Below, piece by piece: positions 1 through 64,000 of a stretch of 64,000 bases of DNA. Source of the DNA: Escherichia coli (lineage in GTDB: Bacteria; Pseudomonadota; Gammaproteobacteria; Enterobacterales; Enterobacteriaceae); the NCBI RefSeq assembly GCF_013122565.1, contig NZ_CP053258.1. One strand, 5' to 3'. The notes beneath the pieces were generated by a model. It was not told the DNA's origin, did no database searches, and worked only from the letters and a program-made list of their open reading frames with translations. Both the position numbers and the translations under genes were made by a program. Numbering within the stretch: position 1 is the stretch's first letter; each line of letters begins with the position of its first letter.

Positions 1-1
1 G

Positions 2-907
2 ATTCGTTGCCATCCGTACGTGCTGGAAGAGATGGAAGCGGCGAAGAACAATGACGTCAACGCGTTCGATAAACTGTTGTTCAAACATATCGGTCACGTC
101 GGTAGCAACAAAGTTCGCAGCTTCTGGCTGGGCCTGACGCGCGGTTTAACCAGCAGCACGCCAACCGGCGATGCCACTAAACGCTACTATCAGCACCTGA
201 ACCGCCTGAGCGCCAACCTCGCCCTGCTTTCTGATGTCTCGATGGCAGTGCTGGGCGGCAGCCTGAAACGTCGTGAGCGTATCTCGGCACGTCTGGGTGA
301 TATTTTAAGCCAGCTTTACCTCGCCTCTGCCGTTCTGAAGCGTTATGACGACGAAGGCCGTAATGAAGCCGATCTGCCGCTGGTGCACTGGGGCGTACAG
401 GATGCGCTGTATCAGGCAGAACAGGCGATGGACGATTTACTGCAAAACTTCCCGAACCGCGTGGTTGCCGGGCTGCTGAATGTGGTGATCTTCCCGACCG
501 GACGTCATTATCTGGCACCGTCTGACAAGCTGGATCATAAAGTGGCGAAGATTTTACAAGTGCCGAATGCCACCCGTTCACGTATTGGTCGCGGTCAGTA
601 CCTGACGCCAAGCGAGCATAACCCGGTTGGTTTACTGGAAGAGGCGCTGGTGGATGTAATTGCCGCCGACCCAATTCATCAGCGGATCTGTAAAGAGCTG
701 GGTAAAAACCTGCCGTTTACCCGTCTGGATGAACTGGCGCACAACGCGCTGGCGAAGGGGCTGATTGATAAAGATGAAGCCGCTATTCTGGTGAAAGCTG
801 AAGAAAGCCGTCTGCGCAGTATTAACGTTGATGACTTTGATCCGGAAGAGCTGGCGACGAAGCCGGTAAAGTTGCCGGAGAAAGTGCGGAAAGTTGAAGC
901 CGCGTAA
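2..907 (+). CDS. fadE: acyl-CoA dehydrogenase FadE, C-terminal part (gene starts upstream of window)
   Basis: ORF 20..907 frame is open to the window edge; translation recalled as FadE C-terminus; synteny with ivy and yafV. Confidence 0.85.
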
Positions 908-949
908 TTGAATAACGGAGCCGAAAGGCTCCGTTTCTTTATCGGCTAA

Positions 950-1423
950 TTATTTAAAATTAAAGCCATCCGGATGGTTTTCCAGGCTGCCGGTCAACGC
1001 CGCGAACAGCACCGTTTTACCATCAATCGAAAGCGCATCGTTCACATTCAACCAGGTGAGTTTCTCTTGCGACGTTTTCTCATCAATAGTCGAGAACAGC
1101 CCCGTCATCTGATTAGATTTCTCGGACCACATCACAGCGATACGTTGCGAGCCACAGTCATGCGGTTTGCACGCGCTCATCACCTGATACGTCTCATCTC
1201 CCAACGTTACGGTTTGTGCGGGAGTATAAGTACCGCCTTTCATCACCCAGGCAGGCAGCTTATGCCCTTGCACCATCTGATTAAACGCAGCTTTGGTGGT
1301 TTCGCCCTTTGCAAGGCTGCTAATGGTTAAATCATCCTGCGCCATTGCACTGGTGGCGATGACCAGAGCGGCGACTGTCGTTATTGCCTTAAACATCATT
1401 CCTCCCGGGCTTATCCTGCCCAT
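950..1423 (-). CDS. ivy: inhibitor of vertebrate lysozyme Ivy, periplasmic
   Basis: 157 aa ORF with N-terminal signal peptide; sequence recalled as Ivy; conserved position next to fadE. Confidence 0.9.
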   Translation of the reverse strand: MGRISPGGMMFKAITTVAALVIATSAMAQDDLTISSLAKGETTKAAFNQMVQGHKLPAWVMKGGTYTPAQTVTLGDETYQVMSACKPHDCGSQRIAVMWSEKSNQMTGLFSTIDEKTSQEKLTWLNVNDALSIDGKTVLFAALTGSLENHPDGFNFK

Positions 1424-1567
1424 GTTATTAACCTCCTAAAGCCTGGCGATAACACGATAATTTGCAAATCAGATATTTCCAATATCAGCATTTGTTATCA
1501 ATTTATTCTGCGCTAAGGCAACTGCCTGATAAGGTGTTAAAGTTATAAAACCCTTCGCATAAAGGAG

Positions 1568-2347
1568 TTGTACACCGTGCCTGGTTTGAAGATTACGCTT
1601 TTGCAGCAACCACTGGTGTGGATGGATGGTCCTGCCAACCTGCGCCATTTTGATCGTCAACTGGAAGGTATTACCGGGCGCGATGTGATCGTTCTACCGG
1701 AGATGTTTACCAGCGGCTTTGCCATGGAAGCGGCAGCTTCGTCGCTAGCACAAGATGACGTAGTGAACTGGATGACAGCTAAGGCGCAGCAGTGCAATGC
1801 GCTGATTGCAGGCAGTGTTGCATTACAAACGGAGTCTGGTTCGGTTAACCGCTTTTTGCTGGTTGAGCCGGGCGGCACGGTACATTTTTATGATAAGCGT
1901 CATCTGTTCCGCATGGCAGATGAGCATCTACATTATAAAGCGGGCAATGCGCGAGTGATTGTGGAATGGCGCGGCTGGCGTATTTTGCCGTTGGTGTGCT
2001 ACGACTTACGTTTTCCGGTGTGGTCGCGCAATCTCAACGATTATGACCTCGCCATCTACGTTGCCAACTGGCCTGCTCCGCGCTCTCTGCACTGGCAGGC
2101 CTTGCTGACAGCCCGCGCGATTGAGAATCAGGCGTATGTGGCGGGATGCAATCGCGTCGGCAGCGATGGCAACGGCTGCCATTATCGCGGTGACAGCCGG
2201 GTGATTAACCCGCAGGGCGAGATTATCGCTACTGCCGACGCGCATCAGGCAACACGCATTGATGCGGAGCTGTCGATGGTGGCATTGCGGGAATATAGAG
2301 AAAAGTTTCCGGCATGGCGGGATGCGGATGAGTTTAGGTTGTGGTGA
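1568..2347 (+). CDS. yafV: nitrilase-family omega-amidase YafV (2-oxoglutaramate amidase)
   Basis: 259 aa ORF; true start may be the GTG at 1577 (VPGLKITLLQQ); carbon-nitrogen hydrolase family; K-12 synteny. Confidence 0.85.
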   Translation: MYTVPGLKITLLQQPLVWMDGPANLRHFDRQLEGITGRDVIVLPEMFTSGFAMEAAASSLAQDDVVNWMTAKAQQCNALIAGSVALQTESGSVNRFLLVEPGGTVHFYDKRHLFRMADEHLHYKAGNARVIVEWRGWRILPLVCYDLRFPVWSRNLNDYDLAIYVANWPAPRSLHWQALLTARAIENQAYVAGCNRVGSDGNGCHYRGDSRVINPQGEIIATADAHQATRIDAELSMVALREYREKFPAWRDADEFRLW

Positions 2348-2449
2348 GTGGGTGTTGTGTTTAAGGCCGGGGAAGACTACGAAAGCCCCTAACTTAAACA
2401 CAATATTACGCCAGAAGTCACCATTTCCAAAACACAGCGCCGCTGTACC

Positions 2450-2683
2450 GTGGGTTATCTGCCCAACCGCAGCGACACGCCGGTGATCAAAATCAGCGCC
2501 AAATGGCTGAGAGAAGCGGGATTTGCGATCGGCACGGGCGTTACCGTGAGGATCTCGGAAGGCTGCCTGATCCTGCTTGCGGATAACAACGAAGTACAGG
2601 AACTGCGCAGGGAACTTTATCAGGTTAAACAGTCAGTTAAGGGGATGCGTGACGGGATGTTTAGTGTGCTGAACGAGAGTTAA
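2450..2683 (+). pseudogene. SymE-like (AbrB-fold type I toxin family) gene lacking an ATG start; possible GTG start at 2450
   Basis: Translation ...VIKISAKWLREAGFAIGTGVTVRISEGCLILLAD resembles the SymE C-terminal core; in-frame stop at 2396 and no ATG upstream. Confidence 0.5.
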
Positions 2684-2690
2684 ATAATAA

Positions 2691-2724
2691 AAAGCCGGGA
2701 AGATTTTATTTCCTACCCGGCTTT
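2691..2724. terminator. bidirectional hairpin between convergent SymE-like gene and immunity gene
   Basis: aaagccggg ... cccggcttt inverted repeat flanked by A and T runs. Confidence 0.45.
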
Positions 2725-2729
2725 TAACA

Positions 2730-3179
2730 TTAATGCTTCAAGGGGAATGACTTCATCAGTAATTCTTCTAAAGAAGAATATAAAAATTCCATTTCATAAG
2801 AGTCATGCAGAAAAACAAATATCTTACCATCTGTATTCATAAGAATAGGGTTTCCGCAGCCATCATCTGAAATAGCATAAAATGAATTCAATATATTTTT
2901 ATCAAGATCTTTATATATTTCCCTAAACTTCAGAGTAAGATCAACTACAGAAGCCTTTCCTACTAAGGAACCATTTTTAAAGGCATGTATAGCTATGCCA
3001 CCAAAGGCCCCACCAAATTTCTTAATAAACTCAATATATTGTATATTGAATTTAATATTTAATATTTTTTCAGCCTGAATGATCTCCTCATCAGAAGCTG
3101 GTATACCATATAGGACCATATCTTGGTCAGATGTTATCTCATCTCTGACTCTTGCTAGCAATTCTTCATTCATACGCAA
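2730..3179 (-). CDS. putative immunity protein (SMI1/KNR4, SUKH-like) for orphan rhs module 4
   Basis: 149 aa AT-rich ORF directly downstream of and overlapping the rhs tip; SUKH-like pattern. Confidence 0.55.
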   Translation of the reverse strand: MRMNEELLARVRDEITSDQDMVLYGIPASDEEIIQAEKILNIKFNIQYIEFIKKFGGAFGGIAIHAFKNGSLVGKASVVDLTLKFREIYKDLDKNILNSFYAISDDGCGNPILMNTDGKIFVFLHDSYEMEFLYSSLEELLMKSFPLKH

Positions 3180-4297
3180 CCGCCCCCTCTATTGCTTAAA
3201 ACTTTTTCAGCTTGTGATTTCCAGAATTCTTTTTTCCACAGGTTAAATTCTTGACGATTATTTATACCTGAACCTTTTTTATTTCCATTTGGGTGCTGAC
3301 CAGCGTTATTTGTACTTGAACCATGATGTTTATCTGGCATAGCAGTAATTGGCCCTTGTGATTGCTGCCTGTCATGGTGCAATACTATTACATTCCCTTG
3401 CCTATCGCTCGGAGATAAACCAAATGGATGAGGAGCATCATCACTGTTCATAAAAATAATTCTATTAAGCTCGGAATCACTTAAGTGACTTAAATCCGTG
3501 TAACCTGATACATCTAAAGTTAATCCTCTGCTATCAGTAAAAGTAACAGTTAAACCCAGAGGATCGATCCAACTTATTGGATTAGGCGCATATTGGTATA
3601 AGTTTATCCCACCCGCCAGCCCTATCGGGTCCTGACTGATAAACCTCCCGCACTCCGGCGCATAATACCTGAACAGATTGTAATGCAGTCCCGTCTCTTC
3701 ATCATAATACTGCCCCGGCAGCCGCAGCGGTTGCTCAAAGTACGCCCCGCTGTTGCTGATGTCGCCCCGGTTTTCACCAAATCCCGCCTGATAGCCCGCC
3801 CACACCAGCGTCCCGTCCGCCGCGGTCACCTCCTGTACCGTGCCCGTCAGGTCCGTGTGGTAATACCAGATTTTTTGACTCTCTCCGCGCCCGGTGATGG
3901 CGGCCACCGGCGTGTACGGCTGTTCCGCGTCGTACAGGTATGTCCGCTTTCCCTGCCACGTTGTCTCCTGCAACAGCCGGAACCCTTCCCACACAAACGT
4001 TGTCCGGCTTCGTTCTCCCCGGTCGGTATGGAGATTGCTGGTCGCCTTGCTGATGCGCCTGCCCAGCGCATCATACTGATACCGCGTCTCGCTGTTGCTG
4101 CTGATGACCCGCGTTAACTGACCCTGCGCGTTCCACTCCAGCTGTTGGTCCCTGCGCTCTGTCAGTTCGCCCCATTCGTTATAGCGGTAACGGTCACGCC
4201 CGTAGCCCGGCAGGCGGTTATCCGGCACCGCTCCCTGATGCTCATCCGTCAGCAGGTTGCCCGCTTTGTCGTAATAATAATGGTCATGGTCGTACAT
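3170..4297 (-). CDS. orphan Rhs C-terminal fragment 4: core repeat, DPLGL, His-rich HNH-like tip
   Basis: About 0.75 kb near-identical to the 3' core of the main rhs (homology to ~4335), then a divergent tip with VLHHDRQQSQGP...KHHG; no N-terminus of its own. Confidence 0.7.
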   Translation of the reverse strand: MYDHDHYYYDKAGNLLTDEHQGAVPDNRLPGYGRDRYRYNEWGELTERRDQQLEWNAQGQLTRVISSNSETRYQYDALGRRISKATSNLHTDRGERSRTTFVWEGFRLLQETTWQGKRTYLYDAEQPYTPVAAITGRGESQKIWYYHTDLTGTVQEVTAADGTLVWAGYQAGFGENRGDISNSGAYFEQPLRLPGQYYDEETGLHYNLFRYYAPECGRFISQDPIGLAGGINLYQYAPNPISWIDPLGLTVTFTDSRGLTLDVSGYTDLSHLSDSELNRIIFMNSDDAPHPFGLSPSDRQGNVIVLHHDRQQSQGPITAMPDKHHGSSTNNAGQHPNGNKKGSGINNRQEFNLWKKEFWKSQAEKVLSNRGGGCV

Positions 4298-4376
4298 CTG
4301 CCCCGTGCGACTGGTCAGCCAGCCGCTGCGATCATACGCAAAATGCCCCCATCCGCATGCAAGCAGTATTTATCCT

Positions 4377-4682
4377 TTAGGAAAAGAGATTTATAGCTTT
4401 CTCTTGAAGTTCTATACCTATATCCTCAAGTTTGATCAGCTCGTCCTTACTGTACATTCCCTCCCGAAAAGAAAACATTCCATATACATCCATTAGTGCC
4501 AATCCTAAAACTTTTGGAACCATAATTTCATCAGCATATATTTCCGCCAAAAAATCCAGCGCCTTATATAATTCTTCAATTTCATTATCAAAAAAATCTT
4601 TCTTGAGTCTTAATCTAACAGGTATTGAATCATCTCCTAATAATTTATCGACCACTATTTTCAATGCAATCTCTTTATCCAT
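4377..4682 (-). CDS. putative immunity protein for orphan rhs module 3
   Basis: 101 aa AT-rich ORF immediately downstream of the orphan toxin tip. Confidence 0.45.
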   Translation of the reverse strand: MDKEIALKIVVDKLLGDDSIPVRLRLKKDFFDNEIEELYKALDFLAEIYADEIMVPKVLGLALMDVYGMFSFREGMYSKDELIKLEDIGIELQEKAINLFS

Positions 4683-4698
4683 ATATCATTTCCTGTCT

Positions 4699-6315
4699 TT
4701 AACAAGATCTAATAGCATTTGATGGGACATGGCCTTCCACAAGTACTTCTCCAGAACTAACTGCATAGTTACGGGCTGGTCCTTTTAATCCAGCATCCGT
4801 TGCTTTCTCTACCGTGGATAAGTCAATAATATTCCGATTACCTTTAACATCAGGAATAACATCGTCAGTATCAAATGTAACTGTAGTTTGGCCTGGTTCA
4901 CGGTATCGTACTGCTACATATTCATTTACGGTAGTTGAAATGAATTGTGAGCCTTTAAACGAATCATTACTACCATTTCTAACATGACCAGCAGCGCTCA
5001 TTCCTCGCCCCGGGTTCTTTGCAGATAGCCCCTCACTAATAGATTCATCCGCACGAATATTTCGAAATACCTTGATTAAGCCAAGAGGATCAATCCAGCT
5101 AATCGGATTCGGCGCATACCTGTAAAGATTCAGACCGCCACGGATCGAAATCGGATCCTGACTGATAAACCTCCCGCACTCCGGCGCATAATACCTGAAC
5201 AGATTGTAATGCAGCCCCGTCTCTTCATCATAATACTGCCCCGGCAGCCGCAGTGGTTGCTCAAAGTACGCCCCGCTGTTGCTGATGTCGCCCCGGTTTT
5301 CGCCAAATCCCGCCTGGTAGCCCGCCCACACCAGCGTCCCGTCCGGCGCGGTCACCTCCTGTACCGTGCCCGTCAGGTCCGTGTGGTAATACCAGATTTT
5401 TTGACTCTCTCCGCGCCCCGTGATGGCTGCCACCGGCGTGTACGGCTGTTCCGCGTCGTACAGGTATGTCCGCTTCCCCTGCCACGTTGTCTCCTGTAAC
5501 AGCCGGAACCCTTCCCACACAAACGTCGTCTGCCGCTGTTCCCTCTGGTCCGTATGGCGGCCATATGTCGCCTTGCTGATGCGCCTGCCCAGCGCATCAT
5601 ACTGATACCGCGTCTCGCTGTTGCTGCTGATGACCCGCGTTAACTGGCCCTGCGCGTTCCACTCCAGTTGCTGGTCCCTGCGCTCTGTCAGTTCGCCCCA
5701 TTCGTTATAGCGGTAGCGGTCACGCCCGTAGCCCGGCAGGCGGTTATCCGGCACCGCTCCCTGATGCTCATCCGTCAGCAGATTGCCCGCTTTGTCGTAA
5801 TAATAATGGTCATGGTCGTACATCTGACCCGTGCGACTGGTCAGCCAGCCGCTGCGGTCATAGCTGAACACCAGGCAACCGCGCAGTTTGTCATTGATGC
5901 CGCCGACTTCACCGTCTGCGTTCCAGATATAATCCCGCGCTGTCACGCTGTCTTTCTGCGCCGGGGGGTTACCGGCCTGCTGCGGATTCTGGCTGCCGCC
6001 TGGCAGGCTGCGCTGCCAGCTTAACCGGTTATCGGCGTTGTAGCCGCTGAACGTCGCCAGTTTCCCCTGGGTGCGCATCACCTGACGGTGCAGGCTGTCA
6101 CGCTCATATTCACTGACCGTGATACCGTCCAGTGCCGTCTGGAGCAGATGCCCGCTGCCGTAGTAAAGATGGCTGAGATGCTGCCCGTCCGGCAGGGTAA
6201 TGCCGGTGGGATTGCCCAGCGCGTCACGCTGATATTTTATGCTGCCGTGCACGCTGTGCTCTGCCGTCAGCCAGCCGCTGCGGTCATACGCAAAACGCAC
6301 CGTGTCCGCCTGCAA
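4699..6315 (-). CDS. orphan Rhs C-terminal fragment 3: core repeat, DPLGL, ADP-ribosyltransferase-like tip
   Basis: About 1.4 kb rhs core homology; tip has VFRNIRAD...SQFISTT...GEVLVEG, resembling the pertussis-toxin S1 R / STS / E pattern. Confidence 0.7.
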   Translation of the reverse strand: MQADTVRFAYDRSGWLTAEHSVHGSIKYQRDALGNPTGITLPDGQHLSHLYYGSGHLLQTALDGITVSEYERDSLHRQVMRTQGKLATFSGYNADNRLSWQRSLPGGSQNPQQAGNPPAQKDSVTARDYIWNADGEVGGINDKLRGCLVFSYDRSGWLTSRTGQMYDHDHYYYDKAGNLLTDEHQGAVPDNRLPGYGRDRYRYNEWGELTERRDQQLEWNAQGQLTRVISSNSETRYQYDALGRRISKATYGRHTDQREQRQTTFVWEGFRLLQETTWQGKRTYLYDAEQPYTPVAAITGRGESQKIWYYHTDLTGTVQEVTAPDGTLVWAGYQAGFGENRGDISNSGAYFEQPLRLPGQYYDEETGLHYNLFRYYAPECGRFISQDPISIRGGLNLYRYAPNPISWIDPLGLIKVFRNIRADESISEGLSAKNPGRGMSAAGHVRNGSNDSFKGSQFISTTVNEYVAVRYREPGQTTVTFDTDDVIPDVKGNRNIIDLSTVEKATDAGLKGPARNYAVSSGEVLVEGHVPSNAIRSC

Positions 6316-6488
6316 CTAGCTGTTCAGATGGTGAATTTAACTACACCTTCTGGTTATCACCGTATTCAAGTGCCGCGATGCAACTACTGGGAAACTACAC
6401 TCATTCTCTTATTATTTTTAGAAATTTTCATCTATTAAATAATACACATGACCGATATTATTTAACCCTGCTGGGTATAACTGAAAAA

Positions 6489-7340
6489 TTATTTATTTTT
6501 AATTAAATTCATTAAATCCCAAACATTGCTATCATAATGATTGAAACCTTGAATCACAAGATAAGACAATGCTTTCATATCCAACAAAAATCTGATTTTC
6601 CCGTCTATAATTTTTGTATTTTCCGTTATAAACAATCGTTCCAATTTAACAAGATTACTTATTTTAGCTACGCTTGGAATATCACCCATTTTTGAAAAAG
6701 ATATTTTTTTAATTGAAGGTAATTTACTTACATCTTCAATGATTGACACTGCCATTTTTTTGCATAAAGATAAAGACACTTCTTCTATATTTTTCAAACC
6801 ATCTAAAAAAGTCGTGTCCGAAGCCTTAGATAATCCAGATAACTTGATGCTCCTTAAAGTCTTGATAGATGATAAATTAGGGATTGTTTGAATATTGCTA
6901 TTTTTTATCTCTAATGATTGCAAGAATGATCTCCCCGCAACATGCTCTTTTTTTTCTTTAAAATCTATCAATGTTATTTTTTCCAGAGTTCTGTGATTAA
7001 ACAAATTATCAATTCCATTTCGACCTATTAATACAGCCTCTTTTAAAAATGGGAAATATGATAAATCAAGTCTCATTTTATCATCATTCAAAAGATGGAT
7101 GAGTTGTATTTTTTTCAACGAATACAGTTGTGATATATCCTTTATTTTATTGCCTGTGATATATATTTCATTAATGAAATTAATTTCATCAAGAAATGAT
7201 AAATCAGTTATAAGCGGTGACAAAACCAACCCGTTAACTTTCTTTTCCTTCATCGTGTCAACAATATGACTTGTATCGTCATGCTTTTCATACACAAGGA
7301 CACGACTTCCCCGTACACCATAATTTTCCACTAGTCTCAT
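6489..7340 (-). CDS. putative immunity protein, leucine-rich-repeat-like, for orphan rhs module 2
   Basis: 283 aa AT-rich ORF with repeated L-rich segments, directly downstream of the orphan tip. Confidence 0.45.
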   Translation of the reverse strand: MRLVENYGVRGSRVLVYEKHDDTSHIVDTMKEKKVNGLVLSPLITDLSFLDEINFINEIYITGNKIKDISQLYSLKKIQLIHLLNDDKMRLDLSYFPFLKEAVLIGRNGIDNLFNHRTLEKITLIDFKEKKEHVAGRSFLQSLEIKNSNIQTIPNLSSIKTLRSIKLSGLSKASDTTFLDGLKNIEEVSLSLCKKMAVSIIEDVSKLPSIKKISFSKMGDIPSVAKISNLVKLERLFITENTKIIDGKIRFLLDMKALSYLVIQGFNHYDSNVWDLMNLIKNK

Positions 7341-7359
7341 ATATTTCCCCTTAAATAAA

Positions 7360-8820
7360 TCAACACTCCCCCTTCACTCTAAAATCTTGATCTGAAACAT
7401 TTCCTGTATTTGGTGGTCGTTTTTCATTACTGGTTACTCCTCTTCCTCCATTTTTAGCTATTTTCATTGCCTCTAAATTATTTAGCCATTGTTTACTAAT
7501 TCCAGCATATTTATCAAAATTCAACGAATCCAACATTGCCTGAGTTAACTTTCCACTTCGGGCATGTTGCAACATTCTCTGATATAGATTTTTTGTTTGA
7601 CCTGCATACATTTTACCCGCACCTTCATCAAAAAACTCATAAATTGCTTGCCCTTTATATTTTGCAGTAACATCTCTTATTTGTTCTAAAAAATCACTAG
7701 CGAGTCTTACTAATCCCCAAGGATCAATCCACCTCAGCGGATTCGGCGCATACCTGTAAAGATTCAGCCCACCCCGGATCGAAATCGGGTCCTGGCTTAT
7801 GAACCTTCCGCACTCCGGCGCATAATACCTGAACAGATTGTAATGCAGCCCCGTCTCTTCATCATAATACTGCCCCGGCAGCCGCAGCGGTTGCTCAAAG
7901 TACGCCCCGCTGTTGCTGATGTCGCCCCGATTTTCTCCAAATCCCGCCTGGTAGCCCGCCCACACCAGCCTCCCGTCCGGCGCGGTCACCTCCTGTACCG
8001 TGCCCGTCAGGTCCGTGTGGTAATACCAGATTTTTTGACTCTCTCCGCGCCCGGTGATGGCCGCCACTGGCGTGTACGGCTGTTCCGCGTCGTACAGGTA
8101 TGTCCGCTTTCCCTGCCACGTTGTCTCCTGCAACAGCCGGAACCCTTCCCACACAAACGTCGTCCGCCGCTGTTCCCTCTGGACCGTATGGCGGCCATAT
8201 GTCGCCTTGCTGATGCGCCTGCCCAGCGCATCATACTGATACCGCGTCTCGCTGTTGCTGCTGATGACCCGCGTTAACTGGCCCTGCGCGTTCCACTCCA
8301 GTTGCTGGTCCCTGCGCTCTGTCAGTTCGCCCCATTCGTTATAGCGGTAACGGTCACGCCCGTAGCCCGGCAGGCGGTTATCCATCACCGCGCTCTGATA
8401 CTCGTCCGTCAGCAGATTGCCCGCTTTGTCGTAATAATAATGGTCATGGTCGTACATCTGCCCCGTGCGGCTGGTCAGCCAGCCGCTGCGGTCATACGCA
8501 AAGCGCACCGTGTCCGCCTGCATGTGGTGCAGCCGTTCCCCTTCTTTCGTCGGGGTGAGCGTCACTTCCGTTATCTGGTCAAGACGGTTGTAGCTGAAGG
8601 TCCGTGTACTGTGCTGCGTGTCACTGCGCAACAGGCGGCCCAGCGCATCACGCTCCTGCCGCTCATTACGCCCCCCGCCTTCTGTACCCTGCGTCTGGAT
8701 GATGACCGGATACCCGCCCGCATTCAGCGCCAAATGGCTGAGAGAAGCGGGATTTGAGATCGGCACGGGCGTTACCGTGAAGATCTCGGAGGGATGTCTG
8801 ATCCTGCTTGCGGATAACAA
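7360..8820 (-). CDS. orphan Rhs C-terminal fragment 2: core repeat, DPWGL, GIY-YIG-like tip
   Basis: About 1.1 kb rhs core homology; tip has AIYEFFDEGAGKMYAGQTKNLYQRMLQH; the first ~30 codons are antisense to the SymE-like remnant. Confidence 0.7.
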   Translation of the reverse strand: MLSASRIRHPSEIFTVTPVPISNPASLSHLALNAGGYPVIIQTQGTEGGGRNERQERDALGRLLRSDTQHSTRTFSYNRLDQITEVTLTPTKEGERLHHMQADTVRFAYDRSGWLTSRTGQMYDHDHYYYDKAGNLLTDEYQSAVMDNRLPGYGRDRYRYNEWGELTERRDQQLEWNAQGQLTRVISSNSETRYQYDALGRRISKATYGRHTVQREQRRTTFVWEGFRLLQETTWQGKRTYLYDAEQPYTPVAAITGRGESQKIWYYHTDLTGTVQEVTAPDGRLVWAGYQAGFGENRGDISNSGAYFEQPLRLPGQYYDEETGLHYNLFRYYAPECGRFISQDPISIRGGLNLYRYAPNPLRWIDPWGLVRLASDFLEQIRDVTAKYKGQAIYEFFDEGAGKMYAGQTKNLYQRMLQHARSGKLTQAMLDSLNFDKYAGISKQWLNNLEAMKIAKNGGRGVTSNEKRPPNTGNVSDQDFRVKGEC

Positions 8821-8914
8821 CGAAGTACAGGAACTGCGCAGGGAGCTTTATCAGGTTAAACAGGCAGTTAAGGGGATGCGGGACGGGATGTTTAGTGTGC
8901 TGAACGAAAGTTAA
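8729..8914 (+). pseudogene. SymE-like 3' remnant (last ~62 codons) fused to an rhs-fragment boundary
   Basis: Near-identical to 2497..2683; homology to the first copy starts abruptly at the junction with rhs-core sequence (~8728). Confidence 0.45.
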
Positions 8915-8922
8915 ATAATAAA

Positions 8923-8955
8923 AAAGCCGGGAAGGTAAATAAGCTTCCCGGCTTT
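8923..8955. terminator. bidirectional intrinsic terminator hairpin
   Basis: 12 bp perfect stem aaagccgggaag / cttcccggcttt with 9 nt loop, flanked by A-run and T-run. Confidence 0.6.
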
Positions 8956-8975
8956 CCACAACAATTTTAACTTAA

Positions 8976-9464
8976 TTAATCATAAGCATCGCCGTAATTT
9001 TCATATTTCCAATAAATATATTTACCACCTGAGCTATATAATTTATGCAATAATTCTGTAAAAGTCATTGCAATAATTGGACAACTACCTACAACGCCAT
9101 GTATCTCATAATTGCTATCATAACAGCGTCCATTTCTTTCTGTAGAAAAATCAATGGATAAATAATCATTATTATCGGTCCTGCAAATTAAGTACCATGA
9201 AGATGATATATCATCCTCACATGGCTCACCAACTATAAATTTATTTGCCTGTAATATTTCATTATTTTTCAAAATAGTGAAGGAGATTTCCTGCTCTTCA
9301 GAGCAAAACAATTTTATTCCATTACATATTTTGTAAAAACGAACAACATCATCAGGATATTTTAAATAATCAGATGGTAATAAAGGCAAATTACCATCTG
9401 GTGGAATAACTTCACATCTGTTATCATTTTTTATCAAGTCAAGTAATTCATCAATGCCATTCAT
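8976..9464 (-). CDS. putative immunity protein (SUKH-like) for orphan rhs module 1
   Basis: 162 aa AT-rich ORF downstream of the orphan tip; LLPSDYLKY...FYKICNG pattern. Confidence 0.5.
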   Translation of the reverse strand: MNGIDELLDLIKNDNRCEVIPPDGNLPLLPSDYLKYPDDVVRFYKICNGIKLFCSEEQEISFTILKNNEILQANKFIVGEPCEDDISSSWYLICRTDNNDYLSIDFSTERNGRCYDSNYEIHGVVGSCPIIAMTFTELLHKLYSSGGKYIYWKYENYGDAYD

Positions 9465-9473
9465 ATTACCACC

Positions 9474-11312
9474 TTAAAAAATAACAGTATCAAACTTCCC
9501 AGAGTATATAAACTGGTTCAATGCCCGGTAATATGCTTCCCTACTGGCAACAGGAACATTTGCGGCATCAAACATTCGTTCAGTAAGATCTTTCATTTCT
9601 CTGCTACTTACTGTTGTCCAATCCACTTTCCCACCAACTCTTCTTCCGGTTTTCTGCTCTAACCAATCTCTATATACTTTTTTTGTTGCAGCATGATTAG
9701 CCTCGGATAATGCAATTGTTGGTGACTTTGAAGGATATTTCCCTCCATAAGATGGCACATTCTTAGACATCCAAATATCAAGCACACCATGATGGTTTTC
9801 TAAAGAGGAATTAATTGGTCGATAAGGAACAACATCAAACTCTTTAACTTCACCGCACTTAAGTCCAAGGGGATCTATCCACCCCAGCGGATTCGGCGCA
9901 TAAGCATACTGGTTCAGCCCACCCGCCAGCCCTATCGGGTCCTGGCTTACGAACCGCCCGCACTCCGGCGCATAATACCTGAACAGATTATAGTGCAGCC
10001 CCGTCTCTTCATCATAATACTGCCCCGGCAGCCGCAGCGGCTGTTCAAAGTACGCCCCGCTGTTGCTGATATCGCCCCGGTTTTCGCCAAATCCCGCCTG
10101 GTAGCCCGCCCACACCAGCGTCCCGTCCGCCGCGGTCACCTCCTGTACCGTGCCCGTCAGGTCCGTGTGGTAATACCAGATTTTTTGACTCTCTCCGCGC
10201 CCCGTGATGGCGGCCACCGGCGTGTACGGCTGTTCCGCGTCGTACAGGTATGTCCGCTTTCCCTGCCACGTTGTCTCCTGCAACAGCCGGAACCCTTCCC
10301 ACACAAACGTTGTCCGGCTTCGTTCTCCCCGGTCCGTATGGCGGCCATATGTCGCCTTGCTGATGCGCCTGCCCAGCGCATCATACTGATACCGCGTCTC
10401 GCTGTTGCTGCTGATGACCCGCGTTAACTGGCCCTGCGCGTTCCACTCCAGCTGCTGGTCCCTGCGCTCTGTCAGTTCGCCCCATTCGTTATAGCGGTAG
10501 CGGTCACGCCCGTAGCCCGGCAGGCGGTTATCCATCACCGCTCCCTGATATTCATCCGTCAGCAGGTTGCCCGCTTTATCGTAATAATAATGGTCATGGT
10601 CATACATCTGCCCCGTGCGGCTGGTCAGCCAGCCGCTGCGGTCATAGCTGAACACCAGGCAACCGCGCAGTTTGTCATTGATGCCGCCGACTTCACCGTC
10701 TGCGTTCCAGATATAGTCCCGCGCTGTCACGCTGTCGCTGTGTGACGGGGGTGTGGCTGTCTGCTGTGGGTTCTGGCTGCCGCCTGGCAGGCTGCGCTGC
10801 CAGCTTAACCGGTTGTCGGCGTTGTAGCCGCTGAACGTCGCCAGTTTCCCCTGGGTGCGCATCACCTGACGGTGCAGACTGTCACGCTCATATTCACTGA
10901 CCGTGATACCGTCCAGTGCCGTCTGGAGCAGATGTCCGCTGCCGTAGTAAAGATGGCTGAGGTGCTGCCCGTTCGGTAACGTGATGTCGGTGGGATTGCC
11001 CAGCGCGTCACGCTGATATTTTATGCTGCCGTGCACGCTGTGCTCTGCCGTCAGCCACCCGCTGCGGTCATACGCAAAGCGCACCGTGTCCGCCTGCATG
11101 TGGTGCAGCCGTTCCCCTTCTTTCGTCGGGGTGAGCGTCACTTCCGTTATCTGGTCAAGACGGTTGTAGCTGAAGGTCCGTGTACTGTGCTGCGTGTCAC
11201 TGCGCAACAGGCGGCCCAGCGCATCACGCTCCTGTCGCTCATTACGCACCCCGCCTTCTGTACCCTGCGTCTGGATGATGACCGGATACCCGCCCGCATT
11301 CAGCACAAACAT
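9474..11312 (-). CDS. orphan Rhs C-terminal fragment 1: core repeat, DPLGL, unassigned toxin tip
   Basis: About 1.6 kb homologous to main rhs (to ~11476, where an in-frame stop precedes it); first ATG at 11312; tip ~130 aa with no recognizable motif. Confidence 0.7.
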   Translation of the reverse strand: MFVLNAGGYPVIIQTQGTEGGVRNERQERDALGRLLRSDTQHSTRTFSYNRLDQITEVTLTPTKEGERLHHMQADTVRFAYDRSGWLTAEHSVHGSIKYQRDALGNPTDITLPNGQHLSHLYYGSGHLLQTALDGITVSEYERDSLHRQVMRTQGKLATFSGYNADNRLSWQRSLPGGSQNPQQTATPPSHSDSVTARDYIWNADGEVGGINDKLRGCLVFSYDRSGWLTSRTGQMYDHDHYYYDKAGNLLTDEYQGAVMDNRLPGYGRDRYRYNEWGELTERRDQQLEWNAQGQLTRVISSNSETRYQYDALGRRISKATYGRHTDRGERSRTTFVWEGFRLLQETTWQGKRTYLYDAEQPYTPVAAITGRGESQKIWYYHTDLTGTVQEVTAADGTLVWAGYQAGFGENRGDISNSGAYFEQPLRLPGQYYDEETGLHYNLFRYYAPECGRFVSQDPIGLAGGLNQYAYAPNPLGWIDPLGLKCGEVKEFDVVPYRPINSSLENHHGVLDIWMSKNVPSYGGKYPSKSPTIALSEANHAATKKVYRDWLEQKTGRRVGGKVDWTTVSSREMKDLTERMFDAANVPVASREAYYRALNQFIYSGKFDTVIF

Positions 11313-11517
11313 CCGTATCAGACCGTCCGGGCGCTGTTCTCCCGTCAGCCGTCCGTCCGCATCGTGACTGAACCGGTAAAGCGCTCCGTTGCCGTTGCTC
11401 AGACTGGCAATCCATCCCTCCGCGGTATAATGCCAGCGCGTCTCCCGTTTCTCTTCATCCGTGTGGCACGCCAGTTAACATACGTCTACTGACAAAACCA
11501 TTAGTCCAAACAAAATC

Positions 11518-16474
<4,957 letters not shown>

Positions 16475-16497
16475 AGAAAAATTCCTTTTATATTTTT

Positions 16498-18711
16498 TTA
16501 TTCAGAAACGTCCGGGGTAGGTAACGGGGCAATATCATCCGCAGTCATGGCTGTGCCGCCATCCGGATTCATATCAATGCCACTGCCAATGAGTTGCATA
16601 ACATCGCTGGTGTGCAGTAAAAGTTGTTTTCCGCAAAACTCAATCGAGCCATCCTTGTGTAATACAAGCGCTGCATTGCCGCAACGAAGGGTAAATTGAT
16701 CGCCAACATCCAGACGATATGTCGTTCCGACATTGATGGTTTGAGCCAGTTTGACGGAAAGACCATCATTTTTTGTGATGGTGGCATTACGGTCTTCTCC
16801 CACGCTGATGGTTTCATTTTTGACAATGGTTTTTATGCGATCGACCATGACCGTGTGGGTTTCATTGTTTTTTACCGTGGTATTGAGGTCTTTTTCCGCA
16901 TGGAACTTCACCTCTTCTGCCCCCGTTTTATCGTCAAAGCGCAGCATGTTTCCGTTGGTCGGCCCGCCATACAGCGAGTGGCTGAATATCCCGCTCTGCG
17001 AGGCCATACCCGGCAGTCCCCACGGCGGCATGGTGTCCTGGTTATAGGTGCGCCCTACAATGATCGGTAAATCCGGGTCGCCGTTTTTGAAATCCACCAG
17101 CACTTCCTGACCGATGCGCGGGATCTGGATCATGCCGAATCCTTTCCCTGCCCACGGATAGCTGACGCGGATCCAGCAGGAGCTGTTTTCGTCATTATTA
17201 CCGTAACGATCCCAGCCAAACTGCACCTTCACCCGTCCATATTTGTCCGTCCAGATTTCCTGCCCCGCCGGGCCGGTGACGATGGCGCTCTGCGGGCCTT
17301 TGGTGTGGGGTTTGCTCAGGGTTCGCTGTGGGCGGTAAACTTCGCTGGTTGGGTGCAGTTCAAACGTGGTGACATAGGTAAAATGCTGATCCTGGCCGCT
17401 GTGCTGCGCATTGTCCCGTAAAAACAGCGTGGTCTGTACCAGCAGGTATTCCTGATTAATTTCTGCCGTCGGGTGATTCATCAATGTAAAGGTGTACCCG
17501 GTCATGAGGGTACGGATATGACCGGCCCCATGTGCCCGGCTGCCTGGGCTACGCTGCGCTTCCATACGAATACGCGTCAACATCTCGCCTTCGCCCGTAG
17601 TGAAGTAATCACCAGGCCATTCGTAATGCTCGTATTCAGCATGACCGGTATCACGCGGACTGGCCACGGTACTTTTAAGCAGCGAACGAGGCTTCATAAA
17701 ATCAAAATCGTCCATCACCCACTTTCCAGTACGCAGCCTCTCACTGGCCGTAATGGTGTGAATAAATTCCTTATCCAGTTTCAGCCCTTCCTGGTGCCAC
17801 TCCACCAGTGGCGAGTCAGGGCACGCTTTATGACCATTGATGGCATCCGCCAGCACCAGCGTGTGGCTGTTCTCGCTGTGCTCAAACCACCAGTAAATTC
17901 CCCACTCCTGCATCAGGCGCTGGATGAAATCAAAATCCGTTTCACCGTACTGTACCTGCCAGGCACGAGGTGGATAATTTTCCACCAGCCGTTTTTCCAC
18001 CGGAAAGGAATATTCATCCAGTACTTCATCGAGAATATCCACCACGGTTTTATTCTGGAACGCTTTGTAGTCGCTGGTGTGGGTCAGCAGTTTCAGCCAC
18101 GGTTCAATGCGTAATTCATACGTTACCGAGCGGCCCTCATGGCCCACCACCCGCGCCGCTGTCACCAGCCCGCTGATATGCCGTTTGCCGCCGCCGTCCA
18201 GTTCGATATTGACGCACAGATCTTTGCCCACCATGGGCTGAAGCGGCAGGTTAGCAGCGGGGGAAACGTACCCCAGGTTCAGGGCGTCCGGCGTTTTAAG
18301 CTGTACTGTGTAGGAAAACAGATTCCCAAGCCCTTCCGAACCATTCATGCCTGCAAACAAAAGCATCTGCGGCGGCACCGCACTACCACTTACTGTGACG
18401 TTATGCGCCCCCGGACCACCTGCAGCAAGCGACGCCGCCGCATCCTGAACTGCACCAGCCATATCCGATATCCCTGCTGCGGCGGCTGCGGCTTGCGCAG
18501 CAGCTACTGCGGCTTTAACCAGACCTGACGGTTCCGGCAACGCACCAAACAGGTCCGCCGCTGCCTGTTCTACCATCTGCTCGGCTGCATCAGCTACATC
18601 GGTTGCGGCTGAACCAGGGCTTATACCACCACTTTCGCCAGCTATTGGTGGTGTGGTGATGACGGGTCCACCGTTTCCAACTGGTTTATTACCCGTAGAT
18701 ACAAAACTCAT
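16498..18711 (-). CDS. vgrG: VgrG spike protein (TssI) with ~95 aa Ala/Gly/Pro-rich N-terminal extension
   Basis: gp27/gp5-like motifs ([39 protein letters not shown]); AAGGAG RBS 7 nt before ATG at 18711. Confidence 0.9.
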
Positions 18712-18735
18712 GATATTTGCTCCTTTAATACCGGA

Positions 18736-19122
18736 TTAAAATCTAGCCCCTGGTGGCCAAAAAATATAAGTAATAACTCTCCATTGCCCGTCTTTATAAT
18801 GAAACCAACATGTCAGATTCAAATCCCCCTGCAAATTCCAGAACATTTCCTTAATAGGAACATCTTGAAATTCAGGATCTGTTATGCGATAAGTTTGATT
18901 CAAGCCGATATAATACTCACCAACAAATTTATATCGTGGCCTCACGAACTCATGAGCAGGCGGCCCATATTTTTTCATAAAAAAGATGTCATTACTTCCA
19001 TCATGTATATCATTTTCTTCATAATATTTGGTGGATTGAGCAACTGCAGAAGGCTTGAAAACATTCACTGTAGTTATGTAAGTTATTGAAAGAAAAATCA
19101 CTATAATGCAGAAAAATTTCAT
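18736..19122 (-). CDS. putative secreted immunity protein for HExxH effector 1
   Basis: 128 aa with N-terminal signal peptide; paralog of 20819..21181; overlaps effector stop. Confidence 0.5.
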   Translation of the reverse strand: MKFFCIIVIFLSITYITTVNVFKPSAVAQSTKYYEENDIHDGSNDIFFMKKYGPPAHEFVRPRYKFVGEYYIGLNQTYRITDPEFQDVPIKEMFWNLQGDLNLTCWFHYKDGQWRVITYIFWPPGARF

Positions 19123-19820
19123 TTGGTTACATTCAATAAAGTAAATTTAGTTTCAGGCATTATGACATTCAACGTTATAGTTGCGTTTTTAAGGTATCGT
19201 TCCCGAAGCTCCATTCCCACATTCATCAACCCACTAATATCTCCAACATACGGAGACGAAGAATCATAATCATCATCTAAGTAACCAAGTACATGTCCGG
19301 CTTCATGAGGTATATTTACTTGCAACGTATTGTTACAGTTAATACATTTCGCTACTTTTTCCAGGTCCGCTGAATCAACATGAACCGTACTGTTTTTAAA
19401 ATCAACATATGTTCTTAAATCAGCACCAGGCAAAACCTTTGTTGCAATAACCAACCAGTCTTCATTCTGAGATGCAGAAATTATTCTTACATCAAAAGGC
19501 AAAGCTTTACCCTGAAATTTTTTAGCGAACTCAGATTCACCGGAAACAGAATAAGTTATTTTCCCATTCCATGCCTGCTGAACAGATAAATATATCGCTC
19601 GCATAAAAATAGCTTTTTCCCATATAGTCCAGTCATCTGTAACGGTATTATCCTTATACCACTCATACTTCCATCTTATCACAGCCGTAATCGAACCAGT
19701 ATTTTGATTTAATAAATACGTCCTCCTACCATCCTTATGTATAATGATATCGCCATCAATATTTGTTTTTTCATAGTATTCGGCCAGCAAACTATTCTCA
19801 TCATATTTAAGCTTGGTCAT
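19119..19820 (-). CDS. putative T6SS effector 1, HExxH zinc-metallopeptidase-like
   Basis: 233 aa, no signal peptide; HEAGHVLGYLDDDY motif; paralog of 21178..21984 (shared ALMNVGMELRERYL). Confidence 0.55.
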   Translation of the reverse strand: MTKLKYDENSLLAEYYEKTNIDGDIIIHKDGRRTYLLNQNTGSITAVIRWKYEWYKDNTVTDDWTIWEKAIFMRAIYLSVQQAWNGKITYSVSGESEFAKKFQGKALPFDVRIISASQNEDWLVIATKVLPGADLRTYVDFKNSTVHVDSADLEKVAKCINCNNTLQVNIPHEAGHVLGYLDDDYDSSSPYVGDISGLMNVGMELRERYLKNATITLNVIMPETKFTLLNVTK

Positions 19821-19879
19821 TTTACTCTCATTAAATAATAATTATTTGTATCGAAAATATTATTTTATATATTACGAGT

Positions 19880-19905
19880 ATTGCCCCTTCAGCCGCAGCG
19901 CATCC
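19880..19905. repeat. short remnant of the tagF 3' coding end
   Basis: cagccgcagcgcatccacataccg matches tagF 3' end at ~23275..23300. Confidence 0.5.
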
Positions 19906-20032
19906 ACATACCGTCCTTCACTGCAGGGCAAGATTACGAAAGCCCGCCCCCCGCAAGGACTGACGCGAGGTAGTTTCTGTCCATGGCTGCTTTTCTCATC
20001 TTACGTCTTAACCCTGCCTTGGTTTCGCCGTA

Positions 20033-20794
20033 CTACACCTGCCAGGCGCGGGGGGGATAATTTTCCACCAGCCGTTTTTCCACCGGAAAGGAATATTCAT
20101 CCAGTACTTCATCGAGAATATCCACCACGGTTTTATTCTGGAATGCTTTGTAGTCGCTGGTATGGGTCAGCAGCTTCAGCCATGGCTCAATGCGTAATTC
20201 ATACGTTACCGAACGGCCCTCATGGCCGACCACCCTCGCCGCCGTCACCAGCCCGCTGATATACCGTTTTCCGCCACCGTCCAGTTCAATGTTGACGCAC
20301 AGGTCTTTGCCCACCATGGGCTGAAGCGGCAGGTTAGCAGCGGGGGAAACGTACCCCAGGTTCAGGGCGTCCGGCGTTTTAAGCTGTACTGTGTAGGAAA
20401 ACAGATTCCCAAGCCCTTCCGAACCATTCATGCCTGCAAACAAAAGCAGCTGCGGCGGCACCGCACTACCACTTACTGTGACGTTATGCGCCCCCGGTCC
20501 ACCGGCAGCAATCGACGCCGCCGCATCCTGAACTGCACCAGCCATATCCGATATCCCTGCTGCGGCGGCTGCGGCTTGCGCAGCAGCTACTGCGGCTTTA
20601 ACCAGACCTGACGGTTCCGGCAACGCACCAAACAGGTCCGCCGCTGCCTGTTCTACCATCTGCTCGGCTGCATCAGCGACATCGGTTGCGGCTGAACCAG
20701 GGCTTATACCACCACTTTCGCCAGCTATTGGTGGTGTGGTGATGACGGGTCCACCGTTTCCAACTGGTTTATTACCCGTAGATACAAAACTCAT
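20033..20794 (-). pseudogene. truncated vgrG 5' duplicate (first ~253 codons with identical RBS and start)
   Basis: Near-identical to 17950..18711 including the Ala-rich extension; homology ends ~20025. Confidence 0.7.
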
Positions 20795-20818
20795 GATATT
20801 TGCTCCTTTAATACCGGA

Positions 20819-21181
20819 TTAAAATTTGGATCCTGGCGGCCAATAAACTCGGGATATAACTATCCATTTACCATTTTTATAATGAAGCCAACATGTTAAA
20901 TTTAGATCTTTATTAACATTCCAAAACATCTCCTTAATAGGAACATCTTTAAATTCAGGATTATTTGAAGGGTAAGTCCGTTCTATGCCACCATAATAAA
21001 TACCTACAAAATCATGCCTTGGGTTTATAAAATAATGTTCAGGAGAACCATATTTTCTCACTAGTGAATCTTCATCATCCCCCCACTGAACATCTTTGTT
21101 ATGCATCTCACTGGCAAAAATATCTAGAGTTACAAGCAATATCAATAACGTAAAAAATAGAGCGATTTTCTTCTGGATCAT
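20819..21181 (-). CDS. putative secreted immunity protein for HExxH effector 2
   Basis: 120 aa with signal peptide; C-terminal region paralogous to 18736..19122. Confidence 0.5.
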   Translation of the reverse strand: MIQKKIALFFTLLILLVTLDIFASEMHNKDVQWGDDEDSLVRKYGSPEHYFINPRHDFVGIYYGGIERTYPSNNPEFKDVPIKEMFWNVNKDLNLTCWLHYKNGKWIVISRVYWPPGSKF

Positions 21182-21984
21182 TTTATTACACTCGCAACAG
21201 AAAACGTAGTTAAGGGATATACTAAATTCAAGTCAATACAGACACCTTCCAGGTAGCGTTCCCGAAGTTCCATCCCAACATTCATTAACGCGGCAGTATC
21301 TATTTTATATTTAGACACAGGCTTACCAAACTTATCAAGTTCATATTCATCCTCCAGATAACGAATCATATGTCCAATTTCATGAACTATATTTACCTGA
21401 TAAAAACCACATATTGACTGATTCTCTGGAGCACATTTTTCTGATAACGAAGTATCTTTAAAATAAAAATGAGCAAACCGATTTTTCCAGTTAACATAAG
21501 GCCTGCCATCATCATTACCAGGAACGGTTCTTAATACGTCTACATTCCAGTGTTCTTTTTGATGGACCGGAATCATATTTATGCTGAAAGGCAATCTTTT
21601 ACTCTTGAATTTCTCAGCAAAATCAGAGTCCCCTGAGACAGATAAAAATATCTTATCATTCCATCCATAACAGATTGCAGAAAATGATTCATATATAAAA
21701 CTAACTTCATCCAGGTATGTCCAGTTATCTCCTACATTGTTCTGATTCACCCAGTTAAATTTCCATCTCATTAATAATGCAATGTCGCCTGTATCACTAT
21801 TCAGGATATATTCGCCATGTTCTGTATTCATCCTGAGACACTTCCCATCTTCTACGGTGTCAGGGCAAAACTTATGCATGAGTTTAATAAAGAATTCATG
21901 CGATAGATTTATTTTACTCTCTCCAACAACACCATCTACATGTGTTGTGAGCGAACCAGATTTATTCCCTGAAGAAGAACTCAT
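21178..21984 (-). CDS. putative T6SS effector 2, HExxH zinc-metallopeptidase-like
   Basis: 268 aa; HEIGHMIRYLEDEY motif; paralog of 19119..19820. Confidence 0.55.
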   Translation of the reverse strand: MSSSSGNKSGSLTTHVDGVVGESKINLSHEFFIKLMHKFCPDTVEDGKCLRMNTEHGEYILNSDTGDIALLMRWKFNWVNQNNVGDNWTYLDEVSFIYESFSAICYGWNDKIFLSVSGDSDFAEKFKSKRLPFSINMIPVHQKEHWNVDVLRTVPGNDDGRPYVNWKNRFAHFYFKDTSLSEKCAPENQSICGFYQVNIVHEIGHMIRYLEDEYELDKFGKPVSKYKIDTAALMNVGMELRERYLEGVCIDLNLVYPLTTFSVASVIK

Positions 21985-22180
21985 GCTATTGACTCCTTTA
22001 ATACTGGGGTAGAGATTTAGCCCACGACAGTCGTATTCCTGTTTTTTACATCCAATAAAATAGAATATTAATAAATTAGGATAATATTTTTACTTTACTC
22101 ACTCTACTTTCAATCTGAGTTCTCCGTACAATCGGGTTCTGACATTGAACCTTCCGACTGAAATACACCACTCCCCCCTC

Positions 22181-22294
22181 TATCCAGTCGCAACGCATCC
22201 ACATACCGCCCCCTTGCTGTTCTGCTGCCAGAACCATCCATGCCCCTGCTGCGCCTGCGTTAACATTTTTGCTAGCCAGCACGGTCACGGCAGG
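22181..22294. repeat. ~115 bp duplicate of the tagF 3' coding end
   Basis: Near-identical to 23271..23385; lies between the Tge/Tgi pair and HExxH effector 2. Confidence 0.6.
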
Positions 22295-22311
22295 CAATTC
22301 CATGACATGTA

Positions 22312-22773
22312 CTACTCATCCGTACAACCCAGCCCCCGGCGCTGAACCACTTCACTGGCAAACGTTGCTCCGGTTTTTTTCATTATTCCCTGCTGGATTT
22401 TTTGTAACTCCGGGTATACAACCCGCTCACATTCATTTATTTCCCATATGTCACCCGTCTTAGGACTAACCGAAAACAACCCTAAATAGTCTGTTGCTCC
22501 AGCAGTCGGCGTATCATAGCCAAGACTAAAATCATAATATCCGGGATGAGGCGCATTGCCCTGACCATCCTGTAAATCTCCATCAATAAAAATCCCTTCC
22601 AGCGATAAATTATACTTTTGGTGCCTGAGTACAATAATAAGCAGTTTTTCCGCCTGTGCTTTCGTCATCCCTTCGCGGTTTATATCTGATAAATTAAATT
22701 CAGACGTATTCCCCTGAACGTAGCAAACCGCAGAGGCAAGAAGAAAAAAAACAAATATTATTTTACGGGGCAC
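22312..22773 (-). CDS. putative secreted immunity protein (Tgi-like)
   Basis: 153 aa with signal peptide; immediately downstream of and overlapping the glucosaminidase-like gene. Confidence 0.5.
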   Translation of the reverse strand: MPRKIIFVFFLLASAVCYVQGNTSEFNLSDINREGMTKAQAEKLLIIVLRHQKYNLSLEGIFIDGDLQDGQGNAPHPGYYDFSLGYDTPTAGATDYLGLFSVSPKTGDIWEINECERVVYPELQKIQQGIMKKTGATFASEVVQRRGLGCTDE

Positions 22774-23228
22774 GCCATTCTCCTTCCGACCATAATAATA
22801 ATGTCAGCAGTTTTTTTGGCATAATTATCTGTTCCGCCTGTGCTACTATCTCCAGAATTAAATCCGGCCTTTACCAGAGCATCACAGAAAGCCAAAGCAT
22901 CCTTTATGTCTCTGGCTGCATTACCATATTTTATTGCAAAAGATCGTGCACAGATTGAAAAAGACGGAAAAGTAGCCACCCGGGTTTTCTTGTTACCGTG
23001 CGGACGGATTTCGCCTGACTGAAATGATGCAGGGGCATGCAGGGAGAAATAGTTGTTATATTCCCTGGCAATACGGCCTGTACCATACTGGCTCTCCGCC
23101 GCGGCAAGCCCCAGAATATTTTCCACAGGAACATTAAGTTGTTTAGCGATTAATTCACATTCTTTCAGATGCTGCTGAACAAACCTTACTGCATTAACAT
23201 CATTACAGGCTTTGTCATAAGACCCCAT
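22758..23228 (-). CDS. putative peptidoglycan glycoside-hydrolase effector (FlgJ/GH73 glucosaminidase-like, Tge-like)
   Basis: 156 aa, no signal peptide; ILGLAAAESQYG and NNYFSL resemble the FlgJ glucosaminidase motifs. Confidence 0.55.
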   Translation of the reverse strand: MGSYDKACNDVNAVRFVQQHLKECELIAKQLNVPVENILGLAAAESQYGTGRIAREYNNYFSLHAPASFQSGEIRPHGNKKTRVATFPSFSICARSFAIKYGNAARDIKDALAFCDALVKAGFNSGDSSTGGTDNYAKKTADIIIMVGRRMACPVK

Positions 23229-23255
23229 GATCCACTACTCCTTATCTGATTATTT

Positions 23256-24029
23256 TTAATGCTGCCGGATATCCAGCCGCAACGCATCCACATACCGCCC
23301 CTCGCTGTTCTGCTGCCAGAACCAGCCCTGCCCCTGCTGCGCCTGCGTCAGCATTTTGTCCGGCCAGCCCGGCCACGGCAGGTGGCGCACACCGGGCAGT
23401 TCCACTACCGGCACGTCCGGCAGGCCGGTGAGTTCCCGGCTACGCTGCGGTACACGTCGTAAGCCGCGTAGCCACTGCGCCCAGCGCGGCCCCGGTCGCC
23501 ACATCGCCCAGAGCTGGTCTGTCTGCTCCGCCAGTCGACCGCAGCGTTCTGTCTGTGGTGAGACATGAGCTGCCGTCAACTGCGCCAGCCAGTACAGCCA
23601 GCCCTTTGTGTCATCCAGGCTCTCTTCCAGCCATTCCCGCCCGGCACGCTGGTAAATCACCAGTGGCCACGACCTGCCCGTACTGTCACGTGAGGCGGTC
23701 AGCACCCCGGTCAGCCACTCATCGCGCCCGCCAATGGGGAGAAATCCCGGCGATAATACAAAGCTCCACGGTAGCGGATGGTGTTCCGGCACCTCCGTTT
23801 TCTCGCGCGGTGACAGGTGCATCCAACCGTCATTTACTCCGGTTTTCGCAGCATCCGTTCCTTCCGGCAGAACAATATGCCGCCCCTGTCCCAGCCACGT
23901 CTGCTGGTTCAGCCACGCCTGCCACACCTGCCCATCGTTCGCGCTCACCCGCCAGCGCACGTAGTCCCGCTGATCCGGCAGTCTGCCGAACATCGCCGGA
24001 ACCGATACCACCGCAGCCCGGCGCATCAC
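23256..24029 (-). CDS. tagF: type VI secretion-associated protein TagF (DUF2094)
   Basis: 257 aa; FGRLPDQRDYV N-terminal motif; overlaps tssM stop. Confidence 0.75.
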   Translation of the reverse strand: MMRRAAVVSVPAMFGRLPDQRDYVRWRVSANDGQVWQAWLNQQTWLGQGRHIVLPEGTDAAKTGVNDGWMHLSPREKTEVPEHHPLPWSFVLSPGFLPIGGRDEWLTGVLTASRDSTGRSWPLVIYQRAGREWLEESLDDTKGWLYWLAQLTAAHVSPQTERCGRLAEQTDQLWAMWRPGPRWAQWLRGLRRVPQRSRELTGLPDVPVVELPGVRHLPWPGWPDKMLTQAQQGQGWFWQQNSEGRYVDALRLDIRQH

Positions 24030-27000
24030 AGCGCTCGCTCCGGGCAGGCGAAGCGTTGCAGTAGCCCACGGTTCACCGGGTCAAAATCCCGTCCTGCGGT
24101 GATTTCCAGCACCACCCGCCGCCCGTCAAAGCTATATTCAACCTGCTGTGTTCCCCGTACCGCCGTCTCCTGCGCGTTACCCGCATCCAGCAGGTGAAAC
24201 AGCGCCCACGGTCCGTTAGTCAGCAGCGTCGAGGTGTCCTGGCGGATGCGCGGGCTGGCGGTGATTTCCGCCATTGAGCCGTTGCGCGGCCCCGGCCAGT
24301 TCACTTTCAGCGGTCTGACCGGGCCGTGAGCGTAACGCAGCACCTGACCGTCGATATCAATCACCAGTTCAGTGATTGCAGGGTCCATATCCACGACGCG
24401 GACCTGCATCGCCCAGGAAAACTTTTTCCCGCCTTCACCGTTAAAAAAAACGCTGCGGATCTGTTTCGCCTCCTGAAACGGCGTCAGGTCCGGCCCCTGT
24501 AAGGTCATGTTGCCTTCGGTCGGTTTGTAGCGCCACGGGTTGCTGGCGGTGTCCGCCAGCGGGGCCAGTTGCTTCGTCCAGAACGCATCCAGCACACCGC
24601 CGCTGGCAAAGATATGGTTAAAATCGTCCGCGCTGACCTCCTGCGGGCTGTCGGTAAAGGGGTAGCGCCCGTCAATAGCATCACGGCACTCATCGCCAAT
24701 CACCGCTTCCATCTGCGCGTTCAGCACTTCACCGGTGCCGGCGTTGATTTTGCGCGTTCCCTGCTGCGTGAGATCCAGCAAAATATTTTTCAGCGGTGCG
24801 GGCAGTTTTGCCGCCTCCAGTTGCAGTTTATCCGCCGCCGAAATACGGCCAGGTAATGTGCTCGCTGCCAGCGCGCTGTCGGCGATGGTGAGCTGGGTGT
24901 AATATTCATTGAGCATTGTCAGCAGCGAATTTAACTGCGGCGCGCCACCAGTCTGCCCGCTGTCTGTCCGCCCGGAAACCACTTCCCGCAAGGCGGCGAA
25001 ACGGTCATCCACCAGTGATTTCTCCAGCCGCTCTTCCGGGTGGATGTCCTGTAACAGCTTTGCCGTCTGCCCCGCTTTTCCCACATTGCCGGAGAGCCGG
25101 TCCTGCGCACGCTGGGCCATCTGCTTTTGTCTGGCCTGCGCATCCAGCGGCGGCACCAGCGTGGTCTGCTCCACCACCGCTTTACTCAGGCGCATCAGCG
25201 GGGAATCCGGCGAGGCCAGGGTACGCAGCACCTGAAGGTCATACGCCAGCCCGGGACTGCCGTCTTCCCCGGCACTGTTGATGCTGTGAATACTTGCCAG
25301 AAAATCCTGCCAGCGGCGGGCATATTCAGCCAGGTACAGGCGGCGTACCTCACGGGTAACCGGGAGTTCCTGCCCCGGCAACTGGCTCATCACAATATCC
25401 GTTGTTTTTTTTTGCGCGTTTTCCCGGCCCATCACCCAGGCATCGTCCGCTGATGCGGCTGCGACAAACTCCGACAGCCGTTTGTCGAACAGTTCCCGGT
25501 AGCCTTCGCGAGTGAAGATGCCGGGCACGCCCCTATCCAGCGGCGCGCCATCCGTGCGGACAAAAACCGTTCCCGCATCCGCGCCCACAGCGCGAACCAG
25601 CGAAAACTCCTGCGGTGCTTCGCTCTCCATGGAAGCCAGGGCTCGAGTGTAGATACGCTCGGTGCTGGTATGGCCGTCAAGGAAGGCTCGCGCCTGGCGG
25701 ATCAGCCCCTCATCTTTTTCCCAGGGCGAATGCACCACGCGGCTGCCGTCAAACAGGGCATCGATATGCTCCAGCACGGCGGCGCGACCGCCGAACTCCG
25801 CCACGCTGTCGCGGTTGTCCAGGTCGTTCAGCACCCAGGCGTGGATCTCCGCCGCGTTGTATTTATCCTCGTGGTCCTTATCGAGGTTCAGCAACAGATA
25901 AACATGCAGGGCGTCATAGGCGGCTTTGCTGTCCTGACGCGCAATCGCATCCGAAAGCACGTATTCCATGCGTTTCACCAGCGGTGGCAGCAGTAACTGG
26001 TCCAGCAGGCGGTCATACAGGGATGCGACGCTCTCCATCACCGGCGGAACGCTGTAAAGACCATAACGCCAGGCCAGCGGCGGCGAGTCCGGGTCCAGTC
26101 CCGGCCAGGCAGAGAGCGCCCGTGCCTGGTTCAGCAGGGCCGGAACAGGCTGCATAGCAGGTTTTCCGGTATAGGCTTTGACATCACCATCCAGTTGGGT
26201 CGTCCGGCTGGCGATTTCATTCAGATAACCGCTGTTACCCTGCTGGCTGCCCTGCATTCCCTGCCACAACCAGAAAGCCAGCGCCAGTACCAGCAGATGC
26301 CCGCCAGTGCGCAGCAGGCGGTAACGCCAGGCCCACTGAAGGTTCGGCTCCACCAGGTGCGCTTCGCGGAAGATAAACTGCGTCAGTAGATCGTGCAGGA
26401 AATAGCTGCGGTTGCCGTCCGGCAGGGTATGGGATGGGGAATCAGCCTTCCCTTTGATAGCACGGACAAAACGCTGCCAGATGCCCGTCTTGTCAGCCAC
26501 GGCGTCTGCCTGCGCCTGCGCGGCGCTGGTAAAAAATACGCCGCGCAGGGTGTTGTTAAGCTGGGTGGCGTCAAATTTTGAATCGAGGAAAATCTGCTCA
26601 ATGGCTTCCAGCAGCGGCGCACCCAGCGCGGCAAATTCACGCGGGAAGCGATAGAGCCGCTGGCGGCTTTTAAGGTCGTACTCTTCCTGCAACCGGGTAT
26701 CCAGCCCCTGATCCAGCCGCAGGGTCAGGTTTGCCAGTTCCTGGCTACAGAGCGCATGCAGCGACTGCGGATCGCTGGCGTGACGCCTGCGGCTGTATGG
26801 CAGAGTAAAGCCCCAGACCTGGGCGCGCAGGTGGCTGGTCAGCCCGTGGAAATACTCCGTAAAGCCCGGCAGCAGATCCATCTTGGTGACAACCAGATAG
26901 ACCGGAAAACGAATACCCAGCGTCTCCCGCAGTTCCGCCAGCCGCGCACGCAGGGCCGCACAGGCAGCCAGCCGTTCCGCCGGGGACTGCGCAGTCAGAT

Positions 27001-27892
27001 CCGCCACGTTCAGCGTCAGGATCACGCCGTTGAGCGGTGCGCCGGGGCGGTGTTTACGCAGCAGTCCCAGAAACCCGTGCCACTCCCCGGCGTTGCGCTG
27101 GGTCGCGCTGATTTCGCCACCGTCATCGTGACGGGCATAGCGCCCGGCGGTGTCAATAAGCACTGCTTCGTTGGTAAACCACCAGTCGCAATGCAGCGTT
27201 CCGCCGCCCGGCACGGTGAGGATATGCGCGGTTTGCTCCATCTGCTCCGCCAGCGGAAACTGCAATCCGGTGTTGAGCAGTGCTGTGGTTTTACCGTCGC
27301 CGGGGCTACCGATAACCATGAACCAAGGCAGTTCGTACAGAAAACGTTTTCCTTCCAGTACGTTACGCCAGCCCGGCAGGTCTACGCGCAGCTGTTTCAG
27401 TTGCCGAATAGCGCGAGTGACAATATGGCTGACGGTGCGTAAGTCGGCTTTAATTTCCCCGGCCACCGGTACGTCTTCCCCGCGCGGATGCAGGAAACGG
27501 CGCAGCAGTTGTTCGTCCAGACGCAGCGCCCGCCACAGCCGGTACAGGCCATACAGCGCATAAGACAGAAGGATCAGGCCGATAAGCGTCAGACGCAGCC
27601 ACAGCGGCGCAAATGGATGAACATCACCGAAAGCCAGCAACGGTGAGACAAAGCCGATAACCAGGCACAGAACCGTAACGCCAATGATGCTCATAGACCA
27701 GTTAACCAGCCACAGTGCGAGGAACATCAGTAACAGAACGATGGTGACTAACCGACTTCCCACGGACGCGAGTGGATGCAGGGTGTCAAACGCGACCAGC
27801 GGCCCAATAAACCAGACCAGCAACGCCAGCATTACCAGGCCAACAATGGCCAGCGCGCGGCGGGAAAACAGCATACTGAGAAATTTTTGCAT
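24026..27892 (-). CDS. tssM: T6SS membrane-complex protein TssM (IcmF)
   Basis: 1288 aa; N-terminal transmembrane helices, Walker A GSPGDGKTT, large periplasmic domain. Confidence 0.9.
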   Translation of the reverse strand: MQKFLSMLFSRRALAIVGLVMLALLVWFIGPLVAFDTLHPLASVGSRLVTIVLLLMFLALWLVNWSMSIIGVTVLCLVIGFVSPLLAFGDVHPFAPLWLRLTLIGLILLSYALYGLYRLWRALRLDEQLLRRFLHPRGEDVPVAGEIKADLRTVSHIVTRAIRQLKQLRVDLPGWRNVLEGKRFLYELPWFMVIGSPGDGKTTALLNTGLQFPLAEQMEQTAHILTVPGGGTLHCDWWFTNEAVLIDTAGRYARHDDGGEISATQRNAGEWHGFLGLLRKHRPGAPLNGVILTLNVADLTAQSPAERLAACAALRARLAELRETLGIRFPVYLVVTKMDLLPGFTEYFHGLTSHLRAQVWGFTLPYSRRRHASDPQSLHALCSQELANLTLRLDQGLDTRLQEEYDLKSRQRLYRFPREFAALGAPLLEAIEQIFLDSKFDATQLNNTLRGVFFTSAAQAQADAVADKTGIWQRFVRAIKGKADSPSHTLPDGNRSYFLHDLLTQFIFREAHLVEPNLQWAWRYRLLRTGGHLLVLALAFWLWQGMQGSQQGNSGYLNEIASRTTQLDGDVKAYTGKPAMQPVPALLNQARALSAWPGLDPDSPPLAWRYGLYSVPPVMESVASLYDRLLDQLLLPPLVKRMEYVLSDAIARQDSKAAYDALHVYLLLNLDKDHEDKYNAAEIHAWVLNDLDNRDSVAEFGGRAAVLEHIDALFDGSRVVHSPWEKDEGLIRQARAFLDGHTSTERIYTRALASMESEAPQEFSLVRAVGADAGTVFVRTDGAPLDRGVPGIFTREGYRELFDKRLSEFVAAASADDAWVMGRENAQKKTTDIVMSQLPGQELPVTREVRRLYLAEYARRWQDFLASIHSINSAGEDGSPGLAYDLQVLRTLASPDSPLMRLSKAVVEQTTLVPPLDAQARQKQMAQRAQDRLSGNVGKAGQTAKLLQDIHPEERLEKSLVDDRFAALREVVSGRTDSGQTGGAPQLNSLLTMLNEYYTQLTIADSALAASTLPGRISAADKLQLEAAKLPAPLKNILLDLTQQGTRKINAGTGEVLNAQMEAVIGDECRDAIDGRYPFTDSPQEVSADDFNHIFASGGVLDAFWTKQLAPLADTASNPWRYKPTEGNMTLQGPDLTPFQEAKQIRSVFFNGEGGKKFSWAMQVRVVDMDPAITELVIDIDGQVLRYAHGPVRPLKVNWPGPRNGSMAEITASPRIRQDTSTLLTNGPWALFHLLDAGNAQETAVRGTQQVEYSFDGRRVVLEITAGRDFDPVNRGLLQRFACPERAL

Positions 27893-28179
27893 TATTGTTC
27901 AGAACTCCATGCGATAATCAGTAATAGCAAAATGCCGCAAGCTGAAAAAATCCTTCCAGTACGGGCTACTGAAAGAAAATAAAGAGCAATCTGAACAATT
28001 ATCAAAATAAAATAAATCAACATTTTGATTATTTCTCTGTTCCCATTTCCCTGAGGCAACGTTGTCATTGAAGGATCCATATCCTGCATCCATTGATACT
28101 CATTCCCGGAAAAAAGCATGATGATGATCAGACCCATAATGAATAACAACCATCCTGATATCTGAATTATTCTTCTCAC
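27892..28179 (-). CDS. small polytopic membrane protein, unknown function
   Basis: 95 aa with about three hydrophobic helices; between the SLT-like gene and tssM. Confidence 0.4.
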   Translation of the reverse strand: MRRIIQISGWLLFIMGLIIIMLFSGNEYQWMQDMDPSMTTLPQGNGNREIIKMLIYFILIIVQIALYFLSVARTGRIFSACGILLLLIIAWSSEQ

Positions 28180-28187
28180 GAAGACTC

Positions 28188-28871
28188 CTAATGGGCGATG
28201 AGTAAATTAGAGAAATGCAACCAGTTGTTGACAATAAAATTGCCATAGCTGGTATCTTCCTTTATTTTCTCCAGAGTAAGCGACATACCCCGGTTATAAC
28301 GGGCACCAATAATTCTTATCTGCTCTTTCGTCAGGTGTGGTAAGGAGGACTGAAATTCATCTCTTTCAGCTAATTTATAAATATGTCTGGCCACAAGTTG
28401 AATATTAAAAATATCATGCTGGAGGCAATTTGCCAGTTCACGCAATTGAGAGGTATCCATTTTTGACTCATCAAGCCCAAGCGTTCTGGCTGCGGTTCGC
28501 AATTGCATACTCACTGCACCAAAAGATGTTTTTTCTGGTCTCGAAGTTATTGTGATATGTTCATCAATCCACTCAGGCCCACTCCAGTCAATAGTCCGAG
28601 CATCAAATGCCAGCATATCTACAATACTGGGATCCCCCCCGACTTCTATCCAACACACACCTGCCAGTAAAGGTGCTGGCAAATTATATGTATTGGCAGC
28701 CGACGTTATCAGAAGATGGTTATGTTTTACCCAGCCATCTTTGAAATAACGCCCAAACGGTACACCACCGCCCCATTTTTTTGGCGCTAATTTCCAGAAA
28801 AGAAATTCGGTCACGCCCCATACCGGTGAATGATTCGATGCATTGCAGTCCAGATTATTCATTTTTCTCAC
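28188..28871 (-). CDS. lytic-transglycosylase (SLT)-like protein, T6SS-associated
   Basis: 227 aa, no signal peptide; LAGVCWIEVGGDP and FGAVSMQLRTAARTLGLD resemble the SLT Glu and GLMQ motifs. Confidence 0.45.
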   Translation of the reverse strand: MRKMNNLDCNASNHSPVWGVTEFLFWKLAPKKWGGGVPFGRYFKDGWVKHNHLLITSAANTYNLPAPLLAGVCWIEVGGDPSIVDMLAFDARTIDWSGPEWIDEHITITSRPEKTSFGAVSMQLRTAARTLGLDESKMDTSQLRELANCLQHDIFNIQLVARHIYKLAERDEFQSSLPHLTKEQIRIIGARYNRGMSLTLEKIKEDTSYGNFIVNNWLHFSNLLIAH

Positions 28872-30184
28872 TCCACCACCAGAATTTCCACCCGACGGTT
28901 CTGCGCCCGTCCGGTTTTAGTGCTGTTATCGGCCACCGGTACGGTATCTCCTTTCCCGACGACCCGAATCCGGCTGACCGGAACACCACCGGACGTCAGC
29001 AGTGAAGCCACTTCCGTCGCCCGTTTTTCCGACAACACCTGGTTGGAGGGGAATTCAGCGGAGTGGATCGGCTGACTGTCGGTGTGTCCGGTCACCGTCA
29101 CCGCGCCGCCCACACGCGCAATCTCTCGCGCGGCCTTATCAATCACCGGGCTTAGCGCATCATTCACGGTTTTCTGCCCTGGTATAAACATCGTATCGCC
29201 ACGAAAGATTACACGGCTGTGATGGTCATCTTCCTCCACCGTCAGCAGGCCACGGGCGATTTCGTTCGCCAGCAGGATTTTCAGCCGCAGTTTATGCACT
29301 GGAACGGGTGGCGGCGGTAGATTTTTACCAATGGCGTCGATACGCTGTTGTACGGTTTCGGTAGCGAGGTTCATCCGGTGGCTGTAAAGGCCAAACAGCG
29401 TCAGCATCACCAGCAGAGCGATTCCGGCGCTCAGCCAGACCGGCACCCGGCGCATCCGCCGCATTCGCCCACTGACGGCACCGGCAAAACCCGGCGAGAG
29501 CATCGGCGTGATTGGATCGCGACGCTGGACCAGTTGAGTCAGCAGTTGCTGACGGATATCGTCCAGTTGCTTACGCCCGTCAGGCCGTACACTGTAGCGG
29601 CCTTCAAAACCCAGCCCCAGAATGTGGTAGATGATCTCCAGTACATCGTTGTGCTCCTGGAAGCTTGCGGCCAGACGCCCAATTATCTGAAACAGCTTGA
29701 TGCCGCCTTCACTTTCGCCATGAAAAGTGACCAGCAGGCTTTTTCCAGCCCAGACACCGCGCCGTCCCCAGGTGGTGTTGTTGGCGGCTTCGTCCAGCGA
29801 AGTGCATAGGCAATAACGCACAGCCAGCACATGTTCGCGGCGAAGGTTTGCTTGATCGCATAACGTCTGATATCGACGAACTTCACGCTCCAGTAGGGCG
29901 CGATAATGTTCGACAAAACCAGGGGATAGTTCACGGGGCATTTGCGCCAGCGCGCATAACAGAGGGCTGGCCGCCGCCAGGAGAGGATTCACAGCACCAG
30001 TGATCTCAGCCAAACGGAGCTTCAAATCTGGCCCGTCTTCAACCACCACCTTTATATCTTCCCTGCGAAGGCTGTCCTGGATGAGCGTATCGTAACCTTC
30101 ATTATCAGGCGACCTTGTTCCCTTCATTGAAGTCTGTAATGGCAGAGTATTCACCGCAGGTTGCGTCAGAATATCGTCGGTCAT
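28868..30184 (-). CDS. tssL: TssL (DotU) with C-terminal OmpA-like peptidoglycan-binding extension
   Basis: 438 aa; central transmembrane helix; C-terminus ...NRRVEILVVE typical of OmpA/MotB domains. Confidence 0.85.
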   Translation of the reverse strand: MTDDILTQPAVNTLPLQTSMKGTRSPDNEGYDTLIQDSLRREDIKVVVEDGPDLKLRLAEITGAVNPLLAAASPLLCALAQMPRELSPGFVEHYRALLEREVRRYQTLCDQANLRREHVLAVRYCLCTSLDEAANNTTWGRRGVWAGKSLLVTFHGESEGGIKLFQIIGRLAASFQEHNDVLEIIYHILGLGFEGRYSVRPDGRKQLDDIRQQLLTQLVQRRDPITPMLSPGFAGAVSGRMRRMRRVPVWLSAGIALLVMLTLFGLYSHRMNLATETVQQRIDAIGKNLPPPPVPVHKLRLKILLANEIARGLLTVEEDDHHSRVIFRGDTMFIPGQKTVNDALSPVIDKAAREIARVGGAVTVTGHTDSQPIHSAEFPSNQVLSEKRATEVASLLTSGGVPVSRIRVVGKGDTVPVADNSTKTGRAQNRRVEILVVE

Positions 30185-31524
30185 TTATCGCGAACTCCCC
30201 ACAGCTCCAGCTCCAGGCCTGGAAACTCTCCGGCGGTATGCATTGCCATACCGCCATAGCGGGCGATATGTTCCCACAACACGCCGTCGCGGCGGATGTC
30301 GTAATAGATGTAACCGGACTGAAACGGGATCTGACGCGGTGGCACTGGCAGCACCTGTAGAACAAGACCAGGAAGGTGCGAGCGAATTAGTTCCGGCAGG
30401 CGTTCTGACGGCCCTATTTTGGTCTGAGCCGAAAAATGTTGTAGTAAGGTGTCGGCGGACATCTGTGCCTTCACCGCCAATACTAACGAGCTGAAATCTG
30501 ACAGTTCGGTAGGTTCAACCACCGCATTGAGAATACCGTAAATTCCCTCTTCCAGAGGGATTCGCTGCGCCCCACGTATTAGCACAGCATTCAGCAGATA
30601 CTGAACCTCGTCCACTACCGATTTCAGCCCGGCATAGGGCGTCAAATGCTTATATTCTTTATATTCTTCCGGACGGCGTGTTTGCGGGCGCACGTAGGTA
30701 GAGAGTTCTCCGGCAAGTGCGCAGAGGTTACGATACAGCACCTCAGGCGACAGCGGTGTTTTCGACATATGGATCAGTAAGGGGCCGAAACGATTAAGAA
30801 CTTGCAGAAGCAGGTAATCAGACACTTCCGCCGCTTCATGACCGTGTTTGTCGCTCCCCGTCAATCGTTCCGCCAGTGAATTTGCACGCATTTTTATCAG
30901 ATCGTTAATCCACGATAGCCAGGTACATATCAGCGTACTGGCCTGGTAGTTCGCCACTGGCGGGATCAACTCTTTGTCTATATCGACCCGACCATCGGGA
31001 TGCAGCGCCGTGATGCGTGTCAGCGGCAGGCCGATCCACGCGTCTGTCACCGCCTTTTCCGGTAATAGTCGCAAGCGTAGGTGGCTAAGTTGCAGCAGTT
31101 GCGCGCCGCGCCCTAGCGAATTGGCATCACGGATTTCATTTTCATGCACCGAAAAGCGTGCCAGTGATTCAGGGTTATTGTCGAAGCTTGTTTCTTCACT
31201 GTTCGGCGTACGTATTGGCACAGCCAGATAAATCAACTGGTTAAGATGTTCTGGAAGGATGGTCAGAGGCGGCGGGAGTGGTGTGTGACCCGGCGCATTA
31301 AAAGGAGTACCGTCAGCAAATACTCCGGAAGCCTTTGTAAGTACCAGTTTTCCGATGTTCAGCGCCTCACTACCAATTCCATACTCATTGAACCCCCAGA
31401 AAAAAGGTGAAAGAGGCAAACTGCGATAATGAATGACATGTTCCAGATAGCGTTCCTGCTGCTGAAACATCTGTGGCAGCAAAAATTGTCCTTCACTCCA
31501 GACCACCCGGTTATTCCAACTCAT
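30181..31524 (-). CDS. tssK: T6SS baseplate protein TssK
   Basis: 447 aa; N-terminus MSWNNRVVWSEGQFLLPQMFQQQERYLE typical of TssK. Confidence 0.9.
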   Translation of the reverse strand: MSWNNRVVWSEGQFLLPQMFQQQERYLEHVIHYRSLPLSPFFWGFNEYGIGSEALNIGKLVLTKASGVFADGTPFNAPGHTPLPPPLTILPEHLNQLIYLAVPIRTPNSEETSFDNNPESLARFSVHENEIRDANSLGRGAQLLQLSHLRLRLLPEKAVTDAWIGLPLTRITALHPDGRVDIDKELIPPVANYQASTLICTWLSWINDLIKMRANSLAERLTGSDKHGHEAAEVSDYLLLQVLNRFGPLLIHMSKTPLSPEVLYRNLCALAGELSTYVRPQTRRPEEYKEYKHLTPYAGLKSVVDEVQYLLNAVLIRGAQRIPLEEGIYGILNAVVEPTELSDFSSLVLAVKAQMSADTLLQHFSAQTKIGPSERLPELIRSHLPGLVLQVLPVPPRQIPFQSGYIYYDIRRDGVLWEHIARYGGMAMHTAGEFPGLELELWGVRDK

Positions 31525-31527
31525 AAT

Positions 31528-32061
31528 TTACTCATCCCGTTCTTTAATCACTATGGCGCTTTGCTCTATGCCAGCATCCAGTTCGACTTTTTTCTTCGGC
31601 ATAAAGCGGCTGTACCAACTTTTTTCCGGTGGCTCAGGAATTTTATATGTAGCCCGCCAGACCGATTTTCCCAGATTGCGGTATCCGGCGAGGATCCCCA
31701 GCGTGGTGGTTTCCTTATTGAGGGCGCGGCGCAATTTTTTCTCCTCGCCCGGACGCAGGATAAAGCTGTCGCGGTGGAGTAAATCATCAGCAAGAACAGC
31801 CTTGTCATTGTCCTGAAGGGACCACCAGTCCGCCGCCGTGAAAGCTGCATCATTTTTCAGTTCATAAACGCGTATCTCTATGGGCGCGGCTTTTTTCTGA
31901 TTGTCAGGATTCACCTTATCGGAAGCCTTAATCACCAGATCGAGTCTTTGTGACATCAGGTCCGGCACGTCGTCGCTGTCAATGCTGCACCCGGAAAGCA
32001 GGCAGACAAAAGACAAAGCTACCGCACATAACCACCCACCGGGGTTACGCCATTTATTCAC
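31528..32061 (-). CDS. tssJ: T6SS outer-membrane lipoprotein TssJ (start moved to GTG at 32061)
   Basis: Lipobox LLSGCS after a signal peptide; GTG with AAGGAA RBS 8 nt upstream; the longer ORF would overlap hcp. Confidence 0.75.
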   Translation of the reverse strand: MNKWRNPGGWLCAVALSFVCLLSGCSIDSDDVPDLMSQRLDLVIKASDKVNPDNQKKAAPIEIRVYELKNDAAFTAADWWSLQDNDKAVLADDLLHRDSFILRPGEEKKLRRALNKETTTLGILAGYRNLGKSVWRATYKIPEPPEKSWYSRFMPKKKVELDAGIEQSAIVIKERDE

Positions 32062-32087
32062 TGTAATTTCCTTTAAACTCAAATAAT

Positions 32088-32120
32088 AAAAACCGGCCTG
32101 GCTATTTGCCGGGCCGGAAA
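32088..32120 (-). terminator. hairpin plus U-run downstream of hcp (terminator or attenuator)
   Basis: ccggcc ... ggccgg stem followed by ttttt on the transcribed strand, between hcp stop and tssJ start. Confidence 0.4.
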
Positions 32121-32128
32121 AGTACTGC

Positions 32129-32614
32129 TTAAATTTCTTTATTGGCCTTGAAGTCGTAGCCTGCGGTGATGGTGCCGCCGCTGCCACCTTGCTGGTTCTG
32201 CACCACGTATTCCTGCTTCACGGTGCTGAAAGAGAGTTCGACCATTTCACGGGAGGCAATCTCCCCTTCCTTGCTGCCACTGGGAGATACAACAGCCACA
32301 ATAAGGTCAGTGAAGGTATATTTGAGATATTCCAGCGGATTGCCGCCTGCTTTACGCATGGTCAGCACAGCTTTCGGAATGTGTTTGCCGGAGGCGCAGT
32401 ATTTGAACAGGTTAGGACTGGCACGATCGATATAGTGGTCAAAGTCCAGGTTGGTCACGGAGACTTTACCGGATCCCAGGCCACTGCCCGCGTGCATGGT
32501 GGACTCCTGGTGAATATTCCAGCGCCAGCTCAGCACCTCAATTTCATTTTTATGTTTGTCATCCATTGACTCGCCGTCAATGCCGTCAATTTTCAGAAAA
32601 ATGTCATAAGCCAT
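32129..32614 (-). CDS. hcp: Hcp tube protein (TssD)
   Basis: 161 aa from the second ATG (RBS spacing favors it); MAYDIFLKIDGIDGES, typical Hcp. Confidence 0.9.
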   Translation of the reverse strand: MAYDIFLKIDGIDGESMDDKHKNEIEVLSWRWNIHQESTMHAGSGLGSGKVSVTNLDFDHYIDRASPNLFKYCASGKHIPKAVLTMRKAGGNPLEYLKYTFTDLIVAVVSPSGSKEGEIASREMVELSFSTVKQEYVVQNQQGGSGGTITAGYDFKANKEI

Positions 32615-32831
32615 TTTCATTTCCTTATTAAGAATTACTTAAAATAATCTCTGGTTTATCTTCGCATCTGAATTCAGGTAAACCATAGCCGTACAGAACC
32701 TCCTCTCCTTAATTTAAGAAGAACAGAAGGCTCTATATTTTTCAGAACTTAAGTACCAGACAGAAAATCATTCACGAAATAAATGTTTATCAATTATATA
32801 TAGTTAACTGATAACATATTCTACTGGACTT

Positions 32832-33287
32832 TCATTCACATATTAAAGATACGGGTTTCTCCCTTGGTGGTTCATCGAAATAAAGAGTCTTACAGGAATG
32901 AGTATTTACAGGTACTGGCTGAGATAACCAGACCAGTCCGTAGCTATAAATACAGGAAAACCAGTATCTGTCGCTCTCTTTCGCTGTCGCGCCTTCTGTA
33001 TTCCATATCAACCATGTTTCCTGTTTTATTTTTTTCATCTCTGGCTTCTGATCGCCAAAATTTTCCGGTTTATCCTGTGTGACACTAATATGCGTTAACC
33101 ACTGACGAGGCTCCTGCCGTGGGGAAACTCTCCATTGCGGCTGGACAAATGATTTCAGAACCGCGGTGTAAGGCTCCGTTTCAACAAAAACAGGACAAGT
33201 AACTTCCCATGCCGACACATTTTGTGCATAAAACAAGGCAACACCAGAAAGAAGCAATACAGGAAAGCGCATCATCGTACCTTCCAT
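32832..33287 (-). CDS. putative secreted immunity protein (Tai-like)
   Basis: 151 aa with signal peptide, directly downstream of the amidase-like gene. Confidence 0.5.
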   Translation of the reverse strand: MEGTMMRFPVLLLSGVALFYAQNVSAWEVTCPVFVETEPYTAVLKSFVQPQWRVSPRQEPRQWLTHISVTQDKPENFGDQKPEMKKIKQETWLIWNTEGATAKESDRYWFSCIYSYGLVWLSQPVPVNTHSCKTLYFDEPPREKPVSLICE

Positions 33288-33670
33288 TATTCAATTACAT
33301 AAAATGCTTCAGCATTACTGCTGGCGCTGGGATACGAACCGTCAGAGTTTGCTCCGCCTTTCGGTCTGAGTTGATGTTTTTCGATTCTGATCTGCGTTCT
33401 CCACTGATCCATAACCCAGATCCCTCGTTTATCCTGCCCCAGATAGAATGCAGCATGATTACCTGAACTCCTGCCAGGCCATCGCCCATTAAAAAAAGTG
33501 GCAATAGCGGTACCTTTTGGAATGGTGGTGTCCCCCCACACTTTCTTACCCGCACGCCATGTTGCTGTGGAGCCAAGATGTGCATACCTTTTAACCAGAG
33601 TTACACACTCACCATCCCCCACTAATGGCTGCCCCTGTAATAAATCCACTGATTCATAAACTCGCGACAT
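33287..33670 (-). CDS. putative Cys/His papain-fold peptidoglycan amidase effector (Tae-like)
   Basis: 127 aa; candidate catalytic Cys (GECVTLVKRY) and His (NHAAFY) about 60 residues apart; sits between tssC and hcp where SPI-6-type islands carry tae/tai. Confidence 0.5.
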   Translation of the reverse strand: MSRVYESVDLLQGQPLVGDGECVTLVKRYAHLGSTATWRAGKKVWGDTTIPKGTAIATFFNGRWPGRSSGNHAAFYLGQDKRGIWVMDQWRTQIRIEKHQLRPKGGANSDGSYPSASSNAEAFYVIE

Positions 33671-33709
33671 GTTATTGCCCTCTGATGTTACGCAGAATCC
33701 TTAGATGTA

Positions 33710-35224
33710 TCAGGCATTACCCTGTTTTACCGACGGCAGTTTTGTGACCAGACGCAGTGATCCTGTTAACCCTTCAAGCTGAAAATGCGGGCGCAGGAAG
33801 AATTTGGCATCGTAATAACCCGGATTACCTTCCACCTCTTCCACCACCACTTCGGCTGCTGCTAGTGGGCGACGAGCTTTGGTTTCCTGTGAGGAGTTCA
33901 CCGGATCGGCATCGACGTAGTTCATGATCCACTCATTGAGCCAGCGCTGCATATCTTCACGCTCTTTGAACGAGCCGATCTTGTCGCGCACGATACATTT
34001 GAGGAAGTGCGCAAACCGTGAACAGGCGAAAAGATATGGCAAACGAGCTGAGAGATTAGCGTTGGCCGTAGCGTCCGGATCGTAATATTCCTGCGGTTTT
34101 TGCAGCGACTGTGCGCCAATAAAGGCGGCATAATCGGAGTTTTTGCGGTGGATCAGCGGGATAAAACCGTTTTTGGCCAGTTCAGCTTCACGGCGATCAG
34201 AGATGGCAATTTCCGTCGGGCATTTCATATCCACGCCGCCGTCATCGGTCGGGAAGGTATGACAGGGTAGATTTTCCACCGCGCCACCAGATTCAACACC
34301 ACGGATCAACGTACACCAACCGTAATGTTTGAAAGAACGGTTGATATTTACACCCATTGCATAGGCGGCATTGCTCCAGACATATTTGCTGTGATCTGCG
34401 CCATCCGCATCTTCTTCAAAATCAAACTCATCTACAGGGTTTGTTTTCGCACCATAAGGCAAACGGGAGAGGAAACGTGGCATCGTCAGGCCAATGTAGC
34501 GAGAATCCTCACTTTTCCGCAGCGAGTTCCACGGTGCGTATTCGAGGTTTTGGGTCACAATTTTGGTCAAATCACGCGGGTTAGCCAGTTCCTGCCAGGA
34601 GTCCATCTGCAACACTGACGGAGAGGCCCCGGCAATAAACGGCGCATGGGCTGAGGCTGCTACTTTGGCAATGGAACCGAGCAGATCCACATCCGGTGGC
34701 GTGTGATCAAAATAATAATCCGCAATAATACAACCGTAAGGTTCTCCACCTAACTGTCCATATTCAGCTTCATACAGCTTTTTGAACATGGGGCTTTGAT
34801 CCCAGGCTATCCCTTTGTAACGTTTCATATTTTTCCGCAATTCATCCTTCGAAAGGTTCATAAAGCGGATTTTTAATTTTTCATCGGTTTCAGTGTTGTA
34901 AACCAAATGTTCCATCCCACGCCAGGAGGACTCCAGTTTCTGAAATTCCGGATGACTCAGGATGAGTTTGATCTGCTCGGTTAATTTGAAATCAATCTGC
35001 TCAATAATCGCAGCAATACTTTTATAAGCGTCGTCACTGACGGTGACGGTATTTGTCAGAGCCTGTTGGGCCAGCGTCTGAACTGCTGCCTCAACAGCCT
35101 TTGCTGCCTGAGGTGTCTTGGGACGGAAGGCTTTATCCAGGAGCGAATCAAATTCAGTGTCCTGATAGGCAGTGGTTTGCGCAGCAGAGAGATCGCCAGT
35201 CGCCAGAAGAGTATCGTTTACCAT
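33710..35224 (-). CDS. tssC: T6SS sheath large subunit TssC (VipB)
   Basis: 504 aa; conserved TssC sequence. Confidence 0.92.
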   Translation of the reverse strand: MVNDTLLATGDLSAAQTTAYQDTEFDSLLDKAFRPKTPQAAKAVEAAVQTLAQQALTNTVTVSDDAYKSIAAIIEQIDFKLTEQIKLILSHPEFQKLESSWRGMEHLVYNTETDEKLKIRFMNLSKDELRKNMKRYKGIAWDQSPMFKKLYEAEYGQLGGEPYGCIIADYYFDHTPPDVDLLGSIAKVAASAHAPFIAGASPSVLQMDSWQELANPRDLTKIVTQNLEYAPWNSLRKSEDSRYIGLTMPRFLSRLPYGAKTNPVDEFDFEEDADGADHSKYVWSNAAYAMGVNINRSFKHYGWCTLIRGVESGGAVENLPCHTFPTDDGGVDMKCPTEIAISDRREAELAKNGFIPLIHRKNSDYAAFIGAQSLQKPQEYYDPDATANANLSARLPYLFACSRFAHFLKCIVRDKIGSFKEREDMQRWLNEWIMNYVDADPVNSSQETKARRPLAAAEVVVEEVEGNPGYYDAKFFLRPHFQLEGLTGSLRLVTKLPSVKQGNA

Positions 35225-35248
35225 GAAAGTTCCTTAATAAAATCGCAG

Positions 35249-35794
35249 TTAGTCTGCTGTTCCCGTTTCACCTGATAAGACACTTTCCTGTTGAGCGACA
35301 GGTTTTGGCGCACTGGCCAGAGCTTTCAGTAACGTAGGGTCTTGTAATAGTTTGTTGATAAGATTTTCTGCTCCCGCTTTACCATCCATATACGTTTGTA
35401 GGTTGGCAAGCTGAGTACGCGCTTCCAGCAGCTGGTTCAGGGCATCCACCTTACGGGCAATCTGCGCAGGCGAAAAATCGTCCATATTCTCCAGCGTGAT
35501 ATCGACCATTAACTGCCCTTCGCCCGTCAGCGTATTGGGGACAGCAAACGCCACGCGCGGCGCAATGGCTTTCATCCGCTCGTTGAAGTTATCGATATCA
35601 ATATCAAGGAATTTACGATCGGTGACCGGTGGCAGCTCTTCGCGAGGTTTACCGGCCAGATCGGCCAGCACCGCCATGACAAACGGCAGTTCGATTTTTT
35701 TCTCGGAGCCGTAAATCTCAACGTCATACTCAATCTGCACGCGGGGCGCACGGTTGCGGGCAATAAACTTCTGCGCGCTATTGTTGATAGCCAT
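35249..35794 (-). CDS. tssB: T6SS sheath small subunit TssB (VipA)
   Basis: 181 aa; ...APRVQIEYDVEIYGSEKKIELPFVMAVLADL typical of TssB. Confidence 0.92.
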   Translation of the reverse strand: MAINNSAQKFIARNRAPRVQIEYDVEIYGSEKKIELPFVMAVLADLAGKPREELPPVTDRKFLDIDIDNFNERMKAIAPRVAFAVPNTLTGEGQLMVDITLENMDDFSPAQIARKVDALNQLLEARTQLANLQTYMDGKAGAENLINKLLQDPTLLKALASAPKPVAQQESVLSGETGTAD

Positions 35795-35855
35795 AATCCT
35801 TCATTTCCTTATCAGTCAGCCGACGACCACCTGGGGAGTGGCCCGACGGTACAGT

Positions 35856-36146
35856 TTAAAAATCATACGCAGAGAGTATTTTTATAATCTCTTTGTTTTC
35901 TTTGTACTTTTCCCGCAGCACAGGGAGTGATTTCTTCGCTGGAGGACACCAGGTATCAACCCCCTTTTCGATGTCTCTTTTATCCTTCTCTGGTAAAGAA
36001 CTGTCCCATTCACCAGCAAGATGCTGGCACATTTCCGCATTACTCAGAAAATGCTGCACATCCTGTGGTAAAGACGGTTCCCCCTGAGCACAGAAAGCGA
36101 ACATCATTAACAGGAATGTCCACAACACCGGATAACGAAATGTCAT
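35856..36146 (-). CDS. small secreted protein of unknown function
   Basis: 96 aa with signal peptide; between clpV and tssB. Confidence 0.4.
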   Translation of the reverse strand: MTFRYPVLWTFLLMMFAFCAQGEPSLPQDVQHFLSNAEMCQHLAGEWDSSLPEKDKRDIEKGVDTWCPPAKKSLPVLREKYKENKEIIKILSAYDF

Positions 36147-36364
36147 ACTTAATGTCCATCAATTGACCAGTGCATGAGATATGCTCTAGCGGGAGGGCGA
36201 TATGTTGCAGAGATACTGACCCTTGCACGCGCATTACCAAGCGCGCGCAAAAAATTATCTACCGATACACGAAAAGTCCCCTGCAAATCATTGGTGGAAG
36301 AACTTCCAGGAAAGCGACTGACCCACAGCGCGCCACTTAATTCTTTTTCCATAAGGATGCTCCA

Positions 36365-38998
36365 TTAATCCGTTTCAAAAATAATCTGTTCATCCTCATC
36401 AACACGAATGCGGATTTGCGTGATGGCCGTTTTCTCTGTCATCGCCTGCAACCAGTAACGGGACAGTTGTGGGAGGATATGTTGTTCGATATAGCCGATG
36501 AGCAAACGAGCGCCGGTTTCGTGCATCGGGCAGCGCGACACAATATGCGTAATCAATTCATCGCCATACACCAGTGAAACGCCATGCTGCTCCGCCATCC
36601 GATCCATCAATCTGCCAAGATGCAGGCGGGCAATAACACCACGCGCGGTCTCATCCAGCGGTAAATAAGGAATAACCGTCACACGCCCCAGGAAAGCCGC
36701 CGGGAAGTGTTTACGTAACTCCGGCATTAACGCCTCTTTTAATCCTGCCGAATCAGGCATCAGCGCCGGATCCTCACAGAGCTGGCTGATAAGTTCCGCT
36801 CCCGCGTTAGTAGTCAACAACAGCGTGGTATTTTTGAAATCGATGTGGACACCTTCGCCATCTTCCATCGCCCCCTTATCAAACACCTGGAAGAACAGCT
36901 CGTGGACGTCGTGATGGGCTTTTTCAATTTCATCCAGCAATACCACGCTCCAGGGATGGCGGCGTACCGCTTCTGTCAACACGCCGCCTTCGCCATAACC
37001 CACGTAGCCGGGCGGTGCGCCTTTCAGCGTGGAAACGGTGTGGGACTCCTGAAACTCGCTCATGTTGATGGTGATCAGGTTCTGCTCACCGCCATAGATA
37101 GCCTCTGCCAGCGCCAGAGCGGTCTCAGTCTTGCCAACACCGGACGGCCCGGCCAGCAAAAAGACGCCCACAGGCTTACGCGGGTCACCTAAACCCGCCC
37201 GCGCGGTCTGGATACGCTCGCCAATCTGCGCCAGCGCGTCCCTCTGCCCGGTAACACGCTGCGCCAGACGGGCGGGCAGTTCCAGGATCTGACTGGCCTC
37301 ATCTTTCACCATGCGTCCGGCGGGAATACCGGTCCAGTCGGAGACAATCTCTGCCACCACGGTTGCACTGACTTCCGGGTACACGACGGGGTTTTCACCC
37401 TGCCAACCTCTTAATGCCGTTTCTGCCTGTTGTAGAGTGATTTCGTCGCGCTCGCCGGGCTCTGCGCCGCGTTGCTCGTGTAAACTGCGAACCAACTCCA
37501 GTTCCTGCTGCCACCGCGCTTCGGTGTCAGAAAGATCGGCATTCAGCGATATAATCCGCGCCGCCAGTACATCGCCCCGCTCCGAGCGGATACCCATTTT
37601 TTCCTGCTTTAATAACAACTCCTGCTCCAGTTCGGCAGCGTTGAGCTGCTGGCGCAGATACTGGACTCTCGCAGGCGGGGTATGCAGCGACAGCGCTACA
37701 CGGGCCGCCGCCGTATCCAGCAGGCTGATGGCCTTATCCGGTAGTTGCCGGGACGGAATGTACCGGTGAGAAAGCTGTACCGCGGCGCGCACGGCCTCAT
37801 CAAGGATCAGGACGTCATGGTGTTTTTCAAGCGTGGTGACTAACCCGCGTACCATCTCAACAGCCGCAACCTCTTCTGGCTCAGCAACCTGCAATACCTG
37901 AAAACGCCGGGTCAGCGCCGGATCCTTTTCGATATGGCGTTTGTACTCGCTCCAGGTAGTTGCGCCGATGGTGCGCAGGGTTCCACGCGCCAGCGCCGGT
38001 TTCAGCAGGTTGGCAGCATCCCCCGTACCGGATGTACCACCAGCGCCCACCAGCGTGTGAACTTCATCAACAAAAAGGATCACCGGCTGCGGCGAGCGCG
38101 CGGCCTCTTCCAACAACGCTTTCAGGCGGGATTCAAATTCACCCTTCATGGACGCCCCTGCCAGCAGCGCTCCAACATCCAGTGACAGCAACCGCACGTT
38201 ACGCAGTGAAGGCGGTACTTCCCCCCCGGCAATCGCCAGCGCGAATCCTTCCACCACTGCCGTTTTCCCGACTCCCGCCTCGCCGGTCAGCAGCGGGTTG
38301 TTCTGGCGACGGCGCAGCAGAATATCCGTCATAGTACGGATCTCGTGTTCGCGACCGGTGACCGGATCGATATTGCCTTCACGGGCCAGCGCAGTCATGT
38401 CCTGGCAGTATTTCGCCAGCGCGGATTTGCTTCCGGTTGATTCGCCGGCAAAGACCTGGCTAGCTTCCCCCGGTACTGCAGAATTTAAATCCGAGCCGTC
38501 ATAAGGCATTTCTGTTAATTCAGGAGATGAAGTGATTAAAGACGGAAGAATATCTAATAGTTCATCTACCGGTAGCTCTGCCAATGGCGCACAAATATTT
38601 TTTAACACCCGACACAATTCTGGCGTGGTTAACCAGGCAAGTAATAACCATCCACTACGAATTTTTTGATCGCCAAAGCGGATACTTGCCAACATCCAGG
38701 CTTTTTCAACAGAAAGATCGATATGATGGGAAAAATCGTTAATTACACTCGCTCCGGCAGGCAATATATTCAATTGCTGAATTAACGCCTTCTCAACATC
38801 AGCAGATGTTATTTGATAATGTCGAAGCACATTGTGAATGTCATTCTCTGGTTGTTGTATTAACTGATGCAACCAATGTGTCAGTTCGACATAAGGATTA
38901 GCGCGTAATTTACAGAACGTTGTCGCAGATTCCAAAGATCTAAACAAAGATTTGGTTAGCTTTCCATATAGTGCACTGCGCGAAACAGGAGTGTCCAT
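36365..38998 (-). CDS. clpV: T6SS AAA+ ATPase ClpV (TssH)
   Basis: 877 aa; two Walker A motifs (GEAGVGKTAVVEG, GPSGVGKTETA); Clp N-domain. Confidence 0.92.
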   Translation of the reverse strand: MDTPVSRSALYGKLTKSLFRSLESATTFCKLRANPYVELTHWLHQLIQQPENDIHNVLRHYQITSADVEKALIQQLNILPAGASVINDFSHHIDLSVEKAWMLASIRFGDQKIRSGWLLLAWLTTPELCRVLKNICAPLAELPVDELLDILPSLITSSPELTEMPYDGSDLNSAVPGEASQVFAGESTGSKSALAKYCQDMTALAREGNIDPVTGREHEIRTMTDILLRRRQNNPLLTGEAGVGKTAVVEGFALAIAGGEVPPSLRNVRLLSLDVGALLAGASMKGEFESRLKALLEEAARSPQPVILFVDEVHTLVGAGGTSGTGDAANLLKPALARGTLRTIGATTWSEYKRHIEKDPALTRRFQVLQVAEPEEVAAVEMVRGLVTTLEKHHDVLILDEAVRAAVQLSHRYIPSRQLPDKAISLLDTAAARVALSLHTPPARVQYLRQQLNAAELEQELLLKQEKMGIRSERGDVLAARIISLNADLSDTEARWQQELELVRSLHEQRGAEPGERDEITLQQAETALRGWQGENPVVYPEVSATVVAEIVSDWTGIPAGRMVKDEASQILELPARLAQRVTGQRDALAQIGERIQTARAGLGDPRKPVGVFLLAGPSGVGKTETALALAEAIYGGEQNLITINMSEFQESHTVSTLKGAPPGYVGYGEGGVLTEAVRRHPWSVVLLDEIEKAHHDVHELFFQVFDKGAMEDGEGVHIDFKNTTLLLTTNAGAELISQLCEDPALMPDSAGLKEALMPELRKHFPAAFLGRVTVIPYLPLDETARGVIARLHLGRLMDRMAEQHGVSLVYGDELITHIVSRCPMHETGARLLIGYIEQHILPQLSRYWLQAMTEKTAITQIRIRVDEDEQIIFETD

Positions 38999-39330
38999 CT
39001 GTTACACCTGATGATGTAAGAACATATAAATGATACATAAACATAACTGTACCGATTAAAACTTCTAATTAATAGAATTATCAAAAAGGCAGAATGAAAC
39101 AATGATGCATATCACAGAACCCAATGTAATATAGCAGGTAGTATCGTTTTTATGGTGATATTCAATAGCGTAAGCCAATTTCATACAAGCCATGAATATA
39201 TTAAATTGAAAATCGCCAATATATATTTCTGTAAAAACTTATATTGATAAAGCAAATTGATCAGCATTGCTTATCTAAAAATTTAGAAAACTTATTCTTT
39301 TGAAAGAAACACTCTACACAGTGATACACA
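38999..39330. promoter_or_regulatory. AT-rich divergent intergenic region between the two T6SS operons
   Basis: 332 bp non-coding; contains imperfect palindrome aagcaaattgatcagcattgctt centred on a GATC site. Confidence 0.4.
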
Positions 39331-40245
39331 ATGAAACAAAATATTACGTGGGGACTCCAAAAAAAACAGGCGCACGGGATCGCCGATAACACAATTTACG
39401 CGACTGAAGGAACACAAATTATCTTTACCGTTACCTCTCCCTGGATTCCTGTTTTTGAGGTGAATGATGATGTAAAGATTGCCCTCAGTCTGACCCGCCA
39501 CGAAGAAGCATGGTGGATTATTAATCAGTCTACCGAATATTGCTGTACGGTAAACGACCAGATTGTGGAACCTCATCACCGTATGCGTCTGAATGAAGGC
39601 GATCAGATAGAATGGGGGTTATCTTCATGGTGCCTTGTGCATGGCACCCCATCATCTCCGGACATGAGCGCAGTAAAAACAATATCGCAGACTGCCATCA
39701 CGTCGGAAACAATAACCGAATATCTGGATCTGGATTGGTTCAGGCAGCAGCATCTGACATCACAAAATCCATTCGATATCATTCCTGTTCATGGAGCCTC
39801 CTCCACCGGAGAAGATGCGGAAAAAGAAAATGCCCTGACCCGACTTTATCAGGAATACCGCGAGGCGTTGTTATCTCCCGAAGAAGATCTTCATCGCCAT
39901 GCTGATCCTTTTCCCTTTAACGAAGAGCCCTCCTCGCAGGATCTGGATTCATTGCGTGACCTGGTCACCGAAGCCGATACATTGCAGGATATGGTCACTG
40001 GTGGGTTAAGCATTGACGCTATTCTCAATGTACTGGATGCCACCGGCGAAGATGAAACTATCTGGCCTGTCGAAAAGACTCCCCCTGATATCCTGCATTT
40101 ACTTTCCCCGGAATACGCCCCGGAAACAGCGCATAACACCGTACTGCCAGATCTGACACGCAAAGAGCACCGCATTATCGGCATTGACAGCCATTACCGG
40201 ATAAACCCGGCACAACACGGAGATATCTCTCATGACAAACAATAA
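39331..40245 (+). CDS. FHA-domain T6SS-associated protein (TagH-like)
   Basis: 304 aa; N-terminal FHA-like signature (SLTRHEEAWWIIN, STEYCCTVNDQ, RLNEGDQIEWG); first gene of the + operon. Confidence 0.55.
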   Translation: MKQNITWGLQKKQAHGIADNTIYATEGTQIIFTVTSPWIPVFEVNDDVKIALSLTRHEEAWWIINQSTEYCCTVNDQIVEPHHRMRLNEGDQIEWGLSSWCLVHGTPSSPDMSAVKTISQTAITSETITEYLDLDWFRQQHLTSQNPFDIIPVHGASSTGEDAEKENALTRLYQEYREALLSPEEDLHRHADPFPFNEEPSSQDLDSLRDLVTEADTLQDMVTGGLSIDAILNVLDATGEDETIWPVEKTPPDILHLLSPEYAPETAHNTVLPDLTRKEHRIIGIDSHYRINPAQHGDISHDKQ

Positions 40246-41062
40246 CGTGCTACCGGCTACCCTGTCGGCGCTGCTGCGGGATTATTCCGTGGCGGAGGGC
40301 ATTCAGATGGCAGAGCAGCAGGTCAGGATGCACCCAGCGCAGGCCTCCCGCCGCCACAGCCTGTTTCAGTTACTGTGCGTGGCAGGCGACTGGTCGCGGG
40401 CGCTGCAACAGATCCAGCTGTGCGACCGGATGGACGCAAATTATACCCGCGAAGCGCAGGTATTTGGCGAGCTGATCCGCTGTGAGATATACCGCCACGC
40501 CTGCTTTCAGGGGGAACAGCGGCCCGGTTTTATTCTCCCGCCGCCCGCCTGGATGGAGGATCTACTGGCTGCTCTCGCCTGTAACGCCCGTAGTGAAGCG
40601 CAGGAAGCTGATGTCCACCGCAGCCGCGCGCTTGAGGCCATAACAGACACTTCTGGGCAGTGGAATGGCGGCGCGTTTGACTGGATTAGCGACAGCGACT
40701 CCCGTACCGGTCCGGTACTCGAACTGATCGCAGGCGGGGTGTATATCTGGCTGCCATTCTCACAAATTCGCTCACTGAAATCGCCGCAGCCTGCGCATCT
40801 GACCGATTTGCTCTGGAAACCCGTCAACGTCACCCTGCACAACGGTGACACGCACAGTGCCTGGCTGTTTCCCCGCTACAGCGGCTCTGAAAAGGCCGCC
40901 GACTCCCTGCGTCTGTGCCGGGAAACGGTCTGGCAGGACGGGCCGGGAGAGACGCTGGTACAGGCGCTGGGTCAGAGGGTGTGGCTCACCAGCCAGGGCG
41001 ATATCAGCCTGCTGGATTTGTCCACCTGTACCTTTAATACCTCCGAAGGAAGCGACGCGTGA
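40232..41062 (+). CDS. tagJ: T6SS accessory protein TagJ (ImpE family)
   Basis: 276 aa; position between FHA gene and tssE; ImpE-like. Confidence 0.65.
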   Translation: MTNNNVLPATLSALLRDYSVAEGIQMAEQQVRMHPAQASRRHSLFQLLCVAGDWSRALQQIQLCDRMDANYTREAQVFGELIRCEIYRHACFQGEQRPGFILPPPAWMEDLLAALACNARSEAQEADVHRSRALEAITDTSGQWNGGAFDWISDSDSRTGPVLELIAGGVYIWLPFSQIRSLKSPQPAHLTDLLWKPVNVTLHNGDTHSAWLFPRYSGSEKAADSLRLCRETVWQDGPGETLVQALGQRVWLTSQGDISLLDLSTCTFNTSEGSDA

Positions 41063-41553
41063 GCACCTCCCGCCAGCGTCCGGGCAGCCACCTGCTGCCC
41101 ACACTGTTTGACCGTCTGTGCGATGACGCCCCAGACCAGAAGCGCGACCACGATATCAGCGTCAGCCCGGTTCAGCTTAAGGAGATCATCCGCCGGGACT
41201 TGTCGTTTCTGCTCAACACCGTCAGCCATGAAGATGATATTGATGCCGCACGTTACCCACACGCGGCAGCATCTGTACTGAACTACGGCCTGCCGCCACT
41301 GGCGGGCAGCTTTCTGTATGAACACAAGTGGGACGATATCCGCAGGGCCATTTTGCGTACCATCACCCGGTTTGAACCCCGGCTGAAAGCGTCCACCCTG
41401 CAAATCATCCCACTTCAGGATGAGCGCCGCCAGAGTGGCCATAACACATTACAGTTTGAAATTCGCGGCGAGATCCTCACGCAGCCTTACCCGACGGCAT
41501 TCCGGGTACGCAGCGCGCTGGATATGGAACAAAGCCGCATTACGTTTTTTTAA
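41059..41553 (+). CDS. tssE: T6SS baseplate protein TssE (gp25-like)
   Basis: 164 aa; conserved TssE N-terminal region (LLPTLFDRL, DLSFLLNT). Confidence 0.85.
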   Translation: MSTSRQRPGSHLLPTLFDRLCDDAPDQKRDHDISVSPVQLKEIIRRDLSFLLNTVSHEDDIDAARYPHAAASVLNYGLPPLAGSFLYEHKWDDIRRAILRTITRFEPRLKASTLQIIPLQDERRQSGHNTLQFEIRGEILTQPYPTAFRVRSALDMEQSRITFF

Positions 41554-41568
41554 TTCAGAGAGAAACCG

Positions 41569-43452
41569 ATGGATCCACGGCTACTGGAATACTACAACCG
41601 CGAACTGAGCTATCTGCGGGAAACGGGAGCCGAATTTGCCGCCCGTCATCCCAAAGTCGCCGCCCGGCTGGGCATGCAGGGAACGGATATTGCCGATCCG
41701 TATGTGGAGCGGATGGTCGAAGCCTTCAGCTTCCTGACCGCCCGCACGCAGCTAAAAATTGACGCTGAATTCCCTCGTTTCACCCAGCGCCTGCTGGAAG
41801 TGGTCAGCCCCAATTACGTCACACCCACGCCCTCAATGAGCGTGGCGCAGTTGCATCCCGATACGGAAGAAGGCGATCTGGCAAAAGGATTTACCGTCCC
41901 GCGCGACACGGCCTTTTTCTCCGCCATTCCGGAAGGCGAAAGCACTGCCTGCCAGTTTCGCAGCAGCCAGGATGTAACGCTGTGGCCGCTCGCCATCGAA
42001 GAGGCGCGACTGACCGCCGCGCCGCCGGATATGCCTGCCCTGCACCGCTACCTGCCGGCCAACATTCACGTCGCCGGGGCGCTGCGTATTACCCTGCGCA
42101 CCTTTGGTGAACTAACGTTCAGTCAGCTTGCCGGACTGGACAGGCTGCCGTTTTATCTCTGCGGCGAGGAGCGTACGGCCTCACACCTGTTCGAACTTCT
42201 ACATACCAGCGCCATCGCGACCCTGGCTGGCATTCCGGGACATTTTGACGGCGCGTTGGATGTGAATCTGCAACAGCCCGTTATGTACGAAGGCCTGGAG
42301 CCGGATCAGGGGCTGCTGCCGCTGGCGTGGAACGTGTTTCACGGTCATAACCTGCTGCATGAATATTTTGCCTGTCCGGAACGCTTCTATTTTTTCACCC
42401 CGACAGGCCTGTCTGCCGGATTACAGAAAATTGACGGTGGCGTGGCGGAGATTGTTATCCTGCTGAACCGCCTGCCGCCGGACTGGCTGATCCACCAGAC
42501 AAATACGGCACAGTTCAGCCTGTTCTGTACCCCGGTTATCAACCTGTTTCCCCGCGTCACCGCCCGGATCGATGTCACGCACAGCACGACGGAACAGCAT
42601 CTGGTGGTGGACAGAACCCATCCGCTGGATTATGAGGTGTTCTCGGTCCAGGAAGTGGAAGGGCTGGAAACCGACACCACACGGAAGATGGCCTTTCGCC
42701 CGCTCTACCACACCCGCAATAACGATGAAGGCAATCACGGGCGTTATTTTTCCCTGCGCCGGGAGCCGCGCCGCTTATCAGAAAACGCCCGCCGTTACGG
42801 TACCCGTACTCCCTATACGGGATCAGAAGTGTTCCTGTCGCTGGTTGACCAGTATGAAGCGCCGTACCCGGAAAATCTGCGCCACATCACCATCACGGCC
42901 ATGATCACTAACCGCGATCTGCCCTGTCTTATTGCCCGCAATGGCCGGGACGATCTAACCGTGGATGCGGCCATCCCGGTGGCGGGCGTAGGGCTTATCC
43001 GCCCGCCACGCTCGCCGCAGCCCCCGCTGGCTGAACGTGAGATGGCATGGCGGTTGATCCGCCAGTTATCTTTTAATTATCTGCCGCTGGCCGATCTGGA
43101 TCACCGTACCGGCGGCCAGGCGTTGCGAGATCTGCTGAACCTGTTTATTCCTGCTCATGACAGTCCGCAATCGCGCCAGGTGCGCAGCCTGATTGGTTGT
43201 AAAACGACCCCGGTCACCCGCCGTCTGCCCGGTTCCGGACTACTGGTCTATGGGCGTGGCGTCAGTTGTGAACTGACGGTGGATGAAGAAGGTTTTTCCG
43301 GCATCAGTCCGTATCTGTTCGGCCTGGTGCTGGAACACTATATCGCCCGCCATGTTTCCATTAATACCTTCTCGCAGATGACGCTGCACAGCATGCAGCG
43401 TGGCAAAATTATGACCTGGCCTGTCAGGGCGGGACAGCGGGGAAGCGTATGA
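41569..43452 (+). CDS. tssF: T6SS baseplate protein TssF
   Basis: 627 aa; N-terminus MDPRLLEYYNRELSYLRETGAEFAARHPKVAARLG typical of TssF. Confidence 0.9.
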   Translation: MDPRLLEYYNRELSYLRETGAEFAARHPKVAARLGMQGTDIADPYVERMVEAFSFLTARTQLKIDAEFPRFTQRLLEVVSPNYVTPTPSMSVAQLHPDTEEGDLAKGFTVPRDTAFFSAIPEGESTACQFRSSQDVTLWPLAIEEARLTAAPPDMPALHRYLPANIHVAGALRITLRTFGELTFSQLAGLDRLPFYLCGEERTASHLFELLHTSAIATLAGIPGHFDGALDVNLQQPVMYEGLEPDQGLLPLAWNVFHGHNLLHEYFACPERFYFFTPTGLSAGLQKIDGGVAEIVILLNRLPPDWLIHQTNTAQFSLFCTPVINLFPRVTARIDVTHSTTEQHLVVDRTHPLDYEVFSVQEVEGLETDTTRKMAFRPLYHTRNNDEGNHGRYFSLRREPRRLSENARRYGTRTPYTGSEVFLSLVDQYEAPYPENLRHITITAMITNRDLPCLIARNGRDDLTVDAAIPVAGVGLIRPPRSPQPPLAEREMAWRLIRQLSFNYLPLADLDHRTGGQALRDLLNLFIPAHDSPQSRQVRSLIGCKTTPVTRRLPGSGLLVYGRGVSCELTVDEEGFSGISPYLFGLVLEHYIARHVSINTFSQMTLHSMQRGKIMTWPVRAGQRGSV

Positions 43453-44444
43453 GCAACGATTTCACTCAGGCGCAGGAAACCCCCTGGCGTTACGGTTTTC
43501 TGAACCTGATGCGCCGCGTTGATGTGCAGTTGTGTACCGTTCCGGCGGACAACACCTGGCAACCACGGATGGAAAAATTTCGCCTCGGACAAACGCCCAC
43601 GCTGACCTTTGCGCCACGGGAAATCGCCAGTGTGAGCTGGCAGGAAGGACGCCTGCATATCAGCCTGTACAGTCTCGGGCTGTGGGGGCCGAACGGTCCG
43701 TTGCCGCTGCACTACACCGAACTGGCGCGCAACCGGACCGAAAGCCGACGCGATCCGACGCTGACCCGTTTTTCCGATCTTTTTCATCACCGCTGGCTGA
43801 CGCAGTTTTACCAGGCATGGCGCAGCGCCCAGTCAGCCGGGGGCGGTCTGGATAAACCGCAGCATGACCGCTTTGCCTTTTATATCGCCAGCCTCAGCGG
43901 GCAGGATTTAAGGGAGAGCGCCGACAGCCCGTTGCCGGATCACGTTCGCCTGGCGGCATCGGCGCATCTGGTGCGTGAGTCCCGCAATCCGGACGGTCTG
44001 GCCGCCACGCTGGCGCACTATTTTGGCGTACCTTTCCGGATACAGGAGTATGTCCTGCACTGGATAGCCGTGGCGGAGGATGAGATCACCCGGCTGGGGA
44101 TGCCTGCCCCCTCTTCCGTTATTGGCAATGGTGCACTCATCGGCCAGGCCGTGCCGGACATGCAGTATAAGTTCCGGCTGGTTATCGGCCCGCTGACGCT
44201 GGAGGATTACCGACGTTTTCTGCCTGGCGGCAATAACCTGCCCGTCCTGACAGAACTGGTCCGCGCCTTTAGTGGTTTTGAATACTGCTGGGAAATTGAG
44301 CTACAACTAAAGCCCCACGCCGCCCCTCCGGCTGTTACCGGTGGTCCGTACCAACTGGGTTGGACCGCATGGGCGGGTAAAGCCATGCACGACAACCCGG
44401 TGACGGGCATGATTTTCGAACCAGAACACTACCTGGCGCACTGA
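43449..44444 (+). CDS. tssG: T6SS baseplate protein TssG
   Basis: 331 aa; overlaps tssF stop; typical TssG. Confidence 0.85.
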   Translation: MSNDFTQAQETPWRYGFLNLMRRVDVQLCTVPADNTWQPRMEKFRLGQTPTLTFAPREIASVSWQEGRLHISLYSLGLWGPNGPLPLHYTELARNRTESRRDPTLTRFSDLFHHRWLTQFYQAWRSAQSAGGGLDKPQHDRFAFYIASLSGQDLRESADSPLPDHVRLAASAHLVRESRNPDGLAATLAHYFGVPFRIQEYVLHWIAVAEDEITRLGMPAPSSVIGNGALIGQAVPDMQYKFRLVIGPLTLEDYRRFLPGGNNLPVLTELVRAFSGFEYCWEIELQLKPHAAPPAVTGGPYQLGWTAWAGKAMHDNPVTGMIFEPEHYLAH

Positions 44445-44454
44445 GGATAATTAA

Positions 44455-45501
44455 ATGGAAATATTCCTGTCTGACCCAATTTCGGCGGAATGTCCCTGCG
44501 GCCCGGATCTGGAGTACGATCCGGAATACCTGCTACTGTTCACTCGCGCCGCACCGCGTGAAGAAGCGCAATACGGCGATTTTGTCAGTACGCCGGAAAC
44601 CATTAACTGGGCGGAGCTTGAGCGGGACGCCCATCGTCTGCTGATGCGCAGCAAAGATATCCGCATTCTGGTTGTCCTGCTGCGCTGCCGTATCCAGCAG
44701 GCCGGCGCACAGGGACTGGCAGACGCGCTCGCGTTGCTGGAAACGTTGTGCGCCACGTACCCGGACGCCATCCATCCGCAACTGCTCGCGACTGAAGATA
44801 TCACCGCCGAAGAGGCGGCAGTGGCACGTAGTAACGCGCTGGCGGCGTTGCTGGACCACGAAGGAGTAATGGCGGATATTCGTGGCATTACACTGTCAAA
44901 TAATGTCGCCATGTGCCTTCAGGTTCGCGATGTGGAGCGTTCGCTGTCAGCATCACGCCCGGCGGATGCGCTGGCACCGGAATCAGTACGCCAGCAACTG
45001 GCCGACCTGGAAGCGCGCGGCACATTGCCGCTGGATGCCTTTCGCCAGGCCGCAGAGACCACTGAACGGCTGCAACGCCATGCGCGTGAAACGCTGAATG
45101 ACCAGGCACCGGACTTCTCCCGTCTGACGCAACTGCTGGCCCTGTTACCGGGAGCAGTGCAGAGCACCACGCCGGAGATCCTGCCACAACCACAGGCTGA
45201 ACAGCCGGAGAATGCCACCATCGATAATACTGAAAAGATGCAGGCAGAGCAGATTGCGCTAGCGGTGCATATCGCGGAGGAAATATCACCGATATCCGGC
45301 GCAGAACCTCGGCAGATCCGCGACCGGAACGATGCGCTGGAACGCCTGCGTGTCATCCGTCGCTGGTTTGAGCACAGCGAACCGAGCAGCCCGACCATTC
45401 CTTTGCTGCTCCAGGCAGAACGCCTGGTCGGAAAACGCTTCTCTGAGGTAATAAATGAAATTCCAGTAGAACTGCTGGAGAAATGGGATGCGCTGGAGTA
45501 A
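44455..45501 (+). CDS. tssA: TssA-family protein (ImpA N-terminal domain)
   Basis: 348 aa; N-terminal PISAECPCGPDLEYDPEY motif. Confidence 0.75.
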   Translation: MEIFLSDPISAECPCGPDLEYDPEYLLLFTRAAPREEAQYGDFVSTPETINWAELERDAHRLLMRSKDIRILVVLLRCRIQQAGAQGLADALALLETLCATYPDAIHPQLLATEDITAEEAAVARSNALAALLDHEGVMADIRGITLSNNVAMCLQVRDVERSLSASRPADALAPESVRQQLADLEARGTLPLDAFRQAAETTERLQRHARETLNDQAPDFSRLTQLLALLPGAVQSTTPEILPQPQAEQPENATIDNTEKMQAEQIALAVHIAEEISPISGAEPRQIRDRNDALERLRVIRRWFEHSEPSSPTIPLLLQAERLVGKRFSEVINEIPVELLEKWDALE

Positions 45502-45593
45502 CAGAAGTGGTCAGAATTTATAATGTCTGGCCATTTTTAAATCATATCGTTTTACTTCCGGAGTGAAAAATTCTCACTTCACCAAAACGACGA

Positions 45594-45625
45594 AAGCCCG
45601 AATCATTGCTGATTCGGGCTTTCTG
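45594..45625 (-). terminator. intrinsic terminator downstream of aspV
   Basis: aagcccgaatc ... gattcgggctt hairpin followed by U-run on the tRNA strand. Confidence 0.6.
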
Positions 45626-45630
45626 AATAT

Positions 45631-45707
45631 TGGCGGAACGGACGGGACTCGAACCCGCGACCCCCTGCGTGACAGGCAGGTATTCTAACCGACTGAACTA
45701 CCGCTCC
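45631..45707 (-). tRNA. aspV: tRNA-Asp (GUC)
   Basis: Exact 77 nt match to the E. coli tRNA-Asp sequence including CCA (reverse complement). Confidence 0.97.
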
Positions 45708-45839
45708 GCGTTGTGTTCCGTTGGGAACGAGGCGAATATTACGGATTGCCTCACCCTTCGTCAACGGTTTTTCTCATCCTTTGAATCGTTTGCTGCAAAA
45801 ATCGCCCAAGTCGCTATTTTTAGCGCCTTTTACATGTAT

Positions 45840-46571
45840 TTATGCCCGCCAGAGGCAGCTTCCGCCCTTTTTCTGCACCAGATCGAGACGGGCTTCATGT
45901 GCTGCAAGCTCTTCATCTGTCGCAAAAACAACGCGTAACTTACTTGCCTGACGTACAAGGCGCTGGATTGTTGCTTCACCTTGTTGCTGTTGTGTCTCTC
46001 CTTCCATCGCAAAAGCCATCGACGTTTGACCACCGGTCATCGCCAGATAAACTTCCGCAAGGATCTGGGCATCGAGTAATGCCCCGTGCAGCGTTCGTTT
46101 ACTGTTATCTATTTCGTAGCGAGCACATAACGCATCGAGGCTGTTGCGCTTACCGGGAAACATTTTCCTCGCCACCGCAAGGCTATCGGTGACCTTACAG
46201 AAGGTATTGGTCTTCGGAATATCGCGCTTAAGCAACGAAAACTCGTAGTCCATAAAGCCGATATCGAACGCTGCGTTATGGATCACCAACTCCGCGCCGC
46301 GGATATAGTCCATGAACTCATCGGCTACTTCGGCAAACGTGGGCTTATCGAGCAAAAATTCATCGGCAATACCATGTACGCCAAAGGCTTCAGGATCCAC
46401 CAGCCGATCGGGTTTGAGATAAACATGGAAGTTATTGCCCGTCAGGCGACGGTTCACCACTTCAACGGCACCAATCTCAATGATCTTGTGGCCTTCATAG
46501 TGCGCACCAATCTGGTTCATACCGGTGGTTTCGGTATCGAGAACGATCTGGCGTGTAATTGCAGTGCTCAT
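45840..46571 (-). CDS. dnaQ: DNA polymerase III epsilon subunit (3'-5' proofreading exonuclease)
   Basis: 243 aa from [17 protein letters not shown]; conserved synteny with rnhA. Confidence 0.95.
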
Positions 46572-46635
46572 AGCGGTCATTTATGTCAGACTTGTCGTTT
46601 TACAGTTCGATTCAATTACAGGAAGTCTACCAGAG

Positions 46636-47103
46636 ATGCTTAAACAGGTAGAAATTTTCACCGATGGTTCGTGTCTGGGTAATCCTGGACCTGGGGGTTA
46701 CGGCGCTATTTTACGCTATCGCGGACGCGAGAAAACCTTTAGCGCAGGCTACACCCGCACCACCAACAACCGTATGGAGTTGATGGCCGCTATTGTCGCG
46801 CTGGAGGCGTTAAAAGAACATTGCGAAGTCATTTTGAGTACCGACAGCCAGTATGTACGCCAGGGTATCACCCAGTGGATCCATAACTGGAAAAAACGTG
46901 GCTGGAAAACCGCAGACAAAAAACCAGTAAAAAATGTCGATCTCTGGCAACGTCTTGATGCTGCGCTGGGGCAACATCAAATCAAATGGGAATGGGTTAA
47001 AGGCCATGCCGGACACCCGGAAAACGAACGCTGTGATGAACTGGCTCGTGCTGCGGCGATGAATCCCACACTGGAAGATACGGGCTATCAAGTCGAAGTT
47101 TAA
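46636..47103 (+). CDS. rnhA: ribonuclease HI
   Basis: 155 aa from [23 protein letters not shown]; divergent from dnaQ. Confidence 0.95.
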
Positions 47104-47840
47104 GCCTGTGGTTTACGACATTGCCGGGTGGCTCCAACCGCCTGGCGAATTCGTGGCTTGTTTTTACTCTGTTTCATCTGATTTAGCGTTAAAGGAATAG
47201 TCCGTTTCCGGGCAACAATAAGTTGTAAGCAACCAAGCGCAGGAATATGCGCATTCAATAGTTTTCCTCCGTGTTTGTTCCACGGGAGAACGTGGAAACG
47301 GCTGGCGTGTAGCACTTCAAAATTCAACAAAGAGAGCCAATCCAGTTGCCGCATCAGAGTAAACATCCGGCTATTATAGGGCGAGGTTTTGCGCAATACC
47401 GGTACAAGTTTGCGTAATCCCATTAAACTGATGGGATTGAAGCCACTAATGACCAGCCAGCCATCATCAATCAATACCCGATCGGCCTCACGCAATAAAC
47501 GATGTGGATCGGTGCACCACGGCAATGTATGTGCCAGTAGACAAACATCAACGGATTTATCGGCAAAAGGAAGATGAAGTGGGTCCGCCTGTACCTGGAC
47601 GGGCATTCCTTGCGCAGAAACATTCACTTGATGAGAAACCGCGCACGCTTCGCAATTGATTTCTGCGCTTAAATTGCCAATCTTAAGCAGATGAAAACCA
47701 TACATTTTAGTGAACCACGGGTTGAGCTGGCGCTCCAGCGCCTTGCGATAAAGCTCTCCCCAGGGCAAATCGCCCCAGCAATCAGGAGCCACGACAGTTT
47801 GAGGGACTCTTGCCGGTTTCATCACAACCTTCCGTTTCAC
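47100..47840 (-). CDS. yafS: SAM-dependent methyltransferase YafS
   Basis: 246 aa ORF (true start may be the internal MKPARV at 47822); K-12 synteny. Confidence 0.8.
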
Positions 47841-47852
47841 ACTGAGAGGTAA

Positions 47853-48611
<759 letters not shown>

Positions 48612-48682
48612 TAAAACTTTCTTGTCATCGGCTCCATTCGCCGTTATGATCGGTCGTCTTTTAAGCAACTATTGACACACAC

Positions 48683-50041
48683 ATGAAGGCAAAAGCGATA
48701 TTACTCGCCTCTGTCCTGCTCGTGGGTTGCCAGAGTACCGGCAACGTTCAACAGCACGCACAGAGCCTTTCTGCAGCTGGTCAAGGGGAAGCAGCAAAGT
48801 TTACAAGTCAGGCACGATGGATGGACGATGGGACGTCTATCGCGCCAGATGGTGACTTGTGGGCTTTCATTGGCGACGAGCTAAAGATGGGAATTCCGGA
48901 AAATGACCGGATTCGCGAACAGAAACAGAAATATTTACGCAATAAGAGCTATCTCCACGATGTAACTTTACGGGCAGAGCCGTATATGTACTGGATAGCC
49001 GGGCAAGTTAAAAAACGTAACATGCCTATGGAACTGGTACTACTACCCATAGTGGAGAGCGCTTTTGATCCTCACGCAACGTCTGGCGCCAATGCCGCAG
49101 GCATCTGGCAGATCATTCCGAGCACGGGGCGCAATTATGGTTTGAAACAGACCCGCAATTATGACGCGCGTCGCGATGTTGTTGCTTCCACAACTGCCGC
49201 GCTGAACATGATGCAGCGTCTGAACAAGATGTTTGACGGCGACTGGCTTCTGACCGTAGCGGCTTATAACAGCGGCGAAGGTCGGGTCATGAAGGCAATT
49301 AAAACGAACAAAGCGCGTGGGAAATCCACGGACTTCTGGTCGTTACCGTTGCCGCAGGAAACGAAGCAGTACGTGCCTAAAATGCTGGCATTGAGTGATA
49401 TTCTCAAAAACAGCAAGCGTTATGGCGTACGTCTGCCAACGACCGATGAAAGCCGTGCTCTGGCGCGTGTGCACCTGAGCAGCCCGGTTGAAATGGCGAA
49501 GGTTGCAGATATGGCGGGGATTTCCGTCAGCAAGCTGAAGACATTCAACGCTGGCGTGAAAGGCTCCACGCTGGGCGCAAGTGGTCCGCAGTACGTGATG
49601 GTGCCAAAGAAGCATGCAGATCAACTGCGTGAATCTCTGGCTTCAGGTGAAATTGCTGCTGTACAGTCGACGCTGGTTGCCGACAATACGCCGCTTAACA
49701 GCCGTGTTTACACCGTACGCTCTGGCGACACGCTTTCAAGTATCGCTTCACGTCTCGGCGTAAGCACCAAAGATTTGCAGCAGTGGAACAAACTGCGCGG
49801 ATCTAAGCTGAAGCCAGGCCAAAGTTTGACGGTTGGTGCAGGCAGTAGCGCACAGCGGTTGGCAAACAACAGCGATAGCATTACGTATCGTGTGCGCAAA
49901 GGCGATTCGCTTTCAAGCATTGCTAAACGCCACGGCGTGAACATCAAAGATGTGATGCGCTGGAACAGCGACACTGCGAATCTGCAACCAGGCGATAAGC
50001 TGACGTTGTTTGTGAAAAACAACAACATGCCAGATTCCTGA
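48683..50041 (+). CDS. mltD: membrane-bound lytic murein transglycosylase D
   Basis: 452 aa; lipoprotein signal (LLVGCQS), SLT domain, C-terminal LysM repeats. Confidence 0.93.
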   Translation: MKAKAILLASVLLVGCQSTGNVQQHAQSLSAAGQGEAAKFTSQARWMDDGTSIAPDGDLWAFIGDELKMGIPENDRIREQKQKYLRNKSYLHDVTLRAEPYMYWIAGQVKKRNMPMELVLLPIVESAFDPHATSGANAAGIWQIIPSTGRNYGLKQTRNYDARRDVVASTTAALNMMQRLNKMFDGDWLLTVAAYNSGEGRVMKAIKTNKARGKSTDFWSLPLPQETKQYVPKMLALSDILKNSKRYGVRLPTTDESRALARVHLSSPVEMAKVADMAGISVSKLKTFNAGVKGSTLGASGPQYVMVPKKHADQLRESLASGEIAAVQSTLVADNTPLNSRVYTVRSGDTLSSIASRLGVSTKDLQQWNKLRGSKLKPGQSLTVGAGSSAQRLANNSDSITYRVRKGDSLSSIAKRHGVNIKDVMRWNSDTANLQPGDKLTLFVKNNNMPDS

Positions 50042-50088
50042 CAAACCAGATAATAAAAAGGCACCGATTCCCCCGGTGCCTTTTTTAT

Positions 50089-50859
50089 TTATGCCGCTTT
50101 ATGTGCTTCTACCATGATGATATCACTGGTGAAAGAGCCATCATTCTGCAAGGAAAAATACGTTCTCACCTCTGTCGATGCGCTCTGTTGGTAAATGCGA
50201 ATAGCGTCTACTAACGCTTCTGGCGTACGCATTCTCACGACCCATGAAGAAAATTCCAGCGGTAACTTATCTGTAATTAAATTATCAACTATCAGATTGG
50301 CTTCATTGATTAACGTCAACCACTCACCGCTGGCGTAGTTTCGTACGTGAGAGGTATCGCGTAATGCTTCTACCGTCTGTAACCAGATGTCGCGCACTGG
50401 GTGGCCCGGAGACATTACGTCCATCACAATCAGCCTACCGCCAGGTTTCAATATCCTATTCACTTCACGCAGTGCTGCACCAACATCATGCCAGTGATGG
50501 GCAGAATAACGGCTGATAACAATATCAAATGCGTTATCGGCAAATGGCAGACTTTCGGCATAACCCTGGCGGGTGGTGATATTTTTCAGTTGCCGGGCTT
50601 CGGCAGCTTGTGCCACGACATCCAGCATTTGGGCAGATAAGTCATACGCCACCACCGTGCTCACGTTTTGCGCAGCGACAAAGCTGGCATGCCCTGCTCC
50701 GCAGCCCATATCAAGTACACTTGCATCAGGATAATCAGCCAGACACACCGCCAGGCGCTGTAAATCTCGTCCGGATGCATGTACGGTACTGGTCAGATAT
50801 TCGCTGGCTTGAGAGCTAAACTGCTTTTCTACGTGGTCATGGTGGGATTGTGTTGTCAT
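50089..50859 (-). CDS. yafE: SAM-dependent methyltransferase YafE
   Basis: 256 aa; methyltransferase motif LDMGCGAGH. Confidence 0.85.
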   Translation of the reverse strand: MTTQSHHDHVEKQFSSQASEYLTSTVHASGRDLQRLAVCLADYPDASVLDMGCGAGHASFVAAQNVSTVVAYDLSAQMLDVVAQAAEARQLKNITTRQGYAESLPFADNAFDIVISRYSAHHWHDVGAALREVNRILKPGGRLIVMDVMSPGHPVRDIWLQTVEALRDTSHVRNYASGEWLTLINEANLIVDNLITDKLPLEFSSWVVRMRTPEALVDAIRIYQQSASTEVRTYFSLQNDGSFTSDIIMVEAHKAA

Positions 50860-50936
50860 TGCGCTGTCCTTTTGTTGTTTGAGTATAAAAGGGCAGCGCC
50901 AAACGTTGGTCTGCCCTGTGGCAGACCTGACATACC

Positions 50937-51788
<852 letters not shown>

Positions 51789-51977
51789 CTACTGTTATAG
51801 GGATTTTAGCTCACTCTTTCAACGAGCAATTGTATATTGTTATGTAAGCAAGTGCTTACACCGGTCAGAATTTTGCTCATTATTGAGAACATTAAATCGG
51901 ATGACATATCACGCATCCTGATGGTTTAATGACAAATAAATTCAAAATATCTCTTCTATTTTGCAACAGGAGCAAAA

Positions 51978-52892
51978 ATGAAAGCCACGTCGGAAGAACT
52001 CGCCATTTTTGTTTCGGTCGTCGAAAGCGGCAGCTTTAGCCGGGCAGCGGAACAATTAGGGCAAGCAAACTCAGCGGTAAGCCGGGCGGTGAAAAAGCTG
52101 GAGATGAAACTTGGCGTTAGCCTGCTTAATCGGACCACGCGACAACTTAGCCTGACGGAAGAAGGCGAGCGTTATTTTCGTCGCGTACAGTCAATTTTGC
52201 AGGAGATGGCAGCGGCAGAATCAGAAATTATGGAGACGCGTAATACACCGCGTGGACTGTTACGGATCGATGCCGCAACTCCAGTGGTGCTGCACTTTCT
52301 AATGCCGTTAATTAAGCCTTTCCGTGAACGCTATCCGGAAGTCACTTTATCGCTAGTCTCCTCCGAAACGATTATTAATTTGATCGAAAGAAAAGTGGAT
52401 GTCGCGATACGCGCCGGTACGTTAACGGATTCCAGCTTACGTGCCAGACCGTTATTTAACAGTTATCGAAAAATTATCGCCTCCCCCGATTATATTTCCC
52501 GCTACGGGAAGCCAGAAACGATCGACGATTTAAAGCAACATGTTTGCCTGGGATTCACTGAACCCGCTTCCCTCAATACCTGGCCGATAGCCTGTAGTGA
52601 TGGACAATTACATGAGGTGAAGTACGGTTTGTCATCCAATAGTGGGGAAACACTGAAACAGCTTTGCCTGAGTGGCAACGGGATTGCGTGTTTGTCCGAC
52701 TACATGATCGACAAAGAAATCGCTCGCGGAGAATTGGTGGAGTTAATGGCAGATAAAGTGTTGCCAGTGGAAATGCCATTCAGTGCAGTCTATTACAGCG
52801 ACCGTGCGGTAAGTACGCGCATCCGGGCTTTTATCGATTTCCTTAGCGAGCATGTAAAAACAGCTCCCGGAGGAGCTGTCAGAGAGGCTTAA
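51978..52892 (+). CDS. yafC: LysR-family transcriptional regulator YafC
   Basis: 304 aa; N-terminal helix-turn-helix and LysR substrate-binding domain. Confidence 0.85.
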
Positions 52893-53692
52893 TCCCATTC
52901 AGGAGCCAGACCTTCCGGACTAACCAGGCGGTCGTTGCAATCCAGTGCGGCGATCGCTTTTTTATCTTCGACATCAAGCTGTAAATTTTGTGCCTTAAGA
53001 TTACTCTCCAGGTTTTCACGTTTAGTAGAAGAAGGAATTACTGAGTAACCTTCCCCCATAGCCCACGCCAGAATCACTTGTGCCGGAGTCGCATTGTGTT
53101 TAGCTGCGATACGAGCAATAACCTCATCTTTCAGGGCCTTACCATACGCCAGCGTCATATAGGAAGTAATATGGATGCCGTGCTGTTTAGCCCAGGCAAC
53201 CACTTTACGGTTTTGCAGATAAGGAGAGAGTTCAATCTGGTTAGTAGCGATGTTTTCAGCGCCAACAGCAGCAATCGCTTTTTCCATCAACGGGATCGTG
53301 AAGTTGGAAATACCGATCTCACGCGTCAGCCCTTGTTTTTTGGCTTCCCGCAGCGCCTGCATAAACTCTTCAACAGAGACTTCATCGTTTGGTGACGGCC
53401 AGTGGATTAGCGTCAGATCAACATAATCGGTACGCAATTTTTGCAGGCTCTCTTTTAGACTCGGGATCAATTTGTCTTTGCTGAGATTTTCAATCCAGAT
53501 TTTAGTGGTGATGTAGAGTTCATGACGTGGCACGCCACTTTCTGCAATCGCCTGACCTACTGCGGCTTCGTTATCATAGATTTGTGCGGTATCAATTGCG
53601 CGATAACCAAGTTCAAGCGCCGTTTTCACAGATGAAATAACAACGTCGTCTTTCAGACGGAAAGTACCTAAACCAAATGCAGGGATAGCCAT
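52889..53692 (-). CDS. dkgB: 2,5-diketo-D-gluconate reductase B (aldo-keto reductase)
   Basis: 267 aa; aldo-keto reductase family; position next to aspU. Confidence 0.9.
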
Positions 53693-53854
53693 AATATGCC
53701 TCTTTTAATGCTATTTTCGTTAACTGAGGTGATTATGGGCTTCAGACTGTTGCGGAAAAAGAGCGTAAAACGCAGAGGATTTTTGCGATTCTGGCAATAA
53801 TAGATATCCAGACGAAAAAAAACCTCGAGCATTAACTCGAGGCTTCTTAATAAG

Positions 53855-53931
53855 TGGCGGAACGGACGGGACTCGAACCCGCGACCCCCTGCGTGACAGG
53901 CAGGTATTCTAACCGACTGAACTACCGCTCC
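53855..53931 (-). tRNA. aspU: tRNA-Asp (GUC)
   Basis: Identical 77 nt tRNA-Asp sequence, downstream of 5S rRNA. Confidence 0.97.
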
Positions 53932-54122
53932 ACCGAATTCTTTTACAACCACCGGTTTTATGACCGGCTTACTGCTTAATTTGATGCCTGGCAGTTTATG
54001 AATCACTTCGTGATTCACCCTTCGGGCCGTTGCTTCGCAACGTTCAAAAGCTTTCGCTTTTGTCCTACTCTCTTATCGAGTAGTGAACTGCCTTAAAGGT
54101 CAGTGCCATTCTTCGTAATTTG

Positions 54123-54242
54123 ATGCCTGGCAGTTCCCTACTCTCGCATGGGGAGACCCCACACTACCATCGGCGCTACGGCGTTTCACTTCTGAGTTCG
54201 GCATGGGGTCAGGTGGGACCACCGCGCTAAGGCCGCCAGGCA
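54123..54242 (-). rRNA. rrfH: 5S ribosomal RNA
   Basis: 120 nt match to E. coli 5S rRNA (reverse complement). Confidence 0.95.
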
Positions 54243-54335
54243 AATTCTGTTTCATCAGACCGCTTCTGCGTTCTGATTTAATCTGTATCAGGCTGAAAAT
54301 CTTCTCTCAATCCGCCAAAACATCTTCGGCGTTGT

Positions 54336-57239
<2,904 letters not shown>

Positions 57240-57422
57240 TCACAACCCGAAGATGTTTCTTTCGACTCATCATCGTGTTGCGAAAATTTGAGAGACTCAC
57301 GAACAACTCTCGTTGTTCAGTGTTTCAATTTTCAGCTTGATCCAGATTTTTAAAGAGCAAAACTTCGCAGTGAACCTTTGCAGGTACACTCTGAAGTATT
57401 TTTTATTTAATCACTACAGAGA

Positions 57423-57498
57423 TGGTGGAGCTATGCGGGATCGAACCGCAGACCTCCTGCGTGCAAAGCAGGCGCTCTCCCAGCTGAGCTATAGCCCC
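57423..57498 (-). tRNA. alaV: tRNA-Ala (UGC)
   Basis: 76 nt match to tRNA-Ala in the 16S-23S spacer. Confidence 0.95.
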
Positions 57499-57540
57499 AT
57501 AACATGTAGTTAAAACCTCTTCAAATTTGCGGTGCAAATT

Positions 57541-57617
<77 letters not shown>

Positions 57618-57685
57618 GTAGAGGTTTTACTGCTCATTTTCATCAGACAATCTGTGTGAGCACTACAAAGAACGCTTCTTTAAGG

Positions 57686-59227
<1,542 letters not shown>

Positions 59228-59360
59228 AAAAGTTTGATGCTCAAAGAATTAAACTTCGTAATGAATTACGTGTTCACTCTTGAGACTTGGTATTCATTTT
59301 TCGTCTTGCGACGTTAAGAATCCGTATCTTCGAGTGCCCACACAGATTGTCTGATAAATT

Positions 59361-59380
59361 GTTAAAGAGCAGTTGCGACG
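59361..59380 (-). promoter_or_regulatory. rrn leader boxA antitermination element
   Basis: tgctctttaacaatttatca on the transcribed strand. Confidence 0.7.
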
Positions 59381-59404
59381 CGGCTTTCAGCTCACTGTCG
59401 CGAG

Positions 59405-59440
59405 GTGGCGTATATTACGCTTTCCTCTTTCAGAGTCAAC
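59405..59440 (-). promoter_or_regulatory. rrnH P2 promoter
   Basis: TTGACT - 16 nt - TAATAT on the transcribed strand. Confidence 0.65.
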
Positions 59441-59521
59441 CCTGAATTTCAGGATTTTTTCTCTTCAACCGAACCGGCTGTTTGTGTGAAGTGATTCACA
59501 TCCGCCGTGTCGATGGAGGCG

Positions 59522-59555
59522 CATTATAGGGAGTCGTCTCAGGAAGACAAGCGGA
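59522..59555 (-). promoter_or_regulatory. rrnH P1 promoter
   Basis: TTGTCT - 16 nt - TATAATG on the transcribed strand, AT-rich upstream region. Confidence 0.7.
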
Positions 59556-59593
59556 AAAATGCATTTTTATTTCAACCGCTCATCTTTTAATCA

Positions 59594-60166
59594 TTACGCC
59601 GGTTTTTGCTGCTTTTTTATCGCTTGCGGCAGGTCTGCCAGGCTATTTAACACCCAATCCGCCGCGTTTTCTGCTTCAGGCGTAATAGGTTTACCCGTAC
59701 GCACCAGCACTTTTGTTCCCACGTTCGCCGCAGCCGCTGCCTGCATATCTTCTAATTTATCGCCCACCATATAAGAAGCGGCCATATCAATATGCAAATA
59801 ATCGCGTGCTGACAAAAGCATCCCCGGATGTGGTTTGCGGCAGTCGCAGACCTGGCGAAACTCTTCAACACTACCCTGCGGATGATGCGGGCAATAATAG
59901 ATACCATCCAGATCGACATCGCGGTCCGCCAGCGACCAGTCCATCCACTCGGTCAGCGTTTCAAACTGTGCTTCAGTAAATTTACCGCGAGCAATGCCAG
60001 ACTGGTTGGTTACTACCACCAGCGCAAAGCCCATTTTTTTTAGCTCGCGCATGGCGTCAATAACACCGTCGATAAATTCAAAGTTGTCGATCTCATGGAC
60101 ATAGCCGTGATCGACATTAATGGTGCCATCACGGTCAAGAAAAATTGCGGGTACGCTCTTCGCCAC
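59594..60166 (-). CDS. gmhB: D-glycero-beta-D-manno-heptose-1,7-bisphosphate 7-phosphatase
   Basis: 190 aa; HAD motif FLDRDGTIN; conserved position upstream of rrnH. Confidence 0.92.
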
Positions 60167-60249
60167 CTTTATAGCTCCTTAATAAGGCATGTGACGCTAG
60201 TATCGCATGTTTCGACCTGCAAGAAAGTGCTCTTCGCATAAACCTGATT

Positions 60250-60270
60250 GATTTAGACGTCTGGATGCCT
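60250..60270. promoter_or_regulatory. MetJ operator (met boxes) in the metN promoter region
   Basis: agacgtctggatgcct: perfect met box AGACGTCT followed by a degenerate copy. Confidence 0.6.
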
Positions 60271-60352
60271 TAACATCCATTTCATTGACGGCGTTGCCCG
60301 TTTCAGGCATTCGAAATGCCACGACTAACTTAATGACGATAATAAATAATCA

Positions 60353-61384
60353 ATGATAAAACTTTCGAATATCACCAAAGTGTTCCACCAGGGCACCCGC
60401 ACCATCCAGGCGTTGAACAACGTCAGCCTGCATGTGCCAGCTGGACAAATTTATGGCGTTATCGGTGCCTCAGGCGCGGGTAAGAGTACGCTTATACGTT
60501 GTGTAAACCTGCTGGAGCGCCCAACCGAGGGTAGCGTGCTGGTCGATGGCCAGGAACTGACCACGCTGTCAGAATCCGAGTTGACCAAAGCTCGCCGCCA
60601 GATTGGTATGATTTTCCAGCATTTTAACCTGCTCTCTTCGCGTACTGTTTTTGGCAACGTGGCTCTGCCGCTGGAGCTGGACAATACACCGAAAGACGAG
60701 ATCAAACGTCGCGTGACGGAATTGCTGTCATTGGTTGGTCTTGGCGATAAGCATGATAGCTACCCGTCGAATCTTTCCGGTGGGCAGAAACAACGTGTGG
60801 CGATTGCCCGTGCACTAGCCAGCAATCCCAAAGTATTGCTGTGTGATGAAGCCACCAGCGCGCTGGACCCGGCAACGACACGTTCTATTCTCGAACTGCT
60901 GAAAGACATCAACCGCCGTCTGGGTTTGACGATTCTGTTGATCACTCACGAAATGGACGTTGTGAAGCGCATTTGTGATTGCGTGGCGGTTATCAGTAAT
61001 GGCGAACTGATCGAGCAGGACACGGTAAGTGAAGTGTTCTCGCATCCGAAAACGCCGCTGGCGCAGAAGTTTATTCAGTCGACCCTGCATCTGGATATCC
61101 CGGAAGATTACCAGGAACGTCTGCAAGCGGAGCCATTTACTGACTGCGTGCCGATGCTGCGTCTGGAGTTTACCGGTCAATCGGTCGATGCCCCACTGCT
61201 TTCTGAAACCGCGCGTCGTTTCAACGTCAACAACAACATTATTAGCGCGCAGATGGATTACGCCGGTGGCGTTAAGTTCGGCATCATGCTGACTGAAATG
61301 CACGGCACACAACAAGATACGCAAGCCGCCATTGCCTGGCTGCAGGAACACCATGTAAAAGTAGAGGTACTGGGTTATGTCTGA
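60353..61384 (+). CDS. metN: methionine ABC transporter ATP-binding protein
   Basis: 343 aa; Walker [13 protein letters not shown] signature LSGGQKQR. Confidence 0.95.
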
Positions 61385-62030
61385 GCCGATGATGTGGCTG
61401 CTGGTTCGTGGCGTATGGGAAACGCTGGCAATGACCTTCGTATCCGGTTTTTTTGGCTTTGTGATTGGTCTGCCGGTTGGCGTTCTGCTTTATGTCACGC
61501 GTCCGGGGCAAATTATTGCTAACGCGAAGCTGTATCGTACCGTTTCTGCAATTGTGAACATTTTCCGTTCCATCCCGTTCATTATCTTGCTGGTATGGAT
61601 GATTCCGTTTACCCGAGTTATTGTCGGTACATCGATTGGTTTGCAGGCAGCGATTGTTCCGTTAACCGTTGGCGCAGCGCCGTTTATTGCCCGTATGGTC
61701 GAAAACGCTCTTCTGGAGATCCCAACCGGGTTAATTGAAGCTTCCCGCGCAATGGGTGCCACGCCGATGCAGATCGTCCGTAAGGTGCTGTTACCGGAAG
61801 CGCTGCCGGGTCTGGTGAATGCGGCAACTATCACCCTGATTACCCTGGTCGGTTATTCCGCGATGGGTGGTGCAGTCGGTGCCGGTGGTTTAGGTCAGAT
61901 TGGCTATCAGTATGGCTACATCGGCTACAACGCGACGGTGATGAATACGGTACTGGTATTGCTGGTCATTCTGGTTTATTTAATTCAGTTCGCAGGCGAC
62001 CGCATCGTCCGGGCTGTCACTCGCAAGTAA
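61377..62030 (+). CDS. metI: methionine ABC transporter permease
   Basis: 217 aa polytopic membrane protein overlapping metN stop. Confidence 0.95.
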
Positions 62031-62069
62031 CGTTCAACACAACATAAATAATTGAAGAAGGAATAAGGT

Positions 62070-62885
62070 ATGGCGTTCAAATTCAAAACCTTTGCGGCAG
62101 TGGGAGCCCTGATTGGATCACTGGCACTGGTAGGCTGCGGTCAGGATGAAAAAGATCCAAACCACATTAAAGTCGGCGTGATTGTTGGTGCCGAACAGCA
62201 GGTTGCAGAAGTCGCGCAGAAAGTTGCGAAAGACAAATATGGCCTGGACGTTGAACTGGTAACCTTCAACGACTATGTTCTGCCAAACGAAGCATTGAGC
62301 AAAGGCGATATCGACGCCAACGCCTTCCAGCATAAACCGTACCTTGATCAGCAACTGAAAGATCGTGGCTACAAACTGGTCGCAGTAGGCAACACTTTTG
62401 TTTATCCGATTGCTGGTTACTCCAAGAAAATCAAATCACTGGATGAACTGCAGGATGGTTCGCAGGTTGCCGTGCCAAACGACCCAACTAACCTTGGTCG
62501 TTCACTGCTGCTGCTGCAAAAAGTGGGCTTGATCAAACTGAAAGATGGCGTTGGCCTGCTACCAACCGTTCTGGACGTCACCGAGAACCCGAAAAACCTG
62601 AAAATTGTTGAGCTGGAAGCGCCGCAACTGCCGCGTTCTCTGGACGACGCCCAGATTGCTCTGGCAGTTATCAACACCACCTACGCCAGCCAGATTGGCC
62701 TGACTCCGGCGAAAGACGGTATCTTCGTGGAAGATAAAGACTCCCCGTACGTAAACCTGATCGTAACCCGTGAAGATAACAAAGACGCAGAGAACGTGAA
62801 GAAATTCGTCCAGGCTTATCAATCTGACGAAGTCTATGAAGCAGCAAACAAAGTATTTAACGGTGGCGCAGTTAAAGGCTGGTAA
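62070..62885 (+). CDS. metQ: methionine-binding lipoprotein
   Basis: 271 aa; lipobox LALVGCG; NlpA family. Confidence 0.95.
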   Translation: MAFKFKTFAAVGALIGSLALVGCGQDEKDPNHIKVGVIVGAEQQVAEVAQKVAKDKYGLDVELVTFNDYVLPNEALSKGDIDANAFQHKPYLDQQLKDRGYKLVAVGNTFVYPIAGYSKKIKSLDELQDGSQVAVPNDPTNLGRSLLLLQKVGLIKLKDGVGLLPTVLDVTENPKNLKIVELEAPQLPRSLDDAQIALAVINTTYASQIGLTPAKDGIFVEDKDSPYVNLIVTREDNKDAENVKKFVQAYQSDEVYEAANKVFNGGAVKGW

Positions 62886-63002
62886 TTTTTAGGCTGTTTC
62901 CACAATTTGTAATATCATTCAGGACGGGCGCTTGCCCGTCTTGTCATTTTTACAAGCTCCTGATTCAATATTGACGTTTTGATCATACATTGAGGAAATA
63001 CT

Positions 63003-63407
63003 ATGCGTGCTTTACCGATCTGTTTAGTAGCACTCATGCTAAGCGGCTGTTCCATGTTAAGCAGATCCCCTGTCGAACCCGTTCAAAGCACTGCACCCCA
63101 GCCGAAAGCGGAGCCTGCAAAACCGAAAGCGCCGCGCGCCACGCCGGTCCGAATTTATACCAATGCAGAAGAATTAGTCGGCAAACCGTTCCGCGATCTC
63201 GGTGAAGTCAGTGGCGACTCTTGCCAGGCCTCTAATCAGGACTCTCCGCCGAGCATTCCAACCGCACGTAAGCGGATGCAAATCAACGCCTCTAAAATGA
63301 AAGCCAATGCTGTATTACTGCATAGCTGCGAAGTCACCAGCGGTACGCCAGGCTGCTATCGTCAGGCTGTATGTATCGGTTCTGCGCTTAACATTACGGC
63401 GAAATGA
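63003..63407 (+). CDS. rcsF: Rcs phosphorelay outer-membrane lipoprotein sensor RcsF
   Basis: 134 aa; lipobox MLSGCS, Pro-rich linker, conserved Cys residues. Confidence 0.93.
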   Translation: MRALPICLVALMLSGCSMLSRSPVEPVQSTAPQPKAEPAKPKAPRATPVRIYTNAEELVGKPFRDLGEVSGDSCQASNQDSPPSIPTARKRMQINASKMKANAVLLHSCEVTSGTPGCYRQAVCIGSALNITAK

Positions 63408-64000
63408 GCAGTTTCCAGTTCGAGCAAATAGGCGTTATTCGCTCGCCCTATAAAGAAAAGTTCGCCGTTCCGCGCCAGCCAGGTCTGGTAAAAAGCGCCA
63501 ACGGCGAACTGCATCTCATTGCTCCCTACAACCAGGCCGACGCCGTTCGCGGCCTGGAAGCGTTCAGCCATTTATGGATCCTTTTCGTCTTTCATCAAAC
63601 GATGGAAGGCGGCTGGCGTCCGACTGTGCGTCCACCGCGCCTCGGCGGTAACGCCAGAATGGGGGTTTTCGCAACACGCTCTACTTTCCGCCCTAACCCA
63701 ATTGGCATGTCGCTGGTAGAGCTGAAAGAGGTTGTTTGCCATAAAGACAGCGTGATTCTGAAGCTCGGCAGTCTGGATCTGGTCGATGGTACGCCGGTAG
63801 TGGATATCAAACCGTATCTCCCCTTTGCCGAATCGCTTCCCGATGCCAGTGCCAGCTATGCGCAAAGTGCGCCAGCTGCAGAGATGGCGGTGAGTTTTAC
63901 CGCAGAGGTCGAAAAGCAGCTTTTGACGCTGGAGAAGCGTTATCCGCAGTTAACGCTGTTTATCCGCGAAGTACTGGCGCAGGACCCGCGCCCGGCCTAT
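63404..64000 (+). CDS. tsaA: tRNA (adenine37-N6)-methyltransferase TsaA (YaeB), 5' part (continues past window end)
   Basis: ATG overlaps rcsF stop; MSSFQFEQIGVIRSPYKEKFAVPRQPG typical of YaeB. Confidence 0.85.
   Translation, partial: MSSFQFEQIGVIRSPYKEKFAVPRQPGLVKSANGELHLIAPYNQADAVRGLEAFSHLWILFVFHQTMEGGWRPTVRPPRLGGNARMGVFATRSTFRPNPIGMSLVELKEVVCHKDSVILKLGSLDLVDGTPVVDIKPYLPFAESLPDASASYAQSAPAAEMAVSFTAEVEKQLLTLEKRYPQLTLFIREVLAQDPRPAY

What the first reader, a model, noticed from the sequence alone, without database searches (positions are those of the whole stretch)
2396..2729. Two SymE-like gene copies mark the ends of cassette sub-arrays
A SymE-like AbrB-fold ORF lacking its N-terminus lies convergent to orphan module 4, next to yafV. 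A second copy of only its last ~62 codons (8729..8914) is fused directly to rhs-core sequence at the start of orphan 2. Both are followed by near-identical terminator hairpins. This suggests the array grew by inserting a module that carried the SymE-like end, leaving the internal copy as a fossil junction.
Basis: seen in the sequence. Interest (0 to 1): 0.5.

Follow-up and report, generated by a model that had tools for sequence, protein, structure and literature searches.

The report
SymE remnants bounding Rhs toxin cassettes
Two leftover pieces of a small SymE-family gene sit just downstream of Rhs toxin-immunity cassettes; they are old recombination scars on a conserved scaffold found in many enterobacteria, so the feature is real but mostly ordinary.

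Summary
Copy A (2402-2683, +) is a SymE-family gene (Pfam PF08845, E=1e-14). It lacks only its first 5 codons, its ribosome-binding site and its promoter. Copy B (8724-8914, +) is the last 62 codons, 182/191 nt identical to A, joined to rhs core nt 2310 at a 5-nt microhomology (TCAGC). Each copy is followed by a strong hairpin with the same stem but a different loop.

The B junction did not form in this genome. The same joint occurs in 3 of 5426 complete E. coli genomes and in Escherichia sp. E1V33, each time with different toxin/immunity cargo.

In 31 loci from more than 15 enterobacterial genera, 42 of 50 SymE segments lie about 0.8 kb from a convergent rhs core end, sometimes in arrays of nine.

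So SymE plus its hairpin belongs to the conserved scaffold around variable toxin-immunity cargo, and truncated copies mark old joints. "Fossil junction" is supported. Insertion, duplication and deletion cannot be told apart.

SymE-Rhs linkage was noted in 2007. The antisense strand matches the Shigella Ssr1 and Salmonella IsrA loci.

Side lead: intact copies in E. coli and Citrobacter belong to a SymE-cHTH-primase-XerC element flanked by rhs core-end repeats, with an empty-site comparison.

The parts
1568..2347 (+). yafV (2-oxoglutaramate amidase), the chromosomal flank of the T6SS/rhs island
   Evidence: ORF. Annotated orthologues appear. A CN_hydrolase domain is called.
2399..2683 (+). SymE-family remnant A. 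The frame is open from 2399 and homology to the intact 97-aa gene starts at about 2402. The GTG ORF at 2450-2683 gives the 77 aa that PGAP annotates as WP_171459787.1.
   Evidence: Pfam PF08845 at E=1.2e-14. The exact protein is in NCBI. The missing N-terminus, MAEHDITPEV..., is conserved across the family.
2690..2725 (.). Hairpin A, a bidirectional terminator-like stem-loop between SymE remnant A and the convergent immunity gene. It also marks where homology to other E. coli yafV arrays ends.
   Evidence: -16.9 kcal/mol on the + strand and -19.1 on the - strand, z about -4.4. In one search, E. coli matches stop at window 2704-2726.
2493..2510 (-). Small hairpin TCAGC-N8-GCTGA followed by a T-run on the minus strand. 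Its edge is the position at which copy B is broken.
2730..4336 (-). Orphan module 4: SMI1/KNR4 immunity gene (2730-3179), HNH/EndoVII toxin tip, and rhs core from main-rhs nt 2968.
7360..8728 (-). Orphan 2 rhs fragment. The core starts at main-rhs nt 2310 and has a secondary internal deletion of nt 2565-2967 between 23-nt repeats. Its ORF runs 32 codons into antisense SymE.
8724..8728 (.). The joint: microhomology TCAGC shared by SymE and the rhs core.
8724..8914 (+). SymE-family remnant B, the last 62 codons plus the stop. It has no start codon of its own.
   Evidence: tblastn matches residues 35-97.
8923..8955 (.). Hairpin B, with the same stem as A but a different loop. It marks where homology to E. 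coli PE164 ends.
8976..11474 (-). Orphan module 1: immunity gene (8976-9464), toxin tip, and rhs core from main-rhs nt 2140.

Best explanation
The two segments are remnants of a SymE-family (AbrB-fold) gene. In Enterobacterales this gene is the usual downstream neighbour of Rhs toxin-immunity cassettes. It points toward the immunity gene and shares a bidirectional terminator hairpin with it.

SymE plus the hairpin on one side, and the rhs core on the other, form a conserved scaffold. The toxin tip and immunity gene between them are the exchangeable cargo.

Copy A is the array's terminal SymE gene. It was cut 5 codons into the gene, where the T6SS island meets the yafV flank. Copy B is an old illegitimate-recombination joint. 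SymE codon 35 was fused to rhs core nt 2310 at a 5-nt microhomology, so that a block ending in a SymE tail came to lie upstream of a block beginning with partial rhs core. That joint has since been inherited or exchanged among Escherichia, and the cargo on either side has been replaced by homologous recombination in the scaffold.

Shown: homology, the truncation points, the shared junction, and cargo replacement exactly between the core end and the hairpin.

Inferred: that the remnants are not expressed as protein, and that the scaffold homology is what drives cassette exchange and array growth.
For: - Family and truncation: Pfam SymE_toxin at E=1.2e-14. The intact 97-aa relative has an SD and an ATG, and A starts 5 codons in. 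The lost N-terminus is conserved family-wide. The GTG at 2450 has no SD, and no promoter-like site lies upstream.
- The joint: microhomology TCAGC. The identical junction occurs in PapRG-06-5, PE164, a third E. coli genome (3/5426) and Escherichia sp. E1V33, where the core lacks the deletion seen here.
- Scaffold versus cargo: against PE164, homology covers rhs core, SymE-B and hairpin B (8474-8955). It resumes at the core end of orphan 1 (9871), and the roughly 0.9 kb between is unrelated. The E. coli yafV arrays listed (H2-H13) match the window only up to hairpin A.
- Mosaic: the internal PapRG copy is B-like at its 5' end and A-like at its 3' end, and it carries the window's orphan-4 cargo.
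- Generality: 42 of 50 SymE segments in 31 loci from more than 15 genera have a convergent rhs core end within 2 kb downstream (median 822 nt). One array has 9 SymE fragments interleaved with 10 core ends.
- Other SymE-to-rhs-core joints exist at different breakpoints, such as the q212 class at the rhsC and rhsE loci.
- Decay: the internal PapRG copy has an in-frame stop, and one E. fergusonii copy appears frameshifted in an ungapped extraction.
- SymE-Rhs neighbourhoods were already noted by Kawano et al. 2007 and in passing in later genome papers.
Against: - The 77-aa GTG ORF is intact here. Intact 77-aa ORFs also occur in many E. albertii, E. fergusonii and E. coli genomes, though at other loci or with other junction classes.
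- Substitutions among copies are biased toward synonymous changes (pN/pS 0.1-0.6). Some copies may therefore still be translated or otherwise constrained.
- The antisense strand corresponds to a region reported to give an sRNA in Shigella (Ssr1) and to a sense-antisense pair in Salmonella (IsrA/STM0294.1n). An RNA-level function is not excluded.
- No expression data exist for this strain.
- The order of events (insertion, duplication or deletion) is unresolved.
- That the scaffold 'serves' recombination is an inference from where homology breaks.
Confidence: 0.72

Rival explanations
1. Copy A is a working gene. On this reading a 77-aa SymE-like toxin, translated from the GTG at 2450, acts as an addiction or stress module that stabilises the end of the rhs array.
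For: The ORF is intact, and PGAP annotates it as a SymE family toxin. Intact 77-aa ORFs occur in E. albertii (97 contigs) and E. fergusonii (39 contigs). pN/pS is below 1. Most of the Pfam domain is retained.
Against: It lacks residues 1-20, which are invariant or nearly so across the family. There is no SD before the GTG, and the simple scan finds no promoter-like site. No cHTH partner or SymR-like RNA is present. The score of 47.5 bits falls well below the 132-bit cut-off of the NCBIfam SymE equivalog. Other copies carry stops or frameshifts. Purifying selection could have acted in intact donor genes, with later gene conversion into the remnants. In line with that, A is closer to the intact D6 gene (96.9%) than to its positional orthologues (93-94%).
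Confidence: 0.12
2. The functional unit is an RNA on the minus strand. A candidate is an Ssr1/IsrA-like antisense or 3'-UTR-derived sRNA starting near the hairpin and ending at the small terminator at 2493. The SymE reading frame would then be incidental.
For: Minus-strand Rfam hits to Ssr1 score 277 and 160 bits, and hits to isrA score 26 and 38 bits. Ssr1 was detected by northern blot and 5'RACE between an Rhs gene and SF0269 in S. flexneri. IsrA is a 423-nt antisense partner of STM0294.1n. A terminator-like hairpin with a T-run lies on the minus strand at 2510-2493.
Against: All Rfam scores are below the gathering thresholds (820 and 51). The Ssr1 match is sequence identity to a genomic region with 353 model positions missing, not evidence of structure. 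No promoter-like site was found on the minus strand between the hairpin and 2493. The excess of synonymous changes indicates protein-level constraint in the family's history. In copy B the T-run after the small hairpin has been replaced by rhs core.
Confidence: 0.15
3. The SymE pieces are scars of an integrative element that delivers Rhs tips. The proposed element is [rhs core end - toxin tip - immunity - SymE - cHTH - primase/helicase - XerC-like recombinase]. It would insert at the DPIGL-coding edge of the rhs core, after which the backbone is deleted.
For: - Such units sit in the E. coli D6 and M23314 rhsE loci and in Citrobacter sedlakii, flanked by 91-nt core-end repeats.
- Empty-site comparison: E. 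coli JNE151685 has a tip fused to its main rhs. In D6 the same tip is an orphan with only 87-91 nt of core, sitting behind the XerC end. Homology resumes exactly at GACCCGATAGGG.
- Right-end remnants of the element lie between SymE fragments and the next core end in Kosakonia and Enterobacter.
Against: The window holds no primase, xerC, cHTH or element-end sequence. Its orphans keep 0.8-1.6 kb of core, not 91 nt. Copy B is fused to core nt 2310, not to an element end. Intact SymE genes also sit alone at array ends next to core genes. No excision or integration has been demonstrated.
Confidence: 0.2
4. Copy B is the novel joint of an in-situ tandem duplication of the segment running from rhs core nt 2310 to SymE codon 35, formed by unequal sister-strand exchange. 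On this reading no DNA was imported.
For: The geometry fits a duplication joint exactly. Short microhomology is typical of such joints.
Against: A and B differ mostly by synonymous changes (6 of 9, P=0.006), which is not expected for untranslated duplicates decaying in place. The cargo on the two sides is unrelated. The joint is shared by strains with different cargo, so any duplication happened long ago and elsewhere. This is a sub-model of the best explanation rather than an alternative to it.
Confidence: 0.25

Closest known systems
E. coli K-12 SymE/SymR type I toxin-antitoxin pair (Kawano, Aravind & Storz 2007, PMC1891008)
   Same: Both have the same Pfam family (PF08845) and the AbrB-like fold. 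That paper's Figure 7 already lists SymE-family neighbourhoods with cHTH regulators, a primase-helicase gene, and haemagglutinin/RHS genes.
   Different: The score is only 47.5 bits against the SymE equivalog cut-off of 132. No SymR-like RNA is detected. The intact relatives are 97-109 aa and are either paired with a cHTH gene or stand alone. Both window copies are truncated.
Salmonella SPI-6 STM0294.1n / IsrA sense-antisense pair (Padalon-Brauch et al. 2008, PMC2330248)
   Same: This is a sense-antisense pair in an island. The window's SymE segments give weak minus-strand matches to the isrA model.
   Different: The isrA scores of 26 and 38 bits are below the gathering score of 51. That STM0294.1n is SymE-like and lies in SPI-6 comes from my own recollection and the Rfam overlap; it was not tested here.
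Shigella flexneri Ssr1 sRNA locus (PMC4782007; Rfam RF02627)
   Same: The minus strand of both copies matches about 270 nt of the 654-nt model nearly base for base. Ssr1 maps between an Rhs-family gene (SF0268) and SF0269.
   Different: The scores of 277 and 160 bits are far below the gathering score of 820. The central 353 model positions, which probably correspond to a different cargo gene, are absent. No transcript has been shown for this strain.
Rhs orphan arrays and C-terminal displacement (Jackson et al. 2009, PMC2935791; Koskiniemi et al. 2014, PMC3967940)
   Same: The layout is a main rhs gene followed by partial-core orphans, each with a tip and an immunity gene. Recombination in the conserved core moves the tips.
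   Different: A word search of those two papers finds no mention of SymE, so they do not treat it as the conserved downstream border. [quoted passage not shown]
Microhomology-mediated (homology-facilitated) illegitimate recombination joints
   Same: There is one visible novel joint at a 5-nt microhomology next to long homologous sequence. The comparison with this mechanism rests on my own knowledge.
   Different: The mechanism is inferred from the joint alone. The donor and recipient are unknown.

Membership tests
SymE family (Pfam PF08845 SymE_toxin, AbrB-like fold) | Significant match to the SymE_toxin domain | tested here: met
   Copy A matches at E=1.2e-14 over residues 13-59 of the 94-aa translation. 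Copy B matches NCBIfam SymE at E=2e-8 over its C-terminal part only.
SymE family (Pfam PF08845 SymE_toxin, AbrB-like fold) | Complete gene: native ATG, ribosome-binding site and the conserved N-terminus MAEHDITPEVTISKTQRR | tested here: not met
   A starts 5 codons into the gene and has no SD or ATG. B starts at codon 35.
E. coli SymE proper (NCBIfam NF010128 equivalog, type I TA with SymR) | Score above the curated cut-off of 132 bits | tested here: not met
   47.5 bits for A and 46.7 bits for the intact D6 gene.
E. coli SymE proper (NCBIfam NF010128 equivalog, type I TA with SymR) | A cis-antisense SymR RNA over the 5' end, and an SOS (LexA) promoter | tested here: not met
   Neither the window (1500-12000) nor the intact D6 locus gave an Rfam match to a SymR family at E<=1. 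The 5' region that would carry these signals is missing from both window copies. LexA boxes were not searched.
Toxin activity of SymE-family proteins | Growth inhibition or nucleic-acid targeting when expressed | not testable with these tools
   Needs expression of the 77-aa and 97-aa forms.
Ssr1 sRNA (Rfam RF02627) | Score at or above the gathering threshold of 820 bits | tested here: not met
   277 bits (2420-2730, minus strand) and 160 bits (8674-9138, minus strand). Model positions of about 29-381 are missing.
IsrA sRNA (Rfam RF01385) | Score at or above the gathering threshold of 51 bits | tested here: not met
   26.1 and 37.8 bits.
Rhs orphan toxin-immunity array | A main rhs gene followed by fragments with partial core, a distinct C-terminal tip and a small downstream immunity ORF | tested here: met
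   Four orphans have cores starting at main-rhs nt 2140, 2310, 2516 and 2968, each followed by a small ORF.
Intrinsic (bidirectional) terminator | A stable GC-rich stem followed by a U-run | tested here: inconclusive
   The stems are strong on both strands (z -4.3 to -6.3). The minus-strand tails UUUUUAUUAUUU are good. The plus-strand tails are UUUUAACA (A) and UUUCCACA (B), which are weaker. The simple scanner did not list them because the loops exceed 8 nt.
Integrative element with a tyrosine recombinase (side lead, not in the window) | Recombinase gene at one end, direct repeats at both ends, and an empty site in a relative | tested here: met
   91-nt core-end repeats flank the unit in D6. 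The XerC-like gene sits next to the right end. The empty site in JNE151685 has homology resuming at GACCCGATAGGG. These features were met in related loci only.
Integrative element with a tyrosine recombinase (side lead, not in the window) | Demonstrated excision and integration | not testable with these tools
   Needs PCR for a circular form and an integration assay.

The most novel reading that the evidence does not exclude
Intact SymE genes of this lineage may mark a mobile element that delivers Rhs toxin tips. The proposed unit is [rhs core end - tip - immunity - SymE - cHTH - primase/helicase - XerC-like recombinase]. It would integrate site-specifically at the DPIGL-coding edge of the rhs core. 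Integration would displace the resident tip into an orphan that keeps only about 90 nt of core. Later loss of the backbone would leave the SymE fragments that separate cassettes in arrays across Enterobacterales, including, indirectly, the two in this window. This would supply the integrase that Jackson et al. [quoted passage not shown]
Probability: 0.3. Interest if true: 0.7.

Novelty: new member of a known kind. Interest (0 to 1): 0.38.

Why it matters
For this window, the result explains two short annotated 'toxin' ORFs. They are scaffold and scar rather than active genes. Automatic annotation as 'SymE family type I addiction module toxin' should not be read as evidence for a working toxin-antitoxin system here.

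More broadly, SymE plus its hairpin is a regular downstream border of Rhs toxin-immunity cassettes in many enterobacterial genera. That gives a practical landmark for delimiting cassettes and for tracing how arrays were assembled.

The related XerC-primase unit flanked by rhs core-end repeats, together with its empty-site comparison, makes an old question testable: how do new Rhs tips arrive and displace resident ones?

Tried and rejected
- Chance similarity: rejected. 182/191 nt are identical and the stems are shared.
- More SymE pieces, or cHTH, primase, xerC or element-end sequence elsewhere in the 64-kb window: none found by blastn or tblastn.
- SymR-like RNA: no Rfam match at E<=1 in the window (1500-12000) or at the intact D6 gene.
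- Promoters: the simple sigma-70 scan found nothing upstream of 2450 on the plus strand. It also found nothing on the minus strand between either hairpin and the SymE 5' end. The total site count was at the level expected from shuffles.
- Terminator after yafV: the fold is no better than shuffled sequence (z=-0.3), so read-through from yafV into copy A cannot be excluded.
- Homology between the AT-rich 'leader' class and the XerC-element right end: the alignment shows two distinct sequence families that share only the core end.
- E. coli IH5 as another element site: the locus is a patchwork of partial genes and was not informative.
- Literature searches for an integrase or primase element linked to Rhs orphans: these found only passing remarks (Steele 2017, Zhang 2012) and Jackson's statement that none was known.
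- dN/dS: only 9 differences separate A and B, so the test is coarse.
- Source genome: I did not fully pin it down. The exact 77-aa protein is WP_171459787.1 / QJU25398.1, labelled E. coli.

Full report
THE LOCUS. The left end of the window carries fadE (partial), ivy and yafV (1568-2347, +). A SymE-like ORF follows on the plus strand. After that the minus strand carries an Rhs array: four orphan modules, then the main rhs gene (11871-16010), vgrG and a T6SS cluster. Mapped onto the main rhs gene, the orphan cores begin at nt 2140 (orphan 1, 9871-11474), nt 2310 (orphan 2), nt 2516 (orphan 3) and nt 2968 (orphan 4). Orphan 2 also has an internal deletion of nt 2565-2967.

CHECKING THE OBSERVATION. 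Window 2493-2683 aligns without gaps to 8724-8914, with 182/191 identical. The similarity runs on through the stop codon, an A-run and the hairpin stems, to 2725 and 8955. Upstream of those points the two sequences are unrelated. Translating 2399-2683 gives a SymE_toxin domain (PF08845, E=1.2e-14). It scores 47.5 bits against the NCBIfam SymE equivalog, whose cut-off is 132. It is therefore a SymE-family member but not an orthologue of K-12 SymE.

The intact relative is a 97-aa gene with an SD and an ATG at the rhsE locus of E. coli D6. Copy A matches it from 5 codons into the gene, so it lacks MAERD, the SD and all upstream sequence. The family N-terminus MAEHDITPEVTISKTQRR is invariant or nearly so in 13 diverse members. 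The 77-aa product from the GTG at 2450, which PGAP annotates as WP_171459787.1, would lack conserved residues 1-20. It also has no SD.

Copy B holds codons 35/36-97. Both hairpins are strong on both strands (-17 to -21 kcal/mol, z -4.3 to -6.3). They share stems but not loops, and their U-tracts are better on the minus strand, which is the strand of the convergent immunity genes.

THE INTERNAL JUNCTION. Three sequences were compared: SymE copy A, copy B, and the rhs core of orphan 1. B is rhs core up to ...GCATTCAGC and SymE from TCAGCGCCAAATGG onward. The crossover therefore lies in the pentamer TCAGC, with imperfect similarity on either side. The break sits at the edge of a small inverted repeat, TCAGC-N8-GCTGA, which on the minus strand is followed by a T-run.

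The same joint (rhs nt 2310 to SymE) occurs in three of 5426 complete E. coli genomes, including PapRG-06-5 and PE164. In both named strains it lies in the yafV-side array. It also occurs in Escherichia sp. E1V33, where the rhs core behind it lacks the deletion. The deletion in the window's orphan 2, between 23-nt repeats, is therefore a later event. The joint is old and shared, and it was not made in this genome.

SCAFFOLD AND CARGO. Against PE164, homology covers rhs core, SymE-B and hairpin B (8474-8955) and resumes at the core end of orphan 1 (9871). The roughly 0.9 kb between these points, which holds the toxin tip and immunity gene, is unrelated. On the yafV side, the E. coli genomes listed (H2-H13) match the window through yafV and copy A and stop at hairpin A (window 2704-2726). 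Only PapRG-06-5 continues into the window's orphan-4 cargo, and there that cargo sits behind the B-type joint.

The PapRG copy is B-like at its 5' end and A-like at its 3' end, and it has hairpin A. This shows a crossover inside the SymE segment. SymE plus the hairpin behaves as a conserved flank, and the tip and immunity gene behave as replaceable cargo.

A and B differ by 6 synonymous and 3 non-synonymous changes (P=0.006 against neutral expectation). A is closer to the intact D6 gene (96.9%) than to its positional orthologues in E. coli (93-94%). Both facts suggest that the remnants derive from, or are converted by, functional copies, rather than decaying in place. Decay is nonetheless visible: the internal PapRG copy has an in-frame stop, and one E. 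fergusonii copy appears frameshifted.

HOW GENERAL THE PATTERN IS. This SymE lineage is present in 194 of 5426 E. coli genomes, at 512 places. The truncation points fall into recurrent classes:
- q152/157, at yafV.
- q212, which is fused to a different rhs core clade. It is internal at the rhsC locus of CT30 and terminal at the pptA side of the rhsE locus.
- q248, which is copy B of this window.
- q178, found in E. albertii and E. fergusonii. Here SymE from codon 12 is joined to a roughly 160-nt AT-rich leader that precedes a short rhs core end. The same joint occurs in Entomohabitans, Kosakonia, Citrobacter youngae and Superficieibacter.

Intact genes also stand alone at array ends next to core genes, as in E1V33 (next to ybgA) and CT30.

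A scan of one genome per species found 31 loci in more than 15 genera of Enterobacterales holding 50 SymE segments. Of these, 42 have a convergent rhs core end within 2 kb downstream (median 822 nt, the size of a tip plus an immunity gene). Seventeen have another core end within 300 nt upstream. One array (L031) has 9 SymE fragments interleaved with 10 core ends. The window's two copies are a local example of a widespread layout.

WHAT WAS ALREADY KNOWN. Kawano, Aravind and Storz (2007) listed SymE-family neighbourhoods with cHTH regulators, a primase-helicase gene, and haemagglutinin/RHS genes. Later genome papers mention symE next to T6SS effector genes without explaining it.

The minus strand of both copies matches part of the Rfam Ssr1 model (277 and 160 bits against a gathering score of 820) and weakly matches isrA (26 and 38 bits against 51). 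Ssr1 was mapped between an Rhs gene and SF0269 in S. flexneri. IsrA is a 423-nt antisense partner of STM0294.1n in Salmonella. An antisense transcript here is therefore plausible but untested. A word search of the two rhs evolution papers finds no mention of SymE.

MOST LIKELY EXPLANATION. The two segments are remnants of the SymE gene that normally closes an Rhs cassette. Copy A was cut where the island meets yafV. Copy B is an old microhomology joint that stacked one SymE-terminated block onto a block starting with partial core. Scaffold homology (core on one side, SymE plus hairpin on the other) then allowed cargo replacement.

The shown steps are the homology, the breakpoints, the shared joint, and the places where cargo differs. 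The inferred steps are that the remnants are not translated, and that scaffold homology is the cause of exchange. Insertion of imported DNA, unequal sister exchange and deletion all give the same joint and cannot be separated here.

SIDE LEAD. In the E. coli D6 and M23314 rhsE loci, intact SymE is the second gene of a cHTH-SymE pair. This pair lies next to, and is transcribed divergently from, a 988-aa primase/helicase gene and a XerC-like recombinase gene, which are followed by about 0.9 kb of GC-rich DNA. The whole unit, together with a toxin tip and an immunity gene, is flanked by 91-nt repeats of the rhs core end, the DPIGL...DPLGL coding region. Citrobacter sedlakii has the same order.

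E. coli JNE151685 looks like an empty site. Its main rhs carries a tip and an immunity gene (WP_023155668.1). In D6 these form an orphan with only 87-91 nt of core, sitting right after the XerC end. Homology resumes exactly at GACCCGATAGGG. Right-end remnants of the element lie between SymE fragments and the next core end in Kosakonia and Enterobacter sichuanensis. The right end is found in 56 of 5426 E. coli genomes and is followed by different tips.

Jackson et al. [quoted passage not shown] This unit is a candidate. It is absent from the window, and no excision has been shown, so I report it as a lead and not as the explanation of the window's copies.

VERDICT. The feature is a new instance of a known association and was already annotated by PGAP. 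Interest is modest (0.38), and comes mainly from the general scaffold pattern and the side lead.

Noticed in passing
L004 21500-37600 (E. coli D6, rhsE locus); L006; L019 5600-11078; empty site in L048 5563-9838: A unit of the form [91-nt rhs core end - toxin tip - immunity - SymE - cHTH - 988-aa primase/helicase - XerC-like recombinase - 0.9 kb GC-rich DNA] is repeated in tandem and flanked by core-end repeats. E. coli JNE151685 lacks it and has the downstream tip fused to its main rhs, with the break exactly at GACCCGATAGGG. This is a candidate integrative carrier of Rhs tips.
   Followed up: partly
L031 2000-13200 (Enterobacteriaceae bacterium UBA5654): An array of 9 SymE fragments interleaved with 10 rhs core-end fragments in about 11 kb. 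Three of the joints are identical (SymE from about residue 41, with 47 nt before the next core end).
   Followed up: partly
L007 9770-9990; L011 9850-10000 and 11110-11240; L016 879-1047; L017; L027; L030: A conserved AT-rich 'leader' of about 160 nt joins SymE (from codon 12) to a short rhs core end. The same joint is seen in E. albertii, E. fergusonii, Entomohabitans, Kosakonia, Citrobacter and Superficieibacter. It may carry divergent promoters; this was not tested.
   Followed up: partly
window 8474-8496 (and main rhs nt 2542-2564 / 2968-2990): Orphan 2 lacks main-rhs nt 2565-2967. The deletion lies between two copies of a 23-nt repeat encoding YDRSGWLT. Orphan 4's core starts at the same repeat (nt 2968). 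Escherichia sp. E1V33 has the same SymE joint without the deletion.
   Followed up: partly
window 2493-2510, minus strand: A small hairpin, TCAGC-N8-GCTGA, followed by a T-run lies inside antisense SymE. Its edge is exactly where copy B is broken. It could be a terminator for an antisense RNA or a fragile site for illegitimate recombination.
   Followed up: no
window 7360-8820 (minus strand) and 8618-8914 (plus strand): Both strands stay open across the joint. The orphan-2 ORF runs 32 codons into antisense SymE (TTG at 8820). The SymE frame stays open for about 35 codons into antisense rhs core (GTG at 8618). PGAP calls short 'SymE' CDSs at the same joint in PE164 and PapRG-06-5.
   Followed up: no
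window 2420-2730 and 8674-9138, minus strand: There are partial matches to the Rfam Ssr1 model (Shigella sRNA 1), with 353 central model positions missing in the first hit. That family model seems to describe a stretch of an rhs/SymE locus rather than a compact structured RNA.
   Followed up: partly
window 43235-43328 (+): ARAGORN reports a 94-nt tRNA-His inside a long T6SS ORF (41569-43452). This is probably a false positive.
   Followed up: no
window 45631-45707 and 53855-53931 (tRNA-Asp); 57423-57617 (tRNA-Ala, tRNA-Ile): The T6SS/rhs island runs from the SymE remnant at yafV to a tRNA-Asp gene. This matches the aspV-linked T6SS-1 island of E. coli as I recall it. A second tRNA-Asp and what looks like an rRNA-operon spacer lie further on.
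   Followed up: no
L050 (E. coli IH5, 4.97-4.99 Mb): A fragment of the XerC-like gene and the element's right end lie next to a MobH-family relaxase. The region consists almost entirely of partial genes, which may reflect mis-assembly or heavy rearrangement.
   Followed up: no

Follow-up and report, generated by a model that had tools for sequence, protein, structure and literature searches.

Organization of the yafV–aspV interval

The window, a 64,000-nucleotide stretch of the Escherichia coli contig NZ_CP053258.1, carries an interval of 43,283 bp (2348–45630) between yafV and aspV, a tRNA-Asp gene whose 3' end faces the island. The interval is a complete, intact SPI-6-type T6SS cluster with a long array of exchangeable toxin/antidote cassettes, and its position 3' of a tRNA gene is a classical PAI feature. 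The border and structural features are:

1568–2347, +: yafV (ORF)
16031–16474, −: EagR/DcrB-family chaperone (Pfam DcrB, E=2.4e-35)
16498–18711, −: vgrG (tssI), full length (profile match)
23256–32620, −: tagF, tssM, two small ORFs, tssL, tssK, tssJ and hcp (profiles and a relative's annotation)
33710–38998, −: tssC, tssB, a 96-aa ORF and tssH (clpV) (profile matches)
39331–45501, +: tagK, tagJ (ImpE), tssE, tssF, tssG and tssA (profile matches)
45585–45707, −: feature that includes the aspV terminator hairpin (45592–45623)
45631–45707, −: tRNA-Asp(GTC), aspV

TssA, TssB, TssC, TssE, TssF, TssG, TssH, TssJ, TssK, TssL and TssM, together with Hcp (TssD) and VgrG (TssI), were all found by Pfam and NCBIfam profiles as full-length ORFs with near-complete profile coverage, TssL being the long form with an OmpA domain. 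The prePAAR_I and PAAR_motif domains of an Rhs protein provide a PAAR spike, and effectors are accompanied by cognate immunity genes (glucosaminidase/Tgi2PP and SUKH genes). With 13 of the 13 core genes intact and Hcp, VgrG and PAAR-Rhs present, the original prediction of a complete T6SS plus cargo in about 43 kb between yafV and tRNA-Asp is confirmed. T6SS structural genes make a contractile injection machine, whose spike (VgrG and PAAR-Rhs, with EagR-assisted loading) and tube (Hcp) carry toxins into neighbouring bacteria, whereas small adjoining AT-rich genes shield the toxin producer. Judged on TssK alone, the island would bear no close likeness to E. coli T6SS-1 (EAEC Sci-1 type), the window protein matching the EAEC-type chains 5m30 and 6giy at E=4e-23 and another TssK, 5y0e, at 7e-83. 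A "tRNA-His" called by ARAGORN within tssF (43235–43328) lacks Rfam support and was discarded.

The cargo comprises four orphan rhs-toxin/immunity modules and three more effector/immunity pairs; a putative pair adjoins hcp. Outside the rhs genes, the features are:

18736–19122, −: imm1, partner of eff1
19119–19820, −: eff1, with an HExxH motif
20819–21181, −: imm2, partner of eff2
21178–21984, −: eff2, paralog of eff1 (39% identity)
22312–22773, −: Tgi2PP-family immunity gene, paired with the glucosaminidase (profile match)
22758–23228, −: glucosaminidase effector, Tge-like (profile match)
32832–33287, −: STY0301-family protein, putative immunity (profile match)
33287–33670, −: BPSL0067-family protein, putative effector (profile match)

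The BPSL0067-family protein is presumably an amidase-like, cell-wall-degrading enzyme. With its STY0301-family partner it occupies the position of variable region 1 in the SPI-6 scheme (PMC11669294). The HExxH proteins eff1 and eff2 may be metallopeptidases. Searches of Pfam (even at E≤10), of NCBIfam and PADLOC, and of PDB sequences returned no match to them; an AlphaFold model from a 7-sequence alignment had a pLDDT of 64 (below 50 in the HExxH region), a Foldseek search against the PDB returned nothing below E=0.2, and neither protein could be given a fold. Together, eff1 and eff2 might represent an HExxH effector family of this system that has yet to be described.

The rhs array and its neighbours occupy the yafV side of the island:

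2450–2683, +: symE-like ORF, 77 aa (Pfam SymE_toxin, E=1.4e-11; SymE family in relatives' annotation)
2730–3179, −: SUKH/SMI1_KNR4 immunity gene of orphan rhs module 4 (2730–4297)
3170–4297, −: rhs 3' fragment of module 4, with an LHH nuclease tip
4377–4682, −: immunity candidate of module 3 (4377–6315), 101 aa
4699–6315, −: rhs fragment of module 3, toxin tip without family assignment
6489–7340, −: LRR immunity candidate of module 2 (6489–8820)
7360–8820, −: rhs fragment of module 2, internally deleted, its tip weakly GIY-YIG-like
8724–8934, +: second symE-like copy, 5'-truncated, 95% identical to 2493–2702
8976–9464, −: SUKH immunity gene of module 1 (8976–11312)
9474–11312, −: rhs fragment of module 1, with a Tox-SHH (HNH/EndoVII) tip
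11518–11877, −: immunity candidate of the full-length PAAR-Rhs
11871–16010, −: full-length PAAR-Rhs effector, with prePAAR and a deaminase-like C-terminal tip (profiles)

At its N-terminus, the PAAR-Rhs protein matches Salmonella Rhs1 as present in 6xrr, a structure of Rhs1-EagR. The truncated copies share the core DNA of this main gene (92–97% identical among internal copies), each with a distinct tip that follows a PxxxxDPxGL motif and with an AT-rich immunity gene beside it. The predicted contrast between AT-rich immunity genes and a GC-rich rhs core was recovered on measurement, with GC contents of 0.29–0.34 in the immunity genes, 0.35–0.42 in the toxin tips and 0.58–0.61 in the core. The 375-aa ORF at 3170–4297 was considered as an ISAs1 transposase, which relatives have after yafV, and proved to be an rhs orphan.

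Rhs orphan biology has been described (PMC7043789), and known arrays (Salmonella Typhimurium rhs-orphan; E. coli Rhs with H-repeat/ISAs1) likewise consist of a full-length rhs followed by 5'-truncated copies, each with its own tip and immunity gene, in association, as in the window, with ISAs1-family "H-repeat" sequences. With four tandem orphans, the present array lies towards the upper end in number, though its kind is not unusual; it differs in the internal core deletion of one orphan and in the truncated symE-like gene embedded between orphans 1 and 2, which probably marks an earlier end of an rhs tail.

Relation to SPI-6 and to other states of the locus

In Salmonella enterica CP034712, SPI-6 is arranged as tssC-tssB-tssH / tagK-tagJ-tssE-tssF-tssG-tssA – tRNA-Asp – dnaQ, collinear with the window over the part compared, from tssC to tssA. 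Protein identities between the two range from 55 to 92% (TssF 91.5%, TssG 85%, TssH 85%, TssE 79%, TssA 71% and TagK 55%). The variable regions published for SPI-6 lie as in the window, one around hcp, one between tagF and vgrG, and one following vgrG, the last with eagR, PAAR-Rhs and orphan rhs; the VR1–3 effector scheme and multiple tssI-eagR-rhs modules have been described for that island (PMC11669294). The assignment to the SPI-6 type is based on collinearity beside aspV, which concerns the right-hand half, on core orthology, and on the tssI-eagR-PAAR-rhs module with VR1–3. The window differs from SPI-6 in its host, E. coli, where the type is rare (76/5426), in an interval devoid of saf/tcf fimbrial operons, and in its effector set, which combines the glucosaminidase and the two HExxH proteins with four orphan rhs modules and with a vgrG fragment that ends at an ISAs1 relic. 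In addition, the tssA–aspV spacer is 129 bp in the window, where the integrase-leader remnant is absent, and about 320 bp in Salmonella.

Comparison of the interval across genomes, as the original prediction had proposed, revealed several states rather than a uniform one: among 5426 complete E. coli genomes, 76 (1.4%) have the window type, 808 an empty site and 4047 a T6SS-2/K-12-type (yafT-type) junction. T6SS islands at aspV have been described in E. coli (PMC8715443, PMC2941450, PMC5363993), the T6SS-2 island being represented by the 37-kb aspV island of EDL933, LF82 PAI I, the APEC O1/ECC-1470 variants and the K-12 stump yafT-ykfM-yafU-yafF. It resembles the window island in occupying the same yafV–aspV interval, in having an rhs arm and, at the yafV border, an ISAs1 relic, as well as in having no described integrase or att. 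It differs in gene order, with tagH, vasI and vasL present, and its junction with the chromosome lies 7 bp from the tRNA, where it takes the place of the aspV terminator, whereas the window island retains the terminator found in empty sites. Core proteins of the window and of the O157 T6SS-2 island share only 26–42% amino-acid identity, which sets the window island apart from E. coli T6SS-2. Because there is one locus for both, the two islands cannot co-occur; mutual exclusion has been reported for two T6SS-2 variants (PMC8715443). The K-12 interval is indeed short, only 2.4 kb, as originally stated, but the remnant in it comes from T6SS-2, another T6SS family: over its first 1.06 kb from aspV, K-12 matches the aspV-proximal end of the O157 T6SS-2-type island at 99% identity, and yafT, ykfM and yafU have no homolog in the window. 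The IAI39 empty-site spacer, searched against the comparison loci for signs that empty sites are deletions, gave no match.

Borders, mobility genes and displaced fragments

Across the interval, no ORF matched integrase or transposase families in Pfam or NCBIfam, and the largest stretch lacking an assigned feature, 332 bp, leaves no space for a hidden gene. The earlier claim that integrase and transposase are missing therefore holds for intact genes but not for relics, since ISAs1 remains are present both at the border with yafV and at the junction of a vgrG fragment (vgrG'). The search for att sites (25-mer and 18-mer at up to 3 mismatches; word-7 blastn of aspV with 150 bp on each side) covered degenerate repeats and retrieved no copy of the tRNA 3' end in the window except a second tRNA-Asp gene, aspU (53855–53931), in agreement with the direct repeat having been reported absent. 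Thus, neither the tyrosine integrase beside the tRNA nor the far-border repeat of an integrase-borne tRNA island was found. The 10-mer ACGAAAGCCC, present at 2379–2388 and 45590–45599, was considered as a border repeat and treated as coincidence: on the left it falls within an ISAs1 terminus common to K-12 and other strains, and on the right it is the aspV terminator stem, present in empty sites too. Homology to K-12 on the yafV side stops at 2373, and in empty-site genomes homology to the window starts again at 45585, on the aspV side of the island.

In Salmonella, SPI-6 adjoins aspV and SPI-20 lies at aspV without obvious direct repeats; uneven GC is reported for SPI-19, SPI-20 as well as SPI-21, with neither uneven GC nor missing repeats reported for SPI-6 itself (PMC2907695). 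Three Salmonella assemblies with the island have a P4-type integrase Arm-domain fragment 275 bp from aspV, of which tblastn (E≤10) detected no trace in the window or in the Escherichia loci. As some Salmonella copies have kept this fragment, the absence of mobility genes from the window island is more likely due to decay than to an original lack.

Several fragments lie out of place:

2374–2389, +: ISAs1/ISEc1 terminus relic, 16 bp, AAGACTACGAAAGCCC, at the left edge of the island
19880–19923: tagF 3' end fragment, 44 bp
19924–20021: ISAs1/ISEc1 terminal relic, 98 bp, with the last 28 transposase codons, equivalent to K-12 yafF
20022–20794, −: vgrG', codons 1–253 only, ending at the IS relic
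22181–22294: displaced copy of the tagF 3' end, 114 bp, 88.6% identical to 23270–23382

The vgrG' fragment shares 90.6% identity with the 5' part of the intact vgrG, and its junction with the IS relic is common to 33 genomes. The 44-bp tagF scar indicates that the eff1-vgrG-rhs tail formerly came after a tagF, and the partial tagF, vgrG and rhs copies would mark cassette replacement. One end of an ISAs1-family IS is all that is present, as the 16-bp and 98-bp relics; relatives have ISEc1 or IS256 at the yafV border, ISEc1 being intact in some.

Origin and diversification of the island

The same T6SS cluster, in the same orientation and with tssA as the tRNA-proximal gene beside aspV-dnaQ, was found in Escherichia sp. 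E1V33, Escherichia sp. MOD1-EC7003 and "E. coli" E69, and also in Salmonella enterica CP034712 and Citrobacter farmeri. A search of genome contigs with TssA yielded 7 loci, Salmonella not among them; the Salmonella and Citrobacter contexts came from a protein search and contig look-up, and the yafV-side boundary was compared within E. coli only. The tssA–aspV spacer is homologous across Escherichia species, and the inter-genus nucleotide identity of tssF/tssG (82–84%) falls within that of the flanking dnaQ..mltD genes (79–89%). The SPI-6-type island has thus probably resided at yafV–aspV since before the split of Escherichia, Salmonella and, at least, Citrobacter farmeri, and is no longer self-mobile; within this explanation, we infer activity, the direction and order of events, and an ancestral rather than repeated occupancy of aspV. 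An ancient origin had been proposed from the absence of mobility genes, which was a weak basis; the age now rests on comparative evidence, namely synteny across genera and a divergence near that of the flanks. Counting against it, ancestral presence of a type found in just 1.4% of E. coli needs many losses or replacements.

It is unlikely that aspV is instead a hot spot, at which integrases inserted the cluster independently in Escherichia, Salmonella and Citrobacter, recently in a minority of E. coli, with integrase and att since eroded. T6SS families with no relation to one another do occupy the site, both in E. coli (PMC8715443) and, as SPI-6 and SPI-20, in Salmonella (PMC2907695), yet every aspV copy of the present type has identical orientation and the same tRNA-proximal gene, and the spacer homology extends across Escherichia species. 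Citrobacter koseri has the same T6SS type at thrW beside an integrase gene, Citrobacter sp. R56 has it near tRNA-Asn, and in Enterobacter sp. ENT03 no tRNA lies within 10 kb of it, so the cluster has relocated at least sometimes; this thrW integrase and the Salmonella integrase fragment favour insertion, whereas the lack of any att repeat and of any integrase trace by tblastn (E≤10) in the window or Escherichia loci opposes it. Rarity in E. coli would also suit recent arrival, as would the divergence within Escherichia, where T6SS genes are 5–10 points more diverged than the flanks, an excess that import from other lineages fits too, but between genera the core-gene divergence matches that of the housekeeping flanks. 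Capture of the 17.5-kb vgrG-eagR-rhs arm (2390–19923) by ISAs1-family elements as a composite unit, then transposed into a truncated island, is highly improbable: the same ISAs1 end lies in the same orientation on both sides (2374–2389 and 19924–20021), the inner relic abuts the truncated vgrG and a tagF scrap, and relatives have an intact ISEc1 at the yafV border, but the relics are one IS end in direct orientation with no inverted pair, one is just 16 bp, no target-site duplication is visible, the yafV-side relic is also found in K-12 and among islands that lack the arm duplication and is thus older than the event, and the same facts can be explained by one IS-associated deletion or junction with ordinary recombination after it.

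In the favoured explanation of long residence at aspV, the machine would deliver cell-wall-degrading enzymes, HExxH proteins and an Rhs-encapsulated deaminase-like toxin to neighbours. The states of the locus in E. coli (window island, T6SS-2 island or K-12-like stump, and empty site) would be swapped via homologous recombination in the conserved flanks. New effector/immunity cassettes would come together with part of a conserved gene, be it tagF, vgrG or the rhs core, and recombine there, shifting the older copy downstream; the four orphan rhs-toxin/immunity modules, the truncated vgrG and the two tagF 3' fragments would be the residue of such shifts, and an ISAs1-family element, now reduced to end relics, would have created or altered one of these junctions. 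Maintenance by homologous recombination, also proposed originally, is plausible in view of the displaced copies and of the mosaic identity to the nearest E. coli relative, which in 500-bp windows is 92–100% in the island and 98–100% in the flank. Our verdict is that the island is old, immobilised and diversifying via homologous recombination and cassette displacement.

Islands of this kind are already known, E. coli and Salmonella providing documented cases of T6SS at aspV that lack integrase and att, have uneven GC and bear Rhs orphan arrays, and the finding has little import beyond good annotation. Its value lies in the quantified three-state polymorphism at one locus, in the clean record of cassette replacement history provided by the displaced tagF, vgrG and rhs fragments, and in two effector candidates, eff1 and eff2, outside assigned families. 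This lineage has a Salmonella-type weapon in place of the one usual in E. coli, an observation relevant to the recombinational swapping of interbacterial weapons. More tentatively, the SPI-6 type might be the ancestral aspV occupant in the Escherichia-Salmonella-Citrobacter lineage and T6SS-2, dominant in E. coli, a later replacement; if so, the 1.4% of E. coli that carry it would be relics of the original weapon, or re-imports from sister Escherichia species.

Borders and gene content of the island

The window has the gene order fadE'-ivy-yafV, island, aspV-dnaQ-rnhA-yafS-gloB-mltD ... aspU-rrnH-gmhB-metNIQ-rcsF, with flanks that are 98.2% identical to K-12 and up to ~99% identical to other E. 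coli. At the left border, homology to the K-12 flank stops at 2373; at the right, homology to empty-site genomes (e.g. IAI39) restarts at 45585, aspV terminator hairpin included. The island therefore extends over ~2374-45584, that is, 43.2 kb. Among the flank genes, gloB (47856-48611) has 40.5% GC, with neighbours at ~49-52%, and is the most diverged within Escherichia (91-96% nucleotide identity vs 95-98%). All ORFs of the interval were scanned against Pfam, and unexplained ones additionally against NCBIfam and PADLOC.

Features of the island and its surroundings
Ends at 2347: yafV
Adjoining yafV: symE-like ORF
rhs array: four orphan rhs 3' fragments, with tips Tox-SHH, a weak GIY-YIG-like match, one without assignment, and LHH
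Variable arm, from aspV leftwards: glucosaminidase effector and Tgi2PP-type immunity gene, eff2/imm2, vgrG fragment (codons 1-253), eff1/imm1, intact vgrG, EagR/DcrB chaperone, prePAAR-PAAR-Rhs and immunity gene
23256..38998, minus strand: leftwards from aspV, tssH, 96-aa ORF, tssB, tssC, BPSL0067-family/STY0301-family pair, hcp, tssJ, tssK, tssL, two small ORFs, tssM, tagF
39331..45501, plus strand: structural genes tagK, tagJ, tssE, tssF, tssG, tssA
45631..45707, minus strand: tRNA-Asp(GTC), aspV, 3' end towards the island
53855..53931: aspU, second tRNA-Asp, at the rRNA operon end

The original prediction of a complete T6SS plus cargo was borne out: 13 of 13 core components are full-length, unlike in the closest relative, which has internal stops in tssL and tagJ, and they are accompanied by an effector/immunity arm and the rhs orphans (5'-truncated modules). 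TssL is the long form carrying an OmpA domain. The prePAAR-PAAR-Rhs protein has 1379 aa and a deaminase-like tip, and a small immunity-type gene comes after each orphan (SUKH in two cases, LRR in one, and one without assignment). The 96-aa ORF between tssB and tssH (35856-36146) is conserved; its thioredoxin-like (StoA CxxC) match is weak (E=1.2e-6) and falls far short of the family cut-off. A 94-nt “tRNA-His” called by ARAGORN inside tssF (43235-43328), and at the same place in a comparison locus (L008), is a false positive, as Rfam finds no tRNA there.

The effector candidates eff1 (19119-19820) and eff2 (21178-21984) are paralogs with 39% identity and the conserved signature HExGH...D.EY...MNVGxELRxR. 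Small ORFs with a hydrophobic N-terminus come next, 18736-19122 after eff1 and 20819-21181 after eff2 (the candidate immunity genes imm1 and imm2). Neither effector matched Pfam, NCBIfam, PADLOC or PDB sequences, only six word-sharing homologs were found, and a poor AlphaFold model gave no fold match; they possibly represent an uncharacterised metallopeptidase-like T6SS effector family.

Base composition is markedly uneven. The contrast proposed between AT-rich immunity genes and the rhs core was confirmed (GC 0.29-0.34 vs 0.58-0.61), with toxin tips at 0.35-0.42, eff1/eff2 at 0.36, tagF, tssM, tagJ and tssG at 0.60-0.65, and flanking genes at ~0.49-0.55. The same unevenness has been described for Salmonella T6SS islands (PMC2907695).

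Type of the system and states of the locus

The island is an SPI-6-type T6SS at aspV with Rhs orphan arrays, a well-described kind, and public E. coli genomes already have annotations with near-identical gene orders. Collinearity with Salmonella SPI-6 is seen in S. enterica CP034712, which has the order tssC-tssB-tssH/tagK-tagJ-tssE-tssF-tssG-tssA, followed by tRNA-Asp and dnaQ-rnhA-yafS-gloB-mltD, at 55-92% protein identity. The island's three variable regions fit the VR1-3 scheme of SPI-6, Tge2 and multiple tssI-eagR-rhs modules included (PMC11669294), and the N-terminal part of Rhs matches the Rhs1 fragment of Salmonella in the Rhs1-EagR structure 6xrr. In contrast, the aspV island of O157:H7 (T6SS-2 type, with tagH, vasI and a VasL-domain protein) shows only 26-42% amino-acid identity, and TssK similarity to EAEC Sci-1 is weak.

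Junctions were counted among 5426 complete E. coli genomes, a comparison of the yafV-aspV interval that had been proposed with the original prediction, and the interval is not uniform.

Junction states among 5426 complete E. coli genomes
tssA-aspV-dnaQ junction of the window island: 76 genomes (1.4%)
Empty site, yafV, 98 bp, aspV (IAI39 type): 808 genomes (14.9%)
dnaQ-aspV-yafT (T6SS-2 island or K-12 stump): 4047 genomes (74.6%)

The short remnant attributed to K-12 exists, but it is the stump of a different T6SS family, since K-12 yafT, ykfM and yafU have no homolog in the window and its first 1.06 kb past aspV matches the aspV-proximal end of the O157 island at 99% identity. T6SS-2-type islands have their junction 7 bp from the tRNA, and the window island retains the aspV terminator present at empty sites. 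The empty-site genomes differ at the yafV 3' end and contain a ~70-bp spacer (IAI39 locus L006, 19925-20010), which matched none of the island types compared.

Displaced copies and relics of mobility

Partial copies were traced by self-comparison and junction mapping. The rhs orphans and the main gene have 0.8-1.6 kb of rhs core in common (92-97% identity), and every orphan diverges exactly past the PxxxxDPxGL motif. The 5' 773 bp of vgrG, along with some of the immunity gene upstream, is duplicated at 90.6% identity (17939-18977 vs 20022-21060), and the tagF 3' end recurs as two scraps (22181-22294 and 19880-19923), each heading an effector cassette. From these displaced copies, the arm can be read as a tandem of two island “tails”: putatively tagF3'-eff2-imm2-vgrG' ..., cut by an insertion-sequence relic, and tagF3'-eff1-imm1-vgrG-eagR-rhs ... 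symE. The first matches strain LHM10-1 and the second strain 06-00048. The composite junction at the relic is not unique to the window, being found in 33 of the 5426 genomes.

The symE-like ORFs (type I toxin family; 2450-2683 and 8724-8934) are located at rhs tail ends, and relatives have the same “SymE family” gene, with the last rhs immunity gene on one side and the IS at yafV on the other. In the window, the second copy lacks its 5' part and is joined to rhs antisense sequence between orphans 1 and 2, counted from the main rhs gene; this truncated copy suggests that the rhs array is itself a fusion of two tails.

The island had been described as having no integrase, transposase or repeat of the tRNA 3' end. 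No island ORF matches integrase or transposase families in the Pfam scan, the longest stretch without an assigned feature is 332 bp, and a search for degenerate att repeats allowing three mismatches or very short words found no additional copy of the tRNA-Asp 3' part. An ISAs1-family element (ISEc1/ISEc5, “H-repeat”) has, however, left two relics at key junctions. One, of 98 bp (19924-20021), includes the last 28 transposase codons and matches K-12 yafF at 96.6% identity and ISAs1-family transposase genes of >2500 genomes at 95-97%; the other, of 16 bp (2374-2389), is the same ISAs1/ISEc1 terminus directly after the yafV flank, a position at which the relic is longer, or ISEc1 intact, in K-12 and several relatives. 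IS256 or ISAs1 copies are found at the yafV border of relatives with the island. Given these relics and copies, “without mobility genes” holds for intact genes only. Loss of mobility functions by decay is more probable than their absence from the outset.

The 17.5-kb vgrG-eagR-rhs arm lies between the two relics, which present the same terminus and are oriented alike; the inner one adjoins the truncated vgrG and the 44-bp tagF scrap. A 10-mer, ACGAAAGCCC, occurs at both borders (2379-2388 and 45590-45599); it is probably a chance repeat, with the left copy inside the ISAs1 terminus and the right one in the aspV terminator stem.

Age, relocation and possible exchange

Representatives of three separate species, Escherichia sp. 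E1V33, Escherichia sp. MOD1-EC7003 and “E. coli” E69, have the same cluster, with tssA adjoining aspV-dnaQ in the same orientation, and so do further Escherichia assemblies, S. enterica and Citrobacter farmeri. Between genera, tssF/tssG show 82-84% nucleotide identity vs 79-89% for five flanking genes, and the tssA-aspV spacer is homologous within Escherichia. This conserved placement, flank-like divergence and homologous spacer fit a long residence at aspV.

Several observations run counter to great age. Within Escherichia, divergence of the T6SS genes exceeds that of the flanks by 5-10 points, and this T6SS type is rare in E. coli. Clusters of the same type also occupy other sites. The one in Citrobacter sp. 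R56 lies near tRNA-Asn, and the one in Enterobacter sp. ENT03 has neither a tRNA within 10 kb nor the dnaQ-side flank genes. In C. koseri (L022, 6001-9337), the T6SS is at another tRNA locus, where it adjoins a 224-aa integrase-family gene and tRNA-Thr (thrW)-proA-proB. In three Salmonella assemblies, an Arm-domain fragment of a P4-type integrase (116 aa, Pfam E=3.8e-20) lies between tssA and aspV, 275 bp from the latter (L019, 11720-12070, minus strand), and typical SPI-6 keeps the leader region of that fragment. The T6SS alleles of these three assemblies are Escherichia-like (tssE 96% nucleotide identity to the window vs 76% for typical Salmonella), which hints at possible exchange between genera.

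Compared with LHM10-1 (97.4% identity overall), the island swings between 92-94% and 99-100% identity in 500-bp windows, whereas the dnaQ-mltD flank is uniform at 98-100%. This mosaic identity and the partial duplications favour homologous recombination as the likely working mode of change. The proposal of an ancient island maintained by homologous recombination was right in its main conclusions, given synteny, flank-like divergence and mosaic identity, with rarity and relocated copies as counter-indications. The insertion-sequence relics, the probable decay of mobility and the different family of the K-12 remnant are the points that need correcting; the first observation holds, and its interpretation is correct in the main, the island being old, immobile and recombination-driven, with foreign AT-rich cargo.

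What the first reader, a model, noticed from the sequence alone, without database searches (positions are those of the whole stretch)
2450..11476. Array of four promoterless orphan rhs tip/immunity modules
Downstream of the main rhs are four units, each with 0.75-1.6 kb of near-identical rhs 3' core, a DPxGL motif, a distinct tip and a small AT-rich immunity ORF. None has its own Rhs N-terminus; orphan 1 is preceded by an in-frame stop at ~11476. The long core repeats are substrates for homologous recombination that could swap the main toxin tip. Boundaries of orphans 3 and 4 fall on the same internal core motif (cagccgctgcggtcatacgcaaa), suggesting repeated capture at a preferred site.
Basis: partly seen in the sequence, partly recalled or inferred. 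Interest (0 to 1): 0.6.

Follow-up and report, generated by a model that had tools for sequence, protein, structure and literature searches.

The report
Rhs orphan toxin–immunity array
Downstream of a type VI secretion Rhs toxin gene lie four leftover toxin-tip and immunity cassettes, a well-described arrangement in enterobacteria that records past toxin swaps and can seed new ones.

Summary
On the minus strand, vgrG, an Eag-type chaperone gene, a 1379-aa PAAR-Rhs gene and its immunity gene are followed by four orphan modules. Each module has a 5'-truncated rhs core (0.79-1.6 kb, 92-97% identical to the main core), a PxxxxDPxGL motif, an unrelated toxin tip and an AT-rich immunity ORF. This matches the Rhs orphan arrays described by Jackson 2009, Poole 2011 and Koskiniemi 2014, here at the yafV end of the Escherichia T6SS-1 island.

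Comparison with other E. coli supports displacement and recombination. Orphan tip 3 sits on the full-length Rhs in strain LHM10-1. The window's main deaminase tip is an orphan in strain XJ34. Junctions travel with the upstream immunity gene while downstream tips differ. The main and orphan-3 cores are 99.8% identical over their last 433 nt.

Two sub-claims need correction. "Promoterless" is unproven: all five copies carry a homologue of the Salmonella internal P2 promoter. The cited motif is present in all five copies. It is a 23-nt internal direct repeat and the junction of a 426-nt in-frame deletion in orphans 2 and 4. Orphans 3 and 4 do begin at the same core nucleotide, about 20 nt upstream of the motif.

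This is an ordinary new member of a known kind.

The parts
16498..18711 (-). vgrG (T6SS spike), 737 aa
   Evidence: NCBIfam TIGR03361 E=2e-166
16031..16474 (-). DcrB-related / Eag-type chaperone gene between vgrG and rhs
   Evidence: ORF. The collinear gene in E. coli is annotated 'DcrB-related protein'. There is no NCBIfam hit.
11871..16010 (-). Main full-length PAAR-Rhs gene, 1379 aa. Its tip (11871-12257) is deaminase-like.
   Evidence: NCBIfam RHS_core, YD repeats, Rhs_assc_core and a weak PAAR match. Pfam Deam_C E=3.6e-14 for the tip.
11518..11877 (-). Main immunity ORF (119 aa, GC 0.31). It overlaps the rhs stop by 7 nt.
11475..11477 (-). In-frame TAA directly upstream of the orphan 1 core
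9474..11474 (-). Orphan 1: core 9871-11474 (main-equivalent 12268-13871) plus a Tox-SHH nuclease tip at 9474-9860
   Evidence: Pfam Tox-SHH E=2.1e-25.
8976..9464 (-). imm1, 162 aa, SMI1/KNR4 (SUKH)
   Evidence: Pfam E=2.6e-5
8724..8965 (+). 5'-truncated SymE-family fragment between imm1 and orphan 2, read as the scar of a former locus end
   Evidence: 89% identical to 2493-2734. NCBIfam SymE E=2.2e-8. The same junction is present in E. coli PapRG-06-5.
7360..8728 (-). Orphan 2: core 8474-8728 plus 7710-8496, with a 426-nt in-frame deletion. The tip (7360-7710) is weakly GIY-YIG-like.
   Evidence: Pfam GIY-YIG E=0.0019 and TIGR01453 E=2e-4.
6489..7340 (-). imm2, 283 aa, leucine-rich-repeat-like
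   Evidence: weak LRR hits
4699..6314 (-). Orphan 3: core 5087-6314 (main-equivalent 12268-13495) plus a tip of unknown family at 4699-5076
   Evidence: Weak DUF7587 E=0.016. PDB 9zdm_B 'Probable Rhs-family protein' E=0.002.
4377..4682 (-). imm3, 101 aa
   Evidence: It is 99% identical to the immunity gene after the main Rhs of E. coli LHM10-1.
3170..4361 (-). Orphan 4: core 3548-4336 plus an eroded 5' stretch to about 4361. It has the same 426-nt deletion as orphan 2 and the same 5' end as orphan 3. The tip (3170-3550) is an LHH nuclease.
   Evidence: Pfam LHH E=1.4e-8.
2730..3173 (-). imm4, SMI1/KNR4. Its ATG overlaps the tip stop codon (ATGA).
   Evidence: Pfam E=8.6e-14
2450..2683 (+). SymE-family gene at the yafV end of the island. 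It is not part of an orphan module.
   Evidence: NCBIfam SymE E=1.3e-10. Annotated as SymE family in E. coli.
12324..12431 (-). Homologue of the Salmonella internal P2 promoter in the main core. Equivalent copies lie at 9927-10034, 7777-7884, 5143-5250 and 3617-3724.
   Evidence: 86-90% identity to the published 108-nt P2 sequence (PMC7043789)
13021..13043 (-). 23-nt internal direct repeat of the core (YDRSGWLT codons). The second copy is at 13447-13469. It is the junction of the deletion in orphans 2 and 4.

Best explanation
This is a standard Rhs orphan array at the distal (yafV) end of the Escherichia T6SS-1 island.

The main PAAR-Rhs protein is loaded on VgrG with an Eag-type chaperone. 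It carries a deaminase-like toxin behind the PxxxxDPxGL autocleavage motif. Each time a new tip/immunity cassette recombined into the core of the main gene, the resident tip and immunity gene were pushed downstream with only part of the core. Four such displaced modules remain.
- Orphan 1: SHH nuclease tip with a SUKH immunity protein.
- Orphan 2: GIY-YIG-like tip with an LRR-like immunity protein.
- Orphan 3: tip of unknown family.
- Orphan 4: LHH nuclease tip with a SUKH immunity protein.

The modules lack the N-terminal PAAR and shell, so their toxins cannot be exported as they stand. They keep immunity genes that may protect against kin strains carrying those toxins. Their cores share exact runs of 59-489 bp with the main gene. 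RecA-dependent recombination could therefore fuse any orphan tip in frame to the main gene, or convert sequence between copies.

Shown here: the anatomy, the homology, purifying-selection signatures, mosaicism, and the exchange of main and orphan positions between strains.

Inferred: toxicity, immunity, export, and actual switching in this strain.
For: - Anatomy and homology.
- Tip and immunity families.
- T6SS context (VgrG, PAAR, RHS core, TssM, ClpV, TssC).
- Core divergence is mostly synonymous. dN/dS is 0.11-0.22 and dS reaches 0.27. The copies therefore diverged as translated genes in different lineages, not by decay in place.
- Differences are mosaic. Main and orphan 3 are 99.8% identical over the last 433 nt of core. 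LHM10-1, which carries the same tip, is 97.0% identical there. This points to gene conversion within the genome.
- Exact-identity runs with the main gene are 489, 176, 434 and 72 bp for orphans 1 to 4.
- Tip 3 plus imm3 (99.6% identical) is the C-terminus of the full-length Rhs behind vgrG in E. coli LHM10-1.
- The window's main tip plus immM is an orphan in XJ34, followed by the same immM-to-core junction.
- The block from the orphan 2 tip to the orphan 4 core is collinear in HCP5S3_I2.
- The imm2-to-core junction is shared with GF3-3, but a different tip follows it there.
- The published framework matches: C-terminal displacement (PMC2935791), functional orphan rhs-CT/rhsI modules (PMC3150448), and main-orphan recombination deploying the orphan toxin (PMC3967940).
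Against: - No expression, toxicity or immunity data exist for this strain.
- Orphan modules decay in other strains. imm2 carries a stop codon in GF3-3 and HCP5S3_I2. Tip 2 carries a stop in HCP5S3_I2. The deaminase tip is truncated in XJ34. Selection on orphans is therefore not universal.
- Orphans 2 and 4 lack 142 codons of core. A crossover in the 255-nt block of orphan 2 upstream of its deletion would produce a shortened Rhs shell.
- No full-length Rhs carrying tip 1, 2 or 4 was seen: none was inspected for tips 1 and 2. The one context inspected for tip 4 (PapRG-06-5) is an orphan. The three 82%-identical tip-4 hits elsewhere in the chromosome were not inspected.
Confidence: 0.85

Rival explanations
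1. The orphan modules are expressed from inside, as type II toxin-antitoxin-like units. A promoter within the core just upstream of PxxxxDPxGL transcribes the tip and immunity gene, which stabilises the locus and modulates growth. They would not be silent cassettes. This is not exclusive of the best explanation.
For: - All five copies carry an 86-90% identical homologue of the Salmonella P2 promoter at the equivalent position.
- The inferred -10 hexamer TACAAT is kept in four copies and is TATAAT in orphan 1.
- P2 activity, its transcription start 89 nt upstream of the motif-coding sequence, and internal toxin expression were shown in Salmonella. P2-like sequences were reported in E. coli (PMC7043789).
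- Each immunity ORF has a Shine-Dalgarno-like sequence and lies -7 to +19 nt from the toxin stop codon.
Against: - The inferred -35 hexamer TTGACG of Salmonella is ATGATG here, 3 of 6 matches to consensus.
- The site fails the consensus promoter scan, which overall is at chance level (18 found, 17.7 expected).
- The Salmonella start codon was not checked for conservation here.
- There are no expression data for this strain.
Confidence: 0.3
2. The array is kept mainly as an immunity island. The immunity genes protect against toxins fired by other strains. The truncated toxin parts are by-products with no role.
For: - E. coli GF3-3, XJ34 and TB06052 have lost most of T6SS-1, including the intact main rhs gene, yet retain several orphan tip/immunity modules at this site.
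- All four orphan immunity ORFs are intact in the window.
- Comparable immunity arrays formed by effector displacement are described in Vibrio cholerae (PMC5361080).
Against: - In the window the toxin tips and their cores are also fully open reading frames.
- In GF3-3 and HCP5S3_I2 it is the immunity gene imm2 that carries a stop codon.
- In Salmonella the ancestral strain did not express enough orphan immunity protein to be protected (PMC3967940).
Confidence: 0.3
3. The modules are inert relics of past displacement events, drifting towards loss.
For: - Homologous modules in other strains carry nonsense mutations or are cut down to 77-163 nt of core.
- The 5' stretch of orphan 4 upstream of the motif is eroded and frameshifted.
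Against: - All eight orphan ORFs in the window are intact.
- Core differences are mostly synonymous.
- Recent gene conversion with the main gene is evident.
Confidence: 0.2
4. Orphans are captured or cut at a preferred site marked by the FAYDRSGW-coding motif.
For: - Orphans 3 and 4 start at the same core nucleotide but have different upstream flanks.
- An XJ34 orphan starts about 20 nt away, at about 13476.
- The motif region is also the junction of the 426-nt deletion in orphans of the window, XJ34 and AR_0077. It is the site of a microhomology junction at 13031 in PapRG-06-5 and TB06052.
Against: - The motif is present in all copies. The 5' ends in 11 loci are spread from 12407 to 15091.
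- Most recurrences are the same junction inherited with its upstream flank.
- A 23-nt direct repeat predicts deletions by ordinary short-homology recombination without any capture mechanism.
- The sample is small and the clustering was noticed after the fact.
Confidence: 0.15

Closest known systems
Rhs orphan rhs-CT/rhsI modules and the C-terminal displacement model (Jackson et al. 2009, PMC2935791; Poole et al. 2011, PMC3150448)
   Same: - A full-length rhs gene is followed in the same orientation by partial-core fragments of varying length.
- Each fragment has the PxxxxDPxGL demarcation, an unrelated low-GC tip and a small downstream ORF.
- Orphan cores belong to the same clade as the main core.
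- Orphan tips are found attached to full-length genes in other strains.
   Different: Nothing differs in kind. Specific to this array are the combination of five tips, a SymE-fragment scar inside the array, and a 426-nt core deletion in two orphans.
Salmonella Typhimurium SPI-6 rhs main/orphan locus (Koskiniemi et al. 2014, PMC3967940; Starsta et al. 2020, PMC7043789)
   Same: - A T6SS-linked PAAR-Rhs gene has downstream orphans that share core sequence.
- The P2 promoter region is conserved at 86-90% identity.
- Recombination between main and orphan would give an in-frame fusion.
   Different: - LT2 has one orphan and the window has four.
- The inferred -35 hexamer of P2 is degenerate here.
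- No experimental evidence exists for this strain.
CDI cdiA-CT/cdiI orphan arrays (Poole et al. 2011) and Vibrio cholerae T6SS immunity arrays (PMC5361080)
   Same: Toxin-tip/immunity cassettes are displaced in series behind an active polymorphic toxin gene, and the immunity genes are retained.
   Different: The delivery protein and demarcation motif differ: VENN in CdiA, and no Rhs core in the V. cholerae auxiliary clusters.

Membership tests
Rhs orphan toxin/immunity module (rhs-CT/rhsI) | Lies downstream of, and in the same orientation as, a full-length rhs gene | tested here: met
   All four orphans lie on the minus strand, 3' of the main rhs gene at 11871-16010.
Rhs orphan toxin/immunity module (rhs-CT/rhsI) | Carries only a 3' fragment of the core and lacks the N-terminal PAAR/trafficking region and a native start codon | tested here: met
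   Homology starts at main-equivalent 13871, 13701, 13495 and about 13495 of a gene that begins at 16010. An in-frame stop or unrelated sequence lies upstream of each.
Rhs orphan toxin/immunity module (rhs-CT/rhsI) | A PxxxxDPxGL motif followed by a divergent C-terminal domain | tested here: met
   PNP(I/L)xWIDP(L/W)GL is present in all five copies. The tips show no mutual similarity. Three of the four orphan tips match toxin domain families, one of them weakly, and the main tip matches Deam_C.
Rhs orphan toxin/immunity module (rhs-CT/rhsI) | A tightly linked downstream immunity ORF | tested here: met
   The ORFs lie -7 to +19 nt from each toxin stop codon and have Shine-Dalgarno-like sequences. 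Two are SUKH/SMI1-KNR4 family.
Rhs orphan toxin/immunity module (rhs-CT/rhsI) | The tip is toxic and is neutralised only by its cognate immunity protein | not testable with these tools
   This needs expression assays.
Rhs orphan toxin/immunity module (rhs-CT/rhsI) | Silent: no promoter or translation start of its own | tested here: inconclusive
   The promoter scan is at chance level. A homologue of the validated Salmonella internal P2 promoter is present in every copy.
C-terminal displacement array (Jackson 2009) | Orphan tips of one strain are attached to the full-length gene in another strain, and the reverse | tested here: met
   Tip 3/imm3 is on the main Rhs of LHM10-1. The window's main tip and immM are an orphan in XJ34.
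C-terminal displacement array (Jackson 2009) | Movement through a circular intermediate made by recombination between cores | tested here: inconclusive
   The model predicts that each junction travels with the upstream immunity gene while the downstream tip varies. This is seen for three junctions. No circle can be observed from an assembly.
T6SS PAAR-Rhs effector (main gene) | PAAR domain, YD-repeat shell and Rhs-associated core, encoded next to vgrG and an Eag (DUF1795-like) chaperone within a T6SS cluster | tested here: met
   NCBIfam gives RHS_core, YD repeats, Rhs_assc_core, PAAR (E=4.7e-7, below the curated cutoff) and VgrG. TssM, ClpV and TssC are found. The chaperone is identified only through the annotation of collinear E. 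coli genes.

The most novel reading that the evidence does not exclude
The 23-nt YD-repeat motif that occurs twice in the core ([10 protein letters not shown] and [10 protein letters not shown] codons) could be a true rearrangement hot spot that sets where orphan cores are cut and deleted.

In the 11 loci examined, several events fall in or within about 20 nt of it. These are two or three independent 5' truncation points, the recurrent 426-nt deletion, and a microhomology junction.

If independent origin were confirmed, it would give a sequence-level rule for how Rhs orphan arrays are built. It would also make the proposed circular-intermediate model directly testable.
Probability: 0.2. Interest if true: 0.35.

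Novelty: new member of a known kind. Interest (0 to 1): 0.2.

Why it matters
The array shows which toxins this lineage has carried and which immunities it retains. It offers a compact natural test bed with five tips and four recombination targets for measuring Rhs tip switching.

It adds no new principle. Arrays of this type, their origin by displacement and their reactivation by recombination are already published.

Three details have modest value:
- Tip 1/imm1 is absent from 5,426 complete E. coli genomes.
- Tip 2 is nearly unique in a database of 5.8 billion proteins.
- The junction analysis supports the displacement model.

Tried and rejected
- NCBIfam on the ten tip and immunity proteins gave almost nothing. 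Pfam gave the assignments that were used.
- Single-sequence AlphaFold of tip 3 failed with mean pLDDT 30.6, so no fold search was run.
- PDB sequence searches gave only a weak hit for tip 3 (9zdm_B, E=0.002) and none for tip 2.
- An exact-match scan of species-representative genomes for the tip 1/imm1 junction found nothing.
- Protein database searches with tips 1 and 2 returned only short or partial proteins. They could not show whether these tips sit on full-length Rhs genes elsewhere.
- The promoter and terminator consensus scan was at chance level and uninformative.
- Rfam and tRNA scans found nothing inside the array.
- In-situ duplication and divergence of the main 3' end was considered and rejected. 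The tips are unrelated, core dS reaches 0.27 with low dN/dS, and the junctions are shared with other strains.
- The antisense ORFs of 61-153 aa on the plus strand inside every core copy were treated as by-products of the GC-rich repeat.
Full report
**What is there**

The region lies on the minus strand. It contains, in order:
- vgrG (16498-18711);
- a small gene whose E. coli counterparts are annotated 'DcrB-related', meaning an Eag-type chaperone (16031-16474);
- a 1379-aa rhs gene (11871-16010);
- a 119-aa ORF that overlaps the rhs stop codon (11518-11877).

NCBIfam confirms VgrG, the RHS core, YD repeats, the Rhs-associated core domain and a weak PAAR match. TssM, ClpV and TssC lie further along the window. 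On the left are yafV, ivy and fadE. A tRNA-Asp gene lies at 45631-45707. This is therefore the T6SS-1 island of Escherichia. The flanks are only about 97.2-97.7% identical to the best of 5,426 complete E. coli genomes, which suggests a divergent lineage.

**Checking the observation**

BLASTN of the main gene against the downstream DNA gives four ungapped core copies.

| Module | Core coordinates | Length | Identity to main |
|---|---|---|---|
| Orphan 1 | 9871-11474 | 1604 nt | 95.8% |
| Orphan 2 | 7710-8496 and 8474-8728 | 787 + 255 nt | 95.2% and 98.8% |
| Orphan 3 | 5087-6314 | 1228 nt | 97.2% |
| Orphan 4 | 3548-4336 | 789 nt | 92.1% |

- Each copy ends with PNPxxWIDP(L/W)GL and then diverges completely into a 116-128 aa tip.
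- No pair of tips or immunity proteins is similar at E<0.1.
- GC drops from about 0.60 in the cores to 0.35-0.42 in the tips and 0.29-0.32 in the immunity ORFs.
- The immunity ORFs start -7 to +19 nt from the toxin stop codons and have Shine-Dalgarno-like sequences.
- A TAA at 11475-11477 abuts the first homologous base of orphan 1.

The description is correct. The lower coordinate, 2450, also takes in a SymE-family gene (2450-2683, plus strand) that is not part of a module.

**Tip and immunity families**

Pfam assigns the domains below.

| Module | Tip | Immunity protein |
|---|---|---|
| Main | Deam_C, E=3.6e-14 | no family |
| Orphan 1 | Tox-SHH nuclease, E=2.1e-25 | SMI1/KNR4 |
| Orphan 2 | GIY-YIG, weak (E=0.0019; NCBIfam TIGR01453 E=2e-4) | weak leucine-rich-repeat matches |
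| Orphan 3 | DUF7587, very weak (E=0.016); solved 'Probable Rhs-family protein' 9zdm_B, E=0.002 | no family |
| Orphan 4 | LHH nuclease, E=1.4e-8 | SMI1/KNR4 |

**The motif and the boundaries**

It is present in all five copies.
- The core contains two copies of a 23-nt exact repeat, at main 13021-13043 and 13447-13469.
- Orphans 2 and 4 both read [10 protein letters not shown]|SRTGQ. They have lost the 426 nt (142 codons, in frame) between the two repeats.
- Orphans 3 and 4 begin homology at the same nucleotide, main-equivalent about 13495, which is 20 nt upstream of the motif. They follow different flanks: imm2 plus 174 nt for orphan 3, and imm3 plus 15 nt for orphan 4.
- The first 20 nt or so of orphan 4 are eroded and carry a 1-nt deletion.
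- Across the window and ten E. coli loci, orphan 5' ends range from main-equivalent 12407 to 15091.
- An XJ34 orphan starts at about 13476 and has the same deletion. An AR_0077 fragment also has the deletion.
- PapRG-06-5 and TB06052 share a microhomology junction at 13031, inside the motif.
- The motif region is thus rearrangement-prone. A 23-nt direct repeat and inheritance of junctions account for most of this without a dedicated capture site.

**History of the copies**

- In the 786-nt block shared by all five copies, dN/dS is 0.11-0.22 and dS reaches 0.27. The cores diverged under purifying selection as parts of translated genes, presumably in different lineages.
- The differences are mosaic.
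- Orphan 1 is almost identical to the main gene over its 5' 800 nt, with a 489-bp exact run. It differs at 28 of the last 100 core positions.
- Orphan 3 is 99.8% identical to the main gene over the last 433 nt of core. The main gene of E. coli LHM10-1, which carries the same tip 3, is only 97.0% identical there. This indicates gene conversion within this genome.
- Every orphan shares exact runs of 72-489 bp with the main gene. From my own knowledge, this is well above the roughly 25-30 bp needed by RecA in E. coli.

**Comparison with other strains**

- The exact array is not found in 5,426 complete E. coli genomes.
- Each cassette is rare among those genomes:
  - tip 1/imm1 in 0 genomes;
  - tip 2/imm2 in 3;
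  - tip 3/imm3 in 6;
  - tip 4/imm4 in 1 at 99.9% identity, plus 3 at 82%;
  - main tip/immM in 2.
- In LHM10-1, tip 3 and imm3 (99.6% identical) form the end of the full-length Rhs behind vgrG. They are followed by the same imm3-to-orphan-4-type junction.
- In XJ34, the window's main tip and immM are an orphan. They are followed by the identical immM-to-core(13871) junction but a different tip.
- HCP5S3_I2 shares a collinear block from tip 2 to the orphan 4 core.
- GF3-3 shares the imm2-to-core(13495) junction, with a different tip after it.
- In three cases, therefore, the junction travels with the upstream cassette while the downstream tip varies. This is what the circular-intermediate model of Jackson et al. 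predicts (PMC2935791).
- A 5'-truncated SymE fragment lies between imm1 and orphan 2 (8724-8965). It is 89% identical to the copy next to yafV. The same junction occurs in PapRG-06-5 behind a different cassette. It marks a former end of the locus.
- Some strains carry decayed versions of these modules.
- GF3-3, XJ34 and TB06052 have lost most of T6SS-1 but keep orphan arrays.

**Expression**

- 'Promoterless' cannot be established from sequence. The consensus scan is at chance level.
- In Salmonella, transcription start sites inside the rhs core, 89 nt upstream of the PxxxxDPxGL codons, drive main and orphan tip and immunity expression (PMC7043789).
- The published 108-nt P2 sequence matches all five copies here at 86-90% identity.
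- From the reported start-site position I infer a -10 hexamer TACAAT and a -35 hexamer TTGACG. The -10 is retained in four copies and is TATAAT in orphan 1. The -35 is ATGATG here.
- Activity in this strain is untested.

**Verdict**

The finding is a correct description of a well-known arrangement: orphan rhs-CT/rhsI modules produced by C-terminal displacement (PMC2935791, PMC3150448). These modules can be redeployed by recombination between the main gene and an orphan (PMC3967940). It is a new member of a known kind.

The corrections are:
- the internal P2-like promoter homologue;
- the 426-nt deletion between 23-nt repeats;
- the exact position of the shared boundary of orphans 3 and 4;
- the SymE scar.

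The only mildly novel lead is that the YD-motif repeat may be a hot spot for rearrangement.

Noticed in passing
window 2450-2683 (+) and 8724-8965 (+): A SymE-family (type I toxin-like) gene sits at the yafV end of the island. A 5'-truncated second copy, 89% identical, lies inside the array between imm1 and the orphan 2 core. The same symE'-to-core junction occurs in E. coli PapRG-06-5 behind a different cassette.
   Followed up: partly
window 20033-20794 (-): A truncated vgrG 5' fragment of 253 aa is about 93% identical in DNA to the start of the intact vgrG (17939-18238). It lies upstream of the vgrG-rhs module together with small unannotated genes. It is conserved in other E. coli and looks like a displacement relic at the vgrG level.
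   Followed up: partly
L003 (GF3-3), L006 (XJ34), L010 (TB06052): These E. coli strains have deleted most of T6SS-1, with rhs core fragments fused to tssF, clpV or tssA remnants. They still keep several orphan tip/immunity modules next to yafV.
   Followed up: partly
window 7360-7710 (-): The orphan 2 tip is almost unique. Only two protein clusters, both from E. coli, matched it in a 5.8-billion-protein database. It has only a weak GIY-YIG signature and is paired with an unusually large 283-aa LRR-like immunity protein.
   Followed up: partly
L004 5680-6015: The last orphan tip of E. coli HCP5S3_I2 is a 37%-identical relative of the window's tip 3. Tip 3 therefore belongs to a polymorphic toxin family that has no confident Pfam assignment.
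   Followed up: no
window 1-2400: The housekeeping flank fadE-ivy-yafV is at best about 97.2-97.7% identical to any of 5,426 complete E. coli genomes. This suggests the window comes from a divergent Escherichia lineage.
   Followed up: no
window 22210-22294 and 23298-23382: An 85-nt direct repeat, 87% identical, lies in the TagF-gene region upstream of the vgrG module. It was not examined.
   Followed up: no
window 43235-43328 (+): ARAGORN calls a 94-nt tRNA-His inside the tssF coding region. Rfam does not support it at the gathering threshold, so it is probably a false positive.
   Followed up: no

What the first reader, a model, noticed from the sequence alone, without database searches (positions are those of the whole stretch)
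2730..3560. Orphan tip 4: HNH/colicin-DNase-like motif with SUKH immunity
The tip contains VIVLHHDRQQSQGP...KHHG, similar to the LHH...N...H core of HNH (beta-beta-alpha-Me) nucleases such as colicin DNases. The downstream 149 aa ORF has SMI1/KNR4 (SUKH) character, a family often paired with nuclease toxins.
Basis: partly seen in the sequence, partly recalled or inferred. Interest (0 to 1): 0.45.

Follow-up and report, generated by a model that had tools for sequence, protein, structure and literature searches.

The report
Orphan Rhs nuclease toxin with immunity
This is a spare, unattached toxin tip of an E. coli Rhs contact-killing protein: a predicted LHH-type HNH nuclease followed by its SUKH antidote gene, an ordinary member of a toxin/immunity class described in 2011.

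Summary
On the minus strand, 3170-4297 is an intact frame of about 790 nt of rhs core plus a 126-aa tip. The tip matches Pfam LHH (PF14411, HNH/EndoVII superfamily, E=6e-9). Its stop overlaps (ATGA) the start of a 147-aa SMI1/KNR4 (SUKH-1) gene (E=2e-15).

It is the last of four orphan tips downstream of a PAAR-Rhs, a DcrB-type chaperone, VgrG and a type VI secretion cluster beside yafV in an E. coli-like genome.

The family is Tox-LHH, not colicin DNase: no colicin-DNase profile hit, and hhalign against colicin E9 gave 1.3% probability.

The toxin keeps LHH, H76, H86, N82 and W105. It belongs to a sub-clade in which the family's conserved Glu is Ala and an extra His (H75) appears. Against an 82%-identical E. 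coli allele, dN/dS is 0.055 (toxin) and 0.105 (immunity).

The substrate is unsettled: the one studied LHH toxin, YobL, behaved as an RNase in E. coli and a DNase in B. subtilis.

LHH+SUKH on Rhs was described in 2011-2012, and RefSeq already annotates a near-identical copy.

Side observation: relatives of this cassette sit in XerC-primase elements inserted at the rhs DPIGL codons.

The parts
3551..4361 (-). rhs core fragment of orphan 4, in frame with the tip and lacking the Rhs N-terminus. It ends in the PxxxxDPxGL region (DPIGL...DPLGL, with DPLGL at 3565-3551).
   Evidence: 3548-4336 aligns without gaps to main rhs 12255-13043 at 92.1% identity, with identical runs up to 72 nt. 4314-4361 matches main 13447-13495. 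NCBIfam Rhs_assc_core 1.6e-26; Pfam RHS and RHS_repeat. The frame is open from about 4372, and the first ATG at 4297 is an internal Met of the core.
3170..3550 (-). Toxin tip: 126-aa Tox-LHH (HNH/EndoVII superfamily) domain plus stop codon.
   Evidence: Pfam LHH PF14411 E=6.1e-9 over ORF residues 293-364, nt 3421-3206. 358 representative clusters match at E<=1e-3, almost always at the extreme C-terminus. AlphaFold2 model pLDDT 91.3. AFDB hits are all LHH domains on Rhs, LXG or CdiA carriers.
3374..3382 (-). LHH tripeptide (tip residues L57 H58 H59) at the end of predicted strand 1.
   Evidence: H58 is present in 140/141 and H59 in 138/141 family domains. Predicted strand 54-59. Zhang 2011 assigns the first His to metal binding and the second to water activation.
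3293..3343 (-). Rest of the predicted active site: A70 (3343-3341, where the family has Glu), H75 and H76 (3328-3323), N82, H86 (3295-3293).
   Evidence: Column counts: E70 122/141, H76 132/141, N82 120/141, H86 140/141. Of 19 domains lacking E70, 13 have H75; of 122 with E70, only 2 do.
3485..3487 (-). H22 in the conserved DLSHL element of an N-terminal extension (tip residues 1-43) that lies outside the Pfam LHH model.
   Evidence: Invariant in the 37-sequence alignment A2 and present in 120 of the 124 domains that cover this column. The Pfam match starts at tip residue 44.
2730..3173 (-). Immunity gene, 147 aa, SUKH-1 (SMI1/KNR4). Its ATG overlaps the toxin stop codon (ATGA).
   Evidence: SMI1_KNR4 2e-15, SUKH_5 9.2e-13, SUKH_6 2.7e-12. 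A SUKH gene lies immediately downstream of the LHH tip in every context examined: L001, L002, L003, L004, L005, L006, L007, L008.
2690..2725 (.). Hairpin (AAAAGCCGGG...CCCGGCTTTT followed by a T-run) between the convergent immunity and symE-like genes. It is a likely terminator for the immunity gene.
   Evidence: Folded energy -19.3 kcal/mol, z = -5.1, and 0 of 200 shuffles fold as well. The consensus scan missed it because the apical region is longer than that scan allows.
2397..2683 (+). symE-like remnant, convergent with the cassette and co-inherited with it.
   Evidence: NCBIfam SymE 1.3e-10. There is a stop where the 109-aa homologue has its ATG, plus an internal deletion. Homology to the cassette in other genomes runs 2397-3697.
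11871..18711 (-). Delivery context: full-length PAAR-Rhs (11871-16010), DcrB/Eag-type chaperone (16031-16474) and VgrG (16498-18711). This is the likely recombination partner and export route for the tip.
   Evidence: The ORF translation shows [10 protein letters not shown], predicted transmembrane stretches and two PAAR strings. DcrB Pfam 2.7e-35. The region is 95% identical to one annotated as Rhs, DcrB-related and T6SS Vgr in PapRG-06-5.

Best explanation
Window 2730-4361 (minus strand) is an orphan Rhs C-terminal cassette, the fourth and last behind a T6SS-linked PAAR-Rhs gene. It encodes about 790 nt of rhs core fused in frame to a 126-aa Tox-LHH domain, a divergent HNH/EndoVII (His-Me finger) metal-dependent nuclease. 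A cognate 147-aa SUKH-1 immunity protein is translationally coupled to it. Shown: the domain assignments, the intact frame, retention of nearly all family-conserved residues, strong purifying selection, invariable LHH-SUKH adjacency, and gapless in-frame homology to the main rhs. Inferred: (a) as it stands, the tip has no delivery domain and is not exported; (b) one RecA-dependent crossover within the 789-nt homology would fuse it to the main Rhs and delete about 8.7 kb (the resident deaminase tip and orphans 1-3), after which the shell-enclosed toxin would be fired by the adjacent VgrG/T6SS into neighbouring cells, as shown for Salmonella orphan Rhs; (c) in the target, H59 activates water and H58, H76, H86 (and in this sub-clade probably H75 in place of the usual Glu) hold the metal to cut nucleic acid, either DNA or RNA; (d) the SUKH protein binds the toxin and blocks it, protecting the carrier both after such a switch and against kin that already deploy this toxin.
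For: Pfam LHH E=6.1e-9 and the Rhs core domains. SUKH-1 E=2e-15. ATGA overlap and a Shine-Dalgarno-like run. 789-nt gapless, in-frame homology at 92.1% identity with identical runs up to 72 nt. Main Rhs with PAAR strings, DcrB chaperone and VgrG immediately upstream. Family-wide conservation of H58, H59, Q62, G66, H76, N82, H86, R99 and W105, all present here. The domain lies at the extreme C-terminus in nearly all of 159 domain hits among the 152 proteins held (the best 150 of 358 matching clusters plus first-search hits), and the long carriers are Rhs/YD proteins. A SUKH gene lies immediately downstream in all eight related loci examined, including contig-truncated or full Rhs-LHH genes. dN/dS is 0.055 for the toxin and 0.105 for the immunity gene against the 82%-identical E. 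coli allele, with dS of 0.8-1.06. The AlphaFold2 model is confident (pLDDT 91.3) and shows a hairpin (54-59, 68-72) followed by helices. GC drops from about 0.60 in the core to about 0.33 in the tip and immunity gene. Literature: LHH and SUKH defined together, with proposed roles for the His residues; Tox-LHH listed with T6SS, RHS and Imm-SUKH; a Neisseria Rhs effector (Nte3) carries a predicted LHH domain, and the authors built constructs to express it with and without its immunity gene, but I did not read the result for that pair; orphan Rhs activation by recombination (Koskiniemi 2014, PMC3967940, listed).
Confidence: 0.8

Rival explanations
1. The cassette works in place as an internally expressed toxin-antitoxin-like module. 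Transcripts starting inside the rhs core yield a cytoplasmic toxin fragment that is held in check by the SUKH protein and modulates the carrier's own growth. This is not exclusive of the main explanation.
For: Starsta et al. 2020 report internal promoters in Salmonella rhs ORFs, toxic internal products and TA-like behaviour of main and orphan Rhs. The orphan here has an in-frame ATG at 4297 preceded by GGGG. Purifying selection on a toxin seen only in the orphan position in E. coli would be easier to explain if it were expressed.
Against: No sigma-70-like site above the shuffle expectation lies in or upstream of the orphan. The ATG at 4297 is simply a conserved internal Met that the main rhs and orphans 1-3 share. 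The only Met close to the tip (FMNSDD, used by RefSeq for a 93-aa 'HNH/ENDO VII' CDS) would remove tip residues 1-33, including the invariant H22.
Confidence: 0.2
2. The toxin is a dead relic and only the immunity gene matters. It would be an orphan immunity gene retained for protection against neighbours that fire LHH toxins.
For: The family's conserved Glu is missing. Related orphan copies show decay: H22Y in JNE120442 and a frameshift in K. aerogenes. Arrays of orphan immunity genes are well known.
Against: The frame is intact over 375 codons, and every other conserved residue is present. Toxin dN/dS of 0.055 is lower than that of the immunity gene. The Glu-less state is shared by a whole sub-clade of at least 16 clusters at 50% identity, including a contig-truncated Rhs gene, and most of these have the compensating H75.
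Confidence: 0.12
3. The enzyme is an RNase (rRNA or other RNA) rather than the DNase the first reader proposed.
For: A review table lists YobL, with Pfam LHH, as an rRNase, and a 2026 preprint calls the class 'LHH RNase'. YobL's C-terminal domain showed RNase activity in E. coli.
Against: YobL induction in B. subtilis depleted chromosomal DNA and produced anucleate cells. Most characterised His-Me finger toxins are DNases (table). This tip belongs to a different LHH sub-clade from the LXG toxins.
Confidence: 0.3
4. It is a true member of the colicin E-type DNase family.
For: Local motif likeness: VLHHDRQQSQG in the tip against ELHHDKPISQG in colicin E9. The E9 sequence was verified against PDB 1BXI.
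Against: No Colicin-DNase Pfam hit even at E<=10. hhalign of the family profile against E9 gave 1.3% probability and aligned a different region. The immunity protein is SUKH, not a four-helix Im protein.
Confidence: 0.02

Closest known systems
Tox-LHH / Imm-SUKH polymorphic toxin pairs (Zhang, Iyer & Aravind 2011, PMC3113570; Zhang et al. 2012, PMC3482391; Pfam PF14411 + PF09346)
   Same: Profile match, LHH tripeptide, two downstream conserved His residues, conserved Trp, position at the extreme C-terminus of an Rhs carrier, T6SS linkage, and a SUKH-1 gene immediately downstream.
   Different: The signature Glu on strand 2 is Ala here, with an extra His at position 75, a state shared by a small sub-clade. 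A conserved 43-residue N-terminal extension with an invariant His lies outside the Pfam model.
B. subtilis YobL-YobK (LXG/T7SS toxin with an LHH C-terminal domain; YobK is the SUKH-1 structure 2PRV)
   Same: Same toxin Pfam family and same immunity superfamily. It is the only LHH member with activity data. LXG-LHH proteins were recovered by the family profile.
   Different: Gram-positive T7SS/LXG carrier rather than Rhs/T6SS. It belongs to the Glu-containing majority of the family. I did not compare the sequences directly.
Neisseria cinerea Nte3-Nti3 (Custodio et al. 2021, PMC8263058)
   Same: A T6SS-associated Rhs effector whose C-terminus is predicted to be Pfam LHH. The authors built arabinose-inducible constructs to express it in E. 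coli with and without its immunity gene.
   Different: Nte3 is a full-length Rhs effector rather than an orphan. I did not read the toxicity result for this pair, its substrate was not determined, and the sequence relationship was not tested here.
Salmonella Typhimurium orphan Rhs (Koskiniemi et al. 2014, PMC3967940; Starsta et al. 2020, PMC7043789) and the C-terminal displacement model (Jackson et al. 2009, PMC2935791)
   Same: A core fragment plus tip plus immunity gene lying downstream of a full-length rhs, with in-frame homology that permits recombinational activation.
   Different: A different toxin domain, and four orphans in series rather than one. No recombinant was observed here.
Colicin E9/E7 DNase - Im9/Im7
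   Same: Same superfamily (His-Me finger). There is a local LHHD..SQG likeness, and the predicted metal site is all-His.
   Different: No profile-level relationship was detected. The immunity fold and the delivery route also differ.

Membership tests
Tox-LHH (Pfam PF14411) | Significant match to the family profile | tested here: met
   E=6.1e-9, 36.4 bits, model positions 9-75 of 76. AFDB50 hits are LHH-domain proteins with TM-scores up to 0.89.
Tox-LHH (Pfam PF14411) | LHH tripeptide at the end of the first strand | tested here: met
   L57 H58 H59, nt 3382-3374, at the end of predicted strand 54-59.
Tox-LHH (Pfam PF14411) | Two further conserved His residues downstream, the proposed metal ligands (Zhang 2011) | tested here: met
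   H76 (132/141 in the family) and H86 (140/141) are both present.
Tox-LHH (Pfam PF14411) | Conserved Glu of the published signature 'N, LHH, E, H, H, W' | tested here: not met
   Position 70 is Ala. Glu occurs in 122/141 relatives. 13 of the 19 Glu-less domains, including this one, instead carry His at position 75. This places the tip in a divergent sub-clade rather than outside the profile-defined family.
Tox-LHH (Pfam PF14411) | Conserved Asn and Trp of the signature | tested here: met
   N82 (120/141), W105 (128/141) and W110 (130/141) are all present.
Tox-LHH (Pfam PF14411) | C-terminal module of a polymorphic toxin carrier (Rhs, CdiA, LXG) | tested here: met
   The tip follows the Rhs DPLGL motif directly. 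Relatives end within a few residues of the protein C-terminus and sit on Rhs/YD, LXG or CdiA carriers.
His-Me finger / HNH-EndoVII superfamily | Beta-beta-alpha-metal fold | tested here: inconclusive
His-Me finger / HNH-EndoVII superfamily | Metal-dependent nuclease activity | not testable with these tools
   This needs an enzyme assay. The only family data are for YobL, and they conflict on RNA versus DNA.
SUKH-1 (SMI1/KNR4, PF09346) immunity | Profile match over the full domain | tested here: met
   E=2e-15, model positions 1-124 of 125; SUKH_5 and SUKH_6 also match.
SUKH-1 (SMI1/KNR4, PF09346) immunity | Encoded immediately downstream of, and co-inherited with, the toxin | tested here: met
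   ATGA overlap. The same adjacency holds in eight related loci. Immunity homologues occur on the same contigs as toxin homologues.
SUKH-1 (SMI1/KNR4, PF09346) immunity | Binds and neutralises the cognate toxin | not testable with these tools
   This needs co-expression rescue and pull-down experiments.
Orphan Rhs-CT cassette | rhs core fragment lacking the N-terminal delivery region, in frame with a tip, downstream of a full-length rhs | tested here: met
Colicin E-type DNase (PF12639) | Profile match, or profile-profile relationship to colicin E9 DNase | tested here: not met
   No hit at E<=10. hhalign probability 1.3%.
Colicin E-type DNase (PF12639) | Im-type four-helix immunity protein | tested here: not met
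   The immunity protein is SUKH-1. The nature of Im proteins is from my own knowledge.

The most novel reading that the evidence does not exclude
The tip-immunity-symE unit may not be merely a decayed rhs duplicate. It may be the cargo, or the scar, of a roughly 7-kb integrative element (HTH, about 980-aa CHC2 primase, XerC-type tyrosine recombinase, symE). That element inserts site-specifically at the DPIGL codons, 78 nt before the end of the rhs core, placing its own tip in frame on the resident rhs and pushing the old tip downstream. If so, this would be the episomal circular tip carrier with its own recombinase that Jackson et al. [quoted passage not shown] The element and its precise junction are seen in other genomes. 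In the window only the symE remnant and a cassette-specific core end remain, so the link to this particular cassette is inferred. I could not establish whether the element has already been described outside the searchable library.
Probability: 0.35. Interest if true: 0.65.

Novelty: new member of a known kind. Interest (0 to 1): 0.2.

Why it matters
As annotation, it matters little. It adds one more predicted nuclease effector and immunity pair to the large E. coli Rhs repertoire, and RefSeq already labels a 99.9% identical copy 'HNH/ENDO VII family nuclease' and 'SMI1/KNR4 family protein'.

Three points could interest specialists:
- No LHH domain has a solved structure, and the substrate (DNA or RNA) is contested. 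This small, confidently modelled domain with its immunity partner would be a reasonable target to settle both questions.
- This sub-clade appears to have exchanged the family's Glu for a neighbouring His. That is a natural experiment on the metal site of a His-Me finger.
- The relatives of this cassette led to XerC-primase elements inserted at a fixed site in rhs. If unpublished, that would give a concrete mechanism for how new Rhs tips arrive.

Tried and rejected
- PDB sequence searches with the tip alone and with the 37-sequence profile gave only noise; the RhsP2 hit is a His-tag artefact.
- hhalign of the family profile against colicin E9 DNase showed no relationship. The colicin-family reading is rejected.
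- The weak Ntox47 hit (E=0.024) overlaps the core/tip boundary and was disregarded.
- NCBIfam has no model for the immunity protein or for the other tips.
- Rfam at gathering threshold over 1-20000 found nothing, so there is no SymR-like RNA.
- The promoter and terminator consensus scan over 2300-4800 found nothing above the shuffle expectation and missed the hairpin at 2690-2725, which I folded separately.
- The word-index protein search found only 4 toxin relatives, so the exhaustive representative search was needed.
- The PDB sequence search with the immunity protein found nothing significant.
- The two SUKH immunity proteins in the array, for orphans 1 and 4, show no pairwise similarity, so cross-protection is unlikely.
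- tblastn with the XerC, primase and HTH proteins found no remnant in the window, L001 or L005.
- A pattern search for the element's right end found none in the window.
- Three literature searches for a recombinase-borne Rhs tip element found no description.
Full report
**What is at the coordinates.**
On the minus strand, 3170-4297 is a 375-aa ORF, and 2730-3179 is a 149-aa ORF as listed. The reading frame of the first ORF is open from about 4372. It begins with rhs core sequence ([20 protein letters not shown]...), runs through ...[27 protein letters not shown], and then continues for 126 residues to a TGA at 3172-3170. The quoted strings VIVLHHDRQQSQGP and KHHG are there; LHH is at nt 3382-3374. 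The second gene most likely starts at the ATG at 3173-3171. That ATG overlaps the toxin stop as ATGA and follows a GAGGGGG run, which gives 147 aa, the length RefSeq uses for the identical protein. A strong hairpin at 2690-2725 follows it (-19.3 kcal/mol, z = -5.1). G+C falls from about 0.60 in the core to about 0.33 in the tip and immunity gene.

**Domain assignments.**
Pfam places ORF residues 293-364 in LHH (PF14411, 'a nuclease of the HNH/ENDO VII superfamily with conserved LHH', E=6.1e-9). The upstream part falls in RHS, RHS_repeat and the YD-shell, and NCBIfam gives Rhs_assc_core at 1.6e-26. The downstream protein is SMI1_KNR4 (SUKH-1, E=2e-15) and also matches SUKH_5 and SUKH_6. No colicin-DNase profile appears at any threshold shown.

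**Context.**
- 1-2347 holds fadE (3' end), ivy and yafV, 97.8-98.5% identical to E. coli genomes.
- Upstream of the finding, in rhs orientation, lie VgrG (16498-18711), a DcrB-type chaperone (16031-16474, Pfam DcrB 2.7e-35) and a 1379-aa Rhs (11871-16010). The N-terminus of that Rhs shows [10 protein letters not shown], hydrophobic stretches and two PAAR strings, and its tip is a Deam_C deaminase (1e-15).
- Four orphans follow:
  - orphan 1 (9474-11312): Tox-SHH, 5e-27, with a SUKH-1 immunity gene (8976-9464, 9.5e-7);
  - orphan 2 (7360-8820): GIY-YIG, with a leucine-rich-repeat immunity gene;
  - orphan 3 (4699-6315): a weak DUF7587 hit, assigned by elimination;
  - orphan 4: the finding.
- Orphan 4 shares 789 nt with the main rhs (3548-4336 against 12255-13043). 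The match is gapless, in frame and 92.1% identical, with identical runs up to 72 nt. A single homologous crossover could therefore graft the LHH tip onto the delivery-competent Rhs.

**The toxin family.**
- The word-index search found only four relatives.
- An exhaustive profile search found 358 clusters at 50% identity with E<=1e-3, 88 of them at E<=1e-10.
- Among the 152 proteins held (the best 150 of those clusters plus first-search hits), 159 domain hits were found. All but seven end within 19 residues of the protein C-terminus.
- The long carriers tested are Rhs/YD proteins. Others are LXG (T7SS) or CdiA proteins.
- In 141 aligned domains the conserved positions are L57 (128), H58 (140), H59 (138), Q62 (137), G66 (135), P72 (127), H76 (132), N82 (120), H86 (140), R99 (139), W105 (128) and W110 (130). 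The window's tip has all of them.
- It also has H22, in a conserved N-terminal extension that the Pfam model does not cover.

There is one departure. Position 70 is Glu in 122 of 141 domains and is listed in the published signature 'N, LHH, E, H, H, W', but it is Ala here. Of the 19 Glu-less domains, 13 carry His at position 75. Of the 122 with Glu, only 2 do. This pattern is confined to the clade of closest relatives, so it is probably one evolutionary event. I read it, as inference, as relocation of an active-site ligand.

**Structure.**
AlphaFold2 with the 37-sequence alignment gives pLDDT 91.3 and pTM 0.85. Strands are at 2-5, 11-16, 54-59 and 68-72, and helices at 25-34, 82-85 and 99-121. 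The HH dyad ends strand 54-59, and N82 and H86 flank the short helix, which fits a beta-beta-alpha arrangement.

No solved structure matches:
- Foldseek against PDB found nothing at E<1;
- profile and sequence searches of PDB found nothing.

AFDB50 returns only other LHH domains. Assignment to the His-Me finger superfamily therefore rests on the published profile analyses, not on anything I could verify independently. A direct test against colicin E9 DNase, whose sequence I verified against 1BXI, was negative at 1.3% hhalign probability.

**Is the orphan alive?**
- Only 4 of 5426 complete E. coli genomes carry the tip DNA. One copy is 99.9% identical and sits at the same yafV locus. Three are about 82% identical and sit at other rhs loci. 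All four are in the orphan position.
- Between the window and the 82% allele, dN/dS is 0.055 for the toxin (dS 0.80) and 0.105 for the immunity gene (dS 1.06). Both proteins have therefore been under strong constraint for most of their divergence.
- Decay does occur elsewhere. The JNE120442 allele has H22Y, and the Klebsiella aerogenes copy is frameshifted near the C-terminal helix.
- LHH followed immediately by SUKH recurs in every related locus examined. These include a contig-truncated Rhs-LHH gene in an NCBI assembly and a 1167-aa YD protein next to an SpvB/Tc-like gene.

**Mechanism and its uncertainty.**
The best-supported reading is a silent effector/immunity cassette, as set out under 'best explanation'. 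The substrate is the weakest point. The only studied Pfam-LHH toxin is YobL of B. subtilis, whose immunity protein YobK is the SUKH-1 structure 2PRV. YobL is tabulated as an rRNase from expression of its C-terminal domain in E. coli. Yet its induction in B. subtilis depleted chromosomal DNA and gave anucleate cells. A Neisseria T6SS Rhs effector (Nte3) is annotated as carrying an LHH domain, and constructs with and without its immunity gene were made. I did not read the toxicity result for that pair, and no substrate was determined. Internal, TA-like expression of orphans, as reported in Salmonella, cannot be excluded. No convincing promoter was found.

**Comparison with the known, and novelty.**
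LHH domains, their SUKH immunity partners and their placement on Rhs/T6SS carriers were described in 2011-2012 and classified again in 2017. RefSeq already names the near-identical E. coli proteins. This is a new, uncharacterised member of a known kind. Its only mildly unusual features are the Glu-less, His-75 sub-clade and the conserved N-terminal extension. Interest is low.

**Side observation, outside the window.**
In E. coli JNE120442, 200164, SCU-113 and MP1, tip-immunity pairs are followed, in rhs direction, by this series:
1. a convergent symE;
2. an HTH gene;
3. a CHC2 primase of about 980 aa;
4. a XerC-type tyrosine recombinase;
5. an 80-84-nt remnant of the rhs core, followed by a different tip.

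The pairs include the 82% allele of this cassette. In MP1 the first such unit follows the full-length rhs directly.

The element's right end is conserved...GGCGGTAGCGTGTTAAAAAGT..GACC...ACCGGATCGTCCCGATGA. It abuts the DPIGL codons (YCCGATAGGG) at all seven junctions in these four genomes. The same junction lies directly upstream of the LHH tip homologue in K. aerogenes.

The element DNA matches 130 of 5426 complete E. coli genomes, with at least 80% coverage in 54. All matches are chromosomal, and in every listed record where most of the element matched, an Rhs feature (an RHS-core CDS or the displaced HNH tip) lies under the match.

In the window, only symE remnants remain (2397-2683 and 8618-8914), together with a cassette-specific core end: the last roughly 90 nt of the core are only about 70% identical to the main rhs. 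tblastn finds no recombinase or primase remnant.

Jackson et al. [quoted passage not shown] My literature searches found no description of this element, but they cover open-access papers and bioRxiv only.

Noticed in passing
L003 5700-13800; L002 5680-13000; L009 5165-21130; L010 9970-25563; L005 9775: An element of about 7 kb (symE, HTH, CHC2 primase of about 980 aa, XerC-type tyrosine recombinase) lies downstream of Rhs tip/immunity pairs. It ends in a conserved sequence (...CCGGATCGTCCCGATGA) joined exactly to the rhs DPIGL codons, 78 nt before the core end. This was seen at 7 junctions in 4 E. coli genomes and once in K. aerogenes, directly upstream of the LHH tip homologue. Each junction is followed by a different displaced tip. 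The element DNA matches 130 of 5426 complete E. coli genomes (at least 80% coverage in 54). It looks like a site-specific vehicle for Rhs C-terminal displacement, and I found no description of it in the searchable literature.
   Followed up: partly
window 2397-2683 (+) and 8618-8914 (+): Two symE-family remnants lie convergent to the immunity genes of orphans 4 and 1. The first has a stop codon where the 109-aa homologue has its ATG, plus an internal deletion. The second is cut at its 5' end by an rhs core fragment (8474-8728). The same tip-immunity-symE order recurs in other E. coli and in K. aerogenes. No SymR-like RNA was found in Rfam.
   Followed up: partly
window 4377-16010 (-): Composition of the rest of the array. 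The main Rhs tip is a Deam_C putative cytidine deaminase (PF24241, 1e-15) with a 119-aa immunity protein that has no Pfam hit. Orphan 1 is Tox-SHH (5e-27) with a SUKH-1 immunity protein (9.5e-7). Orphan 2 is GIY-YIG (9.8e-5) with a 283-aa leucine-rich-repeat immunity protein. Orphan 3 has a weak DUF7587 hit (4e-4, assigned by elimination) with a 101-aa immunity protein. The two SUKH immunity proteins in the array share no detectable pairwise similarity.
   Followed up: partly
window 3323-3343 (-); alignment of 141 LHH domains: Within the LHH family, loss of the conserved Glu at position 70 goes with gain of His at position 75: 13 of 19 Glu-less domains have it, against 2 of 122 with Glu. The pattern is confined to the clade that contains this tip. 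It may reflect relocation of a metal or active-site ligand. Relatedness among the sequences was not controlled for.
   Followed up: partly
window 3422-3550 (-): Tip residues 1-43 (two strands and a helix in the model, with an invariant His in a DLSHL motif) are conserved across the family but lie outside the Pfam LHH model. The 93-aa 'HNH/ENDO VII family nuclease' CDS that RefSeq calls from the internal Met would lack this part.
   Followed up: no
L002 12444-12998; L005 9775-10279: Related orphan copies show signs of decay. The JNE120442 allele has H22Y at the invariant His, and the K. aerogenes copy has a frameshift that replaces the C-terminal helix.
   Followed up: no
window 3548-3640 (-) against 12255-12345: The last roughly 90 nt of orphan 4's core are only about 70% identical to the main rhs, against 92-98% further upstream. 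In other genomes the cassette carries only about 145-180 nt of core. The imported unit therefore seems to begin near the DPIGL codons.
   Followed up: partly
window 4314-4361 and 8474-8728 against main 13044-13446: Orphans 2 and 4 share a deletion of about 400 nt of core lying between two YDRSGWLT-coding direct repeats. The main rhs and orphans 1 and 3 retain this segment.
   Followed up: no
window 1-2400: The fadE-ivy-yafV backbone matches all 5426 complete E. coli genomes at 95-99% identity but none at 99% or more (best 98.5%). The only near-identical copy of the cassette is in a baboon isolate from Gambia. The source lineage seems poorly represented among complete genomes.
   Followed up: no

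Follow-up and report, generated by a model that had tools for sequence, protein, structure and literature searches.

What does a truncated Rhs reading frame without a delivery region encode at its C-terminus, and what is the role of the leucine-rich repeat (LRR) gene directly behind it? The window (the whole 64-kb stretch of Escherichia coli DNA analyzed) includes a region flanked by fadE/ivy/yafV, and its gene order places the T6SS-1 locus between yafV and tRNA-Asp. Genes for VgrG, for DcrB and for an Rhs protein of 1379 aa lie upstream, and four Rhs fragments come after them. The frame at 7360–8820 (minus strand, 486 aa) consists of an Rhs core fragment and a C-terminal tip.

The core fragment (7711–8820, minus strand, 370 aa) matches the NCBIfam models RHS_core, Rhs_assc_core and YD repeat, with matches reaching up to residue 370 of the frame, and aligns collinearly with the main Rhs (11871–16010) over the C-terminal third of the latter. 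It is closed by the demarcation motif PLRWIDPWGL (7711–7740, minus strand), which fits PxxxxDPxGL and of which DPWGL makes up residues 366–370 (7711–7725). At this point the composition changes: G+C content drops from 59.8% in the Rhs core immediately before it to 34.8% in the tip, and the LRR gene has 29.1%. A sharp break of this kind at the tip boundary is usual for Rhs, and a demarcated tip whose composition departs from that of the RHS core before it is a feature of an orphan Rhs cassette. Neither PAAR nor an N-terminal delivery region was found in the core fragment, by open reading frame list or NCBIfam scan. The cassette, whose Rhs core amounts to no more than 370 aa and which lacks PAAR and a delivery region, is therefore not armed.

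The tip proper occupies 7363–7710 (minus strand, 116 aa; stop codon 7360–7362), essentially the range (7360–7700) given in an earlier reading made from the letters alone (the sequence-only reading). That reading saw in it the layout of a GIY-YIG nuclease: an I-Y, a Y-A-G about 10 residues on, then Arg and His. Proteins of the GIY-YIG superfamily carry 'GIY' and 'YIG' motifs N-terminally, about 10–11 residues apart (PMC1564403). In the tip the two motifs are AIY and YAG, 11 residues apart, and the layout has held up, the AIY/YAG/R/H residues being present, invariant among relatives and accompanied by profile matches. The N-terminal catalytic block, as defined by motif layout and conservation, reads AIY(24)-x10-Y(35)AG-x7-R(45)-x3-H(49) and spans 7564–7647 on the minus strand (AIYEFFDEGAGKMYAGQTKNLYQRMLQH, residues 392–419 of the frame). 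Tyr24 and Tyr35 are 11 residues apart, Tyr35 and Arg45 10, and Arg45 and His49 4; Arg45 is the central Arg of the superfamily, and His49 matches the His or Tyr found four residues on in many families. The motif had been placed 'after DPWGL', and it does lie downstream of it, but not immediately: 21 residues, VRLASDFLEQIRDVTAKYKGQ, separate DPWGL from AIY.

A C-terminal catalytic block (7426–7473, minus strand), recognized by conservation, comprises Glu80 (7471–7473) and Asn95 (7426–7428), the former corresponding to the C-terminal Glu that serves as metal ligand and the latter to the Asn of motif E in the UvrC-like lineage. In the structure model of the tip, which has three beta-strands with helices around them, as expected of the fold, Glu80 falls in helix 73–86 and Asn95 follows 15 residues further on; judged by fold and spacing, the two would be equivalent to Glu75 and Asn90 of I-TevI. 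In 12 relatives, which are 26–45% identical to the tip, there is no variation at Tyr24, Tyr35, Gly37, Arg45, His49, Glu80 or Asn95. The 'G' of GIY is Ala in the tip, and most relatives have G[IV]Y. The relatives also share an invariant, family-specific motif, H-x2-S-G-K-L, which is not known to occur in characterized GIY-YIG enzymes. A search of all six frames of the 64-kb window for [GASP][IVL]Y x9-12 YxG x7-11 R x3 [HY] gave a single match, the tip.

The sequence-only reading had named a GIY-YIG profile match as its check, and one was found: the tip alone matches Pfam PF01541 (E = 1.4e-4, 22.5 bits) and TIGR01453, the group I intron endonuclease model (E = 2.6e-4), as well as RE_Eco29kI (E = 4e-3). 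These single-sequence matches are modest (E of 1e-4 to 4e-3, ∼20–23 bits) and lie mainly in the N-terminal half of the domain. Among tip family members, five of seven match PF01541 at E ≤ 1e-3 (best 6.4e-7), and an hhalign comparison of the family with a PF01541-positive group gave a probability of 99% (E = 6e-18), with Glu80 paired with the group's Glu. Because a single-sequence phmmer search of the PDB returned chance matches only (glucosamine-6-phosphate deaminase, E about 1), a tip-family profile was required; the nine best matches to this profile were all GIY-YIG domains, including the N-terminal domain of UvrC (6e-4) and I-TevI (5e-3). In the profile alignment AIY/YAG/R/H of the tip pair with GIY/YVG/R/H (KRWKRH) of I-TevI and with GVY/YIG/R of UvrC. 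The label given by NCBI to E. coli fragments of the same tip is 'GIY-YIG nuclease family protein'. By sequence and predicted fold, the 116-aa tip is a GIY-YIG domain.

Two other assignments were rejected. Tox-URI2 gave no Pfam match, and the motif in the tip is YAG, not KxG. An inserted homing endonuclease or restriction enzyme is at odds with a domain that stands in frame with the Rhs core behind PxxxxDPxGL, is without a DNA-binding extension and ends full-length Rhs proteins elsewhere.

The 283-aa frame adjoining the tip (6489–7340, minus strand) exists as the sequence-only reading described it, and its LRR-like character was confirmed by matches to Pfam LRR_14 (E = 3e-4) and to internalin models (6e-6). 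The model of the protein (pLDDT 92.4) is a solenoid with about 11 repeats, each some 22 residues long, and shows 11 short strands at regular intervals; its best Foldseek matches are a Roco LRR, internalin A (InlA) and SDS22 (E of 7e-9 to 5e-6). No signal peptide or hydrophobic N-terminus is visible in its sequence. From the stop codon of the tip to the start of the LRR gene the sequence reads TGA TTTATTTAAGGGGAAATAT ATG; these 19 nt (7341–7359) include a Shine-Dalgarno-like AAGGGG (7347–7352, minus strand) 6 nt before the ATG, and recur with one base different in an armed locus (L018). Between the tip and the Rhs fragment that comes next, the LRR gene is the only open reading frame, and no room is left for another. 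A cytoplasmic protein of LRR fold whose gene adjoins a polymorphic toxin conforms to Imm-LRR; the fold, described earlier as unusual for an immunity protein, is indeed uncommon, but it is not new, Imm-LRR having been catalogued in 2012 (PMC3482391). The product of 6489–7340, a candidate cognate immunity protein by Pfam, model, Foldseek and synteny, is very probably the antidote of the GIY-YIG tip.

Its candidacy, already put forward in the sequence-only reading, is supported by adjacency conserved in four further contexts. Homologous LRR genes encoding 280–285 aa are found directly downstream of related tips in Acinetobacter bereziniae (pairwise E against 6489–7340 of 3e-28) and Xenorhabdus indica (1e-17), and on a metagenome contig a homologous LRR gene of the same size range (2e-17) directly follows a related tip carried by a non-Rhs effector; LRR homologues stand next to related tips at loci L006, L008, L013, L018 and L019. 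In Burkholderia and Erwinia a subclade of related tips is accompanied by an immunity protein that is about 125 aa long and unrelated to the LRR protein; an LRR protein is therefore not obligatory for this type of toxin.

A word-indexed protein search with the tip alone returned two near-identical E. coli fragments only. With phmmer, 1.84 billion representatives yielded 17 matches, about half of which were discarded as repeat proteins (GDVYAIAYxGDxxDGYLKTV units) that matched residues 33–79 by composition. Neither the tip nor the LRR protein matched PHROGs, and PADLOC gave a weak match only (tip against PDC-S14, E = 3.5e-4). Against one genome per species, a three-sequence tip alignment found nothing and an LRR alignment found distant Bacteroidales LRR proteins only, which indicates that the tip family is rare among species representatives. 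A search of the literature found no assay of nuclease activity, toxicity or binding for any member of the tip family.

Elsewhere in E. coli the same tip is carried by a deliverable protein. In GCA_964041915.1 and GCA_965254205.1 it ends (115 of 116 residues identical) a full-length prePAAR-PAAR-Rhs of 1367 aa (P0071); its gene comes after VgrG and DcrB, and immediately behind it stands an LRR gene 93% identical to 6489–7340. The orphan and armed tips represent two end states in different strains. We consider it highly likely that 6489–8820 (minus strand) is an orphan, unarmed GIY-YIG toxin/LRR immunity cassette of the E. coli T6SS-1 locus.

The tip would then be a compact nuclease that cuts DNA in the cytoplasm of the target cell by a one-metal mechanism, on the analogy of I-TevI, UvrC and Eco29kI: Tyr24 would sit on strand beta1, Tyr35 on beta2, and Arg45 and His49 on helix 1, while Glu80 would hold the metal and Asn95 buttress the active site. 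The catalytic domains of I-TevI (1LN0/1MK0) and UvrC (1YCZ) are 15–23% identical to the tip, but unlike these proteins the tip has no DNA-binding extension and would serve toxin delivery instead of homing or repair; lacking the extension, it is not expected to cut in a sequence-specific manner. The LRR protein would remain in the cytoplasm of the producer and neutralize the nuclease through stoichiometric binding, the concave side of the LRR arc being the most likely seat of the nuclease. We infer DNase activity, toxicity, direct binding of the nuclease by the LRR protein in this geometry, neutralization, and expression in this strain. The tip would have to recombine onto the main rhs gene (11871–16010) before it could be delivered; in the meantime the LRR gene may protect against neighbors with the armed version. 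Koskiniemi et al. 2014 (PMC3967940) describe a similar module in Salmonella Typhimurium, rhs-CT/rhsI, with a core fragment, tip and immunity gene downstream of the main rhs. There the module can move onto the main gene by recombination within the shared core, through which orphan tips become expressed, whereas E. coli shows the end states only; the Salmonella toxin domain is also other than the GIY-YIG tip.

A less probable view is that the cassette is a silent, decaying relic, its tip and LRR gene inactive and its intact frames a reflection of recent displacement from the main position. The absence of PAAR and a delivery region is consistent with this, as are the rarity of the cassette (just 3 of 5426 complete E. 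coli genomes) and its decay among those three, where the LRR gene of GF3-3 has a nonsense codon and the cassette of HCP5S3_I2 is in pieces, with split open reading frames. A scan of 6300–9000 gave 7 promoter-like sites against 5.5 expected, no better than chance, and found no terminators. However, both frames are intact here, the catalytic residues and the Shine-Dalgarno sequence are preserved, and the tip differs from its armed copy by seven synonymous codon changes and one non-synonymous (omega about 0.03). In Salmonella, moreover, orphan Rhs modules are functional reserves whose genes can be expressed (PMC3967940, PMC7043789). The relic view bears on present activity, not on the functions encoded.

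Returning to the toxin/immunity cassette, the 2012 catalogue lists both URI (GIY-YIG) nuclease domains on Rhs/T6SS toxins and Imm-LRR immunity (Zhang et al. 2012, PMC3482391), and gives the signatures Y, YxG, R, [RK]xxE, N for Tox-URI1 and Y, KxG, [EQ] for Tox-URI2 (PMC3482391). Like the tip, Tox-URI1 is a GIY-YIG/URI nuclease, located C-terminally in RHS-repeat proteins that the T6SS exports and followed by an immunity gene. Judged by the published signature alone, the Y, YxG, R, E and N of Tox-URI1 are present in the tip, but [RK]xxE reads NNLE (Asn77); the invariant H-x2-SGKL of the tip family is a further difference. The immunity families of Tox-URI1 are Imm14, Imm26, Imm44 and Imm51 (PMC3482391), as against an LRR protein in the E. 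coli pair, and the Imm-LRR of Zhang et al. stands beside T5SS toxins (PMC3482391), so that the partner of the E. coli LRR protein differs.

The departure from the [RK]xxE signature (PMC3482391) and the family's own H-x2-S-G-K-L motif could be taken to mean that the tip, although GIY-YIG-folded, is no DNase, and that it cleaves RNA or merely binds nucleic acid, with some other target of toxicity; the substrate is not readable from sequence. We think this improbable: all six canonical catalytic positions are invariant in the relatives, and the characterized GIY-YIG enzymes among the structural matches are all DNA endonucleases (PMC1564403). By analogy with such enzymes, the tip would act as a DNase in the target cell.

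Two further systems resemble the E. coli pair. Group C6 of the Stenotrophomonas Rhs-Ct combines a UvrC-like endonuclease with LRR protein 314, a pair predicted by AlphaFold3, and there too the LRR gene is retained as an orphan immunity gene (bioRxiv 10.64898/2026.07.13.738213); it belongs to another genus and to a vgrG6 cluster, the likeness is one of description, and its pairing is a prediction only. The Salmonella SPI-6 PAAR-RhsA-GIY-YIG candidates are enterobacterial T6SS Rhs proteins with a C-terminal GIY-YIG and a predicted DNase activity (PMC10469887, PMC11669294), but the partner is annotated as CdiI-like, not LRR, and the protein is full-length and armed, not orphan (PMC11669294, PMC10469887).

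That the LRR protein is instead an accessory factor, acting as an adaptor, say, or as a second effector while self-protection resides elsewhere, is very unlikely: LRR homologues without an adjacent GIY-YIG tip (L003, which has an AIDA-like gene beside it, and L005, where small open reading frames stand in a row) and the different small protein used by the Burkholderia and Erwinia tip relatives would accord with it, but stand-alone copies match the known pattern of orphan immunity genes, the LRR gene, the sole frame before the next Rhs fragment, is linked to the tip through the 19-nt spacer with its Shine-Dalgarno sequence, the adjacency is kept in three genera, on a non-Rhs effector and at the armed E. 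coli locus, the protein is without a signal peptide or hydrophobic N-terminus, and for Stenotrophomonas the blocking of a UvrC-like Rhs tip by an LRR protein has been predicted (bioRxiv 10.64898/2026.07.13.738213).

Taking the LRR protein as the antidote, we lean slightly towards a broader reading, in which these LRR proteins are a family of inhibitors dedicated to the GIY-YIG toxin clade with invariant H-x2-SGKL, the pair travels together across delivery systems, and the LRR arc would clamp the active site as ribonuclease inhibitor does RNase A. The delivery systems of the traveling pair are Rhs tips in Escherichia, Acinetobacter and Xenorhabdus, and a non-Rhs effector in the metagenome. The analogy with mammalian ribonuclease inhibitor, an LRR protein, and a secreted nuclease has been drawn before (PMC5435912; bioRxiv 10.64898/2026.07.13.738213). 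Ribonuclease inhibitor, with RNase A or angiogenin, shields the cytoplasm from a small secreted nuclease; the analogy is functional only, for the two systems differ in nuclease fold and in LRR subtype, the E. coli protein having 22-residue internalin/SDS22-like repeats and a toxin-linked gene. No experimentally characterized complex of a bacterial LRR immunity protein with its toxin was found in the literature.

Neither the toxin class nor the immunity class nor the orphan arrangement is new to the literature; the novelty is modest, and knowledge of Rhs toxins is unchanged. What the locus adds is a well-supported case of a thinly documented, predicted pairing, that of a GIY-YIG DNase toxin with an LRR antidote. 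If the LRR proteins are indeed dedicated inhibitors, study of this pair would be the first of a DNase with an LRR inhibitor, and the LRR repeat scaffold could explain quick shifts in immunity specificity (with few changes behind both values, omega comes to about 0.5 for the LRR gene and 0.03 for the tip). The presence of both the orphan and the armed state in E. coli makes the pair tractable for work on the inhibition of a DNase by an LRR protein, and on the storage and re-arming of orphan cassettes.

The window is a segment of E. coli chromosome, with fadE, ivy and yafV at 1-2350 and, further in, a T6SS-1 cluster comprising VgrG, a DcrB-like protein and a 1379-aa Rhs protein (11871-16010, minus strand). 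The interval separating yafV from the main rhs gene contains four Rhs core fragments, all on the minus strand (9474-11312, 7360-8820, 4699-6315 and 3170-4297), each with a different tip and each followed by a small ORF: the classic main-plus-orphans layout of Rhs loci. The tip of the armed main Rhs (11874-12257, minus strand) is predicted to be a cytidine-deaminase-type toxin from a match to Pfam Deam_C (PF24241, E 1.2e-15) and an HAE...CGFC motif; the 119-aa ORF downstream (11518-11877, minus strand) matched no family. The fourth orphan tip (3173-3550, minus strand) matches an LHH nuclease of the HNH/EndoVII superfamily (PF14411, E 7e-10), the third (4702-5076, minus strand) only DUF7587, weakly (5e-4), and the first (9477-9860, minus strand), scanned with NCBIfam alone, gave no match; nor did any of the four downstream immunity-like ORFs match an NCBIfam model. 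Two SymE-like ORFs (type I toxin, endoribonuclease SymE; NF010128, E 1e-10 and 2e-8) are found on the plus strand, opposite to the Rhs fragments: that at 8618-8914 overlaps the 5′ end of the second fragment and that at 2450-2683 falls just past the last immunity-like ORF (2730-3179). SymE-like annotations are likewise present at related E. coli loci.

The cassette under study is the second of the four fragments. Its ORF (7360-8820, 486 aa) is covered as far as residue 370 by profiles for the RHS core, the Rhs-associated core and the YD repeat; the core ends in PLRWIDPWGL (7711-7740, minus strand) and the tip consists of the 116 residues that follow (7363-7710, minus strand). The sequence-only reading had recognised a GIY-YIG layout in the string AIYEFFDEGAGKMYAGQTKNLYQRMLQH, placed directly after DPWGL. 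The string is present (7564-7647), but begins 21 residues further on. When the whole window was translated in all six frames, a pattern describing the GIY-YIG layout matched once, in this tip. An LRR ORF (6489-7340, 283 aa) begins 19 nt past the tip stop codon, with AAGGGG ahead of its start, and the G+C content, 59.8% over the core, falls to 34.8% over the tip and 29.1% over the LRR gene.

Searches with the tip alone gave profile matches that are modest yet agree with one another: Pfam GIY-YIG (PF01541, E 1.4e-4), NCBIfam TIGR01453 (group I intron endonuclease, E 2.6e-4) and the profile of Eco29kI, a GIY-YIG restriction endonuclease (E 4e-3). Members of the family are few: of 1.84 billion cluster representatives searched exhaustively with phmmer, 17 matched, about half of them through composition (repeat proteins). 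A profile built from seven genuine members retrieved 44 proteins, among them Rhs tips of Acinetobacter bereziniae, Erwinia sorbitola, Xenorhabdus indica and X. budapestensis; several already have a PF01541 match or, at NCBI, the name ‘GIY-YIG nuclease family protein’. Searched individually, five of the seven members match PF01541, with 6.4e-7 as the best value.

Aligning 12 members that share only 26-45% identity with the tip showed that the residues that never vary (numbered from the first after DPWGL) are Tyr24, Tyr35, Gly37, Arg45, His49, Lys54, Leu55, Glu80, Gly88 and Asn95, with the catalytic positions spaced by 11, 10, 4, 31 and 15. The superfamily is defined by GIY, YIG, a central Arg and a C-terminal Glu (PMC1564403); all of these are among the invariant residues, as is the Asn of the UvrC-like lineage. 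When the family profile was compared with the PDB the best matches were all GIY-YIG domains, including the UvrC N-terminal domain (6e-4) and I-TevI (5e-3); the Tyr pair and the Arg are matched in each of them, and the His falls on the His of I-TevI. Against stand-alone PF01541-positive proteins hhalign gave a probability of 99% (E 6e-18), with the alignment extending through Glu80. An AlphaFold2 model from the family alignment (mean pLDDT 88) has the order helix, beta1, beta2, helix, short helix, beta3, helix. From these comparisons and the model we conclude that the predicted fold and active-site layout of the tip are those of a GIY-YIG nuclease, as had been proposed. We infer that it would cleave DNA, because this chemistry is uniform among characterised GIY-YIG members.

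A set of stand-alone GIY-YIG proteins of ∼110 aa (P0056-P0066, alignment A6; one from a Faecousia MAG, the others ENA, JGI or Logan sequences) have in common with the Rhs tips an invariant H-x-RSGKLP and carry a conserved N-terminal segment, MSIYKPGRPxKYNP.

The 283-aa neighbor, described beforehand as leucine-rich-repeat-like, proved to be so: it matches Pfam LRR_14 (3e-4), several weaker LRR models and NCBIfam internalin models (6e-6), and its structural model (mean pLDDT 92.4) contains eleven short strands ∼21-23 residues apart, for which the best Foldseek matches in the PDB are a Roco LRR domain, internalin A and SDS22 (E 7e-9 to 5e-6). Since its N-terminus is hydrophilic (MRLVENYGVRGSRV...), the protein should remain in the cytoplasm, where nuclease immunity is needed. 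Homologues 64% and 55% identical occur without an adjoining GIY-YIG tip in three comparison loci (L003 6001-6867, L004 1699-2565, L005 3529-4407), one after a 418-aa AIDA-repeat gene and another among a series of small unannotated ORFs. Such copies may represent orphan immunity genes or polyimmunity islands.

According to the ORF map of the window, the stretch separating the tip from the next Rhs fragment has no room for any ORF but that of the LRR protein. That the LRR protein is the probable cognate immunity protein is indicated more strongly by recurrence of the same adjacency elsewhere. In A. bereziniae an orphan tip of the family is followed directly by a 280-aa LRR protein (28% identity to that of E. 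coli over the whole length, E 3e-28), in X. indica a related tip is followed by a 284-aa LRR protein (E 1e-17), and on a metagenome contig a 217-aa protein with the same nuclease domain and a hydrophobic N-terminal region precedes a 285-aa LRR protein (E 2e-17). The nuclease and LRR genes are therefore kept together across genera, and even across delivery scaffolds. In a third nuclease subclade (Burkholderia, Erwinia) a protein of ∼125 aa follows instead of the LRR protein (L007 4458-4841, L012 708-1085); the two examples, which start MG(A/D)W..EPWGNDE, are 44% identical (E 3e-36) and constitute a second, non-LRR immunity candidate. The toxin family thus has at least two putative immunity solutions.

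An exact-sequence look-up placed in the tip's 90% cluster a 1367-aa E. coli Rhs protein (P0071), present in assemblies GCA_964041915.1 and GCA_965254205.1. It has prePAAR and PAAR domains, is located after VgrG and a DcrB-family gene, and ends in a tip identical to that of the window at 115 of 116 residues; the same 19-nt spacer and a 283-aa LRR gene (264/283 residues identical) follow. Aligned with this locus at the DNA level, the window cassette is 94.9% identical from core to LRR gene. The window cassette is therefore a displaced, unarmed copy of what in other strains is the primary T6SS-1 Rhs effector module. Codon comparison (window 6489-7725, minus strand, against 8739-9975 of the armed locus, L018) gave seven synonymous and one non-synonymous difference in the tip (omega ∼0.03) and 11 and 20 in the LRR gene (omega ∼0.48), so that, on small counts, the tip is almost frozen while the LRR gene is changing mostly at the protein level. 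Of 5426 complete E. coli genomes only three carry most of the cassette. Codon 141 of the LRR gene is a stop in strain GF3-3, whose tip also has a Leu42Pro substitution; the annotation of HCP5S3_I2 splits both genes; in the window both are intact. The sequence-only reading was right about nuclease and neighbor; the conserved pair and the armed counterpart go beyond it.

A further feature concerns Rhs tips in general. Among 24 distinct tips found behind PxxxxDPxG[LW] (window tips and L001, L002, L006, L007, L011, L012, L018 and L019), 15 have Cys at the final or penultimate position (e.g., ...NSRGC, ...VKGEC, ...AIRSC, ...GGGCV). Eight of the remaining nine have Cys within the first three residues after DPxGL (KCGEVK, EKCLLS, KPCAPT, AKCKLS, SPCSTK, TPCLGL, CPIPAD, CPPKDD), and the ninth is an upstream motif match containing a second DPxGL. 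In the window, four minus-strand tips illustrate the pattern (ends at 11871, 7360, 4699 and 3170), with that ending at 9474 as the contrast. Cys at the two ends of unrelated tips looks mutually exclusive, and its frequency there is far beyond chance for a residue of 1-2% abundance. TreX is reported to lack Cys altogether; a literature search found no explanation for the terminal Cys of Rhs tips.

URI (GIY-YIG) nucleases were first reported as polymorphic toxin domains by Zhang et al. in 2012, usually carried by RHS proteins and exported through T6SS or other systems (PMC3482391). Their partners there, however, were Imm14, Imm26, Imm44 and Imm51, whereas the Imm-LRR class stood beside T5SS toxins and in polyimmunity loci (PMC3482391). 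Surveys of Salmonella SPI-6 list PAAR-RhsA-GIY-YIG candidates with a CdiI-like partner (PMC10469887, PMC11669294). In a July 2026 preprint on Stenotrophomonas, AlphaFold3 predicts an LRR protein blocking a ‘UvrC-like endonuclease’ Rhs tip and the LRR protein is likened to ribonuclease inhibitors (bioRxiv 10.64898/2026.07.13.738213). Fragments of the present tip are labeled ‘GIY-YIG nuclease family protein’ at NCBI, and a variant of its partner ‘Leucine-rich repeat domain-containing protein’ in UniRef. Experimental work on a GIY-YIG/LRR toxin-immunity pair was not found in the literature search.

On a full-length Rhs, the tip would sit inside the Rhs shell until the aspartyl autoprotease, acting at the DPxGL motifs, freed it for delivery on the VgrG spike, steps that are established for Rhs effectors. 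Mention of the autoproteolytic DPxGL motif is made in PMC11606950. In the target cytoplasm the tip would cut DNA via its single-metal GIY-YIG site, and we would expect little sequence specificity, because it has only 116 residues and no DNA-binding extension. In the producer cell the LRR protein would bind the tip one to one, and its concave face might, by analogy with ribonuclease inhibitor, cover the active site. In the present genome the orphan tip is not exportable; recombination through the shared core can re-arm the cassette, as has been shown for Salmonella orphan Rhs modules (PMC3967940). Meanwhile the LRR gene, on whose expression a promoter scan around the cassette was uninformative, may give protection against kin carrying the armed form. 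The main value of the cassette is as a clean, testable E. coli case of the proposed role of an LRR protein as a DNase inhibitor.
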